A stretch of DNA of 64,000 nucleotides from an uncultured virus (IMG/VR IMGVR_UViG_3300017963_004045) (taxonomy: Duplodnaviria; Heunggongvirae; Uroviricota; Caudoviricetes): IMG/VR virus record IMGVR_UViG_3300017963_004045; one strand, given 5' to 3'. Position numbers and translations under genes: made by a program. Below, one piece after another: positions 1 through 64,000 of the stretch. The notes under the pieces are model-generated. The model did no database searches. It was given only the letters and a program-made list of their open reading frames with translations, and was not told the origin of the DNA. The stretch's first letter is position 1, and each line of letters begins with the position of its first letter.

Positions 1-540
1 GTTGTAAGTTTCAGAAACAATATCATAGACCATCAAGGTAGTTGCATTATAACCCTGAACAACGGTGTCCTCCCATATGCAAGGGGGATAACCATGACAG
101 CCCGATAGCAAAGTAGTTGTATTGGTCGAAATCTTATGCAAGTATAATGCAGAATTGCGAACATTCATGACCATGTAATCCCCATAAATGTCAGAATAAG
201 CAATGGGATAAGTCCCACTATTGTCGAAATCAATTCTCCTGAACTCTTCACCAGAATCCAAATCATAGATGACGAAATCGTATTCATAATAATCGAAATA
301 ACACATGTTGTCATCATATATCGCTGGAAGATAGGTATAGTTGTAATCAGTAATGCGAATCGGGTCTGACATTTCAAAAAGTCCATCATCGACAGTCACA
401 CTGGACTCAGTATCCAATACAATGGTGCTCTCCCGAATACCATAACCGCCAAAGTAGATGAACGCTGGAATAATGAAGCATATTACTATCCCAAACAAAA
501 TCTCTTCCTTGTAGTTCCTAACATCATATTTTCGACTCAT
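1..540 (-). CDS. Membrane-anchored beta-propeller surface protein (class B paralog), runs off the left edge
   Basis: Manual translation from ATG at 540 is open for 180 codons: MSRKYDVRNYKEEILFGIVICFIIPAFIYFGG...DDGLFEMSDPIRI...VIYDLDSGEEF. This matches the N-termini of paralogs (DDDKFTVSDPI, EDGLWEFGEPIRI). Not in the ORF track. Confidence 0.85.
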   Translation of the reverse strand, partial: MSRKYDVRNYKEEILFGIVICFIIPAFIYFGGYGIRESTIVLDTESSVTVDDGLFEMSDPIRITDYNYTYLPAIYDDNMCYFDYYEYDFVIYDLDSGEEFRRIDFDNSGTYPIAYSDIYGDYMVMNVRNSALYLHKISTNTTTLLSGCHGYPPCIWEDTVVQGYNATTLMVYDIVSETYN

Positions 541-1274
541 AGCCAATCACCTTCATCATCCATTTCTCCTTGTTCAATCCACCAATCCTTGAATTCCTCA
601 TCTCCGACTTTGCAACCAAAGTCCTCTGCAATCTCTAATGTTGTCTTATCCTCGAAATTCCACCAAGAATCACTCTGAACCTTATCAAAGTTTATCTTGG
701 GTTCTCTTTCATCTATGACATGATGTAGATTTCTCAATACTGACAAATCGTGTTTGATTTGTGATTTCAACTCTTTCCTATCCTTCGGTATTGGCGACAT
801 CCAATCCCTGTTATATTCCTTAATTTGATTGACAATATGTAGAAAATCATCATATACAATGATGTGGGTATCTTCCCAACCAATGAACACATTCTTTATT
901 CCTTTTGCACGACCCTCAACTACAATCTGCTCACCCTCATCATCGTCCTCCTCAGAGTAATAGGAATAGTTGAAATTACTGGCATTTAAAAGCCACTCTT
1001 CGAGAACTTCCTTTGCATGTTTCTCAAGGGCACTAATATAGGCGTTCTCCTGCATATTGCATATGGAGTTATGAACCTCACTCATTTCACATCCAGAAAT
1101 CTTATTGTCCGCTATCAACCTCTTCTTCTCAGAGTCCTCAACATAACATAGGTCGAACTTCATAGCCCACTCCCAGATATTAGTCCAAGAAGCATCATCT
1201 GGCAAAATCTTAAGGTCGCTCATAAGGTCATCTGTTTTAGCAACAATCCTGAATGTTCTGCTCAAGCCCACCAC
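537..1274 (-). CDS. Hypothetical acidic protein
   Basis: 245-aa ORF; its stop overlaps the downstream ATG; start uncertain. Confidence 0.65.
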   Translation of the reverse strand: MVGLSRTFRIVAKTDDLMSDLKILPDDASWTNIWEWAMKFDLCYVEDSEKKRLIADNKISGCEMSEVHNSICNMQENAYISALEKHAKEVLEEWLLNASNFNYSYYSEEDDDEGEQIVVEGRAKGIKNVFIGWEDTHIIVYDDFLHIVNQIKEYNRDWMSPIPKDRKELKSQIKHDLSVLRNLHHVIDEREPKINFDKVQSDSWWNFEDKTTLEIAEDFGCKVGDEEFKDWWIEQGEMDDEGDWL

Positions 1275-1783
1275 CCCATCATTATCGCCAAATATATCGG
1301 AACGATTCCAACAATCGTTGAAATTGAAATCGCTAAGATGACATTATATCTGGTATCGCCATAATCTTGTTTCATCAGATAATTTGAAGCCTTTAGCATA
1401 ATCTCAAAGGCTATGAAGCCATAGATGAACCATAGAATCGTATCCAAATCTGGATACCACATATAGTAATATCTGAGAACATAGAATGAGAACTGAGTAG
1501 TAAACAAAGCCAGAACACCAATTATAATCCTCTCTCTGGTAGTATCCGCAACGCTGTAGATATAATACCAATGGTCTGTTACTACACCAAATCCAACCAA
1601 AGCCATAAGAATCAAGACATTGACGACCTGAAGTCCGACAAGTGCATTGATATAACCACTTGGAAGGTAAACGCCCACCCTATTGAAGAACAACAAAATT
1701 ATGAAGGCTACCACTGGTAGAAAATAAAAGGGCGTTGGTTTTATCTGTTGAACAGATACTATATCGAAGTCATCTTCTGTCAT
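1262..1783 (-). CDS. Small polytopic membrane protein, paralog of 21720-22256
   Basis: Start MTEDDF after GAGAGG. About 5 hydrophobic segments. MTEDDFDIVSVQQIKPTPFYFLPVV aligns with MANGNDYEIMAVKDVGNKPSAVYFMPVV. Confidence 0.8.
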   Translation of the reverse strand: MTEDDFDIVSVQQIKPTPFYFLPVVAFIILLFFNRVGVYLPSGYINALVGLQVVNVLILMALVGFGVVTDHWYYIYSVADTTRERIIIGVLALFTTQFSFYVLRYYYMWYPDLDTILWFIYGFIAFEIMLKASNYLMKQDYGDTRYNVILAISISTIVGIVPIYLAIMMGWWA

Positions 1784-1798
1784 TTTTGTCCTCTCTTT

Positions 1799-1834
1799 AA
1801 CCGCATTTAGATTACGGCAGTTACGGTTCTGCCC
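1799..1834 (-). ncRNA. Intergenic pseudoknot motif, copy 1
   Basis: GGGCAG-AACCGUAA-CUGCCG-UAAUCUAAAU-GCGGUU; the loop can pair with downstream GCGGUU. Confidence 0.65.
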
Positions 1835-1837
1835 ATG

Positions 1838-1869
1838 AGGAAATAAGAAGAGGTGGGGGCGAACCCCCA
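1838..1869 (-). terminator. Hairpin plus pyrimidine tract
   Basis: UGGGGG-UUCG-CCCCCA followed by CCUCUUCUUAUUUCCU, just after the stop of 1876-2088. Confidence 0.55.
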
Positions 1870-1875
1870 TTTACT

Positions 1876-2088
1876 TCACTCATGTATCTGTGGCGATGGG
1901 ATGTGTCCCATTATGAAGTTGTCATTCTGCCTGACGAATGCTTCCGCTTCACCTACGGTTGCGAAATGTAGGCAGATTTCCATATGTCTCGCATCATTGC
2001 CAGTATGAACGATGCGTGACTTAGCACCCATCGGCATCTTCGCCTGAGCCATCGATGGCATACCCAATATGGTGCATACTTCGACCAT
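1876..2088 (-). CDS. Hypothetical protein (70 aa)
   Basis: GGAGGTG 7 nt before ATG. Confidence 0.7.
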   Translation of the reverse strand: MVEVCTILGMPSMAQAKMPMGAKSRIVHTGNDARHMEICLHFATVGEAEAFVRQNDNFIMGHIPSPQIHE

Positions 2089-2137
2089 GTTTTTTCACCT
2101 CCTTTATGTTTTTCATACTCTTGCTGTCTTTCCATTG

Positions 2138-2177
2138 AACCGCTTTTTATCTGGTATGGGCAGTAGCGGTTCTGCCC
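2138..2177 (-). ncRNA. Intergenic pseudoknot motif, copy 2
   Basis: GGGCAG-AACCGCUA-CUGCCC-AUACCAGAUAAAAA-GCGGUU. Confidence 0.7.
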
Positions 2178-2202
2178 GTTGAGTTTATTGATGAAAACAC
2201 CA

Positions 2203-2358
2203 TTAGAAACTAATGATGACATCATCTTTAGGCTCTATAGTTATCAAGCCTCCTGCCTTACCGTTTGGCAGGGTGCAATGGGAGATAAAACCAGAAATGT
2301 TCGGGTTTCTCGAAATCCCTCTCTTAAGAGCCTCTATCGGTATACATACCTGTGGAAT
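2203..2358 (-). CDS. 51-aa protein with probable ATT start; paralog of 6334-6486
   Basis: GGAGGTG-AAAGAC-ATT; IPQVCIPIEALKRGISRNPNISGFISHCTLPNGKAGGLITIEPKDDVIISF*; not in the ORF track. Confidence 0.75.
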   Translation of the reverse strand: MPQVCIPIEALKRGISRNPNISGFISHCTLPNGKAGGLITIEPKDDVIISF

Positions 2359-2378
2359 GTCTTTCACCTCCTTTCAAT

Positions 2379-2528
2379 TTATGTCAACTCCTGAGTTATA
2401 GCCACATCTGGGCTAAATTTCTTTTGGACTATGAACCTACTGATAGCATGACAGAAATCCAACTGATGATTGTCGTCCTGATTGCAGAACTCCTTAGCCA
2501 TGCCTATCCATTCAGGTAACTCTGACAC
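2379..2528 (-). CDS. Possible 49-aa hypothetical protein
   Basis: Open frame from GTG filling the gap between adjacent genes (SELPEWIGMAKEFC...). Confidence 0.4.
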   Translation of the reverse strand: MSELPEWIGMAKEFCNQDDNHQLDFCHAISRFIVQKKFSPDVAITQELT

Positions 2529-2530
2529 CC

Positions 2531-2920
2531 TCATTCCTCCTTGAATCCTTGACCATATCCGAGTGGTTCTTTCAGTTCCATAGCCATCTCGTATTCTCTT
2601 CCTTCACGCTCTGCAATCATGTCCTCTGCCTTTGACCTATTAATATCGCTCTCCATCTTTACGAGCCATGTGTAATAGTCATCATGCTCAATCAGATGGT
2701 CAAGGGCAATCTTACAGGCGACATACTTATCATCAGTGTGCTCCATCTCGACCTTGATGCCCATCCTTAGTTGGTGCATATCAATTGAATCACAACTGTC
2801 CTTGCCATGAGTCTGGACATGCTTGTGGAATAAGCCCTGTCTGTATATCCCCATACCCGCATTTGTGAACTTCCGAACTGCATCGCACATATTCCTTTCC
2901 TCACGATAGTCATCAGCCAT
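2531..2920 (-). CDS. DUF5661-like protein
   Basis: QLRMGIKVEMEH...KIALDHLIEHDDYYTWL motif typical of this virus-associated family (recognised by eye). Confidence 0.7.
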   Translation of the reverse strand: MADDYREERNMCDAVRKFTNAGMGIYRQGLFHKHVQTHGKDSCDSIDMHQLRMGIKVEMEHTDDKYVACKIALDHLIEHDDYYTWLVKMESDINRSKAEDMIAEREGREYEMAMELKEPLGYGQGFKEE

Positions 2921-3147
2921 CAGAATCCAGCCTCCTTCAGTATTTTGTCAATCTCTGGATAGGAATGTGTTCCAAAGGAATGGAATCGCTTCTGTTCCTC
3001 TGCAAGTTTCCGAATCTTCTGGAGAGCCTGACCTCTTTTCTGGCACTCAATGTCATCAAGGTCGCACTCGTCCTCGAAACCCATCTTGCCCCTCATCTTC
3101 TTGATTCTGGTATCCTTTCTCTTCGCTCCGTTGGTCATTCTCCACAC
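2920..3147 (-). CDS. Hypothetical protein
   Basis: Tightly packed in the minus-strand operon. Confidence 0.55.
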   Translation of the reverse strand: MWRMTNGAKRKDTRIKKMRGKMGFEDECDLDDIECQKRGQALQKIRKLAEEQKRFHSFGTHSYPEIDKILKEAGF

Positions 3148-3458
3148 TCCTCTCCGTTGATAAATATGTCAACGCCATGCCTCTGTCCACTAAATTCAAT
3201 AATCTGTCTGAAGTCAGGCAAATTCTCCATTTTTCTCTCCTTCCCAAGCCAAGCGGGGTCATGATAGGCTACAACCTTCGGATTCTCAGGGTCAGACTGT
3301 CTTTCTGGTATGACAAGGCAACTGCGATACATGGGATAGAATCTGTCACCATCTTCATAGTGGAAATGGTGTGCCAAATCGCATATCAATCTTCCTGTGC
3401 GAAGTCCAGCCTCGTGCCAATCTCTCCTCAAATCCTCAAAGGTGTAGTCCTCTGGCAT
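3135..3458 (-). CDS. Hypothetical protein
   Basis: GGGGGATG SD-like site; operon packing. Confidence 0.65.
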   Translation of the reverse strand: MPEDYTFEDLRRDWHEAGLRTGRLICDLAHHFHYEDGDRFYPMYRSCLVIPERQSDPENPKVVAYHDPAWLGKERKMENLPDFRQIIEFSGQRHGVDIFINGEECGE

Positions 3459-3459
3459 G

Positions 3460-3678
3460 TCATCCCCCCGAAACGCACTTCTCGAATGCCCTCATCTGAT
3501 GAGCCTCATCCGTCAAACAAGCATTCACCTTTCTCTGTAGGTTCTCTTTAAGGTCACAAGCCCAAGTGAGACCATGCTGATGGCAATTATGATTGGCTAT
3601 CACCTGCTCGGCATAGAATCTATCGCAATCTTCCATCTGAGCCAACAGGTTCGGTAGCATGACCTCACAATCAGTCAC
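3460..3678 (-). CDS. Cys-rich hypothetical protein
   Basis: 72 aa, 6 Cys, operon packing. Confidence 0.55.
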   Translation of the reverse strand: MTDCEVMLPNLLAQMEDCDRFYAEQVIANHNCHQHGLTWACDLKENLQRKVNACLTDEAHQMRAFEKCVSGG

Positions 3679-4082
3679 TATATCACCCTCACGAGAACAT
3701 CATATGTTGCAATCAAATTCGGAGAAGCACCAATCTGGAACTCCAATGTATATTCTCCACGAACCAGTGCCTTAAAAGTCCATATCTCATACGGTCTCCC
3801 TGAGATATTAACACCCGTTGAAGTATTCCACTGGAAGGAACTAATCAACTCACCTTGATTGACAAGTTCCCATTGAGGTGGACTCGTCCTTTCTGGCAGG
3901 ACAATGGATACGGTCTCGTTGTAATTAACCGAGATTTGTTCCTGCGGTGCAGTCGTAATGAACGGAGAGGGTATCGGCTGATACAGATACATATATGTCA
4001 TCACAATCAAAGCAACGACAACAACGGCTGTAACTCCCTTCCAATCAGTGCATTTCTCTGGTGGGCATCTATCATTCACCAT
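3678..4082 (-). CDS. Membrane-anchored chagasin/I42-like protease inhibitor domain protein
   Basis: N-terminal TM, then ISV..ETVSIVLPE..W...G.PYEIWTFKALVRGEYTLEF pattern of I42 Ig-like inhibitors. Confidence 0.6.
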   Translation of the reverse strand: MVNDRCPPEKCTDWKGVTAVVVVALIVMTYMYLYQPIPSPFITTAPQEQISVNYNETVSIVLPERTSPPQWELVNQGELISSFQWNTSTGVNISGRPYEIWTFKALVRGEYTLEFQIGASPNLIATYDVLVRVI

Positions 4083-4786
4083 ATCGCCTCCTTTAACATA
4101 GGTTGAAGTTGTTCAGGTTCTAAATTAGGGGGAAGAGTTACCTTCTGGCGTTTGAGGGCAACAATCTTACGATTAGCCTCGTCCTGCCAAAAACCCACCC
4201 TGCCTCGACCCTCGCTCTTCCATAGGTCTGGTCTGAACAATGGGTAATAGTCACGACCAATGTTTTCCTCCTTGAGTTCGTCCCAATCAGAAGGGTCTGC
4301 TCTATCCCTGCCCCTTCTTATTATGAAACGACCTCCGTAGAGGTCACTACTGGTCACATTCGCCGAGACTCTCATATTGTCCATGACATCGTTGATTGTC
4401 TCATTGAAATCAACCCAGTCATACCAATTGAGAACTCTGCCTCTCCTCTGCCTTTCGCCAGATGGAGTAAGTCTTGGGGATAAATTATATCCATAATCGT
4501 CAACGAAATCATAAGTGAGTCTGCACCTAAGAAGGTCAATTCTTGTAGTATCGGTCTGAACATTACACTCTATACCTCTCTTTTCCAATTCCCTATCAAG
4601 TTTGGTAACGAACCTTCTCATTTCATGTGGCTTCATTATCAAGCAAACCTCATCATATGGATGGAAATCTGGATTGATTTTCCTCATAAGTGCCAGTCTG
4701 CGTCCAGTGAGACTCCTCTGCTCTTCAGGATACTTGAACTTGCACTTTCTAACACTCGTTACTTTTACTATGACACCACCCCACAT
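4076..4786 (-). CDS. Hypothetical basic protein
   Basis: 236-aa ORF; start uncertain. Confidence 0.7.
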   Translation of the reverse strand: MWGGVIVKVTSVRKCKFKYPEEQRSLTGRRLALMRKINPDFHPYDEVCLIMKPHEMRRFVTKLDRELEKRGIECNVQTDTTRIDLLRCRLTYDFVDDYGYNLSPRLTPSGERQRRGRVLNWYDWVDFNETINDVMDNMRVSANVTSSDLYGGRFIIRRGRDRADPSDWDELKEENIGRDYYPLFRPDLWKSEGRGRVGFWQDEANRKIVALKRQKVTLPPNLEPEQLQPMLKEAIW

Positions 4787-5577
4787 GCCTCGATGTCCTT
4801 CTTAGCGAGTTCTTGCATTCTATCTATGAAGTCATCAATCTCATATCCAGCGTTGAATATCGCTTCATAAACATCATCGTGTCTCCTGAACGCCATATCA
4901 ACACCAGTCTCTTCCAAGAAATCCCTAACAGAGTTTGTAACTTGTATGGATACTGGCTCAGTATCACTGCCATACATCTCCAAATCCCCAGTCCAACCGC
5001 AACAGTCACACTTCTTGCTCGGCATATAATTGAAAGAGCCATAGTGAGTGTAGGTCGCAAGACCCCCACAAGCAGGGCACTCAACCTTAGAGACTATAAG
5101 TTCACTATCTATGTATTGCAGACCTGTTAAATGACGAGTATTCTGGACACCAAAATCGTCCAAAGCCTCGCCTATGCTATGGATGACCTTTACAGCCTCG
5201 TCTGATATGTCCTTCTTATCGAGTTTTCTTTTAGCAACCTTCAGCCTACCCTTCACAGGCTTACTTCTCGTCTGGATGTCCTCGAAATACATCTTCTCAA
5301 ACTCCCAGATACGGACATCAAACTCAGTGGGAGATTCAACCTCCAGATAATGCACAAGATTGGGATTCTCATGCTCATGAATTGGATTAAGTAATTGGGA
5401 AACGACCTTGACATTAAGATTAGATTCAAACTTAACTGGCTTATCTTTTCCCCAGAACTGACATGAGACAATATTACCATCTCGTTCACACTGTTCTTCC
5501 TTGACGATGCACACACTATTGAAACGGAATTCCCCGTCTACTGCATCGCAGTCTCTTTTGGTAATTTTTGTTCCCAT
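4768..5577 (-). CDS. Zinc-ribbon-containing hypothetical protein
   Basis: Start MGTKIT after AGGAGG; CPACG...CDCCG. Confidence 0.7.
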   Translation of the reverse strand: MGTKITKRDCDAVDGEFRFNSVCIVKEEQCERDGNIVSCQFWGKDKPVKFESNLNVKVVSQLLNPIHEHENPNLVHYLEVESPTEFDVRIWEFEKMYFEDIQTRSKPVKGRLKVAKRKLDKKDISDEAVKVIHSIGEALDDFGVQNTRHLTGLQYIDSELIVSKVECPACGGLATYTHYGSFNYMPSKKCDCCGWTGDLEMYGSDTEPVSIQVTNSVRDFLEETGVDMAFRRHDDVYEAIFNAGYEIDDFIDRMQELAKKDIEACGVVS

Positions 5578-5585
5578 GTTTCCTC

Positions 5586-5912
5586 CTACGAAGGCACTCC
5601 ATAACCCACCAGATACCCGCCCCTTGCAACGAAGCAAGGGTGCGGGAAACTGTGTGGTCTTACGGATTCTGCCTTCGGCAACCGAAGAGCAATCTCGAAC
5701 TGTCCACCCTCTCCCAAGCCACTTCTGGGTTCTACTACGAGGACTTCCCAATCAGGGATTTCATCCCCAATTTCGGCATGTCCACCAATCCAGATGTTCG
5801 TATCATCATCAGATTCGATGTCCAGACTACCGCCTCCCCGACAAAAGGCATCGATTTGCTTTCGATACCTCTCTTCGAGAGAGCGTGGCACTTCATTGTT
5901 CAGACTGCTCAC
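5586..5912 (-). CDS. Hypothetical protein
   Basis: 108-aa ORF in the operon. Confidence 0.55.
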   Translation of the reverse strand: MSSLNNEVPRSLEERYRKQIDAFCRGGGSLDIESDDDTNIWIGGHAEIGDEIPDWEVLVVEPRSGLGEGGQFEIALRLPKAESVRPHSFPHPCFVARGGYLVGYGVPS

Positions 5913-5918
5913 TCTCGG

Positions 5919-6218
5919 TTATTTCTTCTTTTTCTTGGTAGTTGCTCTTGCAGATTTCGACTTTGGTTTCTTGACGACACACTTATCGCCAACGAGATTT
6001 CCACCGAAGCGTTCACAGGTCATCTTGTGGTAGTCTTTGTCCTGTATCTTGTTCATCATGTCCCGAATCCTGACAGCCTGTGGACGGTTTTCCCTGTCCC
6101 AGTTCTCTTTGTCAAGTTGGGTGCAACTGCCATCGATACAGCCGTAGACCTTCAGTGTCGCCCCTTCCTTGTGCTGGATAGGGTCGAATCTCAGCGTTGG
6201 CGTTCCTTCTTTGTCCAT
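5919..6218 (-). CDS. Hypothetical protein with Cys pairs and Lys-rich tail
   Basis: GGAGGTA SD; C-terminal KKPKSKSARATTKKKKK. Confidence 0.7.
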   Translation of the reverse strand: MDKEGTPTLRFDPIQHKEGATLKVYGCIDGSCTQLDKENWDRENRPQAVRIRDMMNKIQDKDYHKMTCERFGGNLVGDKCVVKKPKSKSARATTKKKKK

Positions 6219-6253
6219 ATCTTCTACCTCCTTTCAAGTTTTATTCTCCTTTG

Positions 6254-6289
6254 AACCACGATTTGTTCAGGGCAGTTGCGGTTCTGCCC
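6254..6289 (-). ncRNA. Intergenic pseudoknot motif, copy 3
   Basis: GGGCAG-AACCGCAA-CUGCCC-UGAACAAAUC-GUGGUU (G-U compatible change); preceded by hairpin AUGGAGGG-GCAA-CUCUCCAU. Confidence 0.7.
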
Positions 6290-6333
6290 ATTGAGATGGA
6301 GAGTTGCCCCTCCATTATGTATGATAATGTGTA

Positions 6334-6486
6334 TCACAGAGAGATAACAACATCATCACTTGGGTTAATCTGAATCAACCCACCAGTCTGTCCGTTAGGC
6401 AACACGCATTTCGCAATTTGTGGGGACACATTCGGATTCTTTATCGCCCCATCGATTGCCGTTGACGGAATACATATAGATGGTAT
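6334..6486 (-). CDS. 50-aa protein with probable ATA start; paralog of 2203-2358
   Basis: GGAGGTG-AAAAA-ATA; IPSICIPSTAIDGAIKNPNVSPQIAKCVLPNGQTGGLIQINPSDDVVISL*; not in the ORF track. Confidence 0.75.
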   Translation of the reverse strand: MPSICIPSTAIDGAIKNPNVSPQIAKCVLPNGQTGGLIQINPSDDVVISL

Positions 6487-6490
6487 TTTT

Positions 6491-6901
6491 TCACCTCCTT
6501 TCAAATTCTATGTCATAGTATGACTCTAATAGTTCTGCCTTCATCTTCTCCTTCTCTTCACGGCTTTTATCAGAATGATTGTCTACCAGTTCATTTATGT
6601 AGTCTTTTCTCATGCTGTCGAAATTGAAGTCAGATTTGCCAGACTTCATAAGACGCTCCGCTTTCCCAAAACAAGCCTTCCTCTCATCATATGAAAGACC
6701 TCTGGCACATTCCCGAATTACCAATGCCCTCTCATTCGGCATTTGAATCTTCCGAAATCCCTTCTTAGTGCGTAAATCAATTGAGAAAATCTCACCGCCC
6801 TTGATAGCCCATAGACCGCCCTTAACAATCCAAACATCATCAACCTCAGTCAGTTCCGCAGGGGTTATGTCCACTATCTCATCGCTATTTTTCTCAGGCA
6901 T
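6491..6901 (-). CDS. Hypothetical protein containing the PNERA..CA.G..ERK.CF module
   Basis: GAGGTGA SD; internal segment homologous to 16260-16421. Confidence 0.75.
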   Translation of the reverse strand: MPEKNSDEIVDITPAELTEVDDVWIVKGGLWAIKGGEIFSIDLRTKKGFRKIQMPNERALVIRECARGLSYDERKACFGKAERLMKSGKSDFNFDSMRKDYINELVDNHSDKSREEKEKMKAELLESYYDIEFERR

Positions 6902-6905
6902 ATTC

Positions 6906-7247
6906 TCACCTCATATCTCCTTTGACATCAGTTATCATCTTCTCAACCATCTTAATTTCATAATCAGTGACATCTCCAATTCTCCTCATGAAGTCCCTCT
7001 GCTTCTCAAGTTCCTTGAGGAAAGCCCTATCATCTGGACACTGGATAACATCAACATCGCCCTCAGTATTATGAACGAATGTTCTCACCTGCTTATTAAC
7101 CATTCCCCAATGATAGTCAGCGTTCACATACTGGTCATCATACCCCTTCTCTCTGAGGCGTTGGATATGTTCTATCCAGTTCTCTGTAGCGGATTGGTTA
7201 AATGTTCTCGTAAGCCTACATCCAGTTCCAAGCATTCTTTCCTCCAT
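6906..7247 (-). CDS. Hypothetical protein
   Basis: GGAGG SD before MEERML. Confidence 0.65.
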   Translation of the reverse strand: MEERMLGTGCRLTRTFNQSATENWIEHIQRLREKGYDDQYVNADYHWGMVNKQVRTFVHNTEGDVDVIQCPDDRAFLKELEKQRDFMRRIGDVTDYEIKMVEKMITDVKGDMR

Positions 7248-7249
7248 GT

Positions 7250-7540
7250 TCAGTCCTCCCAATCCCATTGGAAATCGTCAAATCCTACATCTTCCAGTAT
7301 CGTAACAATCTTCCTCTTGTCCGTCTCAGATATTTTGCCCTCATCATATGCAATCTTGCAAGAGACAACATGTCCAACTGGGCTATCCTTGAGTTCACAA
7401 CGAGCATCATCAACATCGAAGGTTCTCTGGCGTTTTAACTTGTTCTCGATAAGGGTCTCAACGGCACTCTTAATTTCTTCTTGCTCCAGAACGCCAGTCC
7501 CACTGAATTCAAAAATCCTCCAAAGTGCAACCTCGCTCAA
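7250..7540 (-). CDS. Hypothetical acidic protein
   Basis: Start overlaps the upstream stop. Confidence 0.65.
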   Translation of the reverse strand: MSEVALWRIFEFSGTGVLEQEEIKSAVETLIENKLKRQRTFDVDDARCELKDSPVGHVVSCKIAYDEGKISETDKRKIVTILEDVGFDDFQWDWED

Positions 7541-7965
7541 TCCTCCACCTCCACAAACTCTATGAACTCCGCAGATACTTCCCTCTTCCTCTTCTTCGAG
7601 CCACCGTTCTCATGGTAGTCCTCTGGGTAAAAATAGGGAGAGCCAGATACTTTGTGTCTGCTTCTTTTCAACATCGGTTGAACCACATTCTCTTCGACCA
7701 CATCTGCCCAATCTTCCCCCATAGTTTCCATGATTTCAATTGCCCTCTGATTCCTTCGGTTATGAGTGCTGATGTCTGTTCTAACATCATCCAGTTCTTC
7801 GGCAAGACGAATGTTCACGAACTCATCCTGAACTACTTTAGTGCATTCCTCGAATGCAGTTCCATCGGGTTTTCGTGCCAGTCTGCACACTTTCTTCCAG
7901 ACATCATCAGTCATCTTTCTCACTCTAAACCAAACAAGTTCTCCAGACTTGCTTCTTGCTCCCAT
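7537..7965 (-). CDS. Hypothetical protein
   Basis: Operon packing; true start possibly MTDDVW (7914). Confidence 0.6.
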   Translation of the reverse strand: MGARSKSGELVWFRVRKMTDDVWKKVCRLARKPDGTAFEECTKVVQDEFVNIRLAEELDDVRTDISTHNRRNQRAIEIMETMGEDWADVVEENVVQPMLKRSRHKVSGSPYFYPEDYHENGGSKKRKREVSAEFIEFVEVED

Positions 7966-8291
7966 TCTGCTTTTTGCCTCGCCAGAGCCTCTTCCATTAC
8001 TCTCTTCTCATTTGGCAACATTCTTGGGTCTTTCGCAACATCATATATCTTTCCGTTGCAAATGACCATCATCGGTCTGCCAATGGACATGTCATGCTCA
8101 TGGACGAGAGTTATACATCTCGGAGGCAATGGGCTTCTTGACTTGCTCATAGACCTCAGTATGCTTAGGCGACTCTCATTCAAGTCACCGCAGAACATCT
8201 CCTCTCCTTCCTGATATACACAAGTATTGTATATTAGGGGCTTCTGGCTTCGTTCCAGTGTCGGATTCCATCCTCTAAATTTATGAACCAT
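7920..8291 (-). CDS. Hypothetical protein
   Basis: GAGGTGA SD. Confidence 0.7.
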   Translation of the reverse strand: MVHKFRGWNPTLERSQKPLIYNTCVYQEGEEMFCGDLNESRLSILRSMSKSRSPLPPRCITLVHEHDMSIGRPMMVICNGKIYDVAKDPRMLPNEKRVMEEALARQKAEWEQEASLENLFGLE

Positions 8292-8300
8292 TTTTTCACC

Positions 8301-8513
8301 TCATAGAATGAATTTGAAGAATACAATGCCAAGAGCAATCATGCCCAAGATGAACACCATAGCGATAAATCCAGCACCTGTATATCCCACTGTTTTAAGT
8401 GGAACTATCGCAACATCTGGGTCTTTTTCTATTACGAACTTGGTAACATCTGCCACAGGTTCAGCAACGCCCTCGACACCGCCTTTGACTGCTTGTCCTA
8501 CTATACTTCCTAT
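8301..8513 (-). CDS. 70-aa protein with C-terminal TM, probable ATA start
   Basis: GAGGTG-ATGAA-ATA; IGSIVGQAVKGGVEGVAEP...GFIAMVFILGMIALGIVFFKFIL*; in frame with the upstream gene's TGA; not in the ORF track. Confidence 0.6.
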   Translation of the reverse strand: MGSIVGQAVKGGVEGVAEPVADVTKFVIEKDPDVAIVPLKTVGYTGAGFIAMVFILGMIALGIVFFKFIL

Positions 8514-8522
8514 TTCATCACC

Positions 8523-8963
8523 TCAATCTGGCAACCACTCCTGAACATCCTCATCACTGATGTTACAAGCGTTGTTCAATCCTTCCAGAGCCTTATTGAC
8601 TCTTTCTTCCATCGTGTTTCTAAGTTTTTCTATCTCCTCATCATCCAAATCTTGATAATTAGCATGGAGATTGTATATGTTGTTCCAGACACCCATAAGT
8701 TCTGCCATCGAACAGGCTCTCCTCTCGCCCTCTAAACCATAGGGATAGATGTCATCAGGATACCAATTCTCGTATGAATCAAATTCTCCGTCCTCAAAGA
8801 GTTGCCTGACTTCTATGAAACCATCACTTGTAACGCCCTTCTCCATCATCATGGAAACGGCTTTCGGGAGCAACCTCTCAGCATCATCTGGGGTCTTGAA
8901 ACCGCACTCATCCAATAGTTTATTCCCGTTATGGACGGCAACAAGACAGAACTCGAACTTCAT
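8523..8963 (-). CDS. Hypothetical acidic protein
   Basis: GAGGTG SD, ATGA overlap. Confidence 0.7.
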   Translation of the reverse strand: MKFEFCLVAVHNGNKLLDECGFKTPDDAERLLPKAVSMMMEKGVTSDGFIEVRQLFEDGEFDSYENWYPDDIYPYGLEGERRACSMAELMGVWNNIYNLHANYQDLDDEEIEKLRNTMEERVNKALEGLNNACNISDEDVQEWLPD

Positions 8964-9394
8964 TTCTGCACCTCACACACCTCAATTTCCTTGACATTGA
9001 CCTGCATATCTTCAGGATATGTTCCAGAGTTTCTCTCCCACCAGTCCATTGCCTCTTTCTCTGAGCCAAAGGTCTTATCTGCAACATGACCGCCAGATTG
9101 GGGATGCTCAAGCACAAACTTCATGCGACATGGCTCAAACGGTGCATGGACTTTTCTCGGTGGCTCAGGCAACGGGTGTTCGCATCCAAGCCTCATTGCG
9201 TCTTGGAGTTCATTAATTCCAGAGGCGATTGTTCCAGTGAGTCGATTATGTCCATTTGCTTGTGTCAGGACTTTCACGAGGTCATCACGAGCCTTCTCAA
9301 CTTTCTTCATCTCCTCTGGCTCAATGTAGACTCTCTGTTGCTTAGCGAACTTGCACTTCGTTCCTTTCACTTTATCATAGACATATTCAGTCAT
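8960..9394 (-). CDS. Hypothetical protein
   Basis: Operon packing. Confidence 0.7.
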   Translation of the reverse strand: MTEYVYDKVKGTKCKFAKQQRVYIEPEEMKKVEKARDDLVKVLTQANGHNRLTGTIASGINELQDAMRLGCEHPLPEPPRKVHAPFEPCRMKFVLEHPQSGGHVADKTFGSEKEAMDWWERNSGTYPEDMQVNVKEIEVCEVQK

Positions 9395-9737
9395 AGAATT
9401 TCCCCTCTCTCATAATTTTTTTGCGTTCTTCGAGAGTTTTTCCCTTCATCGCCCTGCTCATCTCTCTTATGGCTCTTGCTCTTCCACCCTCTATTCTTGC
9501 AGTCGCCATCGCCCTTGAGAACGGTGTGCAATCATGCCTACCCTGAAATTCGACAAGAGTTTTTCCATCAATAGCCATAACCCTCATGTCCACGCCCTCC
9601 TCATAATCCATCTGCACTAAAGTTAGGGCACTTTCTTGATGTGTGACATCTCCCTCACTATCGATACCGAAGCACTTAAACGGCTTTCCATCGTTACTGA
9701 TTTCACATCTGATTATGGTTTCACACATATCTGTCAT
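9387..9737 (-). CDS. Hypothetical protein
   Basis: C-terminus RARAIREMSRAMKGKTLEERKK weakly resembles the 16260-16421 module. Confidence 0.7.
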   Translation of the reverse strand: MTDMCETIIRCEISNDGKPFKCFGIDSEGDVTHQESALTLVQMDYEEGVDMRVMAIDGKTLVEFQGRHDCTPFSRAMATARIEGGRARAIREMSRAMKGKTLEERKKIMREGKFYD

Positions 9738-10115
9738 TCAGTATCCCCTCTCTTCAAACATCTTTTTTCGGTATTCCCTGTCCCAGATATGTCTGCTGTG
9801 GTCTCTGAGTTCATGGCTAAGGACTTCATTCATCAATCCGCATGTCGTTGAGCACTTCCCGTCCTTATTAATAGAGACGACACACGCACCACGACCATCT
9901 GTATTGAAAGCCAATATCTGATTTCCAGCAATCTTGGTATGAATTGCCAATTCGCTGAAGGGAACTTCCGTAGCACGAGTTCCCATCCTGAGTCCTGCAT
10001 TAGAAGGGAATATGGTAGTCCCATACTTTCCTTCATCATAGTGAATAGTCATTCCAGCACTTACGCACTTTCTGAATCTCTCAAGTTCATTTTCGTCCAT
10101 ATTATCTTCCTCCAT
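9738..10115 (-). CDS. Hypothetical protein
   Basis: Operon packing. Confidence 0.65.
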   Translation of the reverse strand: MEEDNMDENELERFRKCVSAGMTIHYDEGKYGTTIFPSNAGLRMGTRATEVPFSELAIHTKIAGNQILAFNTDGRGACVVSINKDGKCSTTCGLMNEVLSHELRDHSRHIWDREYRKKMFEERGY

Positions 10116-10365
10116 TGCTACTATTTATTATGTTAACAAGTGCGTCTTGTCCAGAATCGCAACTCATAGTGAAAAAGAACCTTCCAGAAGTAGCCTCACG
10201 AACATCGCCTTTTAATGACCAACAATCGAATCTTTTATTTGATTGAACCAAATGAACGACATCTTTCACAACTTTCTTGGCTTCGACATCAGAATCACAT
10301 GATACAATGATATGCTGTTCCGTTGGCAGACTTGCCTTATTGTCCCGACTTGCTCTGCAAACCAT
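10102..10365 (-). CDS. Hypothetical protein
   Basis: Operon packing. Confidence 0.6.
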   Translation of the reverse strand: MVCRASRDNKASLPTEQHIIVSCDSDVEAKKVVKDVVHLVQSNKRFDCWSLKGDVREATSGRFFFTMSCDSGQDALVNIINSSNGGR

Positions 10366-10367
10366 CT

Positions 10368-10739
10368 TCAGAACCCCCTCTCTGGCAATAAAGAAGTGGG
10401 GTTCTTCTCGGCTTTCTCCAAGTTCTTCATATTTTCAATATCAGCCCTTCTGAGATACTGCTCTCTCGTGAGCATGATTTGACCAGACTTCAGGGCGTTC
10501 TCCTCACACTGGTCAGGCGGTTGGTTATTCGCACCGCAAATAAGTTGAATCCCCTCGCCCATGTATGACAAATCTTCACACCAACAGGTTATGCAACTGT
10601 ATTTGTCAGCGAAATGATGTGCTCTTTTCATAAGGTGGTCATGAGCATCTTGCTTGGAGAGTCCTCTGGCTTCGTAACTGTCAACGACAGTATTCCAGAT
10701 ATTGAAGTTTCTACCGTCAAAGTGAATCTCAATACCCAT
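10368..10739 (-). CDS. Hypothetical protein
   Basis: GGAGGG SD. Confidence 0.65.
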   Translation of the reverse strand: MGIEIHFDGRNFNIWNTVVDSYEARGLSKQDAHDHLMKRAHHFADKYSCITCWCEDLSYMGEGIQLICGANNQPPDQCEENALKSGQIMLTREQYLRRADIENMKNLEKAEKNPTSLLPERGF

Positions 10740-10740
10740 G

Positions 10741-11085
10741 TCAGTCCCTCCTCTTCATGCATCTCATCTTGCCACTGGCTTCCATAAGACAAGTGATGTC
10801 ACCATCGGCAGTTATATAGGGTCTACCGCCAATTTGAAGCATTCTAACACTCGTTAGGTTGCCGAAATCGACCTCTTCCAACTCGAACTCCTTGATAGGT
10901 GGAACTCCGTAGCCCTTCTTCTGCTCCCCCTCAATAACGAATGAGCAGACAATCCTACCGTCAATGTATCTGGACGACCATGACCTAAGTGGAACATACT
11001 CGAACCTCTCCTTGTCGTCCATAGGAACATGTTCTTTGGCTTGGCAAACAACCCTGTCTACATCAAATCGCCTCACAGCCCACAC
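10741..11085 (-). CDS. Hypothetical protein
   Basis: GGAGGTG SD. Confidence 0.65.
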   Translation of the reverse strand: MWAVRRFDVDRVVCQAKEHVPMDDKERFEYVPLRSWSSRYIDGRIVCSFVIEGEQKKGYGVPPIKEFELEEVDFGNLTSVRMLQIGGRPYITADGDITCLMEASGKMRCMKRRD

Positions 11086-11411
11086 CTCCTGTTATTAGGG
11101 AAAAGGGCATTGTAGATAGCCTCTTGCTCATCTTCCGTTGCTCCCTCAATAAAGAAGTTTCTCGACTCCCAAGAGCCATCATGCATGTCCTGTTGAGCCT
11201 CTGTGTTATACCACACTCCCGTATGGAAACACGAAGAAGAAGCCTCTATGATTCCCTCCATTCTCAGATGCTCAATGACCTCCTCAATATCATCGAAATC
11301 GACCCCCTCCTCGTTAATCCAGCCAGTCTCTGCGAAGTCACCCTCTCTGGCACTCTCTTGGGTGACAATCTCATAGGACTCCTTGACCTTAATCAATTCT
11401 GCAACCCCCAC
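11073..11411 (-). CDS. Hypothetical acidic protein
   Basis: YEIVTQESAREGDFAETGW; operon packing. Confidence 0.7.
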   Translation of the reverse strand: MGVAELIKVKESYEIVTQESAREGDFAETGWINEEGVDFDDIEEVIEHLRMEGIIEASSSCFHTGVWYNTEAQQDMHDGSWESRNFFIEGATEDEQEAIYNALFPNNRRCGL

Positions 11412-11628
11412 TTAACAGTATTCTGGCGACCTCTCGCTTGATGTAATTCGGGAATCTCTCAGGGTGGTCGTAGAAAACCCTGCCATCGTGAACCATAGGG
11501 GAATCGGACAAGCCCTCTGGGGTTGTCACTCTGGCTTTTCCATCCACATCACAGAATAGTTCAAAGCCCTTGAATGACATGACGAGTGTATCGTCTTTGT
11601 TGAAGCCTTCAGCACACTTGCAACCCAC
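11389..11628 (-). CDS. Hypothetical protein
   Basis: Operon packing. Confidence 0.55.
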   Translation of the reverse strand: MGCKCAEGFNKDDTLVMSFKGFELFCDVDGKARVTTPEGLSDSPMVHDGRVFYDHPERFPNYIKREVARILLSGGCRID

Positions 11629-11629
11629 T

Positions 11630-11893
11630 TTAAACCAACTCCTTGTCCCTCAGAAACTGGTGGAACTCGCCACCTACCAATCCTCTGCTCCTAACCGAGA
11701 CCGCCCTGCCATTTGAATGTGCAACCCAGTTATGGGCATCCCTCTTACCCATCTGGTTAATTTCGATTGAAAGAACATCAGCATCATGCTTAGTCTCGCA
11801 TTCATATGTAAGAAGAGTGTCATGAACCTCTTTCAGTTGGCAACTGGCTTTTGGGACTACCTCACCATCGATATTTTCAACGAATTCCACCAT
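11630..11893 (-). CDS. Hypothetical protein
   Basis: GGAGG SD. Confidence 0.65.
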   Translation of the reverse strand: MVEFVENIDGEVVPKASCQLKEVHDTLLTYECETKHDADVLSIEINQMGKRDAHNWVAHSNGRAVSVRSRGLVGGEFHQFLRDKELV

Positions 11894-11895
11894 GT

Positions 11896-12240
11896 TCAGT
11901 CCTCCTCGAACCTTCGCCAGATAGCCTTCTTCATCTGGTCAGACATCAAATCTGGCTTGTTGACTATGAAATCCTTCTTTCTCTCCCTGAAGTCGTCATA
12001 TTCCCAGACTTCTCCAGCCCACAGATTAATGCCATTAGGCATAAGTGCACGAGCATTCATCTCGTAGACATCATCCCCCAGAACAACCATAGCATGATAA
12101 ATCTGGTGAACTCCCATATTATGAGAATCATCGAAGTCTCCCGATACATCGAAAACATCAAGCCTTCCTTCATCAACAAGACAAGCGATTTTGTCATCCA
12201 GATTATCTTTCGTATGACACATTGACCTTACCATTTTCAT
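11896..12240 (-). CDS. Hypothetical protein
   Basis: GGAGG SD, overlap with upstream stop. Confidence 0.65.
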   Translation of the reverse strand: MKMVRSMCHTKDNLDDKIACLVDEGRLDVFDVSGDFDDSHNMGVHQIYHAMVVLGDDVYEMNARALMPNGINLWAGEVWEYDDFRERKKDFIVNKPDLMSDQMKKAIWRRFEED

Positions 12241-12587
12241 TCCTCCCTTTCTCCAGTTCTTATCTCTCTCTCAATGTCCTTATATTTCTCCATGATGGCA
12301 TCTTGATAAACCTCGACCAGTTCTGGAAGATGCCTCACAGAAGGAGCACAGATTATAACTTTATCTGCTGAGAGCCTTTTAATATCAACGCCACCCCCAC
12401 TAAGGTCATAACCAAGTTCACCGATTCTATCTGGGAACTGGTCAAAAGCATAGTCAGTAGTCTCATCAGGGTATGTAGTTCCAGCACGAGCAATATGGCA
12501 CACACCGTTCCGATGAGGTCTGGCTTTGCCGATATTTTTAACTTCTTCGGCAGTCAGAGTTCGTAGAAATAAATCTTCCTCTTCCAT
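12237..12587 (-). CDS. Hypothetical protein
   Basis: GGAGG SD. Confidence 0.7.
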   Translation of the reverse strand: MEEEDLFLRTLTAEEVKNIGKARPHRNGVCHIARAGTTYPDETTDYAFDQFPDRIGELGYDLSGGGVDIKRLSADKVIICAPSVRHLPELVEVYQDAIMEKYKDIEREIRTGEREE

Positions 12588-12995
12588 CTAATCTTCCTCC
12601 CTGACCACAAAATAGTCCTCGCCCATTCCAGCGACAGTCTCGATATTTGCGAATGTTGTAGCCTCTAATTCAGAGGGGAACTCTTCCTTGAGCAATGTCA
12701 GTTCATCTGACCCCTCTGGTCTGACAAGCACTCTGAATGTCTCCTTGAATCTATTACCCTTAAGGAATGCCCAATTGGTCTCAAGAGCATCCTGTAATGC
12801 CTCTCTCTCAGAGTTATGAAGGGAAGTATCTTGAACTACGATACCGCCATCATCAGAAAGCGTCAACACTCTCTTCATCCAAGAAGGTGGGTCTAATTCC
12901 TCATCATAATAAGCGTCAGCGAATGGCTTACCAATCGGAAAGCACTTGTCTGTATAAGGGTTTACAACCTCTCCAACAGGGCAACTATCAACCAT
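12588..12995 (-). CDS. Hypothetical protein with N-terminal CPxGxVxNPxTxKC motif
   Basis: GGAGG SD; CPVGEVVNPYTDKC. Confidence 0.7.
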   Translation of the reverse strand: MVDSCPVGEVVNPYTDKCFPIGKPFADAYYDEELDPPSWMKRVLTLSDDGGIVVQDTSLHNSEREALQDALETNWAFLKGNRFKETFRVLVRPEGSDELTLLKEEFPSELEATTFANIETVAGMGEDYFVVREED

Positions 12996-13355
12996 CTACT
13001 TCCTCCTCCCGACCTCAACGAACCCAACAGCGTCAGTTATCAAGCATCGCCCATCTGGTAGACAAACGATGTCGCCCATGCTCATTGATGTATGTTTCAG
13101 TCCTTTGGCTCTTATGTCTGCCCTTGCCTCTCCTCTGGGAGACCACATCTCTCCCTGCATCTTCATAAAGACTTCTTCTGGGTCTGCGAATGGAACATCA
13201 CCGACCTTTATATGAGTCTTGTCCAAATTATTGACATCGACCTTCTCCAGACAAGCCTCACGATTAAGAAGGAATGTGCAATCTGGGTCATTGAGGTAAT
13301 AGACTTCGGTTTCTCCACCGCCATATTTATCTTCGAGCCAACCCATATCAAGCAC
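12996..13355 (-). CDS. YodL-like domain protein
   Basis: EEVFMKMQ...P....HTSMSMGDIVCL resembles the YodL motif (E.IF..FN...GHSLSVSDVV). Confidence 0.6.
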   Translation of the reverse strand: MLDMGWLEDKYGGGETEVYYLNDPDCTFLLNREACLEKVDVNNLDKTHIKVGDVPFADPEEVFMKMQGEMWSPRGEARADIRAKGLKHTSMSMGDIVCLPDGRCLITDAVGFVEVGRRK

Positions 13356-16158
13356 CCCTCAATCTCTTTATCTGGGCTTTCTGGAATCCTACCCACTTGT
13401 CCTTGAATTCATCAGACAGATGCTCAGACTCTTCGATTTCCTTGATGGTTTCTTCTATCTCCGCAATCTTGAAGCGACTTTTAGCCCTCTCCTGAATTTC
13501 CAGATATTCACGAGCACCCTCTTCGCTCAACTTATGAACCCTCATGGTCTCTGCGACCTGCTCATCGGAAACTGGCTCTGTTTTGATAGTGACCTTAGTT
13601 TTCTCTTTCTTTGGGGCGGGTTTAGGCTCTTCTTCAGCCTCAATCTCTATCTCCAGTTCCTCTGGCAAATCCTCTTCTTCCTTCTCAGTGGCTGTCTCTA
13701 TTATGTATTGCCTCTGAATCTCAGTTCTTCTTTTATCCGAGATGTCCTCCCATTCCTTGTTGGCAATCATAATATTGGTTTCAGGCTTATATTGAGGGAA
13801 AGCAACTCTAAGTAGATTAACTCTGTCCGAAAGACCCATATCATCCCAAGCCTCCCAGTCCTCAATCACAGGCTCTTCTGGTATCTTTTCAACGGGTGTT
13901 ACTTCCTCTAAAGGCGGTCTCGGTATATCAACAGTGATTCCCTTCTCCTCTGCCTTCTTCTCTGCCCAGTCGATTATTAGGTATCTTGTCTCGTCCTTAA
14001 GTTCAGACCAGTCCTTTTTAGAGTATCTATTAGCCTTGCTCTTCCCGATACCGATTTCCTCCATCAGCAGTTTTTTCCTTTCCTTCTGGGAGGCGTTTTG
14101 CCACAAATCCCACTCTACTGGCTCTTCCTCAACGACTGGCTCTTCCTCGATTTCCTCCTCTTCCTCAGCCACCCCCAACTCATCTTTCTTTCCCTTCAGA
14201 GCAACGAGCAATTTGTCTTTATTCTTCCCCTCTTCATATTGCTCTTCAATCATGCTCTCAATTTCACCGATACGCTCAACACTTACGGCATCATTGATGT
14301 TCTTCCTGAACTTATTGAAGAGTTTGGCGGTGTCTCTCTTCTCAACTGGCTTCTTTACTTGTATGACATTGAACTCTGCCATAAGAAGGTCATGATACTC
14401 CTTCTCACGCTGTTTCTGGAATTCTTTGATTTCCTTCATCTCATCAGCAGACAACTGGACGACCTCATCGATTTCGATTTCTGCCTGTTTCTCTTGAACG
14501 ATTTTATCAAGCATCTCATCTGCATCGTTCTTGGCAAATTCCTTAGCCATCTTCTTGAGGTCTTTGTATCTCATTGTCTCTTTCTTCACGATTTCAACAT
14601 CTTCATCGACTTTCTCAACGATTTCAGCCTTCGGAACAGTCGCCTTCTTGGGCTTCTGCTTCTCAAGTTTAGCGATTCGCTTGTTAATGGTGCTCAGGAG
14701 GTCTCCTCTGTCCTTATCTTCAAGGTCTCCGATACCTGCACTCTCTACCGCTTTCTTGAGATTCTTCAGCCCTTGCAGGTCGTCAAATCGCTCTGCAATC
14801 TCTTCCTGATATTCGACATAGTTCTCGACCTTGCTCAAGGAATCGGCTTTCTTAGGGGCTTTAGAGGGCTTCTTTGAGGGTGTCTTACCCTTCTTGACCT
14901 CCCACTCGGCAGACTTCTCCGCAACCGCAATAAGGCTGTAGAGACGGGTCTTTAGGGGGTGCGAAAGCACCGTGTCCTTGATTATCTCTTTCTCAAGTGC
15001 TCGAAACTCATCCTTTGAAGCCTCTTTCTGTATTAATTTCTGCACTCTCTCAGAGTATTCATTGTATGCTTTCTCCGACTTGGGTGGTTTCTTAGCCTTC
15101 TTTTCCGATACGAACCCCTCTTCTTTTCTTATTTTCTCGATTTTATTCAAGAGCATGTCTTTCTCATCGACATCAGTGATTTGCTTACGGACAACAGCCT
15201 CAATCTCATCGAGGAATTCCGATGTGATGTCCTCGCCCTTAAGCATTTGATAAATTGAATTATAATCTGGTTTAATAGTAGTTACATCAACTACCTGCAC
15301 CTTCTCCACATCAATATCTGGTATTAGGTGGGAGAAATCATAGGCATCCGAGTTCTCCAAGATATACTCAATGTAGTCATCCTTGAGTTTGAGTCCAGAA
15401 ACATCTCCTCCCGACTTCTTAATCTCCTTGCTTAGAGTGGCAATGGTATTCTTACGCAGAGCCTTTCTTTGCTGAGCATCAATCTCGACTATGAAATCAA
15501 CCATCTGTTCTTTCGTCCCATCTCCTGAATGACCAAGTTCCATAGCCCAATCCTTTATGGAATCCTTACCCATACTCATCAACTGGGATTTGTAATCAGC
15601 CTGTTCTGGCTCAAGAGCAACCTTCTTCTCCTCAACAGGTGTTACTTTCTTGGAAATCTTCCCCCTCTCGAACTCAATCCAGTCCTCCATCTCAGGTCTT
15701 GTAAGGAACTTACCAGAGAATCCAAGTTCTTTAGCCTCCTGTATCACTTCCTGCCAAGTCATCTTCTCAACAGGCTTGAACTTTGGTGCTTCCTCCTTCT
15801 TTGGCGTTGGGGTGGGTTTCTTAGGCGGTTTCTCAATCCTCTTTGGCTTCTCCTTAACTTCTACGGACTCGAACTCATAATCACGGAAACCCTCATCAAG
15901 AAGAGCACCCCATTCTCCAATTCCCCCACCTTCAAACCTTTCCGTTGCATCCTCAACGACCTCAGCAAACCCCTCATGGGTTTTCACGAGTTCATCAGGT
16001 GCTGGACGAATATCCTTAGTTGGACAAAAATCAATTTCTTGGCGAACACTGAGAGTGCCGACAATACCTTTACTGTAGCACATGCGATTCCCATTTGGGA
16101 GTTCATAGCAAAGGCATCCTGACTGCTTTGCCTTGCGAGGATTCGCTATATTTCCCAT
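13348..16158 (-). CDS. 936-aa Lys/Glu-rich protein with several HeH (Rho-N/SAP-like) segments
   Basis: Long ORF; segments such as LMSMGKDSIKDWAMELGHSGDGTKEQMVDFI; two Trp-containing repeats near the C-terminus. Confidence 0.8.
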   Translation of the reverse strand: MGNIANPRKAKQSGCLCYELPNGNRMCYSKGIVGTLSVRQEIDFCPTKDIRPAPDELVKTHEGFAEVVEDATERFEGGGIGEWGALLDEGFRDYEFESVEVKEKPKRIEKPPKKPTPTPKKEEAPKFKPVEKMTWQEVIQEAKELGFSGKFLTRPEMEDWIEFERGKISKKVTPVEEKKVALEPEQADYKSQLMSMGKDSIKDWAMELGHSGDGTKEQMVDFIVEIDAQQRKALRKNTIATLSKEIKKSGGDVSGLKLKDDYIEYILENSDAYDFSHLIPDIDVEKVQVVDVTTIKPDYNSIYQMLKGEDITSEFLDEIEAVVRKQITDVDEKDMLLNKIEKIRKEEGFVSEKKAKKPPKSEKAYNEYSERVQKLIQKEASKDEFRALEKEIIKDTVLSHPLKTRLYSLIAVAEKSAEWEVKKGKTPSKKPSKAPKKADSLSKVENYVEYQEEIAERFDDLQGLKNLKKAVESAGIGDLEDKDRGDLLSTINKRIAKLEKQKPKKATVPKAEIVEKVDEDVEIVKKETMRYKDLKKMAKEFAKNDADEMLDKIVQEKQAEIEIDEVVQLSADEMKEIKEFQKQREKEYHDLLMAEFNVIQVKKPVEKRDTAKLFNKFRKNINDAVSVERIGEIESMIEEQYEEGKNKDKLLVALKGKKDELGVAEEEEEIEEEPVVEEEPVEWDLWQNASQKERKKLLMEEIGIGKSKANRYSKKDWSELKDETRYLIIDWAEKKAEEKGITVDIPRPPLEEVTPVEKIPEEPVIEDWEAWDDMGLSDRVNLLRVAFPQYKPETNIMIANKEWEDISDKRRTEIQRQYIIETATEKEEEDLPEELEIEIEAEEEPKPAPKKEKTKVTIKTEPVSDEQVAETMRVHKLSEEGAREYLEIQERAKSRFKIAEIEETIKEIEESEHLSDEFKDKWVGFQKAQIKRLRGA

Positions 16159-16259
16159 GTTCAGACCGTCCTCTCATCAAATGAGAGTTTATTGCACGAA
16201 ATAAAAAGGCTCGTGCAAAGAGTAAAGGAAAAGGGAGTTTCAGGGGGTTAGGGACTCGC

Positions 16260-16421
16260 CTAACCCTGCCTGAAACAGTTCTTGCGTTCCTCAAGTCCCT
16301 TGCCCTTTGCACACTTCTGAATGCGTCTTGCCCTCTCGTTGGGGTAAGGGGACTCTCGGTAGCCTCTCTTGGCATTCAGGTTTACGACAACCTTCTTGCC
16401 CAGAACACGCTTCCTTATCAT
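16260..16421 (-). CDS. 53-aa highly basic protein
   Basis: GGAGGTG-CAAAACC-ATG; MIRKRVLGKKVVVNLNAKRGYRESPYPNERARRIQKCAKGKGLEERKNCFRQG*; not in the ORF track. Confidence 0.8.
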   Translation of the reverse strand: MIRKRVLGKKVVVNLNAKRGYRESPYPNERARRIQKCAKGKGLEERKNCFRQG

Positions 16422-16454
16422 GGTTTTGCACCTCCTTTTTACTTATGGCAGAAT

Positions 16455-16525
16455 CAGAATTGTGCGGACAATATATATAATTTAGTAGTAAAAAATTTAC
16501 CACTAATTATACGCATAATACTGGA
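16455..16525 (-). promoter_or_regulatory. Promoter with TATA flanked by two inverted CAGWATTRTGCGKAYAA motifs
   Basis: Motifs at 16455-16471 and 16507-16525 around AT-rich TTATATATA. Confidence 0.65.
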
Positions 16526-16532
16526 CGGAAGC

Positions 16533-16913
16533 CTAATTATCAGGCTTATGGCTATCCCTCTTGTCGCCATTATAGATATTGGAGATTTGCACTCTCCTCA
16601 TGATGAAATCGAAAATCATTTTCGTGCCTTCAGGCTCAACCTTCTCATGTCCATCAATCAAGTCTGCAATCTCGCTGATATGTTCCGCTATAGATTGTAT
16701 ACAATCCTTGCAGGTGAGGACAGGGTGGGGTGAATAGGAGGTAGTCCTTTCAGAGTTGTGTTCCATGACAACACCGACTTGAACGAGTTTATGAATGCCA
16801 TCTCTGATGTTCGCCCCATGCTCCCCAGTCCTCTTTGCAATCTTGTAGGCAGTTATCGGCTTGTCGGATTCGATTAATGTTGATAATATCTTGACTTCCC
16901 TTTGCTTGAGCAT
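16533..16913 (-). CDS. Winged-helix transcription regulator
   Basis: EVKILSTLIESDKPITAYKIAKRTGEHGANIRDGIHKLVQVGVV wHTH pattern. Confidence 0.75.
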   Translation of the reverse strand: MLKQREVKILSTLIESDKPITAYKIAKRTGEHGANIRDGIHKLVQVGVVMEHNSERTTSYSPHPVLTCKDCIQSIAEHISEIADLIDGHEKVEPEGTKMIFDFIMRRVQISNIYNGDKRDSHKPDN

Positions 16914-16925
16914 AATCAACACCCG

Positions 16926-17246
16926 TTAGAAATCCTCCAACTCCTCATAATCCTCATCTGCAAAGCCACTCATATCCTTCCAGTCCCTCATTACCTTCTC
17001 AATTTCATTAAGACCAGTAATCATATCTAAGCCTTCAGACCCACAATCAATGATTAATGCGGGGACATGCTTAACATCTGGGTATCTGGAGAATATGGTG
17101 TCGAAATCATCCTCAGTTGCAATATGGAGTATTTCAACCTCATCATCAGTCAAAATGAAATTATCTTTTAAGTAACTACAAGCAGGGCAACCCTCTTGGG
17201 TTATAAGATTAAGTGAACAATGTATTGGCTTCATGCTCTGCGTCAA
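16926..17246 (-). CDS. Glutaredoxin/thioredoxin-fold protein
   Basis: ITQEGCPAC (CxxC) and cis-Pro motif VKHVPALII. Confidence 0.75.
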   Translation of the reverse strand: MTQSMKPIHCSLNLITQEGCPACSYLKDNFILTDDEVEILHIATEDDFDTIFSRYPDVKHVPALIIDCGSEGLDMITGLNEIEKVMRDWKDMSGFADEDYEELEDF

Positions 17247-17252
17247 TGTGCT

Positions 17253-17435
17253 CTACCTCTCGACCTCAACTTTTTCTATGTCTTTTTCCTCAGTTGAACT
17301 GGATGTAGGCGTGGGACAAGTCCCGATTCTTTCCATCGAGACCACTTTTCCTTCATCATCCCTACATTGCTTGTATTTTATGTTTCTCTTCTTTCCAGCA
17401 CAAATGACTTTGCATTCTGAGGGCGTATATAACAC
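17253..17435 (-). CDS. Cys-rich mini-protein
   Basis: 4 Cys in ~60 aa; start uncertain. Confidence 0.6.
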   Translation of the reverse strand: MLYTPSECKVICAGKKRNIKYKQCRDDEGKVVSMERIGTCPTPTSSSTEEKDIEKVEVER

Positions 17436-17441
17436 CCCCGA

Positions 17442-17684
17442 CTATGTTTTGCCACTGGAAACAACAGTGCAATGCAGTTTGTTATCTCGTTTGTTCTTAC
17501 CGCATCTTAAGGACTCAATCTCTTGTTTTCCAAGAGATATGTTAGTCATCCCATCCCCAAGTTCAGCATTCCCTTCCTTTTTATCTGGGTTCGGACAGGC
17601 AACTCTACCGTCCTTGATTATGCATCCACGCTCTATCTGTTCAGGTGTCAATTGAGGAGTGTCAATTACTTCGTCATCCTCCAT
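17442..17684 (-). CDS. Cys-pair mini-protein
   Basis: GAGGT SD; CIIKDGRVAC and CGKNKRDNKLHC. Confidence 0.65.
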   Translation of the reverse strand: MEDDEVIDTPQLTPEQIERGCIIKDGRVACPNPDKKEGNAELGDGMTNISLGKQEIESLRCGKNKRDNKLHCTVVSSGKT

Positions 17685-17710
17685 GTTCAGACCTCATTTG
17701 TGAGAAGCGT

Positions 17711-17821
17711 CTACTTCTCGTTAACCTTCACATTCTTGGAGTCCACAGGGCAGATTTCGATACTCTTCCCATGCTTCGTCTCCACTGTTATGCAACCTTC
17801 GTGCTTTCTGTCCTCAGCCAT
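17711..17821 (-). CDS. 36-aa Cys-hairpin mini-protein
   Basis: GAGGTGG SD; MAEDRKHEGCITVETKHGKSIEICPVDSKNVKVNEK*; not in the ORF track. Confidence 0.7.
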   Translation of the reverse strand: MAEDRKHEGCITVETKHGKSIEICPVDSKNVKVNEK

Positions 17822-17830
17822 GATTCCACC

Positions 17831-17944
17831 TCAGCATTTCCCGATGGTTTTCTCAGTCAGTCCCTTACCATCATCAGTGGGGCAAAATTGTTTCTTCGTG
17901 CCGTCTTTCATGCACACATTCACGCAGTTCTTTTTCTCAGCCAT
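17831..17944 (-). CDS. 37-aa Cys-hairpin mini-protein
   Basis: GGAGGT SD; MAEKKNCVNVCMKDGTKKQFCPTDDGKGLTEKTIGKC*; not in the ORF track. Confidence 0.7.
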   Translation of the reverse strand: MAEKKNCVNVCMKDGTKKQFCPTDDGKGLTEKTIGKC

Positions 17945-18010
17945 AATAACAAGACCTCCAATTGTCTTTGCAAGACCTGTATAAACTCCTTGTAATATAA
18001 ATCTTTCTAT

Positions 18011-18029
18011 TTATACGCACAATTCTGGA
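18011..18029 (-). promoter_or_regulatory. Upstream motif TCCAGAATTGTGCGTATAA before a TATA box
   Basis: Near-identical to 45831-45849 and 16507-16525; followed by ATAGAAAGATTTATATT. Confidence 0.65.
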
Positions 18030-18030
18030 C

Positions 18031-18702
18031 TCAATGATGTATATCATATAGTGCATCTATTGTATCCTGAGTGAAATCATTATTGAACCCCGTATACATG
18101 GGATACATCACATCATCTGGGTCATCGGAATGCCAATATCCAAGAAGGTGAGAAACCTCGTGTAGACCAAGAGATGACTTATGCATAGATGTAGATAGCA
18201 TAGGGCAGAACACAATTGCGAAATTAATCTGGACTCTGGCGTAGCCACCCAAATCACCATATATCTCATCCTGCGGAGTGACCAAATCTGCGAAAACAAG
18301 GACAAAATCAGCATTTTCATCGTCCATCGCACTTGTCATGATGTTCTCGAACTCGAAGTCAAAGTATACAGTGTCATTTTCGTTGTAAGTATCGAATGTC
18401 CATCTAATATCAATGTCTGCAAGAGCCAACTGGTCATCAATGTGGTTCACAAGAGAAGGCTCATAAGGGACATTGTAGAACATGCAAAGGGCATCCAATT
18501 CGTTTTGACCTTCATAGCAATAATGCCAGTCTCTTGGGAAGTTAGCAGTCGGTTGAGATGTAATAACCAAAGTTCCATCTGGATATATCGATTTGTTGAA
18601 TTGCTGAGTGATGAAGAAGGAGTGGACTTGCGGAGTAATAAGGACGAATAAGACGATGATTAGAATAAAGAATGTCCTAAGAGTCTTTCCCGTTTCCATC
18701 AA
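18031..18702 (-). CDS. Secreted matrixin-like (metzincin, M10-like) zinc metallopeptidase
   Basis: N-terminal signal/TM; HEVSHLLGYWH zinc motif followed by Met-turn DVMYP. Confidence 0.85.
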   Translation of the reverse strand: MMETGKTLRTFFILIIVLFVLITPQVHSFFITQQFNKSIYPDGTLVITSQPTANFPRDWHYCYEGQNELDALCMFYNVPYEPSLVNHIDDQLALADIDIRWTFDTYNENDTVYFDFEFENIMTSAMDDENADFVLVFADLVTPQDEIYGDLGGYARVQINFAIVFCPMLSTSMHKSSLGLHEVSHLLGYWHSDDPDDVMYPMYTGFNNDFTQDTIDALYDIHH

Positions 18703-19148
18703 TGCACCACCGTAATATTCATAGATACGAAGAGGATATATGAGATTATTAGCATGGCGATAACAGAGACCAATACTGAGAGAATCAAGAACTCCTTGCC
18801 CCTGTCCCCATATTTTGCATCAATCCAATAGAAGGGAACGATTCCAATCTCGAAAACAGTAATTCCAATAAGATAATAGTAAAGGTCAATAGCACTGATA
18901 TAGATGGAATCACCATTGAATATTGCTATTATGGGAATTAACATAACACCCGTTAGACCTATGAAATACTCTTTCCACACGGCTCTATAAGTAACCAAGT
19001 CATCCCTGAAATAGACTAATATGGTCACTCCAAGACCAATGCCAAAGAAAGCCATGTAGTATCCTCTTGGGAAACCCATCCACCAGTTGACAAATACTAA
19101 TGGCAGGACTATTACCAAGTATAGAAGATATTTCAGTCTATCTTCCAA
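18699..19148 (-). CDS. Small polytopic membrane protein
   Basis: About 5 hydrophobic segments; weakly like 1262-1783 and 21720-22256. Confidence 0.75.
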   Translation of the reverse strand: MEDRLKYLLYLVIVLPLVFVNWWMGFPRGYYMAFFGIGLGVTILVYFRDDLVTYRAVWKEYFIGLTGVMLIPIIAIFNGDSIYISAIDLYYYLIGITVFEIGIVPFYWIDAKYGDRGKEFLILSVLVSVIAMLIISYILFVSMNITVVH

Positions 19149-20456
19149 CTACACATACCTCCTCAACCAATTGTTCTGGCTGTCATCATATATGACCAGA
19201 CAACCTGCGAACAATGAAAGTATTATTGACAGATAAAGGTTGTAGAGATTATAAACATTCTGGGTCTCAAATTGTTGCGGGATTACTTCCTGCTCTAAGG
19301 TTGAATTAAGGTAAACAAGCCAAACATCAAGAGAGCCATCACGGTTGTAGACTATGTAGCCATTACCATCATCTGCCATGTGTAGTTTGCTATAATAACA
19401 GTCATATTCCAAAGAGGTATTACCATCTACTGTCCAATTCTCCCCAGAAGGAACATGATGTAGGGATATATTGCCAAATGAGAACTCAGTATCTGTGTAT
19501 GTCAGGAACTCACCAGAAATCCAGTCCCCAACAGCATAGTTTGAATGCTCATATACATTGGCGAATTCACCTGTCGTGACATCATATAATTGTATGGTAT
19601 TGTTCCAAGTAGAATCATTAAGATATGTCAGGGAAATATAATCACCAGAGCAATCCCCATACCAGTAGACCTCCATATTTGAGTCAGTGTGGTCAACATA
19701 TTCAACGAGTGTATCGGTATCAAAGTCATAGTAGCAAAACAACACCTCACTCGCACTATCATCCCAGACAAGCCACATTGCTATATCTTCATCTATTCTG
19801 ACACCAAAAGGAACATCATCATCTGCCAACACATCATATTGGGCAAGATGCCAATATGTCCCATCCGTAATATTGTAAATGGTGACATTACAATATGGGT
19901 AGGTGTCCCAATGGGCATACTCAATGAAGATATATCTGTCTCCATGAACCGCAACATTAGGCTCTTCAAAGAATACATCATCGGTTGGATTTGAATAGTT
20001 GACCAGTATGTAGTCATCACTATCTATGTCATAAAGATAAGAATATAATTCAGGGGTTGCACTCCAATCATATTCCATATATGCAATATAATCCTCATAG
20101 ACAGTGAAAAGACCCCAACCAAGTTCTGCCCCAACGGTTGTTATCTGCCTATCCAGAAGATAGGTCACATTCTCATCATAATATCGATACCCAACATAAT
20201 CATCATCCCCGTCATAGTATCCAAAACAGGTCTTATCTTCATAGGCATCAGGAAAGCCATACGCAGTCCCCCCCTCGCTCCATGTCAACCGAATTGGTTC
20301 AGAAAGAGTATAATCTCCATCCAGTATCTCTACCTGTGCTGTCGTGCTTACAGGAATCATCTGTTGCTCAATGTATAGACCTCCAGCAAAGATGTATGCA
20401 ACAACCAGAACAATCGCAACAACCAAGCCCCAAAGAGCAATTCTCTTACTCTCCAT
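19149..20456 (-). CDS. Beta-propeller surface protein, class B (N-TM plus single C-TM)
   Basis: Start MESKRI after GGAGG; ~45-aa blade repeats; IPQQFETQNVY before the C-terminal TM. Confidence 0.8.
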   Translation of the reverse strand: MESKRIALWGLVVAIVLVVAYIFAGGLYIEQQMIPVSTTAQVEILDGDYTLSEPIRLTWSEGGTAYGFPDAYEDKTCFGYYDGDDDYVGYRYYDENVTYLLDRQITTVGAELGWGLFTVYEDYIAYMEYDWSATPELYSYLYDIDSDDYILVNYSNPTDDVFFEEPNVAVHGDRYIFIEYAHWDTYPYCNVTIYNITDGTYWHLAQYDVLADDDVPFGVRIDEDIAMWLVWDDSASEVLFCYYDFDTDTLVEYVDHTDSNMEVYWYGDCSGDYISLTYLNDSTWNNTIQLYDVTTGEFANVYEHSNYAVGDWISGEFLTYTDTEFSFGNISLHHVPSGENWTVDGNTSLEYDCYYSKLHMADDGNGYIVYNRDGSLDVWLVYLNSTLEQEVIPQQFETQNVYNLYNLYLSIILSLFAGCLVIYDDSQNNWLRRYV

Positions 20457-20457
20457 G

Positions 20458-21720
20458 TTATCGAACCTCCGAATAAATCTTTTTATCGTAAACAACCAGT
20501 GCCATTGCGAATATACCTGCAATTATACTGGCATAGAGGAAATTGTAATCATATACGCTGATACTTCCAAACTCTTGAGGGATTGAATCCGCAGTGCTAT
20601 TTATATACACCATCATAACATCGAAATAGACTTCGGACTCCACCGTATGAACCTCATTCCAAACAAGGATATAGTCCTCACCATCATAATACATATCTGG
20701 ACTAAAATGTGGTAGGAAAGAGAACTCATCCCTAACGGAGAATGTCAGATTTGTCTGGCTATCCCAGACCAAGACTCTCCAATATTCTCCAAACTCTGCC
20801 CAAGCGACCAAATCCCCGCTAACAGTTGGAGTAACACTGGTATTATCCTTTCCTGTCTCATCAACAAACCAATCTACACGCATCGTCTCATTATCGTGCA
20901 AATCATGGAACATGATAGAATGATTCTGATAATAACCGCACCTCCAAACAACATGGTCTCCCCATATTGTAGCCTCATTATTGTATGCCACACCACCTAT
21001 AGAAGAAAATATATCTGTAGTTTGATTTTCGGAAATGTCATACACGGTCATGTTATTATAATGAGTAACAAACTCATCGCCCTCGTAAACTATAATATCA
21101 TCATAAATATCCCAGAAATAAGGACGGACATCATCTGATATAGGGACATTGGTTAAACCAGTGCCATCAAGATTACAATAAGTAACATTCCTTCTCGTTC
21201 CCGTATTCCAACTACTAAATGCAATCAAGTCACCGTAAATCTTTGGATAGGAATACCAGTATCCCCATGTAGTATTGTCAATTAATATTGTGCTATTTGT
21301 GGACATATCATGAACGAAAATAGCATCAACATTGCCACCCGTCTTATTATTGAAAACAACGGTTTCCTCATATATCTGAGGGACAGTGTAGGCATCGCTA
21401 TAGTTCCTCAATATAGTCCCGTTTTGCCAAGTTGAAAGTTGACGAAACGAAATCCATGTGTGTGTGAAGTTACTATCCATCCAAACTATATAATCATCCC
21501 ATACCGAAGGATAATTACTTATTACAGTTGGAAAAGTGCCAGTATTGTTCATTACCATTATCGGGTCTGACACGGTGAATTTATCATCATCTACCAAAGT
21601 AACACCCGTTGAAACTGGGTGGAACTGCTCTGATATGTATAGACCATTGAGTGCAATATAGAGAACGAACCCCACACAAACGAGAACCCCTAACCAGAGC
21701 ATCAACCTCTTATTTTCCAT
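20458..21720 (-). CDS. Beta-propeller surface protein, class B
   Basis: PSVWDDYIVW / PKIYGDLIAF blades; IPQEFGSISVY; many N-x-S/T sequons. Confidence 0.85.
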   Translation of the reverse strand: MENKRLMLWLGVLVCVGFVLYIALNGLYISEQFHPVSTGVTLVDDDKFTVSDPIMVMNNTGTFPTVISNYPSVWDDYIVWMDSNFTHTWISFRQLSTWQNGTILRNYSDAYTVPQIYEETVVFNNKTGGNVDAIFVHDMSTNSTILIDNTTWGYWYSYPKIYGDLIAFSSWNTGTRRNVTYCNLDGTGLTNVPISDDVRPYFWDIYDDIIVYEGDEFVTHYNNMTVYDISENQTTDIFSSIGGVAYNNEATIWGDHVVWRCGYYQNHSIMFHDLHDNETMRVDWFVDETGKDNTSVTPTVSGDLVAWAEFGEYWRVLVWDSQTNLTFSVRDEFSFLPHFSPDMYYDGEDYILVWNEVHTVESEVYFDVMMVYINSTADSIPQEFGSISVYDYNFLYASIIAGIFAMALVVYDKKIYSEVR

Positions 21721-22256
21721 CAAAGCACCCCCAGACCTATAGCATCAGCCATATAGATGGAGAAAGAACCAATAGAGAATGCCACGATTATGCCCACAAC
21801 TACATTGAGTCTTTGACTTCTGAACATCTCGTGCTTGTAGAAAGAATTGAAACCTATCCACATGAACTGGTAAAAGATAAATCCATATATAAACCAGACG
21901 ATGTTGTTAAGGGTAGGAATCGGGTCATCCGACAGACCAATCACCCAGAATGTGAAGGCAGTGCTGAACAGACTTAGGATTGCAATAAGAATCTCTCCCC
22001 ATAGATTACTTGCTCTGGTTTCCAATGTATACCATTTCTCAGTGATAATTCCAAAACCTACGAACCCAGTAGTGATGATTAGAGTAACCACCGAGACACC
22101 AAACAAGGCACTAATGAACCCTTCATCCAGTGTAATTTCCTGCATCTTGAAATAGAGCAAAACAAGGAAAGTAACGACTGGCATGAAATAAACTGCACTG
22201 GGCTTGTTGCCCACATCTTTGACAGCCATTATTTCATAGTCGTTACCGTTTGCCAA
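21720..22256 (-). CDS. Small polytopic membrane protein, paralog of 1262-1783
   Basis: About 5 TM; stop overlaps the propeller start. Confidence 0.8.
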   Translation of the reverse strand: MANGNDYEIMAVKDVGNKPSAVYFMPVVTFLVLLYFKMQEITLDEGFISALFGVSVVTLIITTGFVGFGIITEKWYTLETRASNLWGEILIAILSLFSTAFTFWVIGLSDDPIPTLNNIVWFIYGFIFYQFMWIGFNSFYKHEMFRSQRLNVVVGIIVAFSIGSFSIYMADAIGLGVL

Positions 22257-22262
22257 GTGCTA

Positions 22263-23471
22263 TCACCACCAACTCAATATCCAATCACTTGCTATACGAG
22301 TCACGAAGTCCACGAGTGCAATCAAAAAGAATATGATTGCTATGGTGTCCATGTGATTGGTCAGGAACTCATTCTTTACAAGAGCACCTTCCTTCCTTGA
22401 ATCAATGTATAGCCAAGCAAATAGGATGCCAAGAACTGTGAAGAGCAAAGGGAAATACAGGTATTGCGTCTCATCCTCTTCTATGACAATAGGTAGAACC
22501 TCAATGCGAACAGTATCTATGTCCACAGCCCCATCATTATCCTCAACTCTCAGACTTGCGATGTAGATTCCCTCATCATAGAATTCATATGTGAATTCTT
22601 CTCTGTAGAAAGTATCACCATCAATATCCCAAGTATAGTTGACGATATAACCATCTTCATCGATTCCCTCGCCATAGAACTCAACCTCCTGCCCGACATA
22701 TGCAGATACCTTATCCGCTTCTGCGAAGGCATATGGCTGAAGGTTTACAACACCACTGAAATTGACGAAAAAACCGTCTGTGATTACATCAAATCCATTG
22801 GATACAGCATCGAACACTACCTCATATTTACCAGATTGAATCTGATATATTGTCCATGTAACAGATTCTTCACTACCATTTGTAGGGGGGAATGTGACAT
22901 CTTTCTGAATCATGTTGTATGTTGAGCCATCTGGTCTCTGAATTATTGGAGTAATATGACAAGTCGTATCTGAATATCCATTACCTACCAGAGTATATGT
23001 CAGAGTAACAGGCTCATTTTGTTCGACAATAACGGGTGTTACTTCGGCATGTGCTGATAGAGTCCAGTATACCCTGAAACTACCGACCTCATCGTATGTT
23101 GGGGAGTTGTAGGAATTATTGTAATATACCGTGTAATTGCCAATCATGGGGGGTGTGTAAGACCAGTTAATCAATATTGTCTCTGCCTGATTGTTCTGAA
23201 CCGTAGCCCAATTCTTAGTGGTTAGGTCAACCTTTGTGCCATTCGGCAATACGACATCTACATAGACCTGACCATTCCTGTTAGGCTCTGTAGATGTATC
23301 ACTGAACTCATATTGCAAAGTCACAGGCTCATCAATTATCCAGTCACAAGAACTTGTCTCTTGATGGTCTGAGAAGTATGTTGCACTGGCAAGAGTGCTA
23401 AACAACACAGTCATAGACACGAAGGCACAAATCAATACAATAGTTTTCTTTATCATGTTGTATTCCTCCAA
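22263..23471 (-). CDS. PKD/Ig-domain surface protein with C-terminal TM anchor
   Basis: Signal peptide; VGQEVEFYG.G.DEDG.IV.YTWD...Y.F..EG.Y...LRVEDNDG PKD signature; 2 C-terminal TMs. Confidence 0.85.
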   Translation of the reverse strand: MEEYNMIKKTIVLICAFVSMTVLFSTLASATYFSDHQETSSCDWIIDEPVTLQYEFSDTSTEPNRNGQVYVDVVLPNGTKVDLTTKNWATVQNNQAETILINWSYTPPMIGNYTVYYNNSYNSPTYDEVGSFRVYWTLSAHAEVTPVIVEQNEPVTLTYTLVGNGYSDTTCHITPIIQRPDGSTYNMIQKDVTFPPTNGSEESVTWTIYQIQSGKYEVVFDAVSNGFDVITDGFFVNFSGVVNLQPYAFAEADKVSAYVGQEVEFYGEGIDEDGYIVNYTWDIDGDTFYREEFTYEFYDEGIYIASLRVEDNDGAVDIDTVRIEVLPIVIEEDETQYLYFPLLFTVLGILFAWLYIDSRKEGALVKNEFLTNHMDTIAIIFFLIALVDFVTRIASDWILSWW

Positions 23472-23477
23472 TGAATC

Positions 23478-24149
23478 TCATATCCCAAACAACTCACCCC
23501 GTATTCCGTAATCTTCAACTTTCTCAAGGAAGCCTCTCCTCTCAACCCTATGCAAAGAATCCCATTCTTCCATAAGGATTTCTCTCCAATGTTCTCGTGC
23601 CAACTGAGACTGTAATGCCTCAAATCGCCCACAGAAGCACTTCTGCGGAGCGAACTTCGGGAACTTCCTAAGTTTGTTTATGTAGAACCTGACTTTCTTA
23701 GCCCAAACCTCCCTGCATTCAGTATCATCAGGTGAGCACTCTCTGAGCCTTGAACGAGACTTATCAAGCCTGTTATTGAGGCGAGTAACGGTCATGGGTC
23801 TCCTCATATTGCATCTGTGAAGGTAACTCTTCCCAGTTTCAGGGTCAGAACTTCTAACTTCAGTCACTAACCATTGGGTATACGGGACACCCTCCGAATC
23901 AAGATAATCCAAACCCGCATCCTCTATATAGATGGTTGCCTCACTGGGGGATACTGCTGGAACACATATCTGGACACCAACTCTATAAGGCAATTGAGTG
24001 GCTACATTGATATAACCAATATCCTCCAAATCCTCTTCGACTTCCTCCCACTCAATATCATCTATATCTGGGGGCGGGGGGAACTCGAAGTCCTCATGCT
24101 CTTCGCCTTTGAGCCAGTCCATCTCCTTTTCTTTCGTCTCCGTCATCAT
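23478..24149 (-). CDS. Hypothetical protein
   Basis: GGAGTGA SD; acidic N-terminus and basic Cys-containing C-terminus. Confidence 0.7.
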   Translation of the reverse strand: MMTETKEKEMDWLKGEEHEDFEFPPPPDIDDIEWEEVEEDLEDIGYINVATQLPYRVGVQICVPAVSPSEATIYIEDAGLDYLDSEGVPYTQWLVTEVRSSDPETGKSYLHRCNMRRPMTVTRLNNRLDKSRSRLRECSPDDTECREVWAKKVRFYINKLRKFPKFAPQKCFCGRFEALQSQLAREHWREILMEEWDSLHRVERRGFLEKVEDYGIRGELFGI

Positions 24150-24156
24150 TCACTCC

Positions 24157-25410
24157 TTATTTCCAGAAAGCATAGTAACCACCGCCACCTTCGGGGTCTA
24201 CAAGGTATGCAATACTGAAAGCCAATAGAGTCAAACCGATTATGATTGTCAGGAATATCCAGTTGGTGTTATAAACTGTTTCGGACTCGAACTCCTGATA
24301 TATGTCTGCACCAGTCGGCTGATATGTCTGAACCCAAAGGTCATCACTGAATGTATCCATCGTTCTACCATAATAGGCTATAACCCCGTCATGTATACTT
24401 CCCCCATCATAGGCGACAGTATCGTTTGTCAAATGAAAATCATACTCACCGAACAATTCGGAAAAAGATAGGTCTAACATAGCCATCTGAGTATCTATCC
24501 CTATCCCCTCCGACTCATCCACATAGATAATCAAATCCTCATAAATATCTGGATAACGAGCCATAAAGTTAGAATTCCATTCATCATCAGTGATTATGGT
24601 ATAATACCTACCCTCATTCAAGTCATAATATTCAAGAGTCCACACCCCCTCCCTGAATGTATGATAGACTATCTTATCATCCCAAATCTGTGGCATTCGA
24701 CAGTCTACACCCCAGACAAGTTGCGTCTCCTCATCAGCGTCAATATCATACATCCAGAGTTCATAGACACCACCTGCTGAATAATTATAGACCTCATAGA
24801 CAATGATATTATCATAAATCTGCGGATACTGACCGTATTCAAACAATATACAATCATGGAACTTAGTAGAGGAATTAGCAGAAATATCGAAATACCAAAG
24901 GTCATCATTAGGATCCTGATATGCGATGATGTCGCCCCAGATTGAAGGAAAGCCATAGTCATCCCTTGTTCCAAACCAATGAACAGGCTTATCGACTCCA
25001 TCATCTAAGTCCATATAATGAACATCATAAACAGAGTTCCTATCATCATACCATGTGACATAATTTTGGTATATGTCTCCAACCAATTCATCGACACCAG
25101 ATTTGTTTGCAATTGAAGTATACGAATTATCAGTCATATTATAAACCCAAACCTCTCTATCGAATGGAATTACAAATCGTTGTTTCTCATTGTAAAGAAC
25201 GAGGCTATCCCAGATTATAGGTCTTGATTGGTCATTGTTAACATTTGTAGCATTTATTCTAATAGGCTCTCCGAACTCCCAAAGACCATCTTCACTGAGG
25301 TAATCATTTGTCGTCAGTATTTCCTGAGTGAACGGGTTAGACAGCATTATAAGAATCAATAATGCGACTAAGAGAATTGCACCATACATGTATATTTTTT
25401 TCCTTTCCAT
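24157..25410 (-). CDS. Beta-propeller surface protein, class B (TIGR04275-like blades)
   Basis: Start MERKKI; VTWYDDRNSVYDVHYMDL, PSIWGDIIAY; IYQEFESETVY before the TM. Confidence 0.85.
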   Translation of the reverse strand: MERKKIYMYGAILLVALLILIMLSNPFTQEILTTNDYLSEDGLWEFGEPIRINATNVNNDQSRPIIWDSLVLYNEKQRFVIPFDREVWVYNMTDNSYTSIANKSGVDELVGDIYQNYVTWYDDRNSVYDVHYMDLDDGVDKPVHWFGTRDDYGFPSIWGDIIAYQDPNDDLWYFDISANSSTKFHDCILFEYGQYPQIYDNIIVYEVYNYSAGGVYELWMYDIDADEETQLVWGVDCRMPQIWDDKIVYHTFREGVWTLEYYDLNEGRYYTIITDDEWNSNFMARYPDIYEDLIIYVDESEGIGIDTQMAMLDLSFSELFGEYDFHLTNDTVAYDGGSIHDGVIAYYGRTMDTFSDDLWVQTYQPTGADIYQEFESETVYNTNWIFLTIIIGLTLLAFSIAYLVDPEGGGGYYAFWK

Positions 25411-26818
25411 TATATCACCCACCAGTATAATAGAATTGCACCTATTATCACGGCACTGATAATGATTCCAATCCAACTGCCCATCTTCTTGATATGCTCA
25501 AACTTGTAGAAATAATATTCTGCAACGAGCAGTCCACCAACAATGAATATGATAGCCACGATATAGACCCAATAATCCTCAATAAATTGCTCCGCAGGAC
25601 TCGGCTCAACAACATCTCCATCGTCAATAACTCCAGTGGTTGATAAGGTCAACATGTATACATCTTTGTCGCCCTGCCCTGTGGGGCTATCTCCTGCCGT
25701 GAACACCAGAGTATCATTGTAGACATCGGAATATCCAATTTGCTGGAAGTCCCAACCAATATCATGGAAATCATCATGAGCGAGATTATATACGAGAAGT
25801 TCAGACTCTCTCTCATGTTCAGTCGTTTCAATGATACGCTTCATCGTCACATAATCTCCAAAGGCACTCTGAACAGTGTATATCTTTCCATCAGTAACGG
25901 GGTCACTCTGCCAAACCAAGTTCGTAACCCCAGTATCAACAGAATAAGTGTATAGTGACATCCCATACGAACCAGAAGTGCCATTACGCTTCGTATACAC
26001 AACGGTATTCTCGTCAGCAAAGTATCCGAAACTAATTTGTTCTTCGCTTGGGGCACTATCTATGCTTTTAACTGTATCAGTCTGATGATTATAATGATAG
26101 AGAACATAGGAATCTCCCTGATTAATATGAAGAAGTAGTTGGTAGCCATGTATGTCAGCGATATAGGAATTGGAATAATCGAACTCCTCAATTTCTCTAA
26201 GGTCTGTCTCCAGTCCATTATCTAAATTATATAATACTAATCTGCTTGTCGTTCTCCATCCAGCATATATGTTGCCAACACCCATAACTAAAACATATGC
26301 ATGTTCATCATCATCAATTACGGTAGAGGAATAATCAGTAAAATTATATATCAGAGGCTCTTGGTATTCTTGTTCATCTTCCTCTTGGAATATAAGGTAA
26401 TTGCCAGATATGTGTGGGTATCTCTGTGTGACACTACCGAGCCGAATACCGAACTCACCCTCAGACGAGATATTGTATCCATAGATGTCCCAATTATTAT
26501 TCCTGTAATCATCCCAGATTACTCTATCGCCCCAAATAGATATGGTGGTTTGCTCCCTTACAGCGTTGCATATGCATACAGGCTCGGAAGCGGATAAAGT
26601 AACACCCGTTGGAACAATCTCCTGCCTTGTCATGGGGTCTAAGACTATGACCCCCAGTAGCAACACGGCTAATAGCACGATTACGAACCTGTAAGTTGTC
26701 GATGAACCGTTCATTACATCACCCACCAGTATAATAGAATTGCACCTATTATCACGGCACTGACAATGATTCCAATCCAACTGCCCATCTTCTTGATATG
26801 CTCAAACTTGTAGAAATA
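25408..26818. repeat. 107-bp direct repeat (25408-25514 and 26712-26818), 2 mismatches
   Basis: Encodes the shared C-terminal anchor FYKFEHIKKMGSWIGII.SAVIIGAILLYWWV, the stop codon and the next start. Confidence 0.95.
25410..26714 (-). CDS. Beta-propeller surface protein, class A (N-TM plus two C-TM)
   Basis: Start MNGSST; IWGDRVIWDDYRNNNWDIYGYNI TIGR04275-like blade. Confidence 0.85.
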   Translation of the reverse strand: MNGSSTTYRFVIVLLAVLLLGVIVLDPMTRQEIVPTGVTLSASEPVCICNAVREQTTISIWGDRVIWDDYRNNNWDIYGYNISSEGEFGIRLGSVTQRYPHISGNYLIFQEEDEQEYQEPLIYNFTDYSSTVIDDDEHAYVLVMGVGNIYAGWRTTSRLVLYNLDNGLETDLREIEEFDYSNSYIADIHGYQLLLHINQGDSYVLYHYNHQTDTVKSIDSAPSEEQISFGYFADENTVVYTKRNGTSGSYGMSLYTYSVDTGVTNLVWQSDPVTDGKIYTVQSAFGDYVTMKRIIETTEHERESELLVYNLAHDDFHDIGWDFQQIGYSDVYNDTLVFTAGDSPTGQGDKDVYMLTLSTTGVIDDGDVVEPSPAEQFIEDYWVYIVAIIFIVGGLLVAEYYFYKFEHIKKMGSWIGIIISAVIIGAILLYWWVI

Positions 26819-28006
26819 CCACTCTGCGATTACGAGAACGGTAATGAGAGCGACAACCCCTGCAATTGTAATCCAGTTATTTGAAATGAACTCCTCAACC
26901 CCTTCCTGCGGTTCTAAATCCTCACCGTCAGGAACACCATCAGTCTCCTCTTCTTCTCCAAATAGGTAGACACGATAAATATCGGTATCTCCTTCATCGC
27001 TTATCCCAGTGAAGTAAGCGTAGTTTCCTTCAATAGTGACTCCAGAACCACCATATTCTCGCTCACCAGAGAGCATCATAGTGACATTTTCCTCGTCAAG
27101 ATTATATGACATCAAAGAAGCCTCTAAAGAAGTATAATTATGCCACACAACCCATTCAGAACTAATGTCAAGAACCCCATAACTACTGGGTCTAACACCA
27201 ACTATAGAGATTGTTTTCTCAATGCCACCCGCCTCAATAACATGAATATCTTTTACGGTCTGGTCTATATCAAAGAAGGCAAGATGACCATATTGATTAT
27301 CGAGAGCCATCACATGACCATAATTGGGAGTGTATACATCCTCTATGAAATAAGGTTTATCAGACATGGAAAGCGTGAGAACCCCTTCTCTACCGCCCTG
27401 ATAGGTGTTTGACAATTCGCCATAGCAAGTAAAGACCGAGTTACGATACTCGAATCTGTCAATGTCGTTCATATAACTGCTTCTAAACAATTCAGTGTCA
27501 ACATCAGTAAATGGATTGTATTTATGAATATAATCCTGAAATGAGTAATACACATAGTATTCCCAGACATCATAATCATGGAAATTAACACATAATGGAA
27601 TCTTATAAGACCATGATGTATGATTATTAATGAAATAACCTTCAAGATATATATCTGTGTCAATATTCTTCCTCCAGATAACATGTGTTGAATATATCTT
27701 AGGTCTGTATTCTGGGTATATCGTATTAGCAATGACGAATTCCTCTCCAGATGTCAAGTTATACCCATAGATGTCCCAATTGCCGTTCCTGTAATCCTGC
27801 CAGACAAGATAGTTTCCATCTGAAACCAAACTCATCTGGTCTCTATCGGCATCAATCAGCAATTCGGCATCATAGATAGTCTCGGATGTTGACTGAAGGC
27901 TGTGGATTTCCTGTTGTGCAAACGGATTTGTAACCAACAGACCTACGAATATCACTCCCAAGAATACGATTATGAATTTGTATGTCTGACCCCTGTTATC
28001 GCTCAT
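26714..28006 (-). CDS. Beta-propeller surface protein, class A
   Basis: LVWQDYRNGNWDIYGYNLTSGEEFVI. Confidence 0.9.
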   Translation of the reverse strand: MSDNRGQTYKFIIVFLGVIFVGLLVTNPFAQQEIHSLQSTSETIYDAELLIDADRDQMSLVSDGNYLVWQDYRNGNWDIYGYNLTSGEEFVIANTIYPEYRPKIYSTHVIWRKNIDTDIYLEGYFINNHTSWSYKIPLCVNFHDYDVWEYYVYYSFQDYIHKYNPFTDVDTELFRSSYMNDIDRFEYRNSVFTCYGELSNTYQGGREGVLTLSMSDKPYFIEDVYTPNYGHVMALDNQYGHLAFFDIDQTVKDIHVIEAGGIEKTISIVGVRPSSYGVLDISSEWVVWHNYTSLEASLMSYNLDEENVTMMLSGEREYGGSGVTIEGNYAYFTGISDEGDTDIYRVYLFGEEEETDGVPDGEDLEPQEGVEEFISNNWITIAGVVALITVLVIAEWYFYKFEHIKKMGSWIGIIVSAVIIGAILLYWWVM

Positions 28007-29280
28007 CCTACCAACCCCCAGTATATCAAAATGATTGCAATTACAATCGCACTGACAATGAGACCTATATTGAATCGCTCATTAATCTTCTTAGTGTGTT
28101 CCCAATTATAGAAATACCCCTCTACAAAGAGAAGAACAGCCATAACCAGTATGATAGTAGCAATGTAAATCCAGTTCTCACTTAGAAACTCAGATACCGC
28201 ACCATCTTCCCCGTCTGGTGGTGTCGGGCTTGTAGTGTAAGTGTATGGAACATAGTAAAGGTCGAGTTCGGCAGAATCGCTCTCATGCCTTGCATACGAG
28301 ATGATTCCATCATATAAATCGAAAGTATGAACTCTGTAATCATCGACCACCGAATATATGTTATCCGTATCGATGTCATAAACCTTAAGTGCTTGATTGG
28401 TAGCCAATTCCCTAAACAAAGCCAAATTGCCCCACAAACAGACACCAGAATCGTAATAGAAGTATGGGTTGTCATCGAAGAGTATCGAGGTCTGAGCAGT
28501 AGATATTTCATATATCTCTAAACTGGCATTAGTTGTATCAGGATTCCTTGTTACATAAAGAACACAGTCCTCGTATATGTCACACGAATGGTATGAATCG
28601 GTTGGTGGAGACTCTATGTCTATTATTGTGTCCTCGTCAATGTCATATAGATAATAGGTAGCATCATCCCTGTTGGCAATGACCACATAATCCTCCCATA
28701 TATGCCACTCTTGAGGAGAGTCTATGATTGAAGGCTTAATCTGGAAACTCGTATTAGCCAAAATATCATGGCAGATAAGACCACTGGAATTTTCGTAGAT
28801 TAAAATATTATCATACAATTTCGGATTATTAACTTGGGAATCATAATCATCATGCCAAATTATGTATGTGGTAAGATTATTCAGGAACTTAACCTTAACA
28901 AAGTTTCTGTCAGGTGTAGAATCAGAATATCTCCAGACAACAGTATTGTTCTGTATGAATGGTTCATTCTCATAATCATTTGCGTTGGAAATCATAAGAT
29001 TATTGTCAGTCGAAATATTGTATCCTCTTATGTCATAATGGGTATCAGAGGCTGAAGAGCGATACACTATGATGTCGCCCCAAATGGATGGCTCTCTCTG
29101 TTGCCTCAATCCATCATCGATTAGGACTTCATCCCCCAGATTGAAATTCAGGGTAGCCCCAGTTTGTGCATTCATTCTCTGCTCTTCAATGATAGGATTG
29201 ACTATAATAATAGCCAATAGGAATACAGCCAATGCTATGATTATTACCCTCATTCCTGCTCTCGTGTCTCCATCCGTCAT
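28003..29280 (-). CDS. Beta-propeller surface protein, class A
   Basis: QREPSIWGDIIVY...DIRGYNI; two C-terminal TMs. Confidence 0.85.
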   Translation of the reverse strand: MTDGDTRAGMRVIIIALAVFLLAIIIVNPIIEEQRMNAQTGATLNFNLGDEVLIDDGLRQQREPSIWGDIIVYRSSASDTHYDIRGYNISTDNNLMISNANDYENEPFIQNNTVVWRYSDSTPDRNFVKVKFLNNLTTYIIWHDDYDSQVNNPKLYDNILIYENSSGLICHDILANTSFQIKPSIIDSPQEWHIWEDYVVIANRDDATYYLYDIDEDTIIDIESPPTDSYHSCDIYEDCVLYVTRNPDTTNASLEIYEISTAQTSILFDDNPYFYYDSGVCLWGNLALFRELATNQALKVYDIDTDNIYSVVDDYRVHTFDLYDGIISYARHESDSAELDLYYVPYTYTTSPTPPDGEDGAVSEFLSENWIYIATIILVMAVLLFVEGYFYNWEHTKKINERFNIGLIVSAIVIAIILIYWGLVG

Positions 29281-29300
29281 GGTATCGACCTCGTTTTTTT

Positions 29301-29336
29301 AACCGCTTTTACTCAAGGGTTGTTGCGGTTCAACCC
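29301..29336 (-). ncRNA. Intergenic pseudoknot motif, copy 4
   Basis: GGGUUG-AACCGCAA-CAACCC-UUGAGUAAAA-GCGGUU; two compensatory stem changes relative to copies 1-3. Confidence 0.7.
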
Positions 29337-29344
29337 ATTCTGAT

Positions 29345-29384
29345 AGGGAAATTAAAGGGAAAGGGAAGGGGCTTTACGCCCCTC
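29345..29384 (-). terminator. Hairpin plus pyrimidine tract
   Basis: GAGGGGC-GUAAA-GCCCCUU-CCCUUUCCCUUUAAUUUCCC. Confidence 0.55.
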
Positions 29385-29406
29385 ATTCTGCGAGTGTATG
29401 GCTCAC

Positions 29407-30072
29407 CTAAGTCTCTGGGAAGAGTTCTTTCCTCGTCCTATATATCGATAGGAACATGAGGATAGCACTTCCAATCATCAGGATATAGCCCAGAGCAGGG
29501 TTTCCCGACACTACAGAGCCAGTCGGCAGTTCCATCAGAGCACCATCTTCCATCAAGAACTTCAATTGTAGGTGGCTAAGGAACAAGTCCCAAGCATACC
29601 AGAAGTATAGGATGGCAACGATGATGAAGATGACCATCAACCACAGAAGCCATCTCTTTGGGGTCATGAATGCTATTCCCAACATCATGATTCCAGAGAT
29701 GAATGTAAATGCCAGTGTAACGGGGTATATGTATTGAGTCACTGCATCTGCTGGAAGAACGGTCACATTCTCCGAATCTGGAAACAACCAATCCTCAGCA
29801 TTCTCTGTATAATTGAGGTCTGCGTAGTTGATAGAAACCGACTCTGTTAGTTCAGTAGCATTGTCATCTTCGACAGTGAACGACATGCTTAGGTTGACAT
29901 CGAAGTGTCCTGCATTCAGAACGAACTCTGCGTTGCCGACATCTTCTCCTTCATACTCAAGCGGTGCTGTCATTGTCAAAGTCCACAGGGGTAGCAACAG
30001 ACTTGCTATCGCTAAAACCCCTGCGACAAGCATCAGTGGTCTCTTTAGCCTTGTCTCAGCCATAGAAACCAC
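29407..30072 (-). CDS. 4-TM membrane protein
   Basis: LLLPLW after TM1, extracellular loop, three further TMs. Confidence 0.8.
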   Translation of the reverse strand: MVSMAETRLKRPLMLVAGVLAIASLLLPLWTLTMTAPLEYEGEDVGNAEFVLNAGHFDVNLSMSFTVEDDNATELTESVSINYADLNYTENAEDWLFPDSENVTVLPADAVTQYIYPVTLAFTFISGIMMLGIAFMTPKRWLLWLMVIFIIVAILYFWYAWDLFLSHLQLKFLMEDGALMELPTGSVVSGNPALGYILMIGSAILMFLSIYRTRKELFPET

Positions 30073-30073
30073 C

Positions 30074-31090
30074 TCAACTTAGACCCAACATTCCGAGCCA
30101 GTCATACATCCACTGGAGCAGTCCGAGACCCATTATCAGAAGCGGAACGCCCATGCCCATATAGACATAGTTCCACTGCCCTGCCTCAATCCACTGTTGA
30201 TAGGTGGACTTAAAGAGCAGTGCCAGAATCAAGGCAATGACAAAGCCGATACCTATCATCATCATTCCATATTCCTCTGCGGTGTAGCCCGTTTCAACAG
30301 GCACAACTGGGGCAGTTGCGAAGGTTATGTTCGCCCAAGCAGACGAGTCCTCTTCGTCCCAATTTGGATATTCTACCGCATCAGGATATGACCAGAATGG
30401 AAGAGTTCCATATCCGAAGTTCCCATACTTCACCGTGTCACCGAGTTCAAGTTCTCCATGTATGAAGTTCGATATTGGAATGGCGAACTCCCACATAACA
30501 TGGTCTGTGTCTGAATTGATTGAATCATCGAAGTCCGAAGCATACAGACATGGCTTCCAGCCCCAGAAGGTTATGTTATATGGGTCATATTCTAAGGGGA
30601 ATGTTGGAGGTTCAGCACTGAGGGTGATAGGTTCTCCACCCCCACCAAACCATTCCCAAAAGATTCCCCTATGGAAATGATACATTGCTTCCAAGTCTGG
30701 TTCATATGGCTCATACTCGTCATTGTCGTCCTCGTCAAAGTAGAGTTCTATCCAGTCGTCCTCATCGTATGTGTTGTCTGGGCAGATGTCGATACCTATG
30801 TAGAGGAAATCGGCATCGTTCATGAAGTATTCGTAGATGGTATCGTTCAAGTGGCTTGGGTATCCTTCATAGTCAAAATAGACTACAAAGGCATCAGACC
30901 ATTCTCCATTATCGATGTCTCCATCGATTACGGGTGGAACGGTTGCCCATCCAGAATCGATGTCAGTGGTGTAGCCATCTCCATCTGTGTCGATGTCCCC
31001 TGTAGCACCGAGAACGGTGGTTGCAGGGGCAATTGCCATGCACATCACCACGAAGGCGAGTGCAAACATTCCAAGTATTTTACTCTTCAT
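30074..31090 (-). CDS. CBM9/DOMON-like sugar-binding surface protein
   Basis: Signal peptide; PVIDGDIDNGEWSDA, NDADFLYIGI, IELYFD, WEFAIP; two C-terminal TMs. Confidence 0.75.
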   Translation of the reverse strand: MKSKILGMFALAFVVMCMAIAPATTVLGATGDIDTDGDGYTTDIDSGWATVPPVIDGDIDNGEWSDAFVVYFDYEGYPSHLNDTIYEYFMNDADFLYIGIDICPDNTYDEDDWIELYFDEDDNDEYEPYEPDLEAMYHFHRGIFWEWFGGGGEPITLSAEPPTFPLEYDPYNITFWGWKPCLYASDFDDSINSDTDHVMWEFAIPISNFIHGELELGDTVKYGNFGYGTLPFWSYPDAVEYPNWDEEDSSAWANITFATAPVVPVETGYTAEEYGMMMIGIGFVIALILALLFKSTYQQWIEAGQWNYVYMGMGVPLLIMGLGLLQWMYDWLGMLGLS

Positions 31091-31100
31091 GTTCATCACC

Positions 31101-32138
31101 TCAGATTAGATAGCCAACCCAGTCGTAATACCACTGGAGCAGTCCGAGAGCCAAGAGCAGTGTAGCCACTCCGTATAGCCCCCAAATCATCTTGTCCTTG
31201 CCTTTCTCAATCTGTTCCAAGACCCATTCCCTAAAGAACAAGGTCATGACAAGAATGAATACGAAGCCGATGCCAATCATTATCATGGCATAGTCATTCG
31301 CAGTCAATCCTTCAGGTGCAACCGCAGGTTGCGAAGCCAGTGTGACTTCAGCCCAGTCGCTTGAGTCCTCATAGAAGTCTGGGTCATCTGGGTCGAGTTC
31401 TATTGGATACCAATAGTCCTCATCACCATAATCCAGACCGCCCCAAACCATGAACCTGAAAGCATCATCTGTTCCCATTTGTTCCTCCCAGTTCTGTAGA
31501 GGTATCTGCAATTCCCATATGTAATGGTCATCCTCAGAGTTCACCGTCTCATCGAAACCAATAGCCCAGAGAATAGGCTTGTTGCTGAAAATGGAAGCAT
31601 TGAACGAATCCTCATCGAACTCAAAGGGAGATATAGGTTGGACAGCACCAAATGTTCCCTCTCCACCGACATCCTTAGACTGTGGCTCTCCAGAACCACC
31701 TCCAAAGATTCCACCGCCCTCTGAGAATCCGTATACGAATTGTTCATTTCCATCCTCATAGTCTGGCTCGAACTCATCATCGTTGTCCTCATCAAAAGCC
31801 ATCTCGAAGCCTGTCAAGTCCTCCGTGTAGTTGTAAGGGCAAAGGTCGATGGCAAGGTAGAAGAACTCGGCATCGTTTCCAAAGTATAGATATATACTTT
31901 CGTTCTGGAAGTTAACCCAGTCATCCACTTCGTAGTCGATTTCAACGACTGTTGCGTTTGCATACTCGTTGATGTCTATGTCCCCGTCCACAGTGGGAGC
32001 GAGGTCAAGCCATCCACAAGTAAACTCGTCCTCATAGTTCGTTCCCTCGTCCATTGTTCCAGCCATAGCAATCATAGGACTGACTGCCATGACCATCACA
32101 AGGGCGAGGAGTGTTGCTATTATTGTTTTAGTTTTCAT
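31101..32138 (-). CDS. CBM9/DOMON-like surface protein, paralog of 30074-31090
   Basis: PTVDGDIDINEY, NDAEFFYLAI, WELQIP; shared LGLLQW.YDW tail. Confidence 0.75.
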   Translation of the reverse strand: MKTKTIIATLLALVMVMAVSPMIAMAGTMDEGTNYEDEFTCGWLDLAPTVDGDIDINEYANATVVEIDYEVDDWVNFQNESIYLYFGNDAEFFYLAIDLCPYNYTEDLTGFEMAFDEDNDDEFEPDYEDGNEQFVYGFSEGGGIFGGGSGEPQSKDVGGEGTFGAVQPISPFEFDEDSFNASIFSNKPILWAIGFDETVNSEDDHYIWELQIPLQNWEEQMGTDDAFRFMVWGGLDYGDEDYWYPIELDPDDPDFYEDSSDWAEVTLASQPAVAPEGLTANDYAMIMIGIGFVFILVMTLFFREWVLEQIEKGKDKMIWGLYGVATLLLALGLLQWYYDWVGYLI

Positions 32139-32178
32139 ATCTTTCACCTCGTAGGTTTTACCCAACCAATTAGGTTGG

Positions 32179-32637
32179 TTAGTCCCACAACTCCTTCAAC
32201 CCCTGAAGTGTCATGACCACGCCCATGATGATACCAATCATCTCTGGGTAGGTGTTGCCGATTGCTCCCATTAGAAGCAGTATGCCTCCAATGATGAGTG
32301 AACCAACACCCATGAAGTCCCACTTAGTCGGGGTTATGTTGCGTTCTTCGATTACCTCGTATGCACCCCACACGAGGAAAACCGCTACAAGCACCCAGTA
32401 TTCATAGGGCGAGGCGAACAGAATCCCAAACGGCAAAACACCGAGTAGAATAATGAACAGATAGTTCCTGTTCATGTCCTCTCCACCCATGAACTCTGCG
32501 AGTGCTATCGCCCAAAGTCCGAATGCGAGGAATACCTTCCACCAAGCATTCGTCATTCCTGCCAGAAGCAGGATGAGTATGCCCAGTCCGATATATCCCC
32601 ATGCGAACTCACTGTCATGGTTTTTTCTTACTACCAT
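32179..32637 (-). CDS. Multi-TM membrane protein
   Basis: GGAGGTA SD; about 6 hydrophobic segments. Confidence 0.8.
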   Translation of the reverse strand: MVVRKNHDSEFAWGYIGLGILILLLAGMTNAWWKVFLAFGLWAIALAEFMGGEDMNRNYLFIILLGVLPFGILFASPYEYWVLVAVFLVWGAYEVIEERNITPTKWDFMGVGSLIIGGILLLMGAIGNTYPEMIGIIMGVVMTLQGLKELWD

Positions 32638-32698
32638 TTATTTCTACCTCCTATTCGAGTTATTTTTATTTTTTCTTCATCTCCTCTTTTCATGATTT

Positions 32699-33205
32699 CT
32701 ATACTCCTAATGTTGGAATGTTGCCCGTCAGTAGGGCATTTATGATGTCGTTCATCCGACCTAACCATCCTGAATAGTTAGCCACGAAGCAGATAATCAG
32801 GAAGAGCAGTCCTTTCCCCGCATCATCCCAAGTCAGTCTACCGTCTGCCCCTATCCAGAACATGAAGGCAAATATGATTGTGAAGGTCATGACCCCATAC
32901 GAGAATGGGCATACACCAAGAGCCTGTGTAACTAAGCCAAATACAAAGTATACGGCTATCAGTCCCAGAAACGAGAAGAAGTATGCCGTCAACTTCCTTC
33001 TGATGCTCCAAAGTATGCTCACTGTAATGAAGATTATACTGGCTACAGCCAATACTGTCTGGGTATCGACATCCTCCGAGACACTCCCGAATATGAATAA
33101 ACCAACGAGTGTTAGAATGCCAAAGAGGAACATAGTCTTGGCTATCTTATTGCCTTCCTTTTCATCCTCGCTTTGAGATTGTGTTAATTCCCAGTCCTTC
33201 TTCAT
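32699..33205 (-). CDS. Multi-TM membrane protein
   Basis: About 5 hydrophobic segments. Confidence 0.8.
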   Translation of the reverse strand: MKKDWELTQSQSEDEKEGNKIAKTMFLFGILTLVGLFIFGSVSEDVDTQTVLAVASIIFITVSILWSIRRKLTAYFFSFLGLIAVYFVFGLVTQALGVCPFSYGVMTFTIIFAFMFWIGADGRLTWDDAGKGLLFLIICFVANYSGWLGRMNDIINALLTGNIPTLGV

Positions 33206-34437
33206 TTCTTACCCCATGTGAATCCTTTAAGTCCAAAGACCCCCTCTTCGTTAAGATAAAGCATGATGGTCGCTACAAGCCCAAGAGACAAAATGAGCAG
33301 AATATTCACCCAACCAGTATCAACTACAGTTTGCGACTCAATCTCTGGAATAACAAATGCCCCCTCATACTCCTCATAGGTCATATACACAACATCGTGT
33401 TCGTATGGTGTGGAACTTCTTGTCGGAGTAAAAGCCTCAAATTGCTCCCACACAATCAGGTCTGAGGATATTCTACAGTTCCACCTTTGCCAAGTGTCAT
33501 TCGTAGCCTTAGAGAATGATTCCTGAAATTGACTGGTAGGTATCTCAGTCATTAGGATTTGGTCAAAACCATAACTCCAAGTGTATTCACTCGTCATGAC
33601 AATGTTATCCTCATATATGTCAGACTGAGTAGAACCAAGCCAGTAGGGGTCATCATTGAAGAACGAATATGTTCTATTAACCTCGATATTGTAATAAACA
33701 GAAGTCCAAATACCGTCAACGAAGTCACTGTATACTACATTGTTACCGCTTATGCGTGGTCTCTGAATGAAAGGTCTGTCTACGACCAGTGTTGTAGTAT
33801 TCTCTTCGATATTATGAATATAAAGCCCCTCATTATAGACATTGAAAACAACATAGTTGCCATCAATATCATGGGTAGTATCCCCAAGAACATCTGATAT
33901 GGAATATTCTGTTGCTGTATCAAGGTGACGCAATATAAGTGAAGAGTAATTATGATAGACCAGAATGTTATCATAAATTCTTGGTAGATAGCAATTCTCA
34001 TCTGGGTGGTCTACAAGGATTGATGTAACATTCGATGTCAGGTCTTTCATCCATATATTGAAATAGTAAGGAGAATCGCTGTAATCAACCTCGCACCAGA
34101 CAACCCTATCTCCCCAGATATGAGGTAGCCTCTGTTCTGTTGTGCGATTATCGATGATAGTCCGACTCTGTTCGCTGACATCGAACATTGCGATGTCATT
34201 GTTAAGTCCACTTACTTTTCTCATGTAGACTATCTTATCTCCGTATACCTCTGGTAACTGTTGCCAGTTCCATTCATCATCAAGGTCTGCAATCTGCACT
34301 TCTCCAAACTGCCAGAGTTCGTCATCGGAGACCCAATCAACTGTCTGAACCTCAGTGGTAATGATAGGCTGTGTTAACAGTATGCCTATGATGACCACCA
34401 GAAGCCCAATTATCACATAGTCTTTCATATTTGCCAT
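33202..34437 (-). CDS. Beta-propeller surface protein, class B
   Basis: GAGGTGA SD; QRLPHIWGDRVVW; IPEIESQTVV before a single TM. Confidence 0.85.
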   Translation of the reverse strand: MANMKDYVIIGLLVVIIGILLTQPIITTEVQTVDWVSDDELWQFGEVQIADLDDEWNWQQLPEVYGDKIVYMRKVSGLNNDIAMFDVSEQSRTIIDNRTTEQRLPHIWGDRVVWCEVDYSDSPYYFNIWMKDLTSNVTSILVDHPDENCYLPRIYDNILVYHNYSSLILRHLDTATEYSISDVLGDTTHDIDGNYVVFNVYNEGLYIHNIEENTTTLVVDRPFIQRPRISGNNVVYSDFVDGIWTSVYYNIEVNRTYSFFNDDPYWLGSTQSDIYEDNIVMTSEYTWSYGFDQILMTEIPTSQFQESFSKATNDTWQRWNCRISSDLIVWEQFEAFTPTRSSTPYEHDVVYMTYEEYEGAFVIPEIESQTVVDTGWVNILLILSLGLVATIMLYLNEEGVFGLKGFTWGKK

Positions 34438-34450
34438 CTTTTTCACCTCT

Positions 34451-35743
34451 TCAACCATATAGACCCCAATAGATTAGTATGGCTATAATTATACCCGCAC
34501 TCACTATCAAGCCTATGTTCAATCTCTTGCTTATCCTCTTGGTATGCTCCCATTTGAAGTAATACCCTTCTACGAAGAGCAATATTGAGATAACCAGAAT
34601 AATAGTAACAATCCACCACCAATTGTCCACGAGGAACTCTTCTGGAGACGGTGGGGGCGGTGGAGTTGGAGTTTCAATCTCAAGAATCTCCATGTAGTAA
34701 AGGTCATACTGGGTCAAAGAACCAGTTTCTTGGTTCGCAAAAACCACTATGCCGTCAGATACACAAACCCCTCTCGTTCCAGCAGTATCGAATAGTTCAG
34801 AGGAAATCATGTCCTCTGTCTCGATATTGTAAGCCCAAATCTTCCAACCTCCAGCAGAAGCATCATGTTGATTCCAGACTACCCAATCTCCCCAAATATC
34901 AACATTAACATTATATGTGAAACTTTCGGCAGTGCCGTTCTCAACTATATGTGTTGTTCTACCAGTATTCATATCGTAAAGATTTATCTCTATTCCACCT
35001 GAATTATATAGATAATATGCATAATAGTGACCATTTATGTCCCCCGCATTATGAGATATTGAAGAACCAGATTGGGAATCAACCAAGATAGTCTGGTTAG
35101 TAGTAATCTTATGAAGATACCAACGAATATCTGAAGCACCCCAATACTCCCTAATCATTATGTAATCGCCATATCTCTGAATATAGCCAGTTGAATCAAA
35201 CAAATCATGCCTAACAGTAGTTGTGACATCCGTAGTGAAATTATGGATATAGATTTTATTTGAAAGTGTGTAAACAATCTCATCTCCCCAAACATCAAAG
35301 GGAGACTCTTCATGTCCTACAATGGGCACATCATAGAGTTTCCACTCTGTAAGATTGTTGAGATAGATGCCCTCATACGCCTCATGGTCAGTCGTATACT
35401 GATTCCAACCGACATTGTTACCCCATATGGCAGGTTGCCACTCTCCATATATCTCAGACTCCAGAACGAAAACACTGTCAGAAGTGAAGTTGTATCCATA
35501 GATGTCATCATTCAACGCCCTATAGTCAGACCAAACAACAATGTTGCCCCACATATCTGGGTCATATTGGTCTTTATTATGCTCTATAATGGTGTAGACC
35601 TCACTGAACTCATACGAGATGTCCCCAGTGGCAAGTGTATTAATCTGCTGTCTGCTCATGGGATTGAATGTCACTATGACAACAATCAGCAACAGCAATA
35701 TGACAATCACGGTTTTCAGTCCCGACTTCTTATCTTCACTCAT
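34451..35743 (-). CDS. Beta-propeller surface protein, class A
   Basis: QYDPDMWGNIVVWSDYRALNDDIYGYNF; Pro-rich linker; two TMs. Confidence 0.9.
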   Translation of the reverse strand: MSEDKKSGLKTVIVILLLLIVVIVTFNPMSRQQINTLATGDISYEFSEVYTIIEHNKDQYDPDMWGNIVVWSDYRALNDDIYGYNFTSDSVFVLESEIYGEWQPAIWGNNVGWNQYTTDHEAYEGIYLNNLTEWKLYDVPIVGHEESPFDVWGDEIVYTLSNKIYIHNFTTDVTTTVRHDLFDSTGYIQRYGDYIMIREYWGASDIRWYLHKITTNQTILVDSQSGSSISHNAGDINGHYYAYYLYNSGGIEINLYDMNTGRTTHIVENGTAESFTYNVNVDIWGDWVVWNQHDASAGGWKIWAYNIETEDMISSELFDTAGTRGVCVSDGIVVFANQETGSLTQYDLYYMEILEIETPTPPPPPSPEEFLVDNWWWIVTIILVISILLFVEGYYFKWEHTKRISKRLNIGLIVSAGIIIAILIYWGLYG

Positions 35744-36386
35744 TTACAAACCCCCAGTCGTTTATTCTACCTCTGGTAATCCAGTAGGCTACGATTCCGA
35801 ATATCGCAAGGAAACTCAGAAGTCCAGCCACATGCTCAACACCAATGGAGAAAGGCTCGTCAATCTCATTGACTTGAATCTCTCCATCAGTTTGCTGAAG
35901 CAAGACATTCCTTCCAGCGTCCTCTACGATAACGAAACTGTTAGTGGAAACAGCCACCGTTATATTCTGATATTCGTAGACATAGACTGCATTGTTTTCC
36001 TCGTCAACAAACGAGCCAATATATATGAAATCCCAGACATCGAAAGTTATGTTCTCCTCAAGGTCGAAGTGACCCCCTGTAATGTTGCCGAAGCGATAGT
36101 CTGGCTCGTCAAATACACCTGACACGGAATGTGCAAGATAAACATATTCAGTCCCGTTCACTTCCACGATGTCTCTAATCATGAATGAATCTGAGTAAGA
36201 GAAACCTGTGTGTAGGACAAGAGTATATTCATCGTTGACGAAGGCAGTTTCCTCGTCTTGGACGAATACACTCTGTCCTTTGTGTATGTTTTGGCTGAGG
36301 TATCCAGCAACTGTTTGGTTGCCGTGTGCAAATATCACAAGCAAGATTATCGCAATGACGCTCAACATTACAGAGACCTGTCTCAT
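35736..36386 (-). CDS. Membrane-anchored beta-rich protein (N- and C-terminal TM)
   Basis: GAGGTGA SD; hydrophobic termini. Confidence 0.75.
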   Translation of the reverse strand: MRQVSVMLSVIAIILLVIFAHGNQTVAGYLSQNIHKGQSVFVQDEETAFVNDEYTLVLHTGFSYSDSFMIRDIVEVNGTEYVYLAHSVSGVFDEPDYRFGNITGGHFDLEENITFDVWDFIYIGSFVDEENNAVYVYEYQNITVAVSTNSFVIVEDAGRNVLLQQTDGEIQVNEIDEPFSIGVEHVAGLLSFLAIFGIVAYWITRGRINDWGFVNE

Positions 36387-36398
36387 TCTTCATTCACC

Positions 36399-38393
36399 TC
36401 AAGGGGCAGGGAGTTCATCTCCTTCGCTTCCGAAATGGAAGTCTTGTGCGGTCTGTGTCGGGATTTCATCATTGATGACAAGCACAAAGCGGTCAACTTT
36501 ATACATATCATATTGGTTACTGCTCTCCTCAACATATTGATATTCATCCATGAAAAAAGCCCAGACATCTCCTAATTCTTGGTCGGTAAGGACTTCATCC
36601 TCCGTAACATCTTCCCACAGGTATGGGAATTCCCTGTATGAGAACTGTGTTGGAATATAGTTCTCAGACCATACATTGAAATAAGTGAAGAACTCAACAC
36701 CAATATATATAGACTCATTAGCCGTTGGCTTTGTCGAGAATACAGCAAATTCTATCTCACGATATTGAAGTGTAGATAATGCTAATGTGACTTCTCCATC
36801 TGTGGTAGTAAATGTCCTATTAGATAATGTGTTATTTGTAGGCAAGGGTGCAACATAGACAGATTCTCCGCTATCCGATGTAGAGAAGGCTATTCTATAC
36901 TGATGACCCATGTAATATAGTTCAGTAGCACCCACAAGAACCAATCGATTTTCAGTGTCCTTAACAACGCCACCATATCTAAATGCTGGAAGGTCTATCT
37001 CTTGGAAGAACTGTGCCATAGAACCAACAATCTGGTTGAACATGGACTGTATCTGATTCTTTATGACGAACATCTGGTTTCCACCACCTATAGGCAACTG
37101 AGTCCAACCATACCAATCTTCATGCCTTGTGGAAGTTTCAAAGTCCCCCTCTGAAATGCCCCCTATAAACTGTCCTGTAACTGTTACATTCATCCCAAAT
37201 GTGTAATTGTCAAAGATTATCTTTCCTTGCCACTCTTCCCACTCAGGATGATGGAAATAAAGTCCAGTAAGCCCAGAACTGGGGTCATAATAGACATCAT
37301 CCATGTATCCATCCCAAGAACCTTCATCATGGACATACTCAGGGGTTGCGGAATATGTGACTCTGACCTTGTAAATAACGGGTGTTAGATGAACAGTAAT
37401 ATCGGGGTCTCTTTCCAGTTCCTCGACCTCGTTATATGTAACACTGGCGATTTCCTCAGTGATGGTAAAGTTCCCTGTGAACTGACGATACATGCTCCTC
37501 TCAGCGATGAAGTCCCACTCACCTATGGTGAGGTTCTTGAACCAAGCCATCCCATTGTTATCTGTGTATTGCACCATGTCAGCCCGTCCCCCAGTTTCCA
37601 AGTCATAGGCTAAAACGGTAATTTTCACATGGGAAACTGGGTATCCTGTCCCAATAGTGCCATTGAGTTGCATTGTATGTGTCTCGTTATCACTGTAACC
37701 AACAAAGTCATCTACAGCCAAGTTTTTAACGGTATTTGAACTGGAGAAGAACTCGTCTAACACGCATATCTTCACGCTTGTCTGTGGCAGAACAGACGGG
37801 TCAGTGGCATTCCCATTGACATCAGTTCCAACAGTCTCGTTTGAACCGACACCACTGCCAGTCCCACCATCATTTCCCCTATTGACATCTGGCAATTGGG
37901 AAGCATATCCCCACCCCGAAGCAATGAGAACCACGAGGAGAACGATTACTGCAACAAGGAATACAGGTCTCCAAGAGAAAGCATTGCTCAGGAATCCTCT
38001 GCTTTCCTTCGGAACGAAACGAGTAGTATAGAGATAAGCAATTATCAGCAGACTTGGAATGAGGAAGAGCAAGTCTATCCAGAGCGAAACTCCAACTATT
38101 AGCAACCAGAGGAATGCTACGAGTATGAACGGAATCATCAATAGCAGGAACACGCCAAGACCTATCTTAGAGCCTCTGGAAGCGTTTCTCCAACGCTCAG
38201 TGAGGGTCTGTCCATTACTGGCACTTGCGAGTCCAAATAGCATTGGAACTACGACAGTTACCCCAAGAATCACAGTCAATCCGAGAAAGCCCAAGAAAAG
38301 CCCTGCTATGACGAATATGAAAGCATATGCTCCAAAGCCCGTCCAAAGGCTCTTCTTCATTCGCCTCATTTTCCAAGTTAGATTTTTCTTCAT
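36399..38393 (-). CDS. Large membrane protein (~5 N-terminal TMs plus carboxypeptidase-regulatory-like Ig domain), paralog 1
   Basis: YTDNNGMAWFKNLTIGEWDFIAE; shared N-terminal TM architecture. Confidence 0.8.
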   Translation of the reverse strand: MKKNLTWKMRRMKKSLWTGFGAYAFIFVIAGLFLGFLGLTVILGVTVVVPMLFGLASASNGQTLTERWRNASRGSKIGLGVFLLLMIPFILVAFLWLLIVGVSLWIDLLFLIPSLLIIAYLYTTRFVPKESRGFLSNAFSWRPVFLVAVIVLLVVLIASGWGYASQLPDVNRGNDGGTGSGVGSNETVGTDVNGNATDPSVLPQTSVKICVLDEFFSSSNTVKNLAVDDFVGYSDNETHTMQLNGTIGTGYPVSHVKITVLAYDLETGGRADMVQYTDNNGMAWFKNLTIGEWDFIAERSMYRQFTGNFTITEEIASVTYNEVEELERDPDITVHLTPVIYKVRVTYSATPEYVHDEGSWDGYMDDVYYDPSSGLTGLYFHHPEWEEWQGKIIFDNYTFGMNVTVTGQFIGGISEGDFETSTRHEDWYGWTQLPIGGGNQMFVIKNQIQSMFNQIVGSMAQFFQEIDLPAFRYGGVVKDTENRLVLVGATELYYMGHQYRIAFSTSDSGESVYVAPLPTNNTLSNRTFTTTDGEVTLALSTLQYREIEFAVFSTKPTANESIYIGVEFFTYFNVWSENYIPTQFSYREFPYLWEDVTEDEVLTDQELGDVWAFFMDEYQYVEESSNQYDMYKVDRFVLVINDEIPTQTAQDFHFGSEGDELPAP

Positions 38394-38404
38394 ATTATCA
38401 CAGC

Positions 38405-40285
38405 CTATGGGAATATCTCCTCTGGACTTCCCAGATTACTCACTGGGAATATGTCAATCCTATTATCCCTCAGAGTGAAGGTAATAGTGTCCAAAACACT
38501 GTGGTCTGCATTGTTGGTTGTGAACCAACCCTTGACTTCGTGCCTATATATGCTCCTAAATTGGGCAGAGAAAGTCCACAACTGGTCATAGTCCAGATTA
38601 TCTGTTTTGACCCTGAATGAGAATGTCTTGTATGGCAGAGAAGTGCCCCTATCAAGTATATTCTGAATAATTGGATGTGTTCTGTTACTTCTGCTACTTG
38701 GACTCGGCTGTAACTGGACACTCAGAACCTCTGAAGGAATACTATCTCCAAAGATGTCAACCCAAGTCTCAGATTGAGCAGTGTAATTGGTCAGCCACAT
38801 CCCCTCATAATGCAGATACTGTGTTGTGAAGAAGCCAGAGTCTCCAGCGAGTGTAATGGACTGCATACCAATGTATGCCTGTTGCATGTATGAGAACATC
38901 GTATTGTAGACGCTCATCATGAATCTCACACCGCCAACAGAAGATTTGCTCATAACAGGAGTTCCTCCGACATGTCCGAAAGTATTAACCTGCCTGTCTG
39001 CATTTTCGACAAGAGACGGGTCAGTTCCAGATTTCAAAGTTACCCCATAATGCGTCTTGACTATGGTATCACTTGTAGTGCCTTCCTCAATTACTGAATT
39101 CAGGAACTCCACGCCTTCTTCAATTATTTCATCAGTGAGATTAGCGGTCTGAACAGCGAGAGGCGGGAATATCAAGGGGTTCGCATTCATATACAATGGA
39201 GAGAAGTCTGCCACCAACTGCGGTGTCGGTGTCACCCCACCACTCACTGCGTAAGTAATCTGAATGTCATAATAATCGGGTATCAGATGATACACGAAGG
39301 TAGTCTCCTCCTCAACCGTGAACCATTTGTGAAGTGTTTTATATCCTGCCTTTTCAAGAGTAACATTATACCGTCCAACTGGCATGTTATTGAATTGGGC
39401 ATAACCATCTGCGTTGGTATAAGCGACAATGCTCCTTGTATTGGTTGAGGGATTAAACATATCGTGAACCGTAATACTGCACCTGACATTCTCAACAGGC
39501 ATTGAAGAGGGAACAGTAGTGCTCTCATCAAAGATAACAACATCATCAATGATTTCTTGATTGAACAACCAACTACCTAAGCCCCTATGAACAATTCTAT
39601 CAGTAGTTTCGTCTTTAGTCAGGAAGTCATCGAAGCACTTGAAGTATACATCGAAATATGGAACTACATCCTCGAAGTCATCCTGCGTGGTAGCCTCTGT
39701 AACACCATACTCGTCCTCGTAATCAATATACGAAGAACCGAATCTATCAGTGATGATTCCACGCCCCGCATTCATGGACATACCTCCTGCGTCTCTGGTG
39801 TATGAATATATTGAAACCATAACCAGAGATACCACGAATATCAGGGCTATAACACCGACAACCCTATGTGAAACGAACCTTGTAGCGATGTTCCTCTTCC
39901 TCTCTTCAGATGTCATAAGCCTATTGGTGACTATGAATAACACGAGCAAAGCCACTGGTATGGAAATCCAGAGTTCGACATAGTATTTTGATATTCCAGC
40001 AAACATCAAGAGAAATGCGAGGAATAAGAACGGAAGTAGGATAATAAGGAATACCCCAAGCCCAGTCTTTTGCCCCGTTGATAATTTCTTCCAACCGCCT
40101 CTGTTTCCTGCTCCAGCACTTGCCATGCCTATCATCAGAGGCATCGCAACCGTGAGTCCCAGAACGACCAATAGCCCAATAAGACCCAAGAATACGAAGG
40201 CAATCATCATGACTACCCCGTATGTTCCAAGTGTCCTAAACATCTCTTTCTTGAACTTTCTCAGTTTATATTCTAACCTATTCAT
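38405..40285 (-). CDS. Large membrane protein, paralog 2
   Basis: Start MNRLEY after GGGGTGA; YTNADGYAQFNNMPVGRYNVTLEKAGYKT. Confidence 0.8.
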   Translation of the reverse strand: MNRLEYKLRKFKKEMFRTLGTYGVVMMIAFVFLGLIGLLVVLGLTVAMPLMIGMASAGAGNRGGWKKLSTGQKTGLGVFLIILLPFLFLAFLLMFAGISKYYVELWISIPVALLVLFIVTNRLMTSEERKRNIATRFVSHRVVGVIALIFVVSLVMVSIYSYTRDAGGMSMNAGRGIITDRFGSSYIDYEDEYGVTEATTQDDFEDVVPYFDVYFKCFDDFLTKDETTDRIVHRGLGSWLFNQEIIDDVVIFDESTTVPSSMPVENVRCSITVHDMFNPSTNTRSIVAYTNADGYAQFNNMPVGRYNVTLEKAGYKTLHKWFTVEEETTFVYHLIPDYYDIQITYAVSGGVTPTPQLVADFSPLYMNANPLIFPPLAVQTANLTDEIIEEGVEFLNSVIEEGTTSDTIVKTHYGVTLKSGTDPSLVENADRQVNTFGHVGGTPVMSKSSVGGVRFMMSVYNTMFSYMQQAYIGMQSITLAGDSGFFTTQYLHYEGMWLTNYTAQSETWVDIFGDSIPSEVLSVQLQPSPSSRSNRTHPIIQNILDRGTSLPYKTFSFRVKTDNLDYDQLWTFSAQFRSIYRHEVKGWFTTNNADHSVLDTITFTLRDNRIDIFPVSNLGSPEEIFP

Positions 40286-40289
40286 TTCA

Positions 40290-42005
40290 TCACCCCAGTA
40301 TCGGTGTTTCCACTGTTGGCAACACATTCTGCCAGACCACTTCCACCTCATCCCAAGTCGTTATCGGAGTTTGCTCGTGCCCATATTCAACAGACCAAAG
40401 CAACTGGCTGTTCGACTCTAATGTGTAATGTGTTGTCACATTGAATTCTATTCTGATGTCATTGCCCGAAGGTGCTTCAGCCCACACAACATATTCATAT
40501 TCTCTGTGGTGTAGACAAGAAGTGTCAAAGACATCTGTAGTCCTGCTCTCATTGGAATCAACGATTAATGAATTTGCTGTGGGAAGTTGTCTCCAGAATG
40601 TAGGATACTCGAACCTCTGAGCATCGATGACAGACAAATCATCTACTCTAAGCGTGTGAGCACCATAGATGATTTCTTCCTCAGTCTCCTGAGAGGCATA
40701 TGCAGTTCCAGTTCCAATGAAAGCCACTGCAACAATTATAGGAATCCAAAACACATTGAGTTGATTCTTCAATTGATGGTTGACCTTTAGCATTGAATTG
40801 GTGAAAGAAGGCACAGCAAGACCTGTCCAACCATACCAAGAATTCTGCCTTCTCATATTGTCCCAATCGCTCTGAGATATTCCACCCAAGAATCTTCCCT
40901 CAAGGGAAACATGACCGTAGGCATACTCCTTACCGTAGAACACCCATGTAGATTCATGCTGAACCTCTTCATCGAACCAATAGGACACCCCAATCTTGTA
41001 GTAGATGGGCTTTAGATGGATAAATACAGTGCCACCCTCATAAGTTTCATTTATATGAATCTCCGTATTGAATTTCTGATAGCCATGAGCATCGATTGTC
41101 ATCTCATATATGCCGTATGGAACTTCAGCGAAACTTATGAGTCCTTGAGTATCAGTATAGCCACCAATGTTGATTATACTAACCCCATCCTGATTGTCAA
41201 GAGATGCAAGTGATATTCCCGCATTGTTGACATCAACGAAACCATCAGTATCCTGAAGTCTGATGGTGGTATTATCTGGGTCACTGTCAGACTCAAGATT
41301 GGTCATGAAACCTGCTTGATTGAAATAATCATCAACAACATGGAATATTAGAACACCCGTTACTTTTGGAGTAATAACAGTCTGGTTCTCCCAGTTGCCA
41401 GAGGTCTCATTGTAGAATGGAATTATCTGTGTGTCAGTATCACCTACCGTAGTATGCAGTGGAGAAGCATAATCTGAGAAGTTTGTCCTCGCATTATCCC
41501 ATCGGTGATATTCCTGATAGTTCAATCCAGCCATCATAATGATTACCATGACACCAATGATTCCGATGACACCCACTGCTGGATGCCCAAAGAACCGAGC
41601 AACAATGTGTGCATCTGGCTCTTTTCTTTTATTTCTGAATATGAAGAAGCCTACTGCCAGTGCTACAGGAAGAACAATTATAATGTCAAGGGCGAAGGCT
41701 GTGCCCATCACGAGCATCCAACCCAATCCAACAAGGAGGAAAGGAATCAATAGCACAAAACCAATGCCAATGCCGAGTTTCTGCATTCTGCTCCTGTCTC
41801 CCCACCAGTCTCCAATCTTCTGGGTAGCGGTTCTACCATCATTCTGAGCAAGACCGAACAGGAAGGGGATGACACACAGAGAGCCAAGAGAGGTTACGAA
41901 CCCCAAGAACCCGACCAGACAGAATACGAAGAAACACGCTCCGACCACTGCGATAATCTTCGTCTTGTCTTGCTTTTTCAACCTAAACATCTTTCTCAAT
42001 TTCAT
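40290..42005 (-). CDS. Large membrane protein, paralog 3
   Basis: YTDTQGLISFAEVPYGIYEMTIDAHGYQ; G.F.GGIS..D....R...WYGWT.L shared with paralog 1. Confidence 0.8.
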   Translation of the reverse strand: MKLRKMFRLKKQDKTKIIAVVGACFFVFCLVGFLGFVTSLGSLCVIPFLFGLAQNDGRTATQKIGDWWGDRSRMQKLGIGIGFVLLIPFLLVGLGWMLVMGTAFALDIIIVLPVALAVGFFIFRNKRKEPDAHIVARFFGHPAVGVIGIIGVMVIIMMAGLNYQEYHRWDNARTNFSDYASPLHTTVGDTDTQIIPFYNETSGNWENQTVITPKVTGVLIFHVVDDYFNQAGFMTNLESDSDPDNTTIRLQDTDGFVDVNNAGISLASLDNQDGVSIINIGGYTDTQGLISFAEVPYGIYEMTIDAHGYQKFNTEIHINETYEGGTVFIHLKPIYYKIGVSYWFDEEVQHESTWVFYGKEYAYGHVSLEGRFLGGISQSDWDNMRRQNSWYGWTGLAVPSFTNSMLKVNHQLKNQLNVFWIPIIVAVAFIGTGTAYASQETEEEIIYGAHTLRVDDLSVIDAQRFEYPTFWRQLPTANSLIVDSNESRTTDVFDTSCLHHREYEYVVWAEAPSGNDIRIEFNVTTHYTLESNSQLLWSVEYGHEQTPITTWDEVEVVWQNVLPTVETPILG

Positions 42006-42009
42006 CTTT

Positions 42010-42957
42010 TCAACTCCTCAGATAGTATACCACACTTGAATGAGCCAGTGTATAACCGCCTTCATCCGATACGGTAACAATAATCCTGAATGGATACCTG
42101 ATATATTCAAAGGCATCAGGAGGAAGGTGTAAAACGCCCCATATTATTTCAGTATCCGAATTACTGACATAGATTGGCTTTTGCACCTCAGAGTATATTA
42201 CTCTATTTTGAATATCATCTTGAACAGTAATATCAACATAAGCCTTATCTATAGTATTGATTTGAGTCCACATGAAATTACTTGTCTCTGCGATTCCAAT
42301 AACATATGGATTGAAAGAAATGGTCATAGTTTGTGTCAAACTCCATTTGTTCATAGCGGAGAAAACACTCCATTCTCCTTCAGCACCTCTGCTAATATGG
42401 ACTTCCAGTTCTACAGACTGTCCAACAGTGTAAGGGACAACATAAGCCTGATAAACGGGGAAAGCGATTAAGAAAGCCAAGATTATCGCAATGATTCCGT
42501 TTCTAAGGGTAGCATCCTCAGTAGATTTATACCATTTATATCCAAACCATGCGACTCCACCGAAAAGTATCAGAGGGAATATCTGGAAGAAAGCCTGAGT
42601 CAGCACATCAAGAGAACCAACATATACTATCAGAACAAAGAATATCAGGAATATCTCTATGAGGCTTCCAGCCCAAGACTTGAGTTTGAATCCCAGACTT
42701 CTGATATACAAGTAAATGCCAACAGCCAGAACACTCAAAACTATCAGCAAGATTCCCATTGGGGTGAACATGAAACCGACAATAGAACTTCCTATGAGCC
42801 AGAGTATAGCAATCGCTATTATCAGAACTACAAGGATAAGCAACAGTTTCTTACCAGTGCTCTGCTGACCCACATAGGTCACAAACACATCCTTTGTTCC
42901 TGTGAACACCTTTCTCTCAGTCTGAGCAATGTAATCATCTATTCCCAATGCAAACAC
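42010..42957 (-). CDS. Multi-TM protein with C-terminal external domain
   Basis: About 5 TMs, then a beta-rich domain. Confidence 0.75.
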   Translation of the reverse strand: MFALGIDDYIAQTERKVFTGTKDVFVTYVGQQSTGKKLLLILVVLIIAIAILWLIGSSIVGFMFTPMGILLIVLSVLAVGIYLYIRSLGFKLKSWAGSLIEIFLIFFVLIVYVGSLDVLTQAFFQIFPLILFGGVAWFGYKWYKSTEDATLRNGIIAIILAFLIAFPVYQAYVVPYTVGQSVELEVHISRGAEGEWSVFSAMNKWSLTQTMTISFNPYVIGIAETSNFMWTQINTIDKAYVDITVQDDIQNRVIYSEVQKPIYVSNSDTEIIWGVLHLPPDAFEYIRYPFRIIVTVSDEGGYTLAHSSVVYYLRS

Positions 42958-43253
42958 CTCTTGAGTTTTCCAATTAGATTATCCTTACTTTGAATTGCTG
43001 GAATAACAGCCGTTGACCAGAAAGTGATTGCGTCCCACATCCAGTATAGGATTACACCAATCACTATGATAATGATGAGGATGAGCCAGAATGAAGCATT
43101 ACTACTTCCTCCACCACTCTGGACTACGATAACAGTCGGTTGTTGGGACTGCTGTTGTGGTTGTGGTTGGGAGACCTGAACGGGCTGAACATCGTATTGT
43201 GGCTGTTGAGCAGTTCTCTGTCCACCCTCCAGTATATTGTCAAAGAAGCCCAT
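42939..43253 (-). CDS. Gln-rich single-TM protein
   Basis: Start MGFFDN; QQPQ-rich segment then a TM. Confidence 0.7.
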   Translation of the reverse strand: MGFFDNILEGGQRTAQQPQYDVQPVQVSQPQPQQQSQQPTVIVVQSGGGSSNASFWLILIIIIVIGVILYWMWDAITFWSTAVIPAIQSKDNLIGKLKRCLHWE

Positions 43254-43257
43254 CTCT

Positions 43258-44001
43258 TCACACCCCCACCGCAAGTATTCCGAGAGCAATCAATAACTTT
43301 GTGGTGTTGTAGACGGTATGGATAGCAATGGGCGTATATATCGAGCCTGTGAAGTCCATACTGACCTGACAAACTACCCCAAACACAAAATGGTATAGGA
43401 TGAGGAATATCCAGATGAACCCGCCCATATCGACCAGACCTATGGAAGTCCACATAAAGTAGTGGAGTAGCGAGAATATCAGAGGAATCAGGAAATATTT
43501 AGAGAGATACATCGTAAACTTGGAGTTTGCGAAGTTCTCAGCCAGAGAGTTGAAGAAGCCCCTTGTGAGAGTCTCCTCTGCATTGGCAGTTATGAACGAG
43601 TATATACCCAAGAATACTACAGCAGTGATGAGGTTCTGAGCACCAGAAAGGTCTTGCACAAATCCCTGCGTTGGCTCTGTAGATTGCTGTATGAATATAG
43701 TTCCACCTGCTGTGAATGTCTCTATAGTAGCCATCATCAGCCCCATCGTAATGCCATAGAACAAGACATTAACCATTGGGACATTCTTGGTCGTAAAATG
43801 CAGTTTTTCTCCGACTTCCTGACCGAACACGAAATAAGACCCAAGTATAGCACCTATGAACATAATTATGTAGAAGGTTGCATGTCCCAGTATAGACTGT
43901 CCAGTAAGTCCGAAGAACAAGTAGAGTAGCACTGTAACTACTACTACTATCCCGAACTGGACATTTTCTGGGAATACCTGTGGTCTGTCTGTTTCAGCCA
44001 T
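43258..44001 (-). CDS. CPBP (CAAX protease/Abi, Rce1-like) intramembrane glutamic endopeptidase
   Basis: AEETLTRG (EExxxR), FSLLH (FxxxH), IAIHTVYN (HxxxN), multiple TMs. Confidence 0.9.
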   Translation of the reverse strand: MAETDRPQVFPENVQFGIVVVVTVLLYLFFGLTGQSILGHATFYIIMFIGAILGSYFVFGQEVGEKLHFTTKNVPMVNVLFYGITMGLMMATIETFTAGGTIFIQQSTEPTQGFVQDLSGAQNLITAVVFLGIYSFITANAEETLTRGFFNSLAENFANSKFTMYLSKYFLIPLIFSLLHYFMWTSIGLVDMGGFIWIFLILYHFVFGVVCQVSMDFTGSIYTPIAIHTVYNTTKLLIALGILAVGV

Positions 44002-44075
44002 ATTTCCGTCCTCATCCTTTTCGCCCAGAAGAGAATTGAACCCCTCTGAGCCATAAAGAAATGGAAAGGGAAGGA

Positions 44076-44630
44076 CTAAGTGATTATAGTCACCAAGCCC
44101 TCATTAGCGTGAGTCAGTCCATTGGCTGAACATATGACCATGACACTCCCTGCTCTGGTATCGGAGTCACCAGAAATAACGAGTGTTAGAGTTTCCTCTT
44201 CATATGGTATCAAACCCTCTCCTTGATAACAGGCTGTGTGCCCATCAGGAGATATGCTCCAATCATAATCGCCTACGAGGTATAGCGTAGCATTGGTAAA
44301 CGAGTGCACCGTATCCAGATGGATATAGAAATTACTACACAAACCCTCTTCAGCGACAAACCGTATCTGGTAACTATTATTCCCAGAAACGGATAGGTTG
44401 ATTGGACTCTCAGGAATTCCCAAAATCGTGGTCATACTGGGGTCAACTTGACCCTGAGTAGCAGTGGTGTTGAGACCAGAATCATCCTGCCCCCATATGG
44501 ACTCCACAATGTTATACTCATTAGGTATAACACCTGCCCAAGATAAGGCGAAGTATCCGATAAGAATACCGAATACTACAATGATAACGAGACCCGTCCT
44601 CTGCTTATCATCCATGTCTTTCCAAGCCAT
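44076..44630 (-). CDS. Single-TM Ig-like surface protein, paralog of 44642-45166
   Basis: SWAGVIPNEYNI; NNSYQI; WSISPD..TA.Y.G. Confidence 0.8.
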   Translation of the reverse strand: MAWKDMDDKQRTGLVIIVVFGILIGYFALSWAGVIPNEYNIVESIWGQDDSGLNTTATQGQVDPSMTTILGIPESPINLSVSGNNSYQIRFVAEEGLCSNFYIHLDTVHSFTNATLYLVGDYDWSISPDGHTACYQGEGLIPYEEETLTLVISGDSDTRAGSVMVICSANGLTHANEGLVTIIT

Positions 44631-44641
44631 TGAAATTCCCC

Positions 44642-45166
44642 CTAAAGAACCACATCGATGGTCACTTCATCGGGGGTCAGTTCGCCAACAGTAGTCGTTA
44701 TCAGGATGTCGATTTCATCTTCAGCATCCCCACCATCAATGTGGAGAATTAAATCTGAAATCTCAACTCCATTGGAAAGTGCGTCACCGTCATACTCAGC
44801 AGTCAGATTGTCGGCACTGATGTCCCAACTTGTAGAAGTTGCCGTCCAGTATGCAGTGGTATTTTCCAAATCACCACCCAAAGTGATGGATAATTCCATC
44901 CCAGTCACATAACTTTCGTTACATGAGAAGGAGATGACATAGGAGTTATTCTCCTGTGCAGTCACATTGACTGTAGTGGGGAAGCCCTCGACAACGCCAT
45001 ATCCATCAGCGAGGATTATGGGTTCTTCCTCCTCGAAAATCCTGAATACATTGTATTCATCTGGGATATATCCACCCCAAGATGCCACAACATATATCAA
45101 GAAGAACGAGACGACTACCACAACGACTTTCTTGGCTGTGCTCAATTCTTCATCAGTCATTACCAT
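44642..45166 (-). CDS. Single-TM Ig-like surface protein
   Basis: SWGGYIPDEYNV; NNSYVI; WDISAD..TAEYDG. Confidence 0.8.
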   Translation of the reverse strand: MVMTDEELSTAKKVVVVVVSFFLIYVVASWGGYIPDEYNVFRIFEEEEPIILADGYGVVEGFPTTVNVTAQENNSYVISFSCNESYVTGMELSITLGGDLENTTAYWTATSTSWDISADNLTAEYDGDALSNGVEISDLILHIDGGDAEDEIDILITTTVGELTPDEVTIDVVL

Positions 45167-45229
45167 TCTGTTTCCTCCTTTTTATTTTCTACTCCCGTTA
45201 AATCATTATGTCCATTTTTATGACTCTGA

Positions 45230-45343
45230 TTACTCCTTTTCGTCCACGACTTCCACATCGAGGTTTTCCCCACAAATCTTAGCCGTGACCTGATTTCCGT
45301 TCTTTCCCTTAGCAGTTACTATCACGCATTTTTTCTCTGGCAT
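45230..45343 (-). CDS. 37-aa Cys-hairpin mini-protein
   Basis: AGGTGA SD; MPEKKCVIVTAKGKNGNQVTAKICGENLDVEVVDEKE*; not in the ORF track. Confidence 0.7.
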   Translation of the reverse strand: MPEKKCVIVTAKGKNGNQVTAKICGENLDVEVVDEKE

Positions 45344-45348
45344 TTCCA

Positions 45349-45762
45349 TCACCTATATGTAAATTGAATATCTCCACCAGACATGAATGTGCTTCTGATT
45401 CCGTAGAGATACCAACAAATGAGTCCTCCAATGATTATTCCGAGCCACGCAAATGAGACCAATGAAAACAGAAGCCCCAATGCAGTCAGAACAAAGTAAG
45501 TCCAATAAGCCCAAGAACGATGCTGATAAAGATGAACACCCAAGAATGTAAAGAAAAGACCTATGACAAGTAAAACACCGCCCATCAATGCCATAGCGAT
45601 ACCTATTGACAGCAAGGGAATTATGAGCAAAATGCTCTCCAGAGCCTCATTTTCCAATGCAGAGCCAACACTCAAATAAAAAATCCCTGCAAGGACACTA
45701 AGAACTCCACCAATTGTAGTCAGTGCACCAAGAATCTTTAGTCCCGTATGATTTCCATCCAT
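45349..45762 (-). CDS. Small 3-4 TM membrane protein
   Basis: Hydrophobic; L....SWAYW motif common in archaeal membrane proteins. Confidence 0.75.
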   Translation of the reverse strand: MDGNHTGLKILGALTTIGGVLSVLAGIFYLSVGSALENEALESILLIIPLLSIGIAMALMGGVLLVIGLFFTFLGVHLYQHRSWAYWTYFVLTALGLLFSLVSFAWLGIIIGGLICWYLYGIRSTFMSGGDIQFTYR

Positions 45763-45830
45763 CTTTAACACCCGTTATATTAGTAACGGGAAAGAGTAAA
45801 GGGAATCTAAATATATAACCATTTCTATAT

Positions 45831-45849
45831 TTATACGCACAATACTGGA
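45831..45849 (-). promoter_or_regulatory. Upstream motif TCCAGTATTGTGCGTATAA before a TATA box
   Basis: Followed by ATATAGAAATGGTTATATAT. Confidence 0.65.
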
Positions 45850-45901
45850 AGGTAATTTTTCAATTAATTAATTAGGATAGAATAAAAATAGTAAATATAT
45901 T

Positions 45902-46282
45902 CTAATTGTTATTATTCTCAGGTATCTTAACAGTGGCAGTGAATGTTACGACATCCAGAGGCTCATATATCTTGAATTTTCTACCTCGTTGCTTCCTTCC
46001 ATCAGCATCAGTCCTCGTTTTGTGTCCGACATGCTTGATAAGTCCACAATCTTCCCAGATTGTTGTAAGACTGTTGAATATCCTCTGAAGGTTCTGCTTT
46101 GTCTTTTCCGAGTCCTTTGGGTTCAACTGCCTTAGTATCTGCTCGAATCCCGTCCTTCTCAGGAATATCTCAAAGTCAAAACGACCTGCTCTGCCTCTCT
46201 CGAATACGATTGAAATCTCAACTACCTGCGGAAGATGTGATTGCTCAAATTCATCATTATCCATATGGGTCTCTCCTTTCAT
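45902..46282 (-). CDS. Hypothetical basic protein (possible winged helix)
   Basis: CGLIKHVG...GRKFKIY wing-like C-terminus. Confidence 0.65.
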   Translation of the reverse strand: MKGETHMDNDEFEQSHLPQVVEISIVFERGRAGRFDFEIFLRRTGFEQILRQLNPKDSEKTKQNLQRIFNSLTTIWEDCGLIKHVGHKTRTDADGRKQRGRKFKIYEPLDVVTFTATVKIPENNNN

Positions 46283-46700
46283 ATCTACCTACCATTTCTA
46301 CTCCCAACATTCTGTCGGAAAGCCTCGCCTTATTAAACATTTTCTGCAAGTCTTTCGTCATCTGTTCACGAGCCTCCATAGAAGCGTCTGTTCCGATGCA
46401 ACCTATCGACAAGTCCATTATTCTCATAGGTCTTTGAGTGGTGGTGATATATATTGTTGGCAGACCAGTCAGCCTATTGATTCCCTGTTGTCTATAGTAT
46501 TCCCTCATCTCAGGGTTCTCGATAGTTGATATTGGTTTAGATAGATTCTTATGCATAAATCGTTGAATCTGCGAATCAGTCGCATCATGGAATATTAACT
46601 CAACATCAGGAAATCTTGTATGGACAAGCCTCAGCAGTCTCTTGCACATTTTACAAGCATCGCACTTATCACTCACCACGACATTAACAGCACCGACCAT
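46257..46700 (-). CDS. Thioredoxin-fold protein
   Basis: VVVSDKCDAC (CxxC) and TGLPTIYI cis-Pro motif. Confidence 0.65.
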   Translation of the reverse strand: MVGAVNVVVSDKCDACKMCKRLLRLVHTRFPDVELIFHDATDSQIQRFMHKNLSKPISTIENPEMREYYRQQGINRLTGLPTIYITTTQRPMRIMDLSIGCIGTDASMEAREQMTKDLQKMFNKARLSDRMLGVEMVGRYERRDPYG

Positions 46701-47174
46701 CTACATACCTGCCATTGACATCACATCTTGAGCGATTGCTTGTGGGCGTTCCCTATCCCCATACCCCGCACCGAAAAGCATAGCGATATAGTCCTCAGTC
46801 CCATCTGCAAACACAACTCTCTTGCCCTGCTCTGCCTCATACATCCTGATTAACAACTGGTCATGGAAAGGGTTAAACTTCCTCTGTATTCCATCAGTTT
46901 GATAATAGGTCATGAAGAATGAGTCTGGAACACTTTCAATATACCCATCGTTATACATGTTGGCTATCCCATAGACTAACCGCATTGCGTGGTGTCCTTT
47001 GACATCGGGGAAGGAGTCATAATTTGGCATCCAAGTGACCAACCATCCCTCGTATTTGGCGACCACCCTCCTCTTCTTCTTGACAGGTGGTTTTTCGGGC
47101 TTCTTTCTCTTCCATAGATAATAAAGTATGATTCCAAGAACTATCGCACCCAATACAGCCCATTCACCACCCAT
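46701..47174 (-). CDS. N-terminally anchored hypothetical protein
   Basis: TM followed by a basic stop-transfer segment. Confidence 0.7.
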   Translation of the reverse strand: MGGEWAVLGAIVLGIILYYLWKRKKPEKPPVKKKRRVVAKYEGWLVTWMPNYDSFPDVKGHHAMRLVYGIANMYNDGYIESVPDSFFMTYYQTDGIQRKFNPFHDQLLIRMYEAEQGKRVVFADGTEDYIAMLFGAGYGDRERPQAIAQDVMSMAGM

Positions 47175-47479
47175 TACTGTTCCTCCTTCTCTTTTTCAGC
47201 CAATCTCTCTGCCCTCGCAATTCCGTTCAACACCTGTTGAGCCGTAGGGTTCTTTAACCCAAGATATGTATCACCGATTTTATCGACAACATCCATCATT
47301 GAGCGAATAGTATCATCCACACCTGCCTCAGCAGAATCCTTGAATTTCTTAAGTCTCTGCCTCGTTGAGCGTTGTATCGTAATGGTTGTGAAGAAGTCCT
47401 TGTAATCGACATCACCATGCTTCTTTGGTCTGCCCCTCTTCTTCATCGCCTGTTTTCCCTTCTTCTTAGGTGTAGCCAT
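47174..47479 (-). CDS. Small DNA-binding protein (AT-hook-like KRGRPKK plus ribbon-helix-helix)
   Basis: KKRGRPKK; TTITIQRSTRQRLKKFK...DDTIRSMMD. Confidence 0.7.
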   Translation of the reverse strand: MATPKKKGKQAMKKRGRPKKHGDVDYKDFFTTITIQRSTRQRLKKFKDSAEAGVDDTIRSMMDVVDKIGDTYLGLKNPTAQQVLNGIARAERLAEKEKEEQ

Positions 47480-47492
47480 ATCTATTCTCCAA

Positions 47493-48242
47493 TCATCTCA
47501 CATGAAGCCTTCTGAACGGTTCAGGGATGTAGTATGTATCAAGAACACCCCTCTGGACAACCCTGATTAGGTGTCCTGCACCCTCCATCATCTGCTCGAT
47601 ACCCTTTCGTATCGTCCTCTTATCTTTCTTACTGGCGTTTGCAATCTCATCGATAGACATTGGTATGCCATGACTGTGAACAACCATGATGTCGAATACA
47701 AGCCTACCAGTCTTGAACTTAGTTCCAAGACTCTTCATTCCACTCATGTAGAGTTTCTCATAGTCTGTCGTCAGTCCCTCGAATGTTTTCAGCGAATTCT
47801 CCAACTGATGAGTTTTGATACCGCCTTTTATGAGTTCATATAGCAGGTAATACTCAGCCTGAAGGTTGTATATTTCCATGACCTTTCCTCTCAGAGAAAT
47901 CCCTTTAATTTGGTCTTTTATCGCTTCTACTCTATCACCAAAGAAAGTCTGGGCAATATTTGGGTATTTTTCAGTAACCTGAATTCCAATCTCATAGATG
48001 AGCCTAAGAAGTATCTGGCGATATTGCTGATACTCATGTATGCTCACCTCGACTACATAATCATCGCCTTCTGCCAACTTGATAAGCAGAATGTCCTCAA
48101 GGAATTCATCGAACTGAATAACGAACATTTCCGTCATAGCCAATATGTAAGCATCATCCATATCGATGTGTTCGCTTGTGTCCTGTATCCTGTCCTTCAT
48201 ATCCCGAATTTGGCTATATATACCCTCGAAGTCACCCATCAT
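47493..48242 (-). CDS. Protein with C-terminal winged-helix domain
   Basis: PMSIDEIANASKKDKRTIRKGIEQM. Confidence 0.7.
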   Translation of the reverse strand: MMGDFEGIYSQIRDMKDRIQDTSEHIDMDDAYILAMTEMFVIQFDEFLEDILLIKLAEGDDYVVEVSIHEYQQYRQILLRLIYEIGIQVTEKYPNIAQTFFGDRVEAIKDQIKGISLRGKVMEIYNLQAEYYLLYELIKGGIKTHQLENSLKTFEGLTTDYEKLYMSGMKSLGTKFKTGRLVFDIMVVHSHGIPMSIDEIANASKKDKRTIRKGIEQMMEGAGHLIRVVQRGVLDTYYIPEPFRRLHVR

Positions 48243-48799
48243 GCTTCTGCCCTCTCTCTCTCTTTGACGGTATAGATGTCCAGTGGTGCTCTCATATCAG
48301 GAATTTCCTGATGAGCACCCACTATGGTCTCGATAATAGAGAGTTTGTCCATGAGCCTTTTTGCTAAGATATTTGGCTGATTATATATGGGTCTCTTGAA
48401 TATGTTCTGCTGTGGATTGGACTTAACGATGAGTAAGTCCATGTGCTGTAGTATAGTCTCGATTATCTTGACCTCAACCTTCATTTCTGGTTTCTGCAAA
48501 TCACTCAGTAGACTCCTCGCTTTCTGAATCGTTTTCCTCGCTTTCTGAACCTGACTCTTCGTCAGGGGAATCCTGTCGTCCTCTGGCAAGGGACTTGAGA
48601 GAATCGTATGATTCAACAAGTTTCTCTTTGCTCTTTGACGCAATTCCAGAAAGTTTACCGTCTCCCTTAGTGCCTCTAAGTCCCGCCTTACCAGTTTCCA
48701 ATCCCGTTGGGGAATCGACACTTTGAGATTCAATATCAGACGCTTCATTTCCGAGAGAGCCTTCTGAGGGGTGTCCACGCCCCGTCTCATCAAAGCCAC
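48239..48799 (-). CDS. Basic helical hypothetical protein
   Basis: GAGGAG SD; overlaps the 3' end of 48501-49808 by ~300 nt. Confidence 0.6.
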   Translation of the reverse strand: MALMRRGVDTPQKALSEMKRLILNLKVSIPQRDWKLVRRDLEALRETVNFLELRQRAKRNLLNHTILSSPLPEDDRIPLTKSQVQKARKTIQKARSLLSDLQKPEMKVEVKIIETILQHMDLLIVKSNPQQNIFKRPIYNQPNILAKRLMDKLSIIETIVGAHQEIPDMRAPLDIYTVKERERAEA

Positions 48800-49808
48800 G
48801 CTCCTCTTGTTCTTGTAATCTCCTTTCCATCTCGCCTATCCTGTTCAGTAGGAATGTCTGTTGGTCATCGTTGATTATGCCTTCGTGCTTCCATTTCTCG
48901 ACCATTTGCCTGTCGAATTCGGCACTCAGCGATGGCACATCAGACCGCAACGCCCTCATCCCATCATCTATCTGATTCCTCTCGATTAATACGAGCATAT
49001 CATCAATAGACTTGGAATATTTGGAAACCTCTACCTTCAACAGCCGTCTTTGATTCTCAAGAACATCCTGAGAATATTGTGCTTTCGCACTGAGATTCTC
49101 GGCAATGCCATCGGCAACTTCCTTCTGTTTTGCTAACCGAGTCTGAAGTGCTTCGAGTTTCCTCAAGCGTGTTGTCGCATCAGCCAGTCGCATCCAAACT
49201 CCATCGTGTCTCTCCTGTAGAGTCTCCAACTTAATCTGGTTCTCTTCATACAACTGCTGATACTGATAGGTTCTCTGTCGCTCTCTGATGAGTTTCCGAA
49301 GCCTCTGGTCTGACAGTTGATAACCATCGATTTGAGAAAACAAACCAATGCGGGAAACGAGCAATAGTTTTCCATTGTCAAGAACTTTGTAGCCATCTCT
49401 CGTTGGGATGAAGAATCCCTCTTTCGCAAGAGGATGTGCGATGTAGTCCTTTGGCTGTCTGATGTTCCTCGTGCCCTCGTAATAGAAGCCATTCTTGGTA
49501 GTGAAAAAGACCCGAATTAACTGGTCATTCACCTGCTTCATGCCCACATAATACCCAAGAAAGCCATTATGCTCCCAGTCATTAACATTGCTTCCCGTAA
49601 CCTCCCCGTCTACGCTAATGACAGGAGCACCCAACTCTACGGGGATGTGATAATCACCGAGAGCAAGTTTCTTGGCTATCAATTCCTTTGCCAGTTTAGA
49701 GGTCTCTACCTGACTCTCTCTTGAACGCCTCTCGAAATGCTTCGCAAGTTTATCGAATTCAGGGTGATACCCCATTCCATCAGTTTCATCTCTTTGTGCA
49801 CTGCTCAT
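48501..49808 (-). CDS. Coiled-coil protein with acidic/Ser-rich tail
   Basis: 435 aa; heptad-rich central region. Confidence 0.75.
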   Translation of the reverse strand: MSSAQRDETDGMGYHPEFDKLAKHFERRSRESQVETSKLAKELIAKKLALGDYHIPVELGAPVISVDGEVTGSNVNDWEHNGFLGYYVGMKQVNDQLIRVFFTTKNGFYYEGTRNIRQPKDYIAHPLAKEGFFIPTRDGYKVLDNGKLLLVSRIGLFSQIDGYQLSDQRLRKLIRERQRTYQYQQLYEENQIKLETLQERHDGVWMRLADATTRLRKLEALQTRLAKQKEVADGIAENLSAKAQYSQDVLENQRRLLKVEVSKYSKSIDDMLVLIERNQIDDGMRALRSDVPSLSAEFDRQMVEKWKHEGIINDDQQTFLLNRIGEMERRLQEQEERGFDETGRGHPSEGSLGNEASDIESQSVDSPTGLETGKAGLRGTKGDGKLSGIASKSKEKLVESYDSLKSLARGRQDSPDEESGSESEENDSESEESTE

Positions 49809-50407
49809 TCATCATCACCTTTCCATGTTCCTTGTGCCTTCATGATATGTCGGGTGTAATCCTCTCGGCTTCCTGTGGGATTCTTGCAACCGAACCTTCT
49901 CCGAGCCATCTTTTTCAGATTGCCAAACGGCATATCAGTCAGGAATTCTCTCGTGTATATCTTTCCCTTCTTTTCAGGTTTTACCGCAGAAGGCTTAGTT
50001 TCAGGCTCGGTTGCCACTGCGGTCTGAGGTGTTGCAACGGGTGTTGGTTTTTGCTGAGGAACAGCCTTTCCTGTCTTTGGCACTGGAGGGTGCTCTGGCT
50101 TATTATCCATGACCTTTCCAATACCTGCAAAAGACCGAGCCGTTTTTTCGATTTCCCTCAGTTCTTCCTCAAACTCCCTAATCTTGAGTTTCAGTGAGTT
50201 ATCCACGCCCCTGAGTTGGGTAATCTCCTTAGAGATGGAATCAAACCTTGAAGAAATACCCTTGTGGGAGTCGATTATGTAATCCATCAACTCTCGATTA
50301 TCCTCAGCGAACTTTGAATAGTTCATCATGCCTTGCTCCAATCTATGTAGCCGAGCATCCGTCATTCGTATGAAAGTGGCTTGTTTTTCCGCATCTTTCC
50401 CGTCCAT
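49805..50407 (-). CDS. Coiled-coil protein with Pro/Thr linker and C-terminal HeH (Rho-N-like) motif
   Basis: LTDMPFGNLKKMARRRFG...SREDYTRHI. Confidence 0.7.
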   Translation of the reverse strand: MDGKDAEKQATFIRMTDARLHRLEQGMMNYSKFAEDNRELMDYIIDSHKGISSRFDSISKEITQLRGVDNSLKLKIREFEEELREIEKTARSFAGIGKVMDNKPEHPPVPKTGKAVPQQKPTPVATPQTAVATEPETKPSAVKPEKKGKIYTREFLTDMPFGNLKKMARRRFGCKNPTGSREDYTRHIMKAQGTWKGDDE

Positions 50408-50420
50408 CTTTCACACCACC

Positions 50421-52025
50421 TTAGAAGTTCTGGAAGGGGTCTGCTCCACCGCTACCAGTCCCTTTCTTCTGTCCGCTTGGGGGAAATGCACCTGTCAACT
50501 TGAATACGATGCCCTTTTCCTTAGCAACTATTAAGACAAAGATGACGAGGATTACCCACCAGAGCCAATAATCGCCCCACATATCCCTTGATAGGGATAT
50601 TGTTTGGTCGTCCATGTCACCGCCATATTCATATTCGACAGTTACCAGTTTACCGCCAAAGAAACCGCCCTTGTCTCCACTGGACAGTGGAATTGTGCAA
50701 CTGAATGAACCCGTTGACCTTGATTTCACACTCTGTTCAAAGTTTACCTCAGCACAACTAATCTGAACTCTTGCATCGGATTTACCGTTGCCCGACCTGA
50801 CTCCAACTACCTTCCCAGTGACATAGATGTAGTCCTTATTCTCGGATTGCCTTACTGTGAAGTCCTCAATCTGGTAGGTTTCACTATAAGTAACACTCGT
50901 TGAAGCCGTCAGTCCCTCATGACTGAGGGAGAAAGTGTATGTCCCTGTTTCTGTGGTAGTGAATGTTCCAACTCCATTGCTAAGTGTAATCTGGTTGGAT
51001 GTGCTATCCGAAGTAACCTGCAAAGAGATAGATTCCTGTGGGGCTTGACCATCTATCAAAAGGGTTATTGAGGTCTGACCATCTGCTGTAAACGAAGTTG
51101 CTTGGAGACTAACCACTGGGTTGTAGGAGATTGTCTCTAAATACAATTGCCCCCCATCCTGATATTGCAGTTGATAGTTACCCTTCTCCTCTGCCTCAAG
51201 TGTTGCAGTCCCCGTAACAAGAGCCAAGTCAACCATTGTCCCATCAGGATTAACCACTCTAATAGAACCGCTTTGAATGAACCCTGTGCCTTCTTGGAAG
51301 AGGTTAATAGCATATCTATTACCCGTCTTGACTATGTTCCAAGTTATAGTTAAATTCGTGTCACCACCATTTCCACCTCCAGAAGATGATTCCTCTACCT
51401 CTATCGCTCCTTCCCAGAAGTAGTCAGTATTCTCGATACTCATCTCAACGCTGTGAGTCCCAGATTCCGTAAAAGTTATTGGAAATGACGACTTTCCATC
51501 ATGTAAGACATGGTATAACCAAAATACAGAATTACTCGGTTCAGTGACTTCAATCTCAATTATGTAGTTCTTGTCCTCAAGGTCAGATTCTTCAACCGAG
51601 AATGTGGCGGGTTCGTCAGCAACGATTTCAACAGGGTAATCCACATCTAATTGGAAAGAACCCGTCCCTTCAAAAACAACAGGTGTTGAAACAATTGTTG
51701 TCCCTACCACGACTTTCACATACCCGTCCCCCATTTGGTCGGGACTTGAAAATGTTATATTCAGAGTCCCATTAGCATCCGTCATATTGGACGCAATACC
51801 TTCAACTGTAGTCCCACTTGGAAATACGATGTCAATTCGAGCAGTGGAGTTGACTGGAAACCCCGTTCCATTGACATAGATCGTTTCCTGTGGTTGCAAA
51901 GTTGTATCAGGCTCAATCGTTACGACTGCCTGAGCACTTGCATTAAACGGTATCAGCATCGCACTGATAGTGAAGGCGACAGCCAGAAAAACTGCTATAG
52001 TTTTCATGTTGATTTTCCACCCCAT
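50421..52025 (-). CDS. Secreted multi-Ig-like protein with C-terminal TM anchor
   Basis: Signal peptide ending ASA; V.GTGFP.N; tandem beta-sandwich segments; C-terminal TM. Confidence 0.85.
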   Translation of the reverse strand: MGWKINMKTIAVFLAVAFTISAMLIPFNASAQAVVTIEPDTTLQPQETIYVNGTGFPVNSTARIDIVFPSGTTVEGIASNMTDANGTLNITFSSPDQMGDGYVKVVVGTTIVSTPVVFEGTGSFQLDVDYPVEIVADEPATFSVEESDLEDKNYIIEIEVTEPSNSVFWLYHVLHDGKSSFPITFTESGTHSVEMSIENTDYFWEGAIEVEESSSGGGNGGDTNLTITWNIVKTGNRYAINLFQEGTGFIQSGSIRVVNPDGTMVDLALVTGTATLEAEEKGNYQLQYQDGGQLYLETISYNPVVSLQATSFTADGQTSITLLIDGQAPQESISLQVTSDSTSNQITLSNGVGTFTTTETGTYTFSLSHEGLTASTSVTYSETYQIEDFTVRQSENKDYIYVTGKVVGVRSGNGKSDARVQISCAEVNFEQSVKSRSTGSFSCTIPLSSGDKGGFFGGKLVTVEYEYGGDMDDQTISLSRDMWGDYWLWWVILVIFVLIVAKEKGIVFKLTGAFPPSGQKKGTGSGGADPFQNF

Positions 52026-52079
52026 CCAGCAGTTTGTTACCAGATTTGGTAAAAATCGTCCTTTTCAGGACGAATGAAT

Positions 52080-52337
52080 CTACTCGTCACCCTCAGTTTT
52101 CATCCCCATGCTCTTTCTGACGGATTCACTCGTTTTCTGTCTGTTACAAGCAACCTTATCGTCACCTGACAACTGACCGCAATCCAGCGAACCGTCATCC
52201 TTACGGGGCATTAGGTCAATGCGTTCCTTCTTCTTCAATTCTACACAAGCCCGATAGTCTTGTCCTGCCAGTCCTTCACAAACAAGACCACCATCTTCGT
52301 CTCTTGGGAATCCTTTACCCTTCTCTTTTTCTGCCAT
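52080..52337 (-). CDS. 85-aa protein with two PRxxDGxLxCxxLxGxDxxAC repeats
   Basis: GAGGTG SD; first gene of the leftward arm. Confidence 0.8.
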   Translation of the reverse strand: MAEKEKGKGFPRDEDGGLVCEGLAGQDYRACVELKKKERIDLMPRKDDGSLDCGQLSGDDKVACNRQKTSESVRKSMGMKTEGDE

Positions 52338-52339
52338 AA

Positions 52340-53250
52340 GTAAACACCTCAGTATACACGAGATTTCGGAAATGCCCAGATTTGTGCGGACAAATCCTAA
52401 AGGTAGATGTTAGTCGAAGGATATAAATTTTTCTATTGAAAAAATAGCCCGAATTTTTCAATTGTAAAATTTCGGGCAACTCCAGACAAGCATTTTCGAC
52501 ATACACGCATATGTAGTCCCCTGTAACCACAGGACTCGCCCTGTAAATACAGGCATACCTGTCGAGTAGCACCCGCCCTGTAACCGAGTAAATGCCTGTA
52601 AGTTACTCGCATTGCATTACCGCAATGCCTCCAATACCTTTCCTCTCTGCCACGAAAAACCAGTAAAAAAATGCCTTCCAGTGCGAACCTGTAAACCAGT
52701 AACCAGTGCGAGTAACCCCAATCGGAAAATACAGGATGGGAACTCTCCCAATACCAGTAAAACCAGTTGGAACATATACTGGCGGGACTGGAATACCCGA
52801 CCAGTAATTAGGCTCAAAACTTACTGGTTTCGGTGCGAACCTTACAGGTTTCCATGCGAGTAAACCCAACCAGTAGCGTCCAGTAAGTTAAACCAGTGGG
52901 AAACCAGTAAATTCCAACGGGTATTGAAACCATGCGAATGTATTCTCATGTCTGGCTGAATAGAGTTTTTCCAATTGGAAAAACATATCCAGAGGGTAAA
53001 AATCCTATGGGAAGCCCCATTTTCGATTGAATTCATATTACAGGCTATATTTCCAATTGGAAATCACATATGAGCCAGTGCCTGTAATTACAGGCAAAAG
53101 GTTTATATACTGGTTACTGGGCAAAGGTTTATATACCCTATATCCGTTTTTCTATTATCAATCAATTGAGCCACTTCAACACCCGTTACATAATGGGGGA
53201 CGAAGTGTCGAAGGTTGATTGACACTATATAAGAAAAAAGAGGAATTCGC
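52340..53250. other. Putative replication origin / divergent control region
   Basis: Non-coding; coding strand switches here; 17 CCWGTAA copies in both orientations; several palindromes. Confidence 0.6.
53088..53136 (+). promoter_or_regulatory. Tandem duplicated BRE/TATA-like units
   Basis: TTACAGGCAAAAGGTTTATATAC (53088-53110) and TTACTGGGCAAAGGTTTATATAC (53114-53136). Confidence 0.65.
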
Positions 53251-53661
53251 ATGAAGAAAAAAGCAAAGTATATGGCTATGAAGAACGCCATTAGGCGACT
53301 TCAAGACGAGAGCGAAGCCACTTCTATAAGTGGCGGGGGCGACAGAACGACCTCTGAGAGAGGGGAAATCATCCTGTATTGCTCCTCTTGTAGAGGAAAG
53401 CAACCTCATAAGAGGGAGACGGTTGGAAGGCACAATTCCCACTATAAGCAAACCTGCATAGAGTGTGGAAGGGAGACCTTCAAGCCAGTGCCAGAGCCAG
53501 TCGGGAAGCCAATCGGTGCGTTTCTCATAGAGAAGCGGATAGATGGCAATCTGGAAGGCATGACAATGGCTGAATACCATTTCCTTACAGAGATGGGGTT
53601 GTGCCCCATTGACGAAGAGCCTTTCCTTAAAGAGAAGGGCATTCAGTTGAGGGGGCGGTAA
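53251..53661 (+). CDS. Zinc-ribbon protein
   Basis: YCSSC...CIECG. Confidence 0.7.
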   Translation: MKKKAKYMAMKNAIRRLQDESEATSISGGGDRTTSERGEIILYCSSCRGKQPHKRETVGRHNSHYKQTCIECGRETFKPVPEPVGKPIGAFLIEKRIDGNLEGMTMAEYHFLTEMGLCPIDEEPFLKEKGIQLRGR

Positions 53662-53702
53662 ACCGAGTGAAGTAACACTCGTTGAAAAGGAAGGTGAGAA
53701 AC

Positions 53703-55427
53703 TTGGAAAATTGGATAGAAGATAAGGAAAAGGGCTTGTTGAGAAAGCGGAACAACCTCTCGTCAACGGTATGTATTTGCATTACCAACGACTCTAAGAG
53801 GGTTGAGGAACTCGAAATCTTCGCTCTGAACTCTGGGCTTATCTTAGATAAGGCAGACGACATTGAGGGCGAAGCGGTTCTCGTTTATGACGACTGGACT
53901 GGTCTGGCTCGTCTTAATGAGGACGGAAGGCGTGAGACTGTAAGTCTTAGCGAAGAGGACGCTTTCGGAGACAACACCCAGACTGGTCAAGGGATACCTA
54001 TAGATATGTATCTCTCAACGATGGACGCTGAGTTGAAGCGGAAGTCTGAACGCAACACAACGGTTATCATAAAGGGGCTAATCCAGACCTCAGCACAACT
54101 CAATAAGGCACTTAACAGTTGGACAGTGGACGACACAATGATGGACTTGGACTCAACGGTTGTTGTTTTCATTCCCCGAAGGGACATCATTCCCGACTCT
54201 ATAAGGGCGAAGTGCAATGTCATTGAGATAGAGCCGAGTAACCCAGAGGAGCGAAGGGAACAGATTGTAGAGATAGCCAAGCAACTGGGCTGTCCCCCTT
54301 CTAAAGAGGAAATAGACCGTATCGTTGAGATAACTGGCGGTCTCGACAGAACCCAGTTGGAGTCAGCACTCATAGAGACAATATACTTACATAAAGACAC
54401 TCCGAACCCTATCAATCAGGAGCATATCTCTAAGTTGAAGGGCGAACTCATATCCAGAGAAGCAATCCTTACAGTGCAAATGAACGGCAACAGGGGTTTC
54501 GAGTCCGTTGGGGGCTACAAGACTCTTAAAGAGTTCATCCAGAAGCACATCATAAAAGTGCTGAACAACAGAGAGAGAGCCAACCACTTCGGCATTAACT
54601 TACCGAAGGGTGTCTTAGTGTTCGGGATGGGGGGCACTGGCAAGACCATCTTGGCGAAGGCACTGGCAAAGGAACTTGGCATACCCTTCGTAGAGTTGAA
54701 TGTCCAGAACATCTTCTCTAAGTATGTCGGTGAGAGCGAACAGCGAACTGAGGAAGCCACTAAACTTATAGACGCACTCTCTCCATGTCTGGTCTACATT
54801 GACGAGATTGACGCAATGGGCGGTCAGCGTGGGGGCACTGACTTAGATGGCGGTGCTACAAGAAAGGTAATGAGCGTTCTCATGCAGTGGTTGGCTAAGC
54901 CCCGAAACTCGTTGGTCTGGGCGACCACTAATAGAGTGCAAGACTTGGACGAAGCCTTTATGAGAGTGGGACGCTTTGACTACATTCTCCCCCAGTTCCT
55001 GCCAGACGGTGAGGCTCGAAGGGAAATCCTGAAAGTTCACTTAGAGGTTGTTCGGACAGTTCCGCACAAACTCACTAAGGGCGAACTCGAAGATATTGCC
55101 AGTCAGACCGAAGGCTACAATGGGGCTGAGGTTGAGAGTCTGGTCAATCAAGCCAGTCTTTACGCATTCGACAGCACTCGTGAGAAGGTAACATTGGACG
55201 ACTTTAAGAGGGCACTGACCGATATGAAGGTCAACAAGACCGAAAGGGCTAAGACTCAGCAAGAGTATGTCGGTTACGCCAATCAGTTCGTCAACCACAA
55301 ATCCTTCTTAGAGAAGAGCGTTGAGGAATACTCCAAGCCACTGTCCAGAGTCGAGAAGGCGAAAGCCAGACTTAAAGTAAAAGGTGAGCCAGAAGGTGAA
55401 CCAGAGAGCGAAGAGAACGAAAACTAA
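53703..55427 (+). CDS. AAA+ ATPase (Ycf46/CDC48-like; degenerate N-terminal plus intact C-terminal AAA domain)
   Basis: Walker A GMGGTGKT, pore loop SKYVGESE, Walker B VYIDEID, sensor TTN, Arg finger RVGRFD; TTG start after AGGTGA. Confidence 0.9.
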   Translation: MENWIEDKEKGLLRKRNNLSSTVCICITNDSKRVEELEIFALNSGLILDKADDIEGEAVLVYDDWTGLARLNEDGRRETVSLSEEDAFGDNTQTGQGIPIDMYLSTMDAELKRKSERNTTVIIKGLIQTSAQLNKALNSWTVDDTMMDLDSTVVVFIPRRDIIPDSIRAKCNVIEIEPSNPEERREQIVEIAKQLGCPPSKEEIDRIVEITGGLDRTQLESALIETIYLHKDTPNPINQEHISKLKGELISREAILTVQMNGNRGFESVGGYKTLKEFIQKHIIKVLNNRERANHFGINLPKGVLVFGMGGTGKTILAKALAKELGIPFVELNVQNIFSKYVGESEQRTEEATKLIDALSPCLVYIDEIDAMGGQRGGTDLDGGATRKVMSVLMQWLAKPRNSLVWATTNRVQDLDEAFMRVGRFDYILPQFLPDGEARREILKVHLEVVRTVPHKLTKGELEDIASQTEGYNGAEVESLVNQASLYAFDSTREKVTLDDFKRALTDMKVNKTERAKTQQEYVGYANQFVNHKSFLEKSVEEYSKPLSRVEKAKARLKVKGEPEGEPESEENEN

Positions 55428-55443
55428 AAGGAGCGTGATATAT

Positions 55444-55842
55444 ATGAGCCACACGAGAACCCAGAAGGTGAAAATAAAGAACGCCAATCCGAAGGTCTTA
55501 GAGGACGCAGTGGATATGCTCTGTAAGTTGATACCCGAACTCGAAAGGGTGCAGAGCATACGGGGATACGGGGGCAGTCGTTCCTCTCTTAGAAAGGGAG
55601 CGATTGCAGTCAAGCACCACAATTCCCGATATGGTCAACAGATATATCTCAATGAGAAGGGCGAAATCGTCATATCTGGCGAGTCGATGGACTACGAGAC
55701 AACGAAGTTCTTGACGAGCCAACTCAAACAGATGTATAAGACCAAAGCCACACAAATGTCCCTTAAGAAGATGGGCTACAAAACTCAAACCCAGTATGAC
55801 CACGAGAAGAAAAAGATAAAGATACTGGCTATGAGGGGGTGA
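55444..55842 (+). CDS. DUF1257 (Ycf35-like) family protein
   Basis: MSH....VKI...L..A; L.Q.Y....T...L.KMGY; lies directly after the Ycf46-like ATPase. Confidence 0.7.
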   Translation: MSHTRTQKVKIKNANPKVLEDAVDMLCKLIPELERVQSIRGYGGSRSSLRKGAIAVKHHNSRYGQQIYLNEKGEIVISGESMDYETTKFLTSQLKQMYKTKATQMSLKKMGYKTQTQYDHEKKKIKILAMRG

Positions 55843-55847
55843 ACACC

Positions 55848-56060
55848 ATGACCGAGCAATTTCTTATAGAGATTGAAGAGGATGGCGAAATGTTCGTCAA
55901 GACATCTGGCTTCTTCGGGAATGCCTGTAAGGTCGCTGGAGATAAACTGAAAGGTTTACTCTCTAAGTTGGGCGTTCAGGTCGAGACCGAAGATATAAAG
56001 CCGACTGACGAATACTACAGAGAGCAATCCCAGAGGGAAATCCAGACAACACAACAGTAA
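55848..56060 (+). CDS. DUF2997 family protein
   Basis: IEIEEDGEMFVKTSGFFGNAC...LG......PTDEYY. Confidence 0.75.
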   Translation: MTEQFLIEIEEDGEMFVKTSGFFGNACKVAGDKLKGLLSKLGVQVETEDIKPTDEYYREQSQREIQTTQQ

Positions 56061-56111
56061 GTAGCCGAAGTCGAAATCCAACACCCGTTGGAAAAAAGGA
56101 AGGTGAACACT

Positions 56112-57515
56112 ATGGGAGACGAAATACAGAGCGATAACTTTGAGGGATACCGCAACAGGTTTTTGAAAGCCAGTGCTGACGAAAACACTGAGGAACTTCG
56201 GGCAATACTCTCAGAGGCACTTAAAGACGAGACACTTCTTGAGAACGAGAAGTCTCGAATTCAGGTGTCCATCAACAAGAGCCTGAAAGCCATCGAAGGC
56301 GAACCGACACTTAAAGGGGATACCGTTGCTGGAAAGAAACTCATTGCCACGAGCCAAGACTTAGAGAATGTCCAGACCATTGGGCATTTGATAGGCTTCT
56401 CAGTGAGTGAGCGTGAGGATTATGTCTATGTGCCGAATGAAGCACTGGACAAATACTGGAACGACAACGGACTCCCCCAGAACTTTAAGCCCAATCCCAT
56501 AAGGGAGAAGGACGCTTTTAAAGTGGCTTGTCGGTCATTTGAAGGCACTGAACCAGTCAATGAGGAAATGGTCAAGACCTTCGGCTCTTCTTATAGAGTG
56601 CGATGGGATGTTACCGCACTGTCCCCCAATGAGTATCAGATTACCCGCAAGATAATCGAACTCATAAAGGACGAGAAATCCAAGAGGGACAAACTCGAAG
56701 AGAAGGTGCTGAGCCATGAGAACATCTGTAAGTTCATCATGGACGAGACCACAACCGAAGTATCTGGCAAGAGGGAAGGCACAACGAAGAAACAGGTTAC
56801 TCTCTCTTACAGGGCGATTGCCGAGAAGGACGAATACAAAGACCTCACCGCACAACTTAAAGAGCAACTCGTTGAGCAAATCGAGTGGTATAAGAACCAC
56901 ACCACTGGCAAGAAGATAAGGGACGCTATTAGAGACATGGTTTATAGGTGTCATGGCGTTAACCTCACAATGTCCAGTGGGGGAGCGTGGTTTGTGCCAG
57001 TCGAATATGAAAGCACCGTTGCCAGAATGAAGGCATTCGTTAAGTGGGTTGGCGAGAACCACACTTATATAAGTGGTCGAGCCACACTCTTGACGATACC
57101 CGTCATTGACGACTACGATGTGAAGGCTCAAATCGAGCAAGATGTCTATGCACTCGTTGAGAACCGCATGGAGAAAATGCTCAGAGACACTCTAAGGCAA
57201 CTGGAAGGCACTGACGAAGATAAGGTTGAGGAACTTCTGGCACGAAAAATCGCAGAGCATGGCAAGAACATAAAGTTGCTGGACGACTACAAGAAGATAC
57301 TCTCTAAGAAGATAAATGTCGAACTCGAATTCATCGACTACGAGAGTGCCAAGATAAAGGGCGGTAAGCAACTATCTGGAAGGGCGAAGGCATTACTCAG
57401 AAAACTGACCACTACTGACCAGTTCAATGAGAATGCCACGCCTAAGCCAGAGTCCGAGCCAGTGCCTGAGCCAGAGACAGTCCCAGAGACCGAGCCAGAG
57501 ACAGTAGCGGAATAG
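56112..57515 (+). CDS. DUF6744-like protein
   Basis: IGHLIGFSV...NGLP....P.PIREKDAF..A and GGAWFVP; PE-rich tail. Confidence 0.55.
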   Translation: MGDEIQSDNFEGYRNRFLKASADENTEELRAILSEALKDETLLENEKSRIQVSINKSLKAIEGEPTLKGDTVAGKKLIATSQDLENVQTIGHLIGFSVSEREDYVYVPNEALDKYWNDNGLPQNFKPNPIREKDAFKVACRSFEGTEPVNEEMVKTFGSSYRVRWDVTALSPNEYQITRKIIELIKDEKSKRDKLEEKVLSHENICKFIMDETTTEVSGKREGTTKKQVTLSYRAIAEKDEYKDLTAQLKEQLVEQIEWYKNHTTGKKIRDAIRDMVYRCHGVNLTMSSGGAWFVPVEYESTVARMKAFVKWVGENHTYISGRATLLTIPVIDDYDVKAQIEQDVYALVENRMEKMLRDTLRQLEGTDEDKVEELLARKIAEHGKNIKLLDDYKKILSKKINVELEFIDYESAKIKGGKQLSGRAKALLRKLTTTDQFNENATPKPESEPVPEPETVPETEPETVAE

Positions 57516-57559
57516 GGCTTCGGCAGAGTCCAACACCCGTTGGAATTTGCCGAGTCCCT
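57514..57559. other. Hairpin centred on a YAAC-ACCC-GTTR site
   Basis: AGGGCTTCGGCAGAGTCCAAC-ACCC-GTTGGAATTTGCCGAGTCCCT. Confidence 0.6.
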
Positions 57560-57585
57560 CTTATATATTCGCAAGAGGTGAGCGT

Positions 57586-57750
57586 ATGCAAGAATTTAAC
57601 TTCGAGCATGAGCCGATAGACTTCGAGCCAGAGATACCCCCAGAGTTCGACCATCACTCTAAGGATTGCCAGTGTCCAGATTGCGTAACCTTAAGGTCTA
57701 ATCGCAATGGGGCATACTGGAATGGCTTTGAGTGGGAAGAACTGGTCTAA
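57586..57750 (+). CDS. Small His/Cys protein
   Basis: GAGGTGA SD; HHSKDCQCPDC. Confidence 0.65.
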   Translation: MQEFNFEHEPIDFEPEIPPEFDHHSKDCQCPDCVTLRSNRNGAYWNGFEWEELV

Positions 57751-57765
57751 TCGGGGGTGAATGCC

Positions 57766-58392
57766 ATGACAATGACTGACTTAGAGAAGGAACTGGCGAA
57801 GAGAATAGGCAAGTTTATGAGGGAACTTAAAGAGGATGGCTTAGCCACGCATTGCTCTACAGTTCTGGTCTGGGGCAACGGTGAGACTGGCGATAATGGG
57901 CTAATTCCCTTCTTTGAGGGAGATAGCCAATTCGACAGTCTGACAGTTCACCGTCTGGACAGTCTGGTTGCTCAGGTGAAAGTTAAGGGCTTCTCACCAG
58001 AGAGAACCGTATTGACCGATGAAAGCGGTGAAATGAAGGAGTTCCAGACTCACGAAGAGTTCATAGAGTATATGAACAATCAGGGGCTGAGCGTCCTTAA
58101 AGAGTCTTTCGACACAATGTCTGAACATGAGGGAACGGAATTCGCAAGAGACGGTCTTGCAAAGGGCATAACACTGACAGTAGCCAAGAGCAACGACTGG
58201 CTCAATCTCTCAACAGAGGAAAAACTGGATAAGATTGCCGAGACGATAGCCCACTTACAGAGTTTCGAGTCTGGGAACTGGTTGCCAGACTTCACCGACT
58301 TAGAGTTAACGAAAGCCATCCAGTTCGTTGACCACATTGTTAAGTTCGGTTATCCACCGCAAGAGTCTGGCAATGATGTAGCATTCGCCTAA
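57766..58392 (+). CDS. Hypothetical protein
   Basis: GGGGGTGA SD. Confidence 0.7.
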   Translation: MTMTDLEKELAKRIGKFMRELKEDGLATHCSTVLVWGNGETGDNGLIPFFEGDSQFDSLTVHRLDSLVAQVKVKGFSPERTVLTDESGEMKEFQTHEEFIEYMNNQGLSVLKESFDTMSEHEGTEFARDGLAKGITLTVAKSNDWLNLSTEEKLDKIAETIAHLQSFESGNWLPDFTDLELTKAIQFVDHIVKFGYPPQESGNDVAFA

Positions 58393-58424
58393 TCCAACAC
58401 TCGTTGAGTTTCAGAGTGATTGCA

Positions 58425-58610
58425 ATGCCAAGCCACTTAGAGATAGTGGTCAGTGATACTGGCATAGAGTTCCCCGAAGAGATAGACCAGACCTTCCAGA
58501 CGCTCTTAGAATTCTATGAGAATATGGGGGAACTGGGCATAGAACTCGAAGGGGATAGCATGGCTGAGAACTTAGAGCAAAAGGTCTTAGCCATATCTCT
58601 ATGTGGCTGA
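58425..58610 (+). CDS. Small acidic hypothetical protein
   Basis: GAGTGA SD. Confidence 0.55.
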   Translation: MPSHLEIVVSDTGIEFPEEIDQTFQTLLEFYENMGELGIELEGDSMAENLEQKVLAISLCG

Positions 58611-59477
58611 TTGCCGAGAACCGAGAGACCAACAGTCGTTGAAACCAATCGAAATTGGGATAGCATGACGCTACAGATAAGACTCACTGGTAAGTATATC
58701 GGAGTGAAACGAGCCAAGCAATCTATAGAGTTCATTCGTGAAATGGCAGTCTTACAAATGCTCGATGTGAGGGACATTGCCGAGATGGGCTATTTAGAGT
58801 ATCTGGATAAAGGGCATAGGCAAATGACCTTTCGCCCAGACTCAGACCTGACAGAGTATAATGCCCAGATACTTCACGAAGGGGATAATGCCATCAGAAC
58901 CAAATCCTTCGGCATTGAAGTGAACTTCCCTAATGATAGTTATCTGACCGTCCAGTTCGCCCACATGATAAACAATAAGTGCGTTTTTGCCTTCGGCAGT
59001 GCCGACTTCGACTTAGTATGGTATGCTGAGGATACCCCCTCTAAGAGACAGGCAGTCAACAATCACTTATGGTCTATCCATACCTTAGAGACAATCAAAA
59101 GCAACTTCATGCCTGAACTGGAAATCAGGGACGAAAGCAACTATCATAAGACACCCCCAGACGCTGAGACATTGGCATACTGGCGACAGGAAAAACTTGA
59201 AGGTCATGGCGTTGACCGAGAAGCCGACTTCGAGAACCTTCAAAACCACAATCTTGAACATCTGTTGAGCCAGATAGACTTCGACATAGCCAGTCTGACC
59301 GCAAGAAGAATGCACCGTTCCGATGTGCTGACTTCAAAGCGTATTGCAAAAATGCGAATGTGGTTGAACCATACCCCAGAGGTCGAAGAGTATTCATATA
59401 TCACGCAGACCAAGAAAGACATTAGAAGGGTGCTGAGCCTTTTCGGGATACGCCCCGAAGAACAGGCGGTGCGATGA
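58611..59477 (+). CDS. Hypothetical protein
   Basis: 288-aa ORF. Confidence 0.7.
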   Translation: MPRTERPTVVETNRNWDSMTLQIRLTGKYIGVKRAKQSIEFIREMAVLQMLDVRDIAEMGYLEYLDKGHRQMTFRPDSDLTEYNAQILHEGDNAIRTKSFGIEVNFPNDSYLTVQFAHMINNKCVFAFGSADFDLVWYAEDTPSKRQAVNNHLWSIHTLETIKSNFMPELEIRDESNYHKTPPDAETLAYWRQEKLEGHGVDREADFENLQNHNLEHLLSQIDFDIASLTARRMHRSDVLTSKRIAKMRMWLNHTPEVEEYSYITQTKKDIRRVLSLFGIRPEEQAVR

Positions 59478-59575
59478 GGTGGCACACCTCGAAAGCGGAA
59501 AAATCCAACGCTTGTTGATTTGATGGCTTGGGATGAGCCAGTGTCGATTTCGGCATGGCAAAATCAACCCCCCAT

Positions 59576-59636
59576 GTATCCACTCCTACGGGATGATGAC
59601 CAGTCGTAGACTGGCATCACCCGTATGATTGGATAC
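59576..59636 (+). other. Long imperfect intergenic hairpin A (c-GTA-g loop)
   Basis: GTATCCA/TGGATAC, TACGGG/CCCGTA, CCAGTC/GACTGG. Confidence 0.65.
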
Positions 59637-59699
59637 TATGAACGCATTAGCGTAAGCCAATCGGTAGAAATCAACGGGTGTTGAACGGAAGGCGATAGC

Positions 59700-59948
59700 A
59701 TGGTTAAAAAAGTCTTTATAAAAGGTGCGTGGTTGCACACACTGGATACCGAGTTATCCGAAGAGGAATTTATAGCGAAGTCTGGGGGCATGGACGCATT
59801 AGAGCCATACAGAGCCTACCCCTTCGTTAGTCTGGTGCTTGACAACCCCGAAGAGCCTATACTGGTCGGGCATACCAACGGTAGAACCATCAGTCTAACA
59901 ATGTCTGGGCGTGGGCACGAGCATTATCAGACAATGGAATGGAAGTGA
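59700..59948 (+). CDS. Hypothetical protein
   Basis: 82 aa; follows a boundary site. Confidence 0.65.
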   Translation: MVKKVFIKGAWLHTLDTELSEEEFIAKSGGMDALEPYRAYPFVSLVLDNPEEPILVGHTNGRTISLTMSGRGHEHYQTMEWK

Positions 59949-60101
59949 GAGCATTCTGCCAGACCGCAGAACTGAAGGGCTTGAGGCTTTCCCTGAAGTC
60001 CCGAAGGCAAACCACACCAAAAAGCAACAGTCGTTGAAACTCAAAACAGCAGTGCCAGAATATAGATTGCACCCACGCAAAATACAAAATAATACGCTAA
60101 T

Positions 60102-60173
60102 CATTAGACCGTTACCTTTGAGGGTATCTCTCCCGAAGGGAGCGATACCCGAAACACAGGTAACGCTCTAATG
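60102..60173 (+). other. Long imperfect intergenic hairpin B (c-GAA-g loop)
   Basis: CATTAGA/TCTAATG, CGTTACCT/AGGTAACG, GGGTATC/GATACCC, CTCCC/GGGAG. Confidence 0.7.
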
Positions 60174-60231
60174 CCAGAAATTGACATCCGAGAAAAGTAA
60201 AATCTAACGAATGTTGAACGGAGTTGAGCAA

Positions 60232-60819
60232 ATGGAAAAGAACTGGATACTAATAGGAAAAGGCATAATAAACTGGGGCAGGGATGAGCGTATAGGAGAC
60301 CGCTATGGGACAGTTGGATTATTTGACGGTAGCCAAGATAATCTATTGCCCATTAAAGATGTTCGTGGGCATGGTAAACTGATTGCCCACATACGCAAGA
60401 CCAGACAATCCTACCACATAGGCGATGTATTCAGGGGATTATCCCCAAAGACACCCAAAGAAAACGAATTCATCGAACTGGGCGAAGGGACGGTTTTCTT
60501 CGAGCATAAGAATGGCATTCAGGGACGCTATATCGGGCTAAAACCAGACGAACCCAGAGACAGCGACTGGTTGAACCCCCAAGCCCTCTATCGTTGCCAT
60601 AGCCAGACCGTTGACCTATACTTTGCTCCCACGCAAACATGGATATGTGAAGAATGCGGAACTGAGTATGCGAGTAGCACAGGCGATAAACCCACCCCAC
60701 CCAAATGGAAGGATGGGCACGAGTGCAAACTAACCCCCAAGCCGAGTGCAGAAGAGCAGGTGGCTTCTGAGCAAGTCCCCTCGTCCTCTCACGCACAGGC
60801 GACCAGTTCCCACACTTGA
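60232..60819 (+). CDS. Hypothetical protein with C-terminal Zn-binding motif
   Basis: Start MEKNW; WICEECG...HEC. Confidence 0.75.
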   Translation: MEKNWILIGKGIINWGRDERIGDRYGTVGLFDGSQDNLLPIKDVRGHGKLIAHIRKTRQSYHIGDVFRGLSPKTPKENEFIELGEGTVFFEHKNGIQGRYIGLKPDEPRDSDWLNPQALYRCHSQTVDLYFAPTQTWICEECGTEYASSTGDKPTPPKWKDGHECKLTPKPSAEEQVASEQVPSSSHAQATSSHT

Positions 60820-60901
60820 AACCGAAGCAGGACGACCTCCAACACGGTCTGCAAAGGATGAAAGTCGGAAAAAACCAACGAGTGTTGAAGGAGGAATAGA
60901 A

Positions 60902-61402
60902 ATGCCAGATTGGGAAGATATAATAGATAACCTCGTGGGCGATAGGTATGATGTCAAAGAGATACTAACAGCCCTGCACGAGAACGAGAACCATACAGGG
61001 ATATGGGAAGAAATAGGCGAAGAACTACTATTGCCAGACATGGACTGGACGCAACTGGAAGGCATACTACAGCATATCGAGAGCGAATACAAGAGCGAAT
61101 TCATGGAATACTTAGAAGAGAACCTTCGGGACGACCTCTTGGAACAGATTAGAAACCAAGAAACCGAAGCCCTACTGGACGCTCTACGCACAATCCGAGA
61201 TACGCACCCAGACGAATGGGACAAGATAGTAACGCCAGAATTGATGAACGCATGGGACAGAGCCAAACGCCAGACCACCGAGCCGACCACCTCACGACCA
61301 CCTCAAAACGATGACGATGATGACGAGGAGGCGGGTTGTGAGGCTAAAACAGAGGAAAAATCAACGGTTGTTGAAAATGAGAAATCCGAGAGCCAGATTT
61401 AA
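60902..61402 (+). CDS. Acidic helical hypothetical protein
   Basis: GGAGG SD before MPDWED. Confidence 0.7.
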   Translation: MPDWEDIIDNLVGDRYDVKEILTALHENENHTGIWEEIGEELLLPDMDWTQLEGILQHIESEYKSEFMEYLEENLRDDLLEQIRNQETEALLDALRTIRDTHPDEWDKIVTPELMNAWDRAKRQTTEPTTSRPPQNDDDDDEEAGCEAKTEEKSTVVENEKSESQI

Positions 61403-61424
61403 ATAATCGGTTGCTGATATGTCG

Positions 61425-61496
61425 GTCTACAGAGGATACAGGAGAGTGTTCCTCTACCGAAGGTAGCGGAACTATCTCCGTGTATCCGTTGTAGGC
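61425..61496 (+). other. Long imperfect intergenic hairpin C (c-GAA-g loop)
   Basis: GTCTACA/TGTAGGC, GGATACA/TGTATCC, GGAGA/TCTCC, GTTCC/GGAAC, CTACC/GGTAG. Confidence 0.7.
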
Positions 61497-61543
61497 GAGG
61501 AACGAGATGTCCAGTCGGAAAAAACCAACAGGCGTTGATTGAA

Positions 61544-61867
61544 ATGGCAGTCATTCGGAAGGATGATAGGGGATTATACGCAAATGTGGGCGGTTATATC
61601 GTAAGACCTCTACTTGATACCCAATATAAAGAGGGCGACCATGTGGATGGACACCATTACGGTGGAACTACTACGGTGGGCATGGGCAAGAATAAGGACA
61701 CCCCCAAGCGTGAGTATGAAGAGTATTGGAGAACCGATTGGAAGGGGCAATACGACCTGATAGAGCAAAGGTTAGGCAAAGATGAAGCCGACAGGTTTCT
61801 TGAAAATGAGAGGACTCTAATGCGGTTAAAGATGAAGTTCCAGAGGGAAAAAAGGAACAGGGGTTAG
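61544..61867 (+). CDS. Hypothetical protein
   Basis: Follows a boundary site. Confidence 0.7.
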   Translation: MAVIRKDDRGLYANVGGYIVRPLLDTQYKEGDHVDGHHYGGTTTVGMGKNKDTPKREYEEYWRTDWKGQYDLIEQRLGKDEADRFLENERTLMRLKMKFQREKRNRG

Positions 61868-61870
61868 ATT

Positions 61871-62185
61871 ATGAACATCGAAAAATGCGATTATTGTTAC
61901 TCAAAGCCCATGAGCGAATACGAGCATAATCTGGAATATGCCATGAAGGAATGCGAGAAATACGATAAGCCAGAGGTAGTAATCACCAATCATACGAACT
62001 CTCGAACCTATTCAGTGAGTCTTGGCGAATTCAGGCGAGAATTCATCAGGGAAAAGGACGCTGAGTTGTTTGCCGAGATATTGGAAAGGGAAATGGAAAA
62101 CCAGAACCACCCAGAACCCGAACCAGAACCCAAACGCACAAGGCTTGATGTGGCGAAGAGGAAGATAGAACAGAGCAAAAAATAA
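61871..62185 (+). CDS. Hypothetical protein
   Basis: CDYC; PEPEPEP linker. Confidence 0.65.
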   Translation: MNIEKCDYCYSKPMSEYEHNLEYAMKECEKYDKPEVVITNHTNSRTYSVSLGEFRREFIREKDAELFAEILEREMENQNHPEPEPEPKRTRLDVAKRKIEQSKK

Positions 62186-62196
62186 CGGGTGTTAAA

Positions 62197-62535
62197 ATGA
62201 CAGAGACCGAGAATAAGATAGAACCAGATTGCTATCCATTGCGTGAGCATATTGGTCATAAAATAAGGCTCGTAAAATACGCACTGGACGGTATGGTATT
62301 GAATTGCTATGATAAGCAATGCCCAGATAACGAAGGGGAAGGCACAGACCTTATGGAATGCTATCCCCCAGAGACCTACGGAGAGGATGAGCCAAAGAAT
62401 GTCGCTGAGCATGATAGGGCTTGGTATCCGAAACTCAGGAAGCACTATCGCCACCCCCTCGAAATCCGAGAGGATGGAGAAGAGGTGCAGTTGTTCTGCA
62501 AAAGGTGTTCTGAGGTCATATTCGCACAAAAGTAA
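62197..62535 (+). CDS. Protein with two L..H..H.I...C..C repeats (probable Zn-binding)
   Basis: LREHIGHKI..NCYDKQC and LRKHYRHPL..FCKRC. Confidence 0.7.
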   Translation: MTETENKIEPDCYPLREHIGHKIRLVKYALDGMVLNCYDKQCPDNEGEGTDLMECYPPETYGEDEPKNVAEHDRAWYPKLRKHYRHPLEIREDGEEVQLFCKRCSEVIFAQK

Positions 62536-62549
62536 CGGGTGTTGATTAA

Positions 62550-63029
62550 ATGAAGATACTGGTAGCGACAAAAGAGACTCAGGGCTATATGCAGAATGAC
62601 TTCAATGATGTGCCCGATTACGAGCCAGTGAGATTTGCGGATAATATCAATCGATACATGATTGGAATACACTGTATCAAGGGCACGACCACTATTAAAG
62701 TAATCAATGTCAATATATCTTTCAATGAGTTTTACCAGATGATATTAAATTCAAGAATAAAAGAAGAGCAAATGCGAAGCGTCATATTGAATAATAATGA
62801 CATACCACCGCTTACGGATGAGATAAAGAAATCATTATTATTCGACACCCACGAGATATGCAGGATTGCAAACCAGTATCCAGTGGGCACAATATTAGAA
62901 TATCACTCAAACCCCACCAGACACTTCAAGATTAGGCAGAAGGAGAATGAGCCAGACATGGAAACGGCAAAGATACCGCCACGAGCCGTTGGGGATAGCC
63001 AGAAGGAAGAAAAAGAGGCAGAAAGTTGA
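62550..63029 (+). CDS. Hypothetical protein with MKILVAT..TQG...DF N-terminus
   Basis: 159 aa; AT-richer than neighbours; flanked by boundary sites. Confidence 0.7.
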   Translation: MKILVATKETQGYMQNDFNDVPDYEPVRFADNINRYMIGIHCIKGTTTIKVINVNISFNEFYQMILNSRIKEEQMRSVILNNNDIPPLTDEIKKSLLFDTHEICRIANQYPVGTILEYHSNPTRHFKIRQKENEPDMETAKIPPRAVGDSQKEEKEAES

Positions 63030-63295
63030 CTGCGAGGAGGCGGGAAACACATCAAACTCAACGAAATGTAACAGGCGTTGGAAGGCTCTCGTCAGAATAG
63101 CCAGACGGGTAAAAAGGGGAAAATCTTCATGCGAACATCACCCCACAACACGACTGCGATGAGGACATCCTCAATCGGAGTTGAGAGGTCGAACAAAGCC
63201 CTATCCAACGCCTGTTGGATTTCCATCACCAGAGAAATATTTAAATAGGGAGAAAAAGGGAAATGCTTAAATACCGAACCCCTGTTAGTGTTATT

Positions 63296-63590
63296 GAGGA
63301 ATTCGCATGGTGAGGGTAGCCAATCGAGTTTCGATGATTAGTCTGGACATGGGGCACGAACCGAAAAACCGTTTGAAAATGTGTGGCTCACTGGCTATCG
63401 TCAGACGATATGGTATTGTCCGCAATGAGACGAGAAGCGGAAAGACCAGTTGCCAGTCTGCCATTGGTGGCATGGCTCACATTGGAGAGACAGTGTTTGA
63501 ACCCCAGATAAGACGCACCCTTCGGAATGGTGTTCCAGTGCGTTTGGACGCTCCCGAAGGTTTCTGGGGTAGGCGTGATACCTCATGCCC
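63296..63590 (+). ncRNA. Candidate structured non-coding RNA (~290 nt)
   Basis: TTAAATA boxes upstream; complementary 5' and 3' ends; nested helices; the overlapping ORF is unconvincing. Confidence 0.4.
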
Positions 63591-63631
63591 AGAACCAAAT
63601 TACCCAACAACCTAAAAGGAAGGTGAAAAAA

Positions 63632-63859
63632 ATGGAAGAAAAAATACCAGATGGATATAGTGTCTACGATAGAGAACGACATGGAAGCGACATGGTTGCC
63701 CTAAAGGAGTCAGGTCGCTTAGATGAACTATGCACCTGTTGTCATTTGAGGTCTCAGCATGGGGATACCTGTGGTGGACTGGCAGAGGGGCATGGCAGTT
63801 GTAATGAATGCGACTGCCAGAAATACACATGGAAGGAGTTCTTGGTCAAGGACGAATGA
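63632..63859 (+). CDS. Cys/His-rich small protein
   Basis: AGGTGA SD; CTCCH...H...HGSCNECDC. Confidence 0.75.
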   Translation: MEEKIPDGYSVYDRERHGSDMVALKESGRLDELCTCCHLRSQHGDTCGGLAEGHGSCNECDCQKYTWKEFLVKDE

Positions 63860-63949
63860 GCGACTCTGGAGGCGGGTGCATCACCGCTTTCCAGCGAAAA
63901 ACGAGGTAAACTCGGACAATTCTAACGAGTGTTAAAGGAGGTGAATTCT

Positions 63950-64000
63950 ATTCCAAAAGAACTGAAAATAAAAAACAAGGCTGAAGCAATAATCATCATG
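63950..64000 (+). CDS. Start of a gene with probable ATT start (partial)
   Basis: GGAGGTG-AATTCT-ATT CCA; IPKELKIKNKAEAIIIM... Confidence 0.4.
   Translation, partial: MPKELKIKNKAEAIIIM

Follow-up and report, generated by a model that had tools for sequence, protein, structure and literature searches.

A four-copy intergenic motif with pseudoknot potential in an uncultured sediment virus, a candidate mRNA operator

What might a viral genome gain from one short motif placed four times on the same strand, each time in the interval from the end of one gene to the ribosome-binding site of the following one? The question arises from a 64,000-nt stretch of DNA, here called the window and analysed over its whole length, which belongs to a dark, tailed-virus-like contig of 126,730 bp from an uncultured sediment virus. 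An earlier note, drawn up from the sequence alone, had described a new RNA pseudoknot and listed several possible roles; for the archaeal host that it implied, only hints were found.

Occurrence and conservation of the motif

The sequences at the four minus-strand sites are exactly as the earlier note had given them:

1799..1834, minus strand: copy 1; stem-1 5' strand at 1829-1834 and 3' strand at 1815-1820, loop AACCGUAA at 1821-1828, 10-nt linker at 1805-1814, stem-2 3' strand GCGGUU at 1799-1804
2138..2177, minus strand: copy 2; stem 1 GGGCAG/CUGCCC, loop AACCGCUA, 14-nt linker, stem-2 3' strand GCGGUU at 2138-2143
6254..6289, minus strand: copy 3; stem 1 GGGCAG/CUGCCC, loop AACCGCAA, 10-nt linker, stem-2 3' strand GUGGUU, with a G-U wobble
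29301..29336, minus strand: copy 4; stem 1 GGGUUG/CAACCC, two pairs altered on both sides, loop AACCGCAA, 10-nt linker, stem-2 3' strand GCGGUU

The copies are dispersed, 343 to 23,000 nt apart, and share the consensus (5' to 3') cAAU-GGGNNG-AACCGYWA-CNNCC(C)-N10/14-GYGGUU-MAA. The four-copy alignment contains 23 invariant positions in 44-48 nt, and conservation extends beyond the core motif by 3 nt on the 5' side (MAY) and 3 nt on the 3' side (MAA). Between copies, 14-19 positions of a 20-nt core are kept; the linkers are 36-64% identical, which is not above the identity of unrelated flanks. A search of the window with the pattern GGGNNGAACCGNNACNNCC returned the four copies at 0 mismatches and one unrelated site at 2 mismatches, and the observed count of 5 was reached in 0 of 100 shuffles (mean 0.5 sites). 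The suggested covariance-model search of the contig was run on the window, with a model built from the four copies and applied unfiltered to both strands; the copies scored 53.1-61.4 bits (57.6, 53.1, 61.1 and 61.4 for copies 1 to 4), far above the best other site of the window at 12.7 bits.

Scanned at gathering thresholds, the whole window gave no match in Rfam 15, and E-value scans around the four copies (E up to 10) gave no family common to them, in agreement with the initial view that the motif is not a known family. One weak alignment joins copy 3 and its upstream GCAA hairpin to the marine environmental RNA IMES-2 (RF02035); it reaches 18.5 bits against a gathering score of 54.7, largely through the non-conserved hairpin, and copies 1, 2 and 4 give no match to this family. 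No further copies were found in the collections searched, which for metagenomes means among the matches listed. As no homologue was found, there is no independent covariation, and since the motif is known from one genome only, its fold and role are unproven.

Pairing potential of the sense RNA

Each copy is able to form the two helices of an H-type pseudoknot, with 47 of 48 pair cells standard overall, and the proposed pairing of the loop AACCGY with the downstream GYGGUU is available in every one. Stem 1 has two pairs with a change on both sides; this double compensatory change, described in the earlier note, is indeed seen, but it is confined to copy 4, and 29 of 500 shuffles equal the observed pairing values (slid controls pair at 14-47%), statistics that are limited in any case by the fact that related copies can beat shuffles without any structure. 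Stem 2 has two pairs with a one-sided G-U, in two copies, that of copy 1 joining a loop U to a G; as first stated, these variants are wobbles that pair solely in the sense RNA. The base of stem 1 in copy 1 is a G.G mismatch, which reduces this stem to 5 bp.

The computed energies are -8.1 to -11.5 kcal/mol for the stem-1 hairpin and -5.7 to -7.6 kcal/mol for the stem-2 duplex. Perfect 6-bp hairpins are common in the window, with 124 per strand; a 6-nt Watson-Crick loop complement lying 6-28 nt downstream was found at the motif copies and one other locus only. With all 6 pairs formed, stem 2 would leave a loop 1 of 0 nt, which is sterically unlikely in pseudoknot geometry, so that stem 2 probably has 5 bp rather than 6. 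The pseudoknot is supported as a reading in that it accounts for both interleaved inverted repeats and for the variable length of the linker, as well as for the compensatory change and the wobbles restricted to the sense strand. An H-type fold is plausible from these patterns.

Setting between hairpins and genes

All copies lie in gaps between genes and are co-oriented with them, in a window that has few gaps between ORFs. The intergenic placement has one reservation, namely an alternative 90-aa ORF (1953-2225) that crosses copy 2, where the 70-aa ORF with its strong SD is the likelier gene. A hairpin precedes the motif at four of four copies, and not at three, and an SD follows it on the sense strand at all four. 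The upstream hairpins have no common sequence:

1854..1869, minus strand: hairpin before copy 1; core GGGGG-UUCG-CCCCC with a C/U-rich tail behind it, resembling a terminator or stabiliser
2198..2218, minus strand: hairpin before copy 2; A/U-rich stem of 9 bp with a UUU loop and UUUU behind it, overlapping the stop codon of the small gene upstream
6296..6315, minus strand: hairpin before copy 3; 8-bp stem, GCAA loop
29366..29384, minus strand: hairpin before copy 4; 7-bp stem, GUAAA loop, then a 29-nt pyrimidine-rich tract

The adjoining genes are the following:

1262..1783, minus strand: P0001, after copy 1; 173 aa, by sequence a multi-pass membrane protein, with the SD GAGAGG
1876..2088, minus strand: P0002, after copy 2; 70 aa, strong SD GGAGGU
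5919..6218, minus strand: P0003, after copy 3; 99 aa, lysine-rich C-terminus, strong SD GGAGGU
28003..29280, minus strand: P0004, after copy 4; 425 aa
2203..2367, minus strand: P0009, small gene upstream of copy 2, paralogue of P0008
6334..6504, minus strand: P0008, small gene upstream of copy 3, paralogue of P0009

A Pfam scan of the four downstream proteins found no SSB and no other family. P0004 is the first protein of the run 24157-29280, part of an 8-member family of paralogous membrane-anchored proteins, and is without a clear outside homologue, its one weak match having an E-value of 8.4e-5. A model of P0008, computed from an alignment with its paralogue, reached a pLDDT of 67.7 and found no Foldseek match below E 0.6. 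The P0002 gene resembles a self-contained unit, between copy 2 and a terminator. Three other units of the window are marked by a separate, TATA-containing 21-mer.

Between GYGGUU and the annotated start codon lie 15, 49, 35 and 20 nt in copies 1 to 4. The motif lies 4-9 nt from the SD in copies 1 and 4 and up to ~35 nt from it across the copies; with a range of 4 to ~35 nt to the main SD, no one steric mechanism suits all of them. Past GYGGUU the leaders are A-rich, with UUAAA/UAAAA-type runs and the SD at the end, and constrained folds with the motif masked gave weak local or copy-specific pairing, none of it common to the four. SD-like motifs precede 47 of 75 crude gene starts in the window, a sign that transcription covers the leaders and that they are in use. 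The SD of copy 1 starts 4 nt past the motif, and 24-30 nt upstream of it no TATA-like sequence is present; by general promoter geometry, the SD-bearing leader should thus begin within or before the motif.

A candidate operator and its alternatives

We favour, tentatively, the possibility that the motif is a cis-acting pseudoknot of the mRNA and serves as the common operator of one trans-acting factor. It would be transcribed within minus-strand mRNA, behind the hairpin that closes a cistron and ahead of the next ribosome-binding site, and would fold into a compact H-type pseudoknot with a 6-bp G+C-rich stem 1, a 5-6-bp stem 2 in which (A)ACCGY of the hairpin loop pairs with GYGGU(U) farther downstream, and a loop 3 of 10-14 nt that is A-rich at its end. 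Action at the level of RNA, simultaneous helices, a protein as reader and the regulatory outcome are all parts that we infer from sequence. The 23 invariant positions, set against hairpins without common sequence, argue for sequence-specific reading and not for structure alone; likewise, two conserved blocks around a variable linker, next to unlike hairpins, favour an RNA element with a sequence-specific partner.

Hairpin, conserved element and gene also make up the classic terminator-promoter-gene layout, which counts against an RNA operator. The motif could accordingly serve a virus-specific factor as a DNA operator or as a promoter of unconventional type, in the order terminator, signal, SD and gene, its inverted repeats being bound by dimeric proteins or extruded. 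Hairpin extrusion is known from the early promoters of phage N4. The position past a terminator-like hairpin is typical of such units, the copy-2 gene looks self-contained, sequence is kept in both blocks, and the four units show no canonical promoter, the TATA-containing 21-mer marking three others. However, the inverted repeats are interleaved and the centre spacing of the outer pair shifts by 4 bp in copy 2, a variation that a pseudoknot loop tolerates and a rigid two-block DNA site would not; the double change in stem 1 preserves complementarity and not base identity, both stem-2 changes are wobbles on the sense RNA only, and copy 1 has no space for a TATA-dependent start between motif and SD. 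By the promoter criteria used (a TATA ~26 nt or a -10 box ~7 nt before a start preceding the SD), no consistently placed TATA or -10 was found across the four copies. A sigma-70-type scan of the window gave 48 sites against 38.4 +/- 6.0, not above chance, and no RNA polymerase-like or N4-type protein was found among the ~75 ORFs scanned (about half of the contig). Altogether, we consider a DNA-level site rather unlikely, if still a serious competitor.

Unlikely, too, is that the pseudoknot acts alone as a 5' boundary or stabiliser, through selective RNA processing and stabilisation. Either cleavage of the polycistronic RNA would take place near the conserved AAU/GGG or the knot would halt 5'-to-3' decay by RNase J/aRNase J, and the hairpin would shield the 3' end of the preceding segment. 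Hairpin and motif are coupled at four of four sites, the computed fold is stable and G+C-rich, and nucleotides directly 5' of stem 1 are conserved. A block by structure only, however, should let sequence drift, as it does in the hairpins, and a plain 5' hairpin would suffice against RNase J. The exonuclease block raised in the earlier note is hence possible but leaves the sequence conservation, which the adjacent hairpins lack, unexplained. Intercistronic processing signals are familiar from the RNase III sites of T7, which are long irregular hairpins recognised by shape; the present motif is instead a short, sequence-conserved pseudoknot candidate. Selective processing and stabilisation is an established concept in bacterial operons (PMC10667835), and the motif resembles signals of both kinds in being multi-copy, co-oriented, intergenic and potentially structured, such signals partitioning polycistronic transcripts of phages or operons. 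Xrn1-resistant RNAs of plant viruses offer another likeness: according to PMC6299227, they can sit upstream of coding regions, and the class-3 element xrRNA-D, active against eukaryotic Xrn1, is built of P1, an internal loop L1 that is conserved, P2 and L2B. Both are small viral elements whose apical loop pairs, in the present motif potentially, with a strand farther downstream, with a possible intergenic site upstream of a CDS, and both are defined by loop conservation and helix covariation. The motif is without the P1-L1-P2 architecture of known class-3 xrRNAs, having a single uninterrupted 6-bp stem with an 8-nt loop and neither internal loop nor P2, which argues against an xrRNA-D.

The copies might also be a functionless remnant of a duplicated intergenic segment, which we find improbable. 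Copies 2 and 3 follow paralogous small genes (P0009 and P0008, 53% identity), so that their contexts are not independent, and they belong to an old duplication, having arisen along with the duplicated gene. However, DNA identity is down to 54.6% in the adjoining genes and 38.6% in the spacers, whereas the core retains 19 of 20 nt, and the contexts of copies 1 and 4 are unrelated.

Very improbable, and a poor fit among the roles first listed, is a small riboswitch that would time four viral operons in response to a metabolite or a signalling nucleotide. PreQ1-I, SAM-II and guanidine-III are small H-type pseudoknots, and the motif shares with them a size of 30-45 nt, a loop that pairs downstream, an A-rich third loop, strong conservation and a place in 5' leaders near the SD. 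It differs in that the SD lies outside stem 2 and the downstream genes are unrelated and non-metabolic; copy 1, which has no terminator and leaves just 15 nt up to the AUG, has no expression platform, and stem 2 is strong enough alone for a ligand to seem unneeded. Even at E up to 10, the riboswitch models of Rfam give no match, among them preQ1-I (RF00522). In preQ1-I the 3' strand of P2 overlaps the SD, and the element goes with queuosine or preQ1 genes; it was rejected also because here GYGGUU lies 4 to ~35 nt before the SD and the downstream proteins have no Pfam family. Very improbable, lastly, is a released ~36-nt processed RNA such as a ToxI-like antitoxin, also among the first proposals, or a solitary CRISPR-repeat-like decoy: the unit size, pseudoknot potential and viral setting would suit it, but the copies are dispersed and form no tandem or CRISPR array, no ToxN or Cas-type family was found among the ORFs scanned, and the linker differs in sequence and length, unlike CRISPR repeats. 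ToxI-type antitoxins are tandem ~36-nt repeats directly ahead of a toxN-like gene, and CRISPR repeats are near-identical over their full length, often beside an array.

For the RNA operator, the closest comparison is the translational operator of gene 32 in T4 and RB69. In the account of the leader given in PMC535899, a compact ~28-nt pseudoknot at the 5' side is followed by an A/U-rich stretch that is less structured, contains UAAA-type repeats and runs into the RBS; protein binding is nucleated at the pseudoknot and extends from there to the RBS. The present leaders seem to follow this layout, with a candidate knot at the 5' side and an A-rich leader ending in the SD, and spreading of this type would tolerate the variable distance from knot to SD. 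In contrast, the operator of gene 32 occurs once and autoregulates an SSB gene, whereas here the genes behind the four copies are unrelated and none can be recognised as that of an SSB; the motif, known from sequence alone, has no sequence similarity to that operator and differs from it in a 2-nt junction between the stems.

The motif is real, new and lineage-restricted, with a putative function as the operator of a trans-acting factor. In copies 1 and 4, with the SD 4-9 nt away, the factor could act directly; in copies 2 and 3, with the SD farther off, it could spread along the A-rich leader in the manner of gp32. No candidate RNA-binding protein was identified. We propose that the four copies are the shared recognition site of one factor, most likely a virus-encoded RNA-binding protein, which would co-ordinate the translation, the stability or both of four transcription segments that are unrelated in other respects.

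The repeated element and its surroundings

The four minus-strand sites described in the earlier note (copies 1 to 4, at 1799-1834, 2138-2177, 6254-6289 and 29301-29336) were confirmed exactly as written. They align to the consensus cAAU GGGCAG AACCGCAA CUGCCC - 10 or 14 nt - GYGGUU MAA, in which 23 positions are invariant across the four copies. Within the window, the pattern GGGNNGAACCGNNACNNCC at zero mismatches retrieves exactly these copies; at up to two mismatches it retrieves five sites, compared with a mean of 0.5 in 100 dinucleotide-preserving shuffles, none of which reached five. The contig on record measures 126,730 bp. The covariance model R1, built from the four copies and applied without filtering to the 64-kb window on both strands, scores them at 53.1-61.4 bits and places its runner-up, a site within coding sequence, at 12.7 bits. 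The repeat is far beyond chance, and all four copies visible in the window lie in its left 30 kb and on the gene strand.

Minus-strand open reading frames (ORFs) are packed tightly from about 52 kb down to position 1, with plus-strand ORFs beyond. Gaps of at least 25 nt between minus-strand genes are few, and four of them are taken by the four motif copies. The proposed order of an upstream hairpin, the motif and a gene led by a Shine-Dalgarno (SD) sequence holds at every copy; across the window, 47 of 75 crudely assigned gene starts have an SD-like motif ahead of them. The upstream hairpins carry the loops UUCG (copy 1), GCAA (copy 3) and GUAAA (copy 4), and that of copy 2 is a 9-bp, A/U-rich stem overlapping the stop of the gene before it; the tails behind them are pyrimidine- or U-rich at three copies (1, 2 and 4), where two had been counted before. 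The GYGGUU block lies 15, 49, 35 and 20 nt from the start codon in copies 1 to 4, and the distance from knot to main SD ranges from 4 to about 35 nt. Of the four downstream products, one is a membrane protein, another has 70 aa, and the remaining two are the basic P0003 (99 aa) and the membrane-anchored P0004 (425 aa); they are mutually unrelated, and none has a Pfam family. An alternative 90-aa ORF crosses copy 2, where the SD-led 70-aa ORF is regarded as the real gene.

The small genes P0009 and P0008, upstream of copies 2 and 3, are paralogues (53% identity), and because of this adjoining pair the two loci can be traced to one duplication. Further minus-strand proteins of note are as follows.

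Paralogous genes and other large or unusual proteins of the window
19149-35743, minus strand: a family of eight paralogues (about 420-460 aa, P0004 among them), membrane-anchored at both the N- and the C-terminus, 16-30% mutual identity
2203-2367 and 6334-6504, minus strand: the small paralogues P0009 and P0008, each about 55 aa with two conserved Cys; a hairpin and then a motif copy come after each gene
13348-16158, minus strand: a protein of 936 aa, repeat-like and extremely rich in K/E, that matches no family and may serve as a scaffold, tape-measure or internal virion protein
38405-42017, minus strand: large membrane proteins of 648 and about 570 aa, encoded side by side with an overlap of about 60 nt, with N-termini alike by eye; the second escaped a greedy ORF pick

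The small proteins of about 55 aa match no Pfam (E up to 1) or PHROG family. As AbrB-like binders they were rejected, with no Pfam match at E up to 1 and no significant PDB match; an AF2 model has a beta-alpha-beta-beta fold (pLDDT 67.7), and its best Foldseek match, a ribosomal protein chain (E 0.63), is not significant.

Two short minus-strand upstream ORFs, both of which overlap main gene starts and may be chance, begin shortly after a knot: 6112-6237 (UUG start 17 nt after copy 3, 41 codons) and 2018-2116 (AUG start 22 nt after copy 2, about 32 codons). A start codon 16-22 nt past the knot in every copy was discarded as a feature, since chance alone would place one in about 0.3 of such windows. 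A peptide conserved through the motif was likewise rejected: ATG occurs in three of four copies (none in copy 2), and the frames end after 2-16 codons.

Predicted fold, and the choice between RNA and DNA

Each of the four copies can be drawn with both H-type pseudoknot helices, stem 1 joining GGGNNG to CNNCC(C) and stem 2 joining the hairpin loop to the downstream GYGGUU. The covariation proposed for these helices holds up in part. Standard pairs fill 47 of 48 cells, the lone exception being the basal G.G of stem 1 in copy 1, and pairing drops to 14-47% when the partners are slid by 1-3 columns; on the other side, 29 of 500 column shuffles equal the observed values. The double compensatory change in stem 1 is present as reported (C-G and A-U to U-A and U-A, two pairs, both in copy 4), as are the stem-2 variants that make G-U wobbles on the sense RNA (two pairs, one in copy 1 and one in copy 3). 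Read on the opposite strand, both wobbles would become C.A mismatches, so that the variation mildly favours the sense RNA.

Computed energies are -8.1 to -11.5 kcal/mol for the stem-1 hairpin and -5.7 to -7.6 kcal/mol for the stem-2 duplex; pseudoknot-free folding finds stem 1 for copies 2 and 3 and gives stem 2 as a hairpin in copy 4. On each strand the window has 124 perfect hairpins of 6 bp with loops of 6-10 nt; among these, only motif copies and one other locus show a 6-nt Watson-Crick match to the loop within 6-28 nt downstream. That locus (52438-52485, plus strand, GCCCGAA...UUCGGGC) falls where the leftward and rightward gene blocks diverge.

In pseudoknot geometry a loop 1 of 0 nt is not known to span a 6-bp stem 2, so that the first loop A is expected to be unpaired and stem 2 to comprise 5 bp. 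The expected anatomy would further include a 2-nt junction (AA or UA) and a loop 3 of 10-14 nt with an A-rich 3' end that might run along the stem-1 minor groove. A pseudoknot is a plausible and the most economical reading of the anatomy of these four related sequences. An additional pairing of an anti-SD pyrimidine tract with the SD across the knot was set aside, being predicted for copies 1 and 3 only.

The succession of terminator, conserved element, SD and gene is also the textbook terminator-promoter arrangement, and hairpin-type DNA promoters exist in phage N4. We consider a DNA-level signal rather unlikely; four points in the sequence favour RNA. The inverted repeats are interleaved, and the spacing of the outer repeat shifts by 4 bp in copy 2; between motif copies, the linker is 36-64% identical, not above unrelated flanks, whereas the 20-nt core agrees at 14-19 of 20 positions. 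The double change in stem 1 keeps complementarity rather than identity. In copy 1 the SD starts 4 nt past the motif and nothing TATA-like stands at the right distance upstream of it, so that the SD-bearing leader must include the motif. Finally, the likely canonical promoters look different: the 21-mer CCAGWATTRTGCGTATAAWTA recurs in intergenic positions of the minus strand (16504-16524, 18008-18028 and 45828-45848; 0 expected by chance), followed each time after about 10-25 nt by a second, A/T-rich TATA-like box, and is probably the virus's canonical promoter and/or operator.

The CCAGWATTRTGCGTATAAWTA 21-mer has no match in viral_contigs, and a weak TrmB-like gene (16533-16922) lies directly upstream of its first copy. 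Separately, an identical 22-nt sequence, AGCAUAUCAAGAAGAUGGGCAG, stands ahead of two paralogue starts (25477-25498 and 26781-26802, minus strand). It holds AUGGGCAG as at the 5' end of the motif, without the remainder, and probably represents a coding junction conserved among the paralogues.

Relatives of the motif and of the virus

The earlier view that the motif belongs to no known family agrees with Rfam 15, which at gathering thresholds gives no match over the whole window; E-value scans around each of the four copies yield no family common to them. IMES-2, to which copy 3 with its GCAA hairpin scores 18.5 bits against a gathering score of 54.7, was rejected because copies 1, 2 and 4 do not align. 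An attC-like site was also dismissed, as the R''/R' consensus does not match the motif.

Further copies were sought in several collections. In viral_contigs the two-block pattern gave three matches, all G+C-rich with non-complementary stems, and the block-1-only pattern gave three chance matches. In metagenome_contigs the two-block pattern gave at least 119 G+C-rich loci; among the matches listed, a set that does not include the window's own contig, 21 passed a two-position pairing check and none had an A-rich context, the two best-looking lying inside long ORFs. An AT-weighted pattern retrieved 22 matches in genome_contigs, all bacterial, none with six of six stem-1 pairs (best, five of six). 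A blastn search with copy 3 found a single 24-nt chance match in phages and none in plasmids.

Protein searches were similarly sparse. P0004 and a 534-aa protein have no close relatives in viral_contigs, and P0004 against 5.8 billion proteins retrieves itself and one weak match (E 8.4e-5). No relatives were found for the DUF6744 protein among the contigs searched or for P0008/P0009 by alignment search, and tblastn of the 534-aa and 435-aa proteins against phages gave no match. Related contigs were reached only via DUF5661, a very widely conserved viral domain with relatives encoded by 110 IMG/VR contigs; across 80 such viral loci (1.16 Mb), the best R1 score was 17.9 bits (E 0.41), in coding sequence and not the motif. 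Inside the DUF5661 gene, at 2726-2773, pieces of 33-45 nt from many unrelated contigs of the same metagenomes align at 80-95%. The window stretch is nearly whole in three DNA runs from sediment or seawater; DNA contigs from four runs aligned to 1200-7000 provided no variant inside the motifs and no relatives, and none of the six runs listed for the stretch is an RNA run.

Almost none of the about 75 ORFs of the window matches a family, and we read the element as a novel tailed-virus-like one. Its genes hint at an archaeal host: the best phage-database match of the AAA+ ATPase is Acidianus tailed spindle virus (32.9%), with Rhizobium phages close behind (about 30%), and the DUF6744 protein matches Halovirus HCTV-5 in phage records, its Atlas clusters being mostly Uroviricota. 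Other family matches are a weak TrmB/DUF7342, DUF7715 (for which an Atlas look-up gave nothing), DUF5661, a CAAX protease and an M10 peptidase; the window has no tRNA genes. Bearing on the host domain is also a bacterial-style, intrinsic-terminator-like hairpin at 52026-52079 (minus strand; UCGUCC-UGAAAA-GGACGA, then UUUUU), after the stop codon of the preceding small ORF and just upstream of the 534-aa gene (50421-52025).

The motif is apparently new and lineage-restricted, and of a familiar general kind, the small structured viral leader element.

What the element may do

The most telling comparison is with the hairpins a few nucleotides upstream, which serve a structural role at all four loci and have no sequence in common, whereas the motif is conserved in its stems as well as its loops. 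This is so even for copies 2 and 3, although the adjoining duplicated gene has fallen to 54.6% DNA identity and the spacers to 38.6%. The contrast fits a motif that is read by a sequence-specific partner, or one that maintains a precise tertiary fold, and its best account may be an operator shared by the four leaders. A single factor would recognise the knot in all of them and would set the translation and/or stability of the cistron that follows the attenuating hairpin. The closest worked example is the gene 32 operator of T4 and RB69, in which a pseudoknot of about 28 nt nucleates protein binding that spreads along an A/U-rich leader to the ribosome binding site (PMC535899); spreading of this type would accommodate the range of 4 to about 35 nt between knot and SD.

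A self-acting boundary or exonuclease block has precedents in selective RNA processing and stabilisation (PMC10667835) and in the xrRNAs that plant viruses carry upstream of coding regions (PMC6299227). It is a reasonable, if rather unlikely, reading here. A generic stabiliser fits the sequence conservation poorly, and the motif does not have the P1-L1-P2 architecture described for those xrRNAs (PMC6299227). A more specific version, which we hold to be quite doubtful, is a new, compact class of 36-40 nt viral pseudoknots that would act as an autonomous, modular restart signal after each terminator, stopping RNase J or aRNase J (5'-3') at one fixed position and thereby preserving the cistron downstream as stable, translatable mRNA; the conservation would then reflect the tertiary fold (an A-minor triplex of loop 3 and stem 1) and not a protein partner. 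A riboswitch, suggested earlier, is highly improbable: no model matches, stem 2 is strong without ligand, the SD lies outside stem 2, copy 1 has no room for an expression platform and the downstream genes are unrelated. Slighter still is the chance of a released RNA resembling ToxI, as also proposed, or a CRISPR repeat, because the copies are scattered and the linker varies.

At present the motif amounts to a single lineage-restricted candidate whose covariation is thin; it is useful as a well-defined object for probing and is not yet a discovery. A block of RNase J, if real, would carry the xrRNA principle past the viruses of eukaryotes, and the restart signal, if true, would give prokaryotic viruses their first xrRNA-like element. 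To our knowledge, post-transcriptional control is almost unknown in viruses of uncultured microbes, those of archaea especially. For these viruses, a short multi-copy knot that marks several cistron starts would represent a compact and portable regulatory part, and it would offer a handle for finding the factor that reads it.

Follow-up and report, generated by a model that had tools for sequence, protein, structure and literature searches.

In Staphylococcus aureus, an AUU or AUA start behind an extended Shine-Dalgarno (SD) sequence is a published means of keeping expression low, and the genes described in that report, i.e., cvfC1 (61 aa), ccpN, infC and citZ, all carry an extended SD and reach about 10% of AUG expression (PMC13009471). 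In Escherichia coli, infC and pcnB start at AUU, and the levels reported for AUA, AUC, AUU and CUG starts are 1-2% of the AUG level (bioRxiv 10.1101/063800). For Sulfolobus, discrimination by aIF1 against non-canonical starts has been reported (PMC6237735). Here, we describe two micro-genes, u2 and u3, with putative AUU and AUA starts, together with an intergenic pseudoknot that recurs in the same genome.

The micro-genes lie on the minus strand, within a cluster of small ORFs, in a 64,000-nt stretch of DNA which was analysed as a whole (the window). They are carried by a virus-like element of at least 126.8 kb which is almost wholly uncharacterised, was sampled in sediment and seawater metagenomes, and has few database similarities, these being to archaeal viruses. 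The host of the element is possibly archaeal. The u2 gene (2203..2358, minus strand) has 51 codons followed by TAA (2203-2205) and a putative start at ATT 2356-2358, while u3 (6334..6486, minus strand) has 50 codons followed by TGA (6334-6336) and a putative start at ATA 6484-6486. The original prediction of two end-to-end paralogous ORFs at these positions was reproduced, and our translations agree with the earlier ones and place both genes on the minus strand. In a full-length alignment with one gap, the two proteins share 28/51 residues (BLASTP E 8e-19 in this single comparison), and a separate alignment gives 56% identity. At the nucleotide level, 22, 13 and 34 differences fall on the first, second and third codon positions, i.e., mostly on the third, and 19 of the identical residues are encoded by differing codons. 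Estimates of dN are 0.49-0.56, dS is saturated, and dN/dS is 0.32 by LWL85. Because of the third-position excess and a dN/dS of about 0.3, u2 and u3 are taken to be protein-coding, and on this comparative evidence they are paralogs that have diverged and encode a 50-residue orphan protein.

Both genes are preceded by the extended SD GAAAGGAGGTGA, located on the minus strand at 2364..2375 for u2 and at 6491..6502 for u3. The GGAGGTG of u2 (2365-2371) is followed by AAAGAC and then ATT, and that of u3 (6492-6498) by AAAAA and then ATA, which bears out the earlier observation of ATT or ATA 5-6 nt after a perfect GGAGGTG. Counted from GGAGG, the distance to the start is 8 nt in u2 and 7 nt in u3, and ATG genes in the window mostly have 7-9 nt (for example at the SD sites 2102, 6231, 16435, 20470, 23469 and 32651). 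Both u2 and u3 combine a near-cognate codon at normal SD spacing with an extended SD. The sequence AAAGGAGGTG is found at five sites in the window, with ATG at two of them (2102 and 16435) and AT[TA]-CCA at the other three (2371, 6498 and 63937). We also scanned for GGAGG followed by ATT, ATA, ATC or CTG and at least 40 open codons. Among the 16 resulting rows, only 2371 and 6498 are Ile-codon sites that lack a longer upstream frame; a third row with a short frame, 2935, has a CTG immediately 5' of a real ATG.

The frames of both genes are closed a short distance upstream, by TGA 2374-2376 in u2 (5 codons upstream of ATT; stop-to-stop segment 2373-2206) and by TAG 6508-6510 in u3 (7 codons upstream of ATA; stop-to-stop segment 6507-6337). 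The sole in-frame canonical codons 5' of the Ile codon are a GTG within GGAGGTG in u2 and a TTG 5' of the SD in u3, which are non-equivalent positions, and a well-placed in-frame canonical start is absent from both genes. It is rather unlikely that GTG 2365-2367 (54 aa) and TTG 6502-6504 (56 aa) are the true starts, which would make ATT and ATA simply Ile codons inside the genes. Exactly these ORFs appear in the program's ORF listing at a length cut-off of 40 aa, which also qualifies the original statement that the genes are absent from the ORF track, and GUG and UUG are reported as stronger starts in E. coli, at 10-100% of AUG versus 1-2% for AUU and AUA (bioRxiv 10.1101/063800). However, the u2 GTG would have no spacer to the SD, the u3 TTG has no SD of its own, and u3 lacks an open GTG frame just as u2 lacks an open TTG frame. 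The extra residues would be MKD and MKGGEK, which resemble each other only in the translated SD, and the similarity between u2 and u3 starts precisely at the Ile codon.

The last three bases of the u3 SD GAAAGGAGGTGA are the TGA stop of an upstream 136-aa gene (6491-6901), and u3 lies in the +1 frame of that gene. This arrangement could suggest a prfB-like +1 frameshift at or before the UGA in the SD-like GGAGGUGA, which would make u3 a C-terminal extension of the 136-aa protein. We regard this as extremely unlikely, as a CUU-U-type shift-prone codon is absent before the stop and the paralogs become similar only from the Ile codon onwards. For u2 such a fusion is impossible, because the u2 frame contains TGA 2374-2376 downstream of the TAA (2379-2381) of its own upstream gene.

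The Ile codons are not an assembly error, as contigs assembled from other sequencing runs show the same two starts. Contigs X1 and X3 span both starts and contigs X4 and X5 span 6267-6540, in each case with 0 deviating letters. The proposal that a weak Ile start has been retained by selection stands only in part. The genes are coding paralogs with AUU or AUA as their sole well-placed starts, but selective retention is statistically not established because there are just two paralogs. An ATT or ATA start is found in 2/2 paralogs of this one genome despite saturated dS, and with a free third base neither copy would have G in ~(3/4)^2 = 0.56 of cases. The selection argument, which rests on saturated synonymous sites without any ATG arising, is thus weaker than originally stated, and the conservation of the non-AUG start (n=2) could be inheritance from a single ancestor.

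Sequence, profile and structure searches identified neither a homologue nor a family or fold for u2 and u3. A word-index search of 5.8 billion clusters and a HMMER search against 1.84 billion cluster representatives each returned neither a relative of the micro-proteins nor the micro-proteins themselves, and Pfam, PHROG, NCBIfam and PADLOC gave no family match. A six-frame HMM search detected the micro-protein only at the u2 and u3 loci in the window, with none in 5 kb of the related metagenome contig L033. The structure was modelled with low confidence (pLDDT 67.5), and the model has no significant fold match; its weak, non-significant resemblances include KH domains (Z 2.7-3.3). The segment VCIPIEALKRGI might resemble the AbrB/SpoVT/MazE swapped-hairpin domain. 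No Pfam family at E <=1 and no PDB sequence of this type at E <=10 matched the micro-proteins, and an AbrB/SpoVT/MazE-type chain is absent among the Foldseek/VIA matches listed for the low-confidence model. The failure to find homologues in the databases searched, together with the missing well-placed canonical start in both copies, would also be in line with two pseudogenes undergoing decay after loss of an ancestral ATG in each. This is very improbable, as both copies keep an unbroken frame of 50-51 codons in the face of saturated synonymous divergence, with dN/dS at ~0.3, and have kept the perfect 12-nt SD at the correct spacing. Additionally, the same base would have had to be hit twice independently, in each case leaving a near-cognate codon and no further damage, which is unlikely.

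Collectively, we favor near-cognate AUU/AUA initiation aided by an extended SD, alongside an independent intergenic RNA motif, and we give this reading a probability of roughly 55%. Translation most likely starts at AUU in u2 and at AUA in u3, with the codon decoded as Met by the initiator tRNA. The 12-nt SD GAAAGGAGGUGA, at a spacing typical of the genome, would position the AUU or AUA codon, and its strength might offset the weak codon such that micro-protein levels stay low or depend on conditions. In u3, ribosomes ending at the UGA of the upstream gene, inside the SD, may contribute coupling. It counts against near-cognate initiation that the precedents are bacterial, whereas the few similarities of the element are to archaeal viruses; whether IF3 or aIF1 is the proofreading factor depends on the host.

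The pseudoknot was studied as a set of five copies, four in the window and one in L033, all of which are close relatives. It consists of a 5-6 bp hairpin (S1), pairing between the hairpin loop and bases located 10-14 nt further downstream (S2), and an A-rich connecting loop, and it is usually found 3' of a GC-rich hairpin and 3-45 nt 5' of the ribosome-binding site of the next gene. Three of the five copies are only 3-8 nt 5' of that SD. All window copies are on the minus strand. PK1 (1799..1834) is 3' of a 70-aa ATG gene (1876-2088), unrelated to the micro-genes, and a GC-rich hairpin, and is directly followed by AAAGAGAGG and the ATG (~1780) of a membrane-protein gene. PK2 (2138..2177; S1 GGGCAG/CUGCCC, S2 AACCGC/GCGGUU) begins 25 nt past the u2 stop, with the ATG of the next gene (2088) ~50 nt downstream. 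PK3 (6254..6289; S2 AACCGC/GUGGUU, with one G-U pair) begins 44 nt past the u3 stop, is preceded by the hairpin GGAGGGGCAACUCUCC, and has the next ATG at 6218. The cores at 2177 and 6289 agree with the 25-45 nt first given for these two copies. PK4 (29301..29336; 48.9 bits, E 1.4e-10; S1 GGGUUG/CAACCC, with two compensatory pairs) is flanked by a 221-aa gene (29407-30072) and a 425-aa gene (ATG 29280) and has no micro-ORF, and the L033 copy is 3' of a 313-aa gene.

The 20-nt hairpin pattern has three matches in the window versus 0 in 100 shuffles. Across the five copies, 58/60 cells are paired, compared to 23-45% when the partners are slid. In S1, pairs 12-25 and 13-24 are changed on both sides in PK4. 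In S2, 30/30 cells are paired and three wobble changes (G-U or U-G) are compatible only with the minus-sense strand, without a double compensatory change among the five copies. The observed covariation was reached by 24/500 shuffles. The alignment supports that pairing is maintained in S1 and S2 from copy to copy, with compensatory changes seen in S1, and supports a conserved H-type motif recurring in intergenic regions of this lineage. At gathering score, Rfam families gave 0 matches across the whole window, and focused scans of 1750-2220 and 6200-6340 at E <=10 returned unrelated weak matches only, with preQ1, SAM-II/V, guanidine-III, fluoride, pistol and the like absent. One candidate, IMES-2 (RF02035) at 6211-6321, was rejected; it scored 18.5 bits where 54.7 are needed, its E of 0.0051 is valid only for a 141-nt search, and the resemblance is confined to the first hairpin (GGCAAC loop). 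The likeliest role of the pseudoknot would be that of a cis-acting leader of the downstream gene, affecting its translation or RNA stability.

The original prediction paired each micro-protein with a pseudoknot as one module, but just 2/5 copies follow a micro-ORF. The 70-aa ORF before PK1 has no detectable similarity to the micro-protein (hhalign probability 0.2%), and the remaining copies follow the 221-aa and 313-aa genes. Because 3/5 copies have no micro-gene upstream, the pseudoknot is not tied to the micro-genes; it is a separate repeated intergenic element and not a private partner of u2 and u3. A functional pair, in which the protein binds the RNA as an autoregulator or as a regulator of every leader with a pseudoknot, or is a toxin countered by the RNA, is quite unlikely, although the occurrence of the pseudoknot elsewhere is by itself no proof against a functional link. 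In its favor, 2/4 window copies are found 25 and 44 nt 3' of the two micro-genes, the alignment of the u2 and u3 units extends from the SD across the pseudoknot, and the modelled fold has the non-significant KH resemblance given above. Against it, besides the copies without a micro-gene and the lack of a micro-protein in 5 kb of L033, an RNA-binding fold was not recovered from the structure searches with this model (pLDDT 67.5), and the database searches gave no family. Type III toxin-antitoxin systems of the ToxIN kind consist of a tandem-repeat RNA array upstream of a ~170-aa endoribonuclease. The u2 and u3 loci are similar in having a protein gene beside a pseudoknot-forming RNA on a mobile element, but differ in having a single pseudoknot downstream of a 50-51-aa protein. 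The tandem repeat typical of such systems is absent, as no TRF array was found in 1700-6600, and 0/8 local proteins match PADLOC at E <=1, with neither a toxin-antitoxin nor a defence family among the results. The protein-RNA module and toxin-antitoxin ideas thus found no support. It is a long shot that the pseudoknot is a new cis-regulatory leader RNA class specific to a deep-branching element, with the AUU/AUA micro-proteins, kept at low level by their weak start codon, as trans-acting partners that bind it and set the translation or stability of all leader-carrying genes. If true, this would be a virus-encoded protein-RNA regulon built on a 50-aa orphan fold.

Confirmed AUU/AUA initiation would show that an uncultivated virus-like element, which possibly infects archaea, also pairs a weak codon with an extended SD, as recently mapped in Staphylococcus. 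It would also show that automatic annotation misses or mis-starts such genes. The pseudoknot, as an undescribed intergenic motif, offers a small and clean example of what may be a new structured RNA, and it could serve as a marker of transcription or translation units in a genome that otherwise offers hardly anything to interpret. Both points leave current understanding in place, and the value lies in the annotation lesson and in two testable small elements.

Compared to cvfC1, ccpN, infC and citZ of S. aureus and infC and pcnB of E. coli, u2 and u3 are alike in having an Ile codon at the position set by the SD and a strong extended SD. S. aureus citZ starts at AUA and cvfC1 at AUU, and cvfC1 is a small protein like u2 and u3. 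The bacterial genes have reduced, tunable initiation, and by analogy the same might be expected for u2 and u3. However, the non-AUG codon of the bacterial genes is kept among relatives, whereas for u2 and u3 conservation means two paralogs of one genome. They also differ in that u2 and u3 share no sequence kinship with these genes, belong to a virus-like element with a possibly archaeal host, and have putative starts. No link to IF3-type autoregulation is known for u2 and u3.

Small H-type pseudoknots act as cis-regulators in 5' leaders, as in the preQ1-I, SAM-II and guanidine-III riboswitches and the phage T4 gene 32 operator. The pseudoknot described here resembles these in its short hairpin, downstream loop pairing, A-rich loop and, in 3/5 copies, its position just before an SD. 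In contrast to the riboswitches, it occurs in several copies per genome and ahead of unrelated genes, a placement more in keeping with a leader or regulatory signal specific to phages than with a metabolite riboswitch.

The proteins encoded by the micro-genes u2 (2203-2358, minus strand) and u3 (6334-6486, minus strand) align end to end with 28 identities over 51 positions and one gap (BLASTP E 8e-19), and both keep two cysteines, the NPN motif and the LPNG..GGLI motif. Their translations agree with those of the original prediction, whose description of the sequence was borne out in full. The nucleotide differences are distributed as 22/13/34 over codon positions 1/2/3, the same residue is encoded by different codons at 19 positions, and NG86 dS is past saturation with a dN of ~0.5 and an LWL85 dN/dS of 0.32. 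These values argue for a long divergence of the two genes with purifying selection on the protein, and against either a chance ORF or conservation at the RNA level. Searching all six frames with a profile found the micro-protein, i.e., the product of u2 and u3, at exactly these two loci in the window, with the next match at E 0.36, and gave no match in the 5,037 of 20,899 bases searched of L033, a related metagenome contig.

The sequence GAAAGGAGGTGA directly precedes both micro-ORFs. On the minus strand, the start region of u2 reads GGAGGTG, AAAGAC and ATT-CCA, and that of u3 reads GGAGGTG, AAAAA and ATA-CCA. This places GGAGG 8 nt (u2) and 7 nt (u3) from the putative start, and the spacing in the ATG genes of the window is mostly 7-9 nt (e.g., sites 2102, 6231, 16435, 20470, 23469 and 32651). 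The geometry between the Shine-Dalgarno (SD) sequence and the Ile codon matches what is expected for initiation. The similarity between the two proteins starts exactly at Ile-Pro, and the "residues" preceding it are translated SD sequence. Upstream in-frame stops (TGA at 2374-2376 for u2, TAG at 6508-6510 for u3) leave 5 and 7 open codons, in which the only canonical start codons are a GTG within GGAGGTG (u2) and a TTG ahead of the SD (u3). Their positions are non-homologous, and both lack a usable SD. A frameshift that joins the micro-ORF to the gene upstream is impossible for u2, where a stop lies in frame beyond the TAA of that gene, and for u3 it would need a +1 shift at the stop embedded in the SD, where a shift-prone codon is absent.

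We also scanned the window for GGAGG followed after 5-10 nt by ATT, ATA, ATC or CTG and at least 40 open codons. Among the 16 resulting sites, 2371 and 6498 are the only ones at which an Ile codon has hardly any open frame upstream; at site 2935 a CTG lies immediately 5' of a genuine ATG, and the others lie inside longer ORFs. Read by eye, AAAGGAGGTG occurs at five sites in the window, followed by ATG at two (2102 and 16435) and by AT[TA]-CCA at three. The third of the latter (63937-63952, plus strand) is followed after 6 nt by ATT-CCA in a frame still open at the window end (64000). It has 8 open codons upstream (stop at 63923-63925), and its only canonical alternatives in frame are a GTG at 63929 and the GTG in the SD. 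Judged from this arrangement, the site may mark another Ile-started gene with Pro as the second residue.

The original prediction could have been undone by assembly errors at ATT and ATA. This explanation fails because contigs of other sequencing runs reproduce both starts: those of X1 and X3, the latter from a different study, span both Ile codons with zero differing letters, and 274-nt contigs of X4 and X5 span the u3 start, again with zero differing letters. All four represent the same genotype and are not independent lineages. The sole reported difference over 1700-6600 is at 4364, where the X1 and X3 contigs have A and the window has C, 255 nt from contig ends.

We put the probability of true initiation at the Ile codons of u2 and u3 at about 0.6. 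Selection for a weak start, as originally proposed, is reasonable in that neither copy has ATG although each had ample opportunity to acquire it because synonymous sites are saturated. The argument is thin in that it concerns two genes with a common ancestor, and such selection is suggestive only.

Searches for relatives gave no homologue of the micro-protein in a word-index search of 5.8 billion clusters, and a back-translated pattern scan of IMG/VR gave 91 pattern matches of which 0 were confirmed. A HMMER profile search of 1.84 billion representatives gave 11 matches at E <=0.001, all scored via multiple short stretches. Six of these were inspected and comprise two giant repeat proteins, presumably Calx-beta-like judging from their sequence by eye, and four proteins resembling translated CRISPR arrays with FPLGKTGGLIEA repeats. 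The matches were rejected as summed noise because the best single stretch in the five repeat-protein matches rescored reaches just 2.5-12 bits. The four array-like proteins (P0004, P0006, P0009 and P0011 of the public protein collection) match the LPNGKAGGLI motif several times, giving misleading whole-sequence E-values. Pfam, PHROGs, NCBIfam and PADLOC yielded nothing usable for the micro-protein (best phrog_13875, E 0.095), the PDB sequence search yielded one match of 17 residues (E 1.5), and the ESM Atlas held no usable match. Absence from protein databases says little about rarity because gene finders may skip proteins that lack a canonical start.

The AlphaFold2 model of the micro-protein is beta-alpha-beta-beta with a pLDDT of 67.5, and significant structural neighbours were absent, with none at E <=0.001 in Foldseek against PDB and a best Z of 4.2 in VIA wide. 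The idea of an N-terminal-proline tautomerase, formed by Met removal before Pro, was unsupported by the Pfam and fold searches. The 70-aa ORF ahead of PK1, the first pseudoknot copy, was rejected as a third paralog (hhalign probability 0.2%).

The element carrying the micro-genes has its genes on the minus strand over the first ~52 kb of the window and then on the plus strand, and the GC skew changes in step near 52.5 kb. Nearly the whole element is uncharacterised ("extremely dark"). Pfam matched 4 of 20 large ORFs (PKD domain, CarboxypepD_reg, AAA ATPase and DUF6744) and PHROGs 2 of 24; families of terminase, portal and capsid proteins were all without a match in the window, which also contains no tRNAs and nothing that reaches the gathering score of an Rfam family. 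The nearest relative of the AAA ATPase is its counterpart in Acidianus tailed spindle virus (33% identity), and matches of the DUF6744 protein are limited to haloarchaeal tailed viruses (22%). In the 5.8-billion-cluster collection this protein matches only itself, in 4 contigs of this element, the longest being 126,812 bp, and a search via the 270-aa neighbour protein found no related locus. The region is contained in sediment and seawater metagenome runs. Given the archaeal-virus similarities, sparse annotation and these habitats, we treat the element as a large virus-like element whose host is possibly archaeal. An SD of the GGAGGUGA type would be compatible with Firmicutes-like 16S 3' ends. 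The same type is also described as the strong SD of the Pyrococcus aEF1A mRNA (PMC6237735). Scanning for sigma-70 promoters and terminators gave 17 promoter-like sites vs 10.6 expected, which is uninformative, and interpreting the spacers by archaeal TATA boxes was rejected by eye, the distances being inconsistent. In the DUF5661 gene (2531-2920), many unrelated contigs from each of the four runs match ~35-45 nt within 2726-2773 at 80-95%; this stretch appears to be a conserved core of the DUF5661 domain family and not a mark of this element.

The pseudoknot found downstream of both u2 (copy PK2) and u3 (copy PK3) is plausible and partly supported. Its hairpin core occurs 3 times in the window and not once in 100 shuffles. 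From the three window cores and one metagenome copy we built a covariance model, which detected one more copy in the window, the fourth, at 29292-29344 (E 1.4e-10). It scored 48.9 bits, and the next match reached only 13.5 bits. This copy, PK4 (29301-29336, minus strand), was absent from the original prediction. Over the five copies, the five core pairs of helix S1 (GGCAG/CUGCC) are paired in 25/25 cells and a sixth pair in 3/5, and helix S2 (AACCGY/GYGGUU) is paired in 30/30. Two S1 pairs of PK4 (GGGUUG/CAACCC) are altered on both sides, i.e., compensatory, and S2 varies by G-U and U-G only, which form solely in the minus-sense strand. In total, 58/60 cells are paired vs 23-45% with the partners slid, and the observed covariation was reached by 24/500 shuffles. 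Support is thus good for S1 and modest for S2. The pseudoknot is not explained by any Rfam family; a weak match to IMES-2 (18.5 bits vs a gathering score of 54.7) mainly covers the hairpin preceding it.

The pseudoknot is an undescribed and narrowly distributed RNA motif, with five copies in two related contigs. The exact core occurs at 26 loci of IMG/VR, each either a chance match or part of a coding region in an unrelated phage family; an S1-free pattern gave 8 loci there, with a complementary S1 in 0; and the 5 loci found in GTDB genomes are all due to chance in coding or GC-rich sequence. Of 7 metagenome loci, L033 is the one true relative, and it is the only relative in any collection searched. 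A literature search found no relevant report of an archaeal-virus pseudoknot motif among the titles listed. The L033 region (2492-2600, minus strand, within 5,037 examined of 20,899 bases) has the same order as the window, i.e., hairpin, pyrimidine tract, pseudoknot, AAGAGAGG and ATG, and lies between a 313-aa gene and a 448-aa membrane-protein gene. The WQDYRNGNWDIYAYN-like repeats of this 448-aa membrane-anchored protein resemble those of the first ORF of the window (1-546).

The original prediction paired the micro-protein and the pseudoknot in one module, which is unsupported, and a toxin/RNA-antitoxin pair did not show its testable features. The pseudoknot is not an exclusive partner of the micro-genes because three copies follow other genes: PK1 lies downstream of a 70-aa ATG gene without similarity to the micro-protein, PK4 lies between a 221-aa gene upstream and a 425-aa gene downstream, and the L033 copy follows the 313-aa gene. 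The micro-protein could conceivably act in trans on all copies, but no evidence supports this. Because what the copies most commonly share is their intergenic location before a gene, we interpret the pseudoknot as part of the leader of the downstream gene, where it would act on translation or stability. The SD of the next gene lies 3-8 nt beyond the pseudoknot in 3/5 copies, and PK4 is 20 nt upstream of the ATG of the 425-aa gene, with which a series of large ORFs begins. Ahead of 4/5 copies lie a GC-rich hairpin and a pyrimidine-rich tract; in the window, these hairpins and tracts (CCUCUUCUUAUUU, UUCCCUUUCCCUUUAAUUU) lie on the minus strand at 1849-1869 (PK1), 6297-6316 (PK3) and 29355-29375 (PK4, where the hairpin is GGGGC/GCCCC and the tract is C/U-rich). 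MFE folding of PK1 and L033 predicts pairing of the pyrimidine tract with the SD downstream, enclosing the pseudoknot. The hairpin and tract might form a terminator or serve as an anti-SD arrangement, although this is only an idea drawn from predicted folds.

It is well established that both AUU and AUA can be decoded by initiator tRNA, which tolerates a third-position mismatch and inserts Met. In E. coli, AUA, AUC, AUU and CUG are reported to give 1-2% of AUG, and AUU is used by infC and pcnB (bioRxiv 10.1101/063800). In the SPP1 paper, AUU and AUA occur merely in the codon-usage table. Initiation-site profiling of S. aureus describes conserved starts at AUU (cvfC1, encoding a 61-aa protein) and AUA (ccpN, infC and citZ), all directed by extended SD motifs. 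Reporters with these starts reached ~10% of the signal obtained with AUG, and ccpN reached up to 30% when the medium was rich (PMC13009471). The start-codon interpretation of u2 and u3 is plausible, and its published counterpart is this set of S. aureus genes, which combine an Ile-codon start with an extended SD and are a very close precedent for the two micro-genes.
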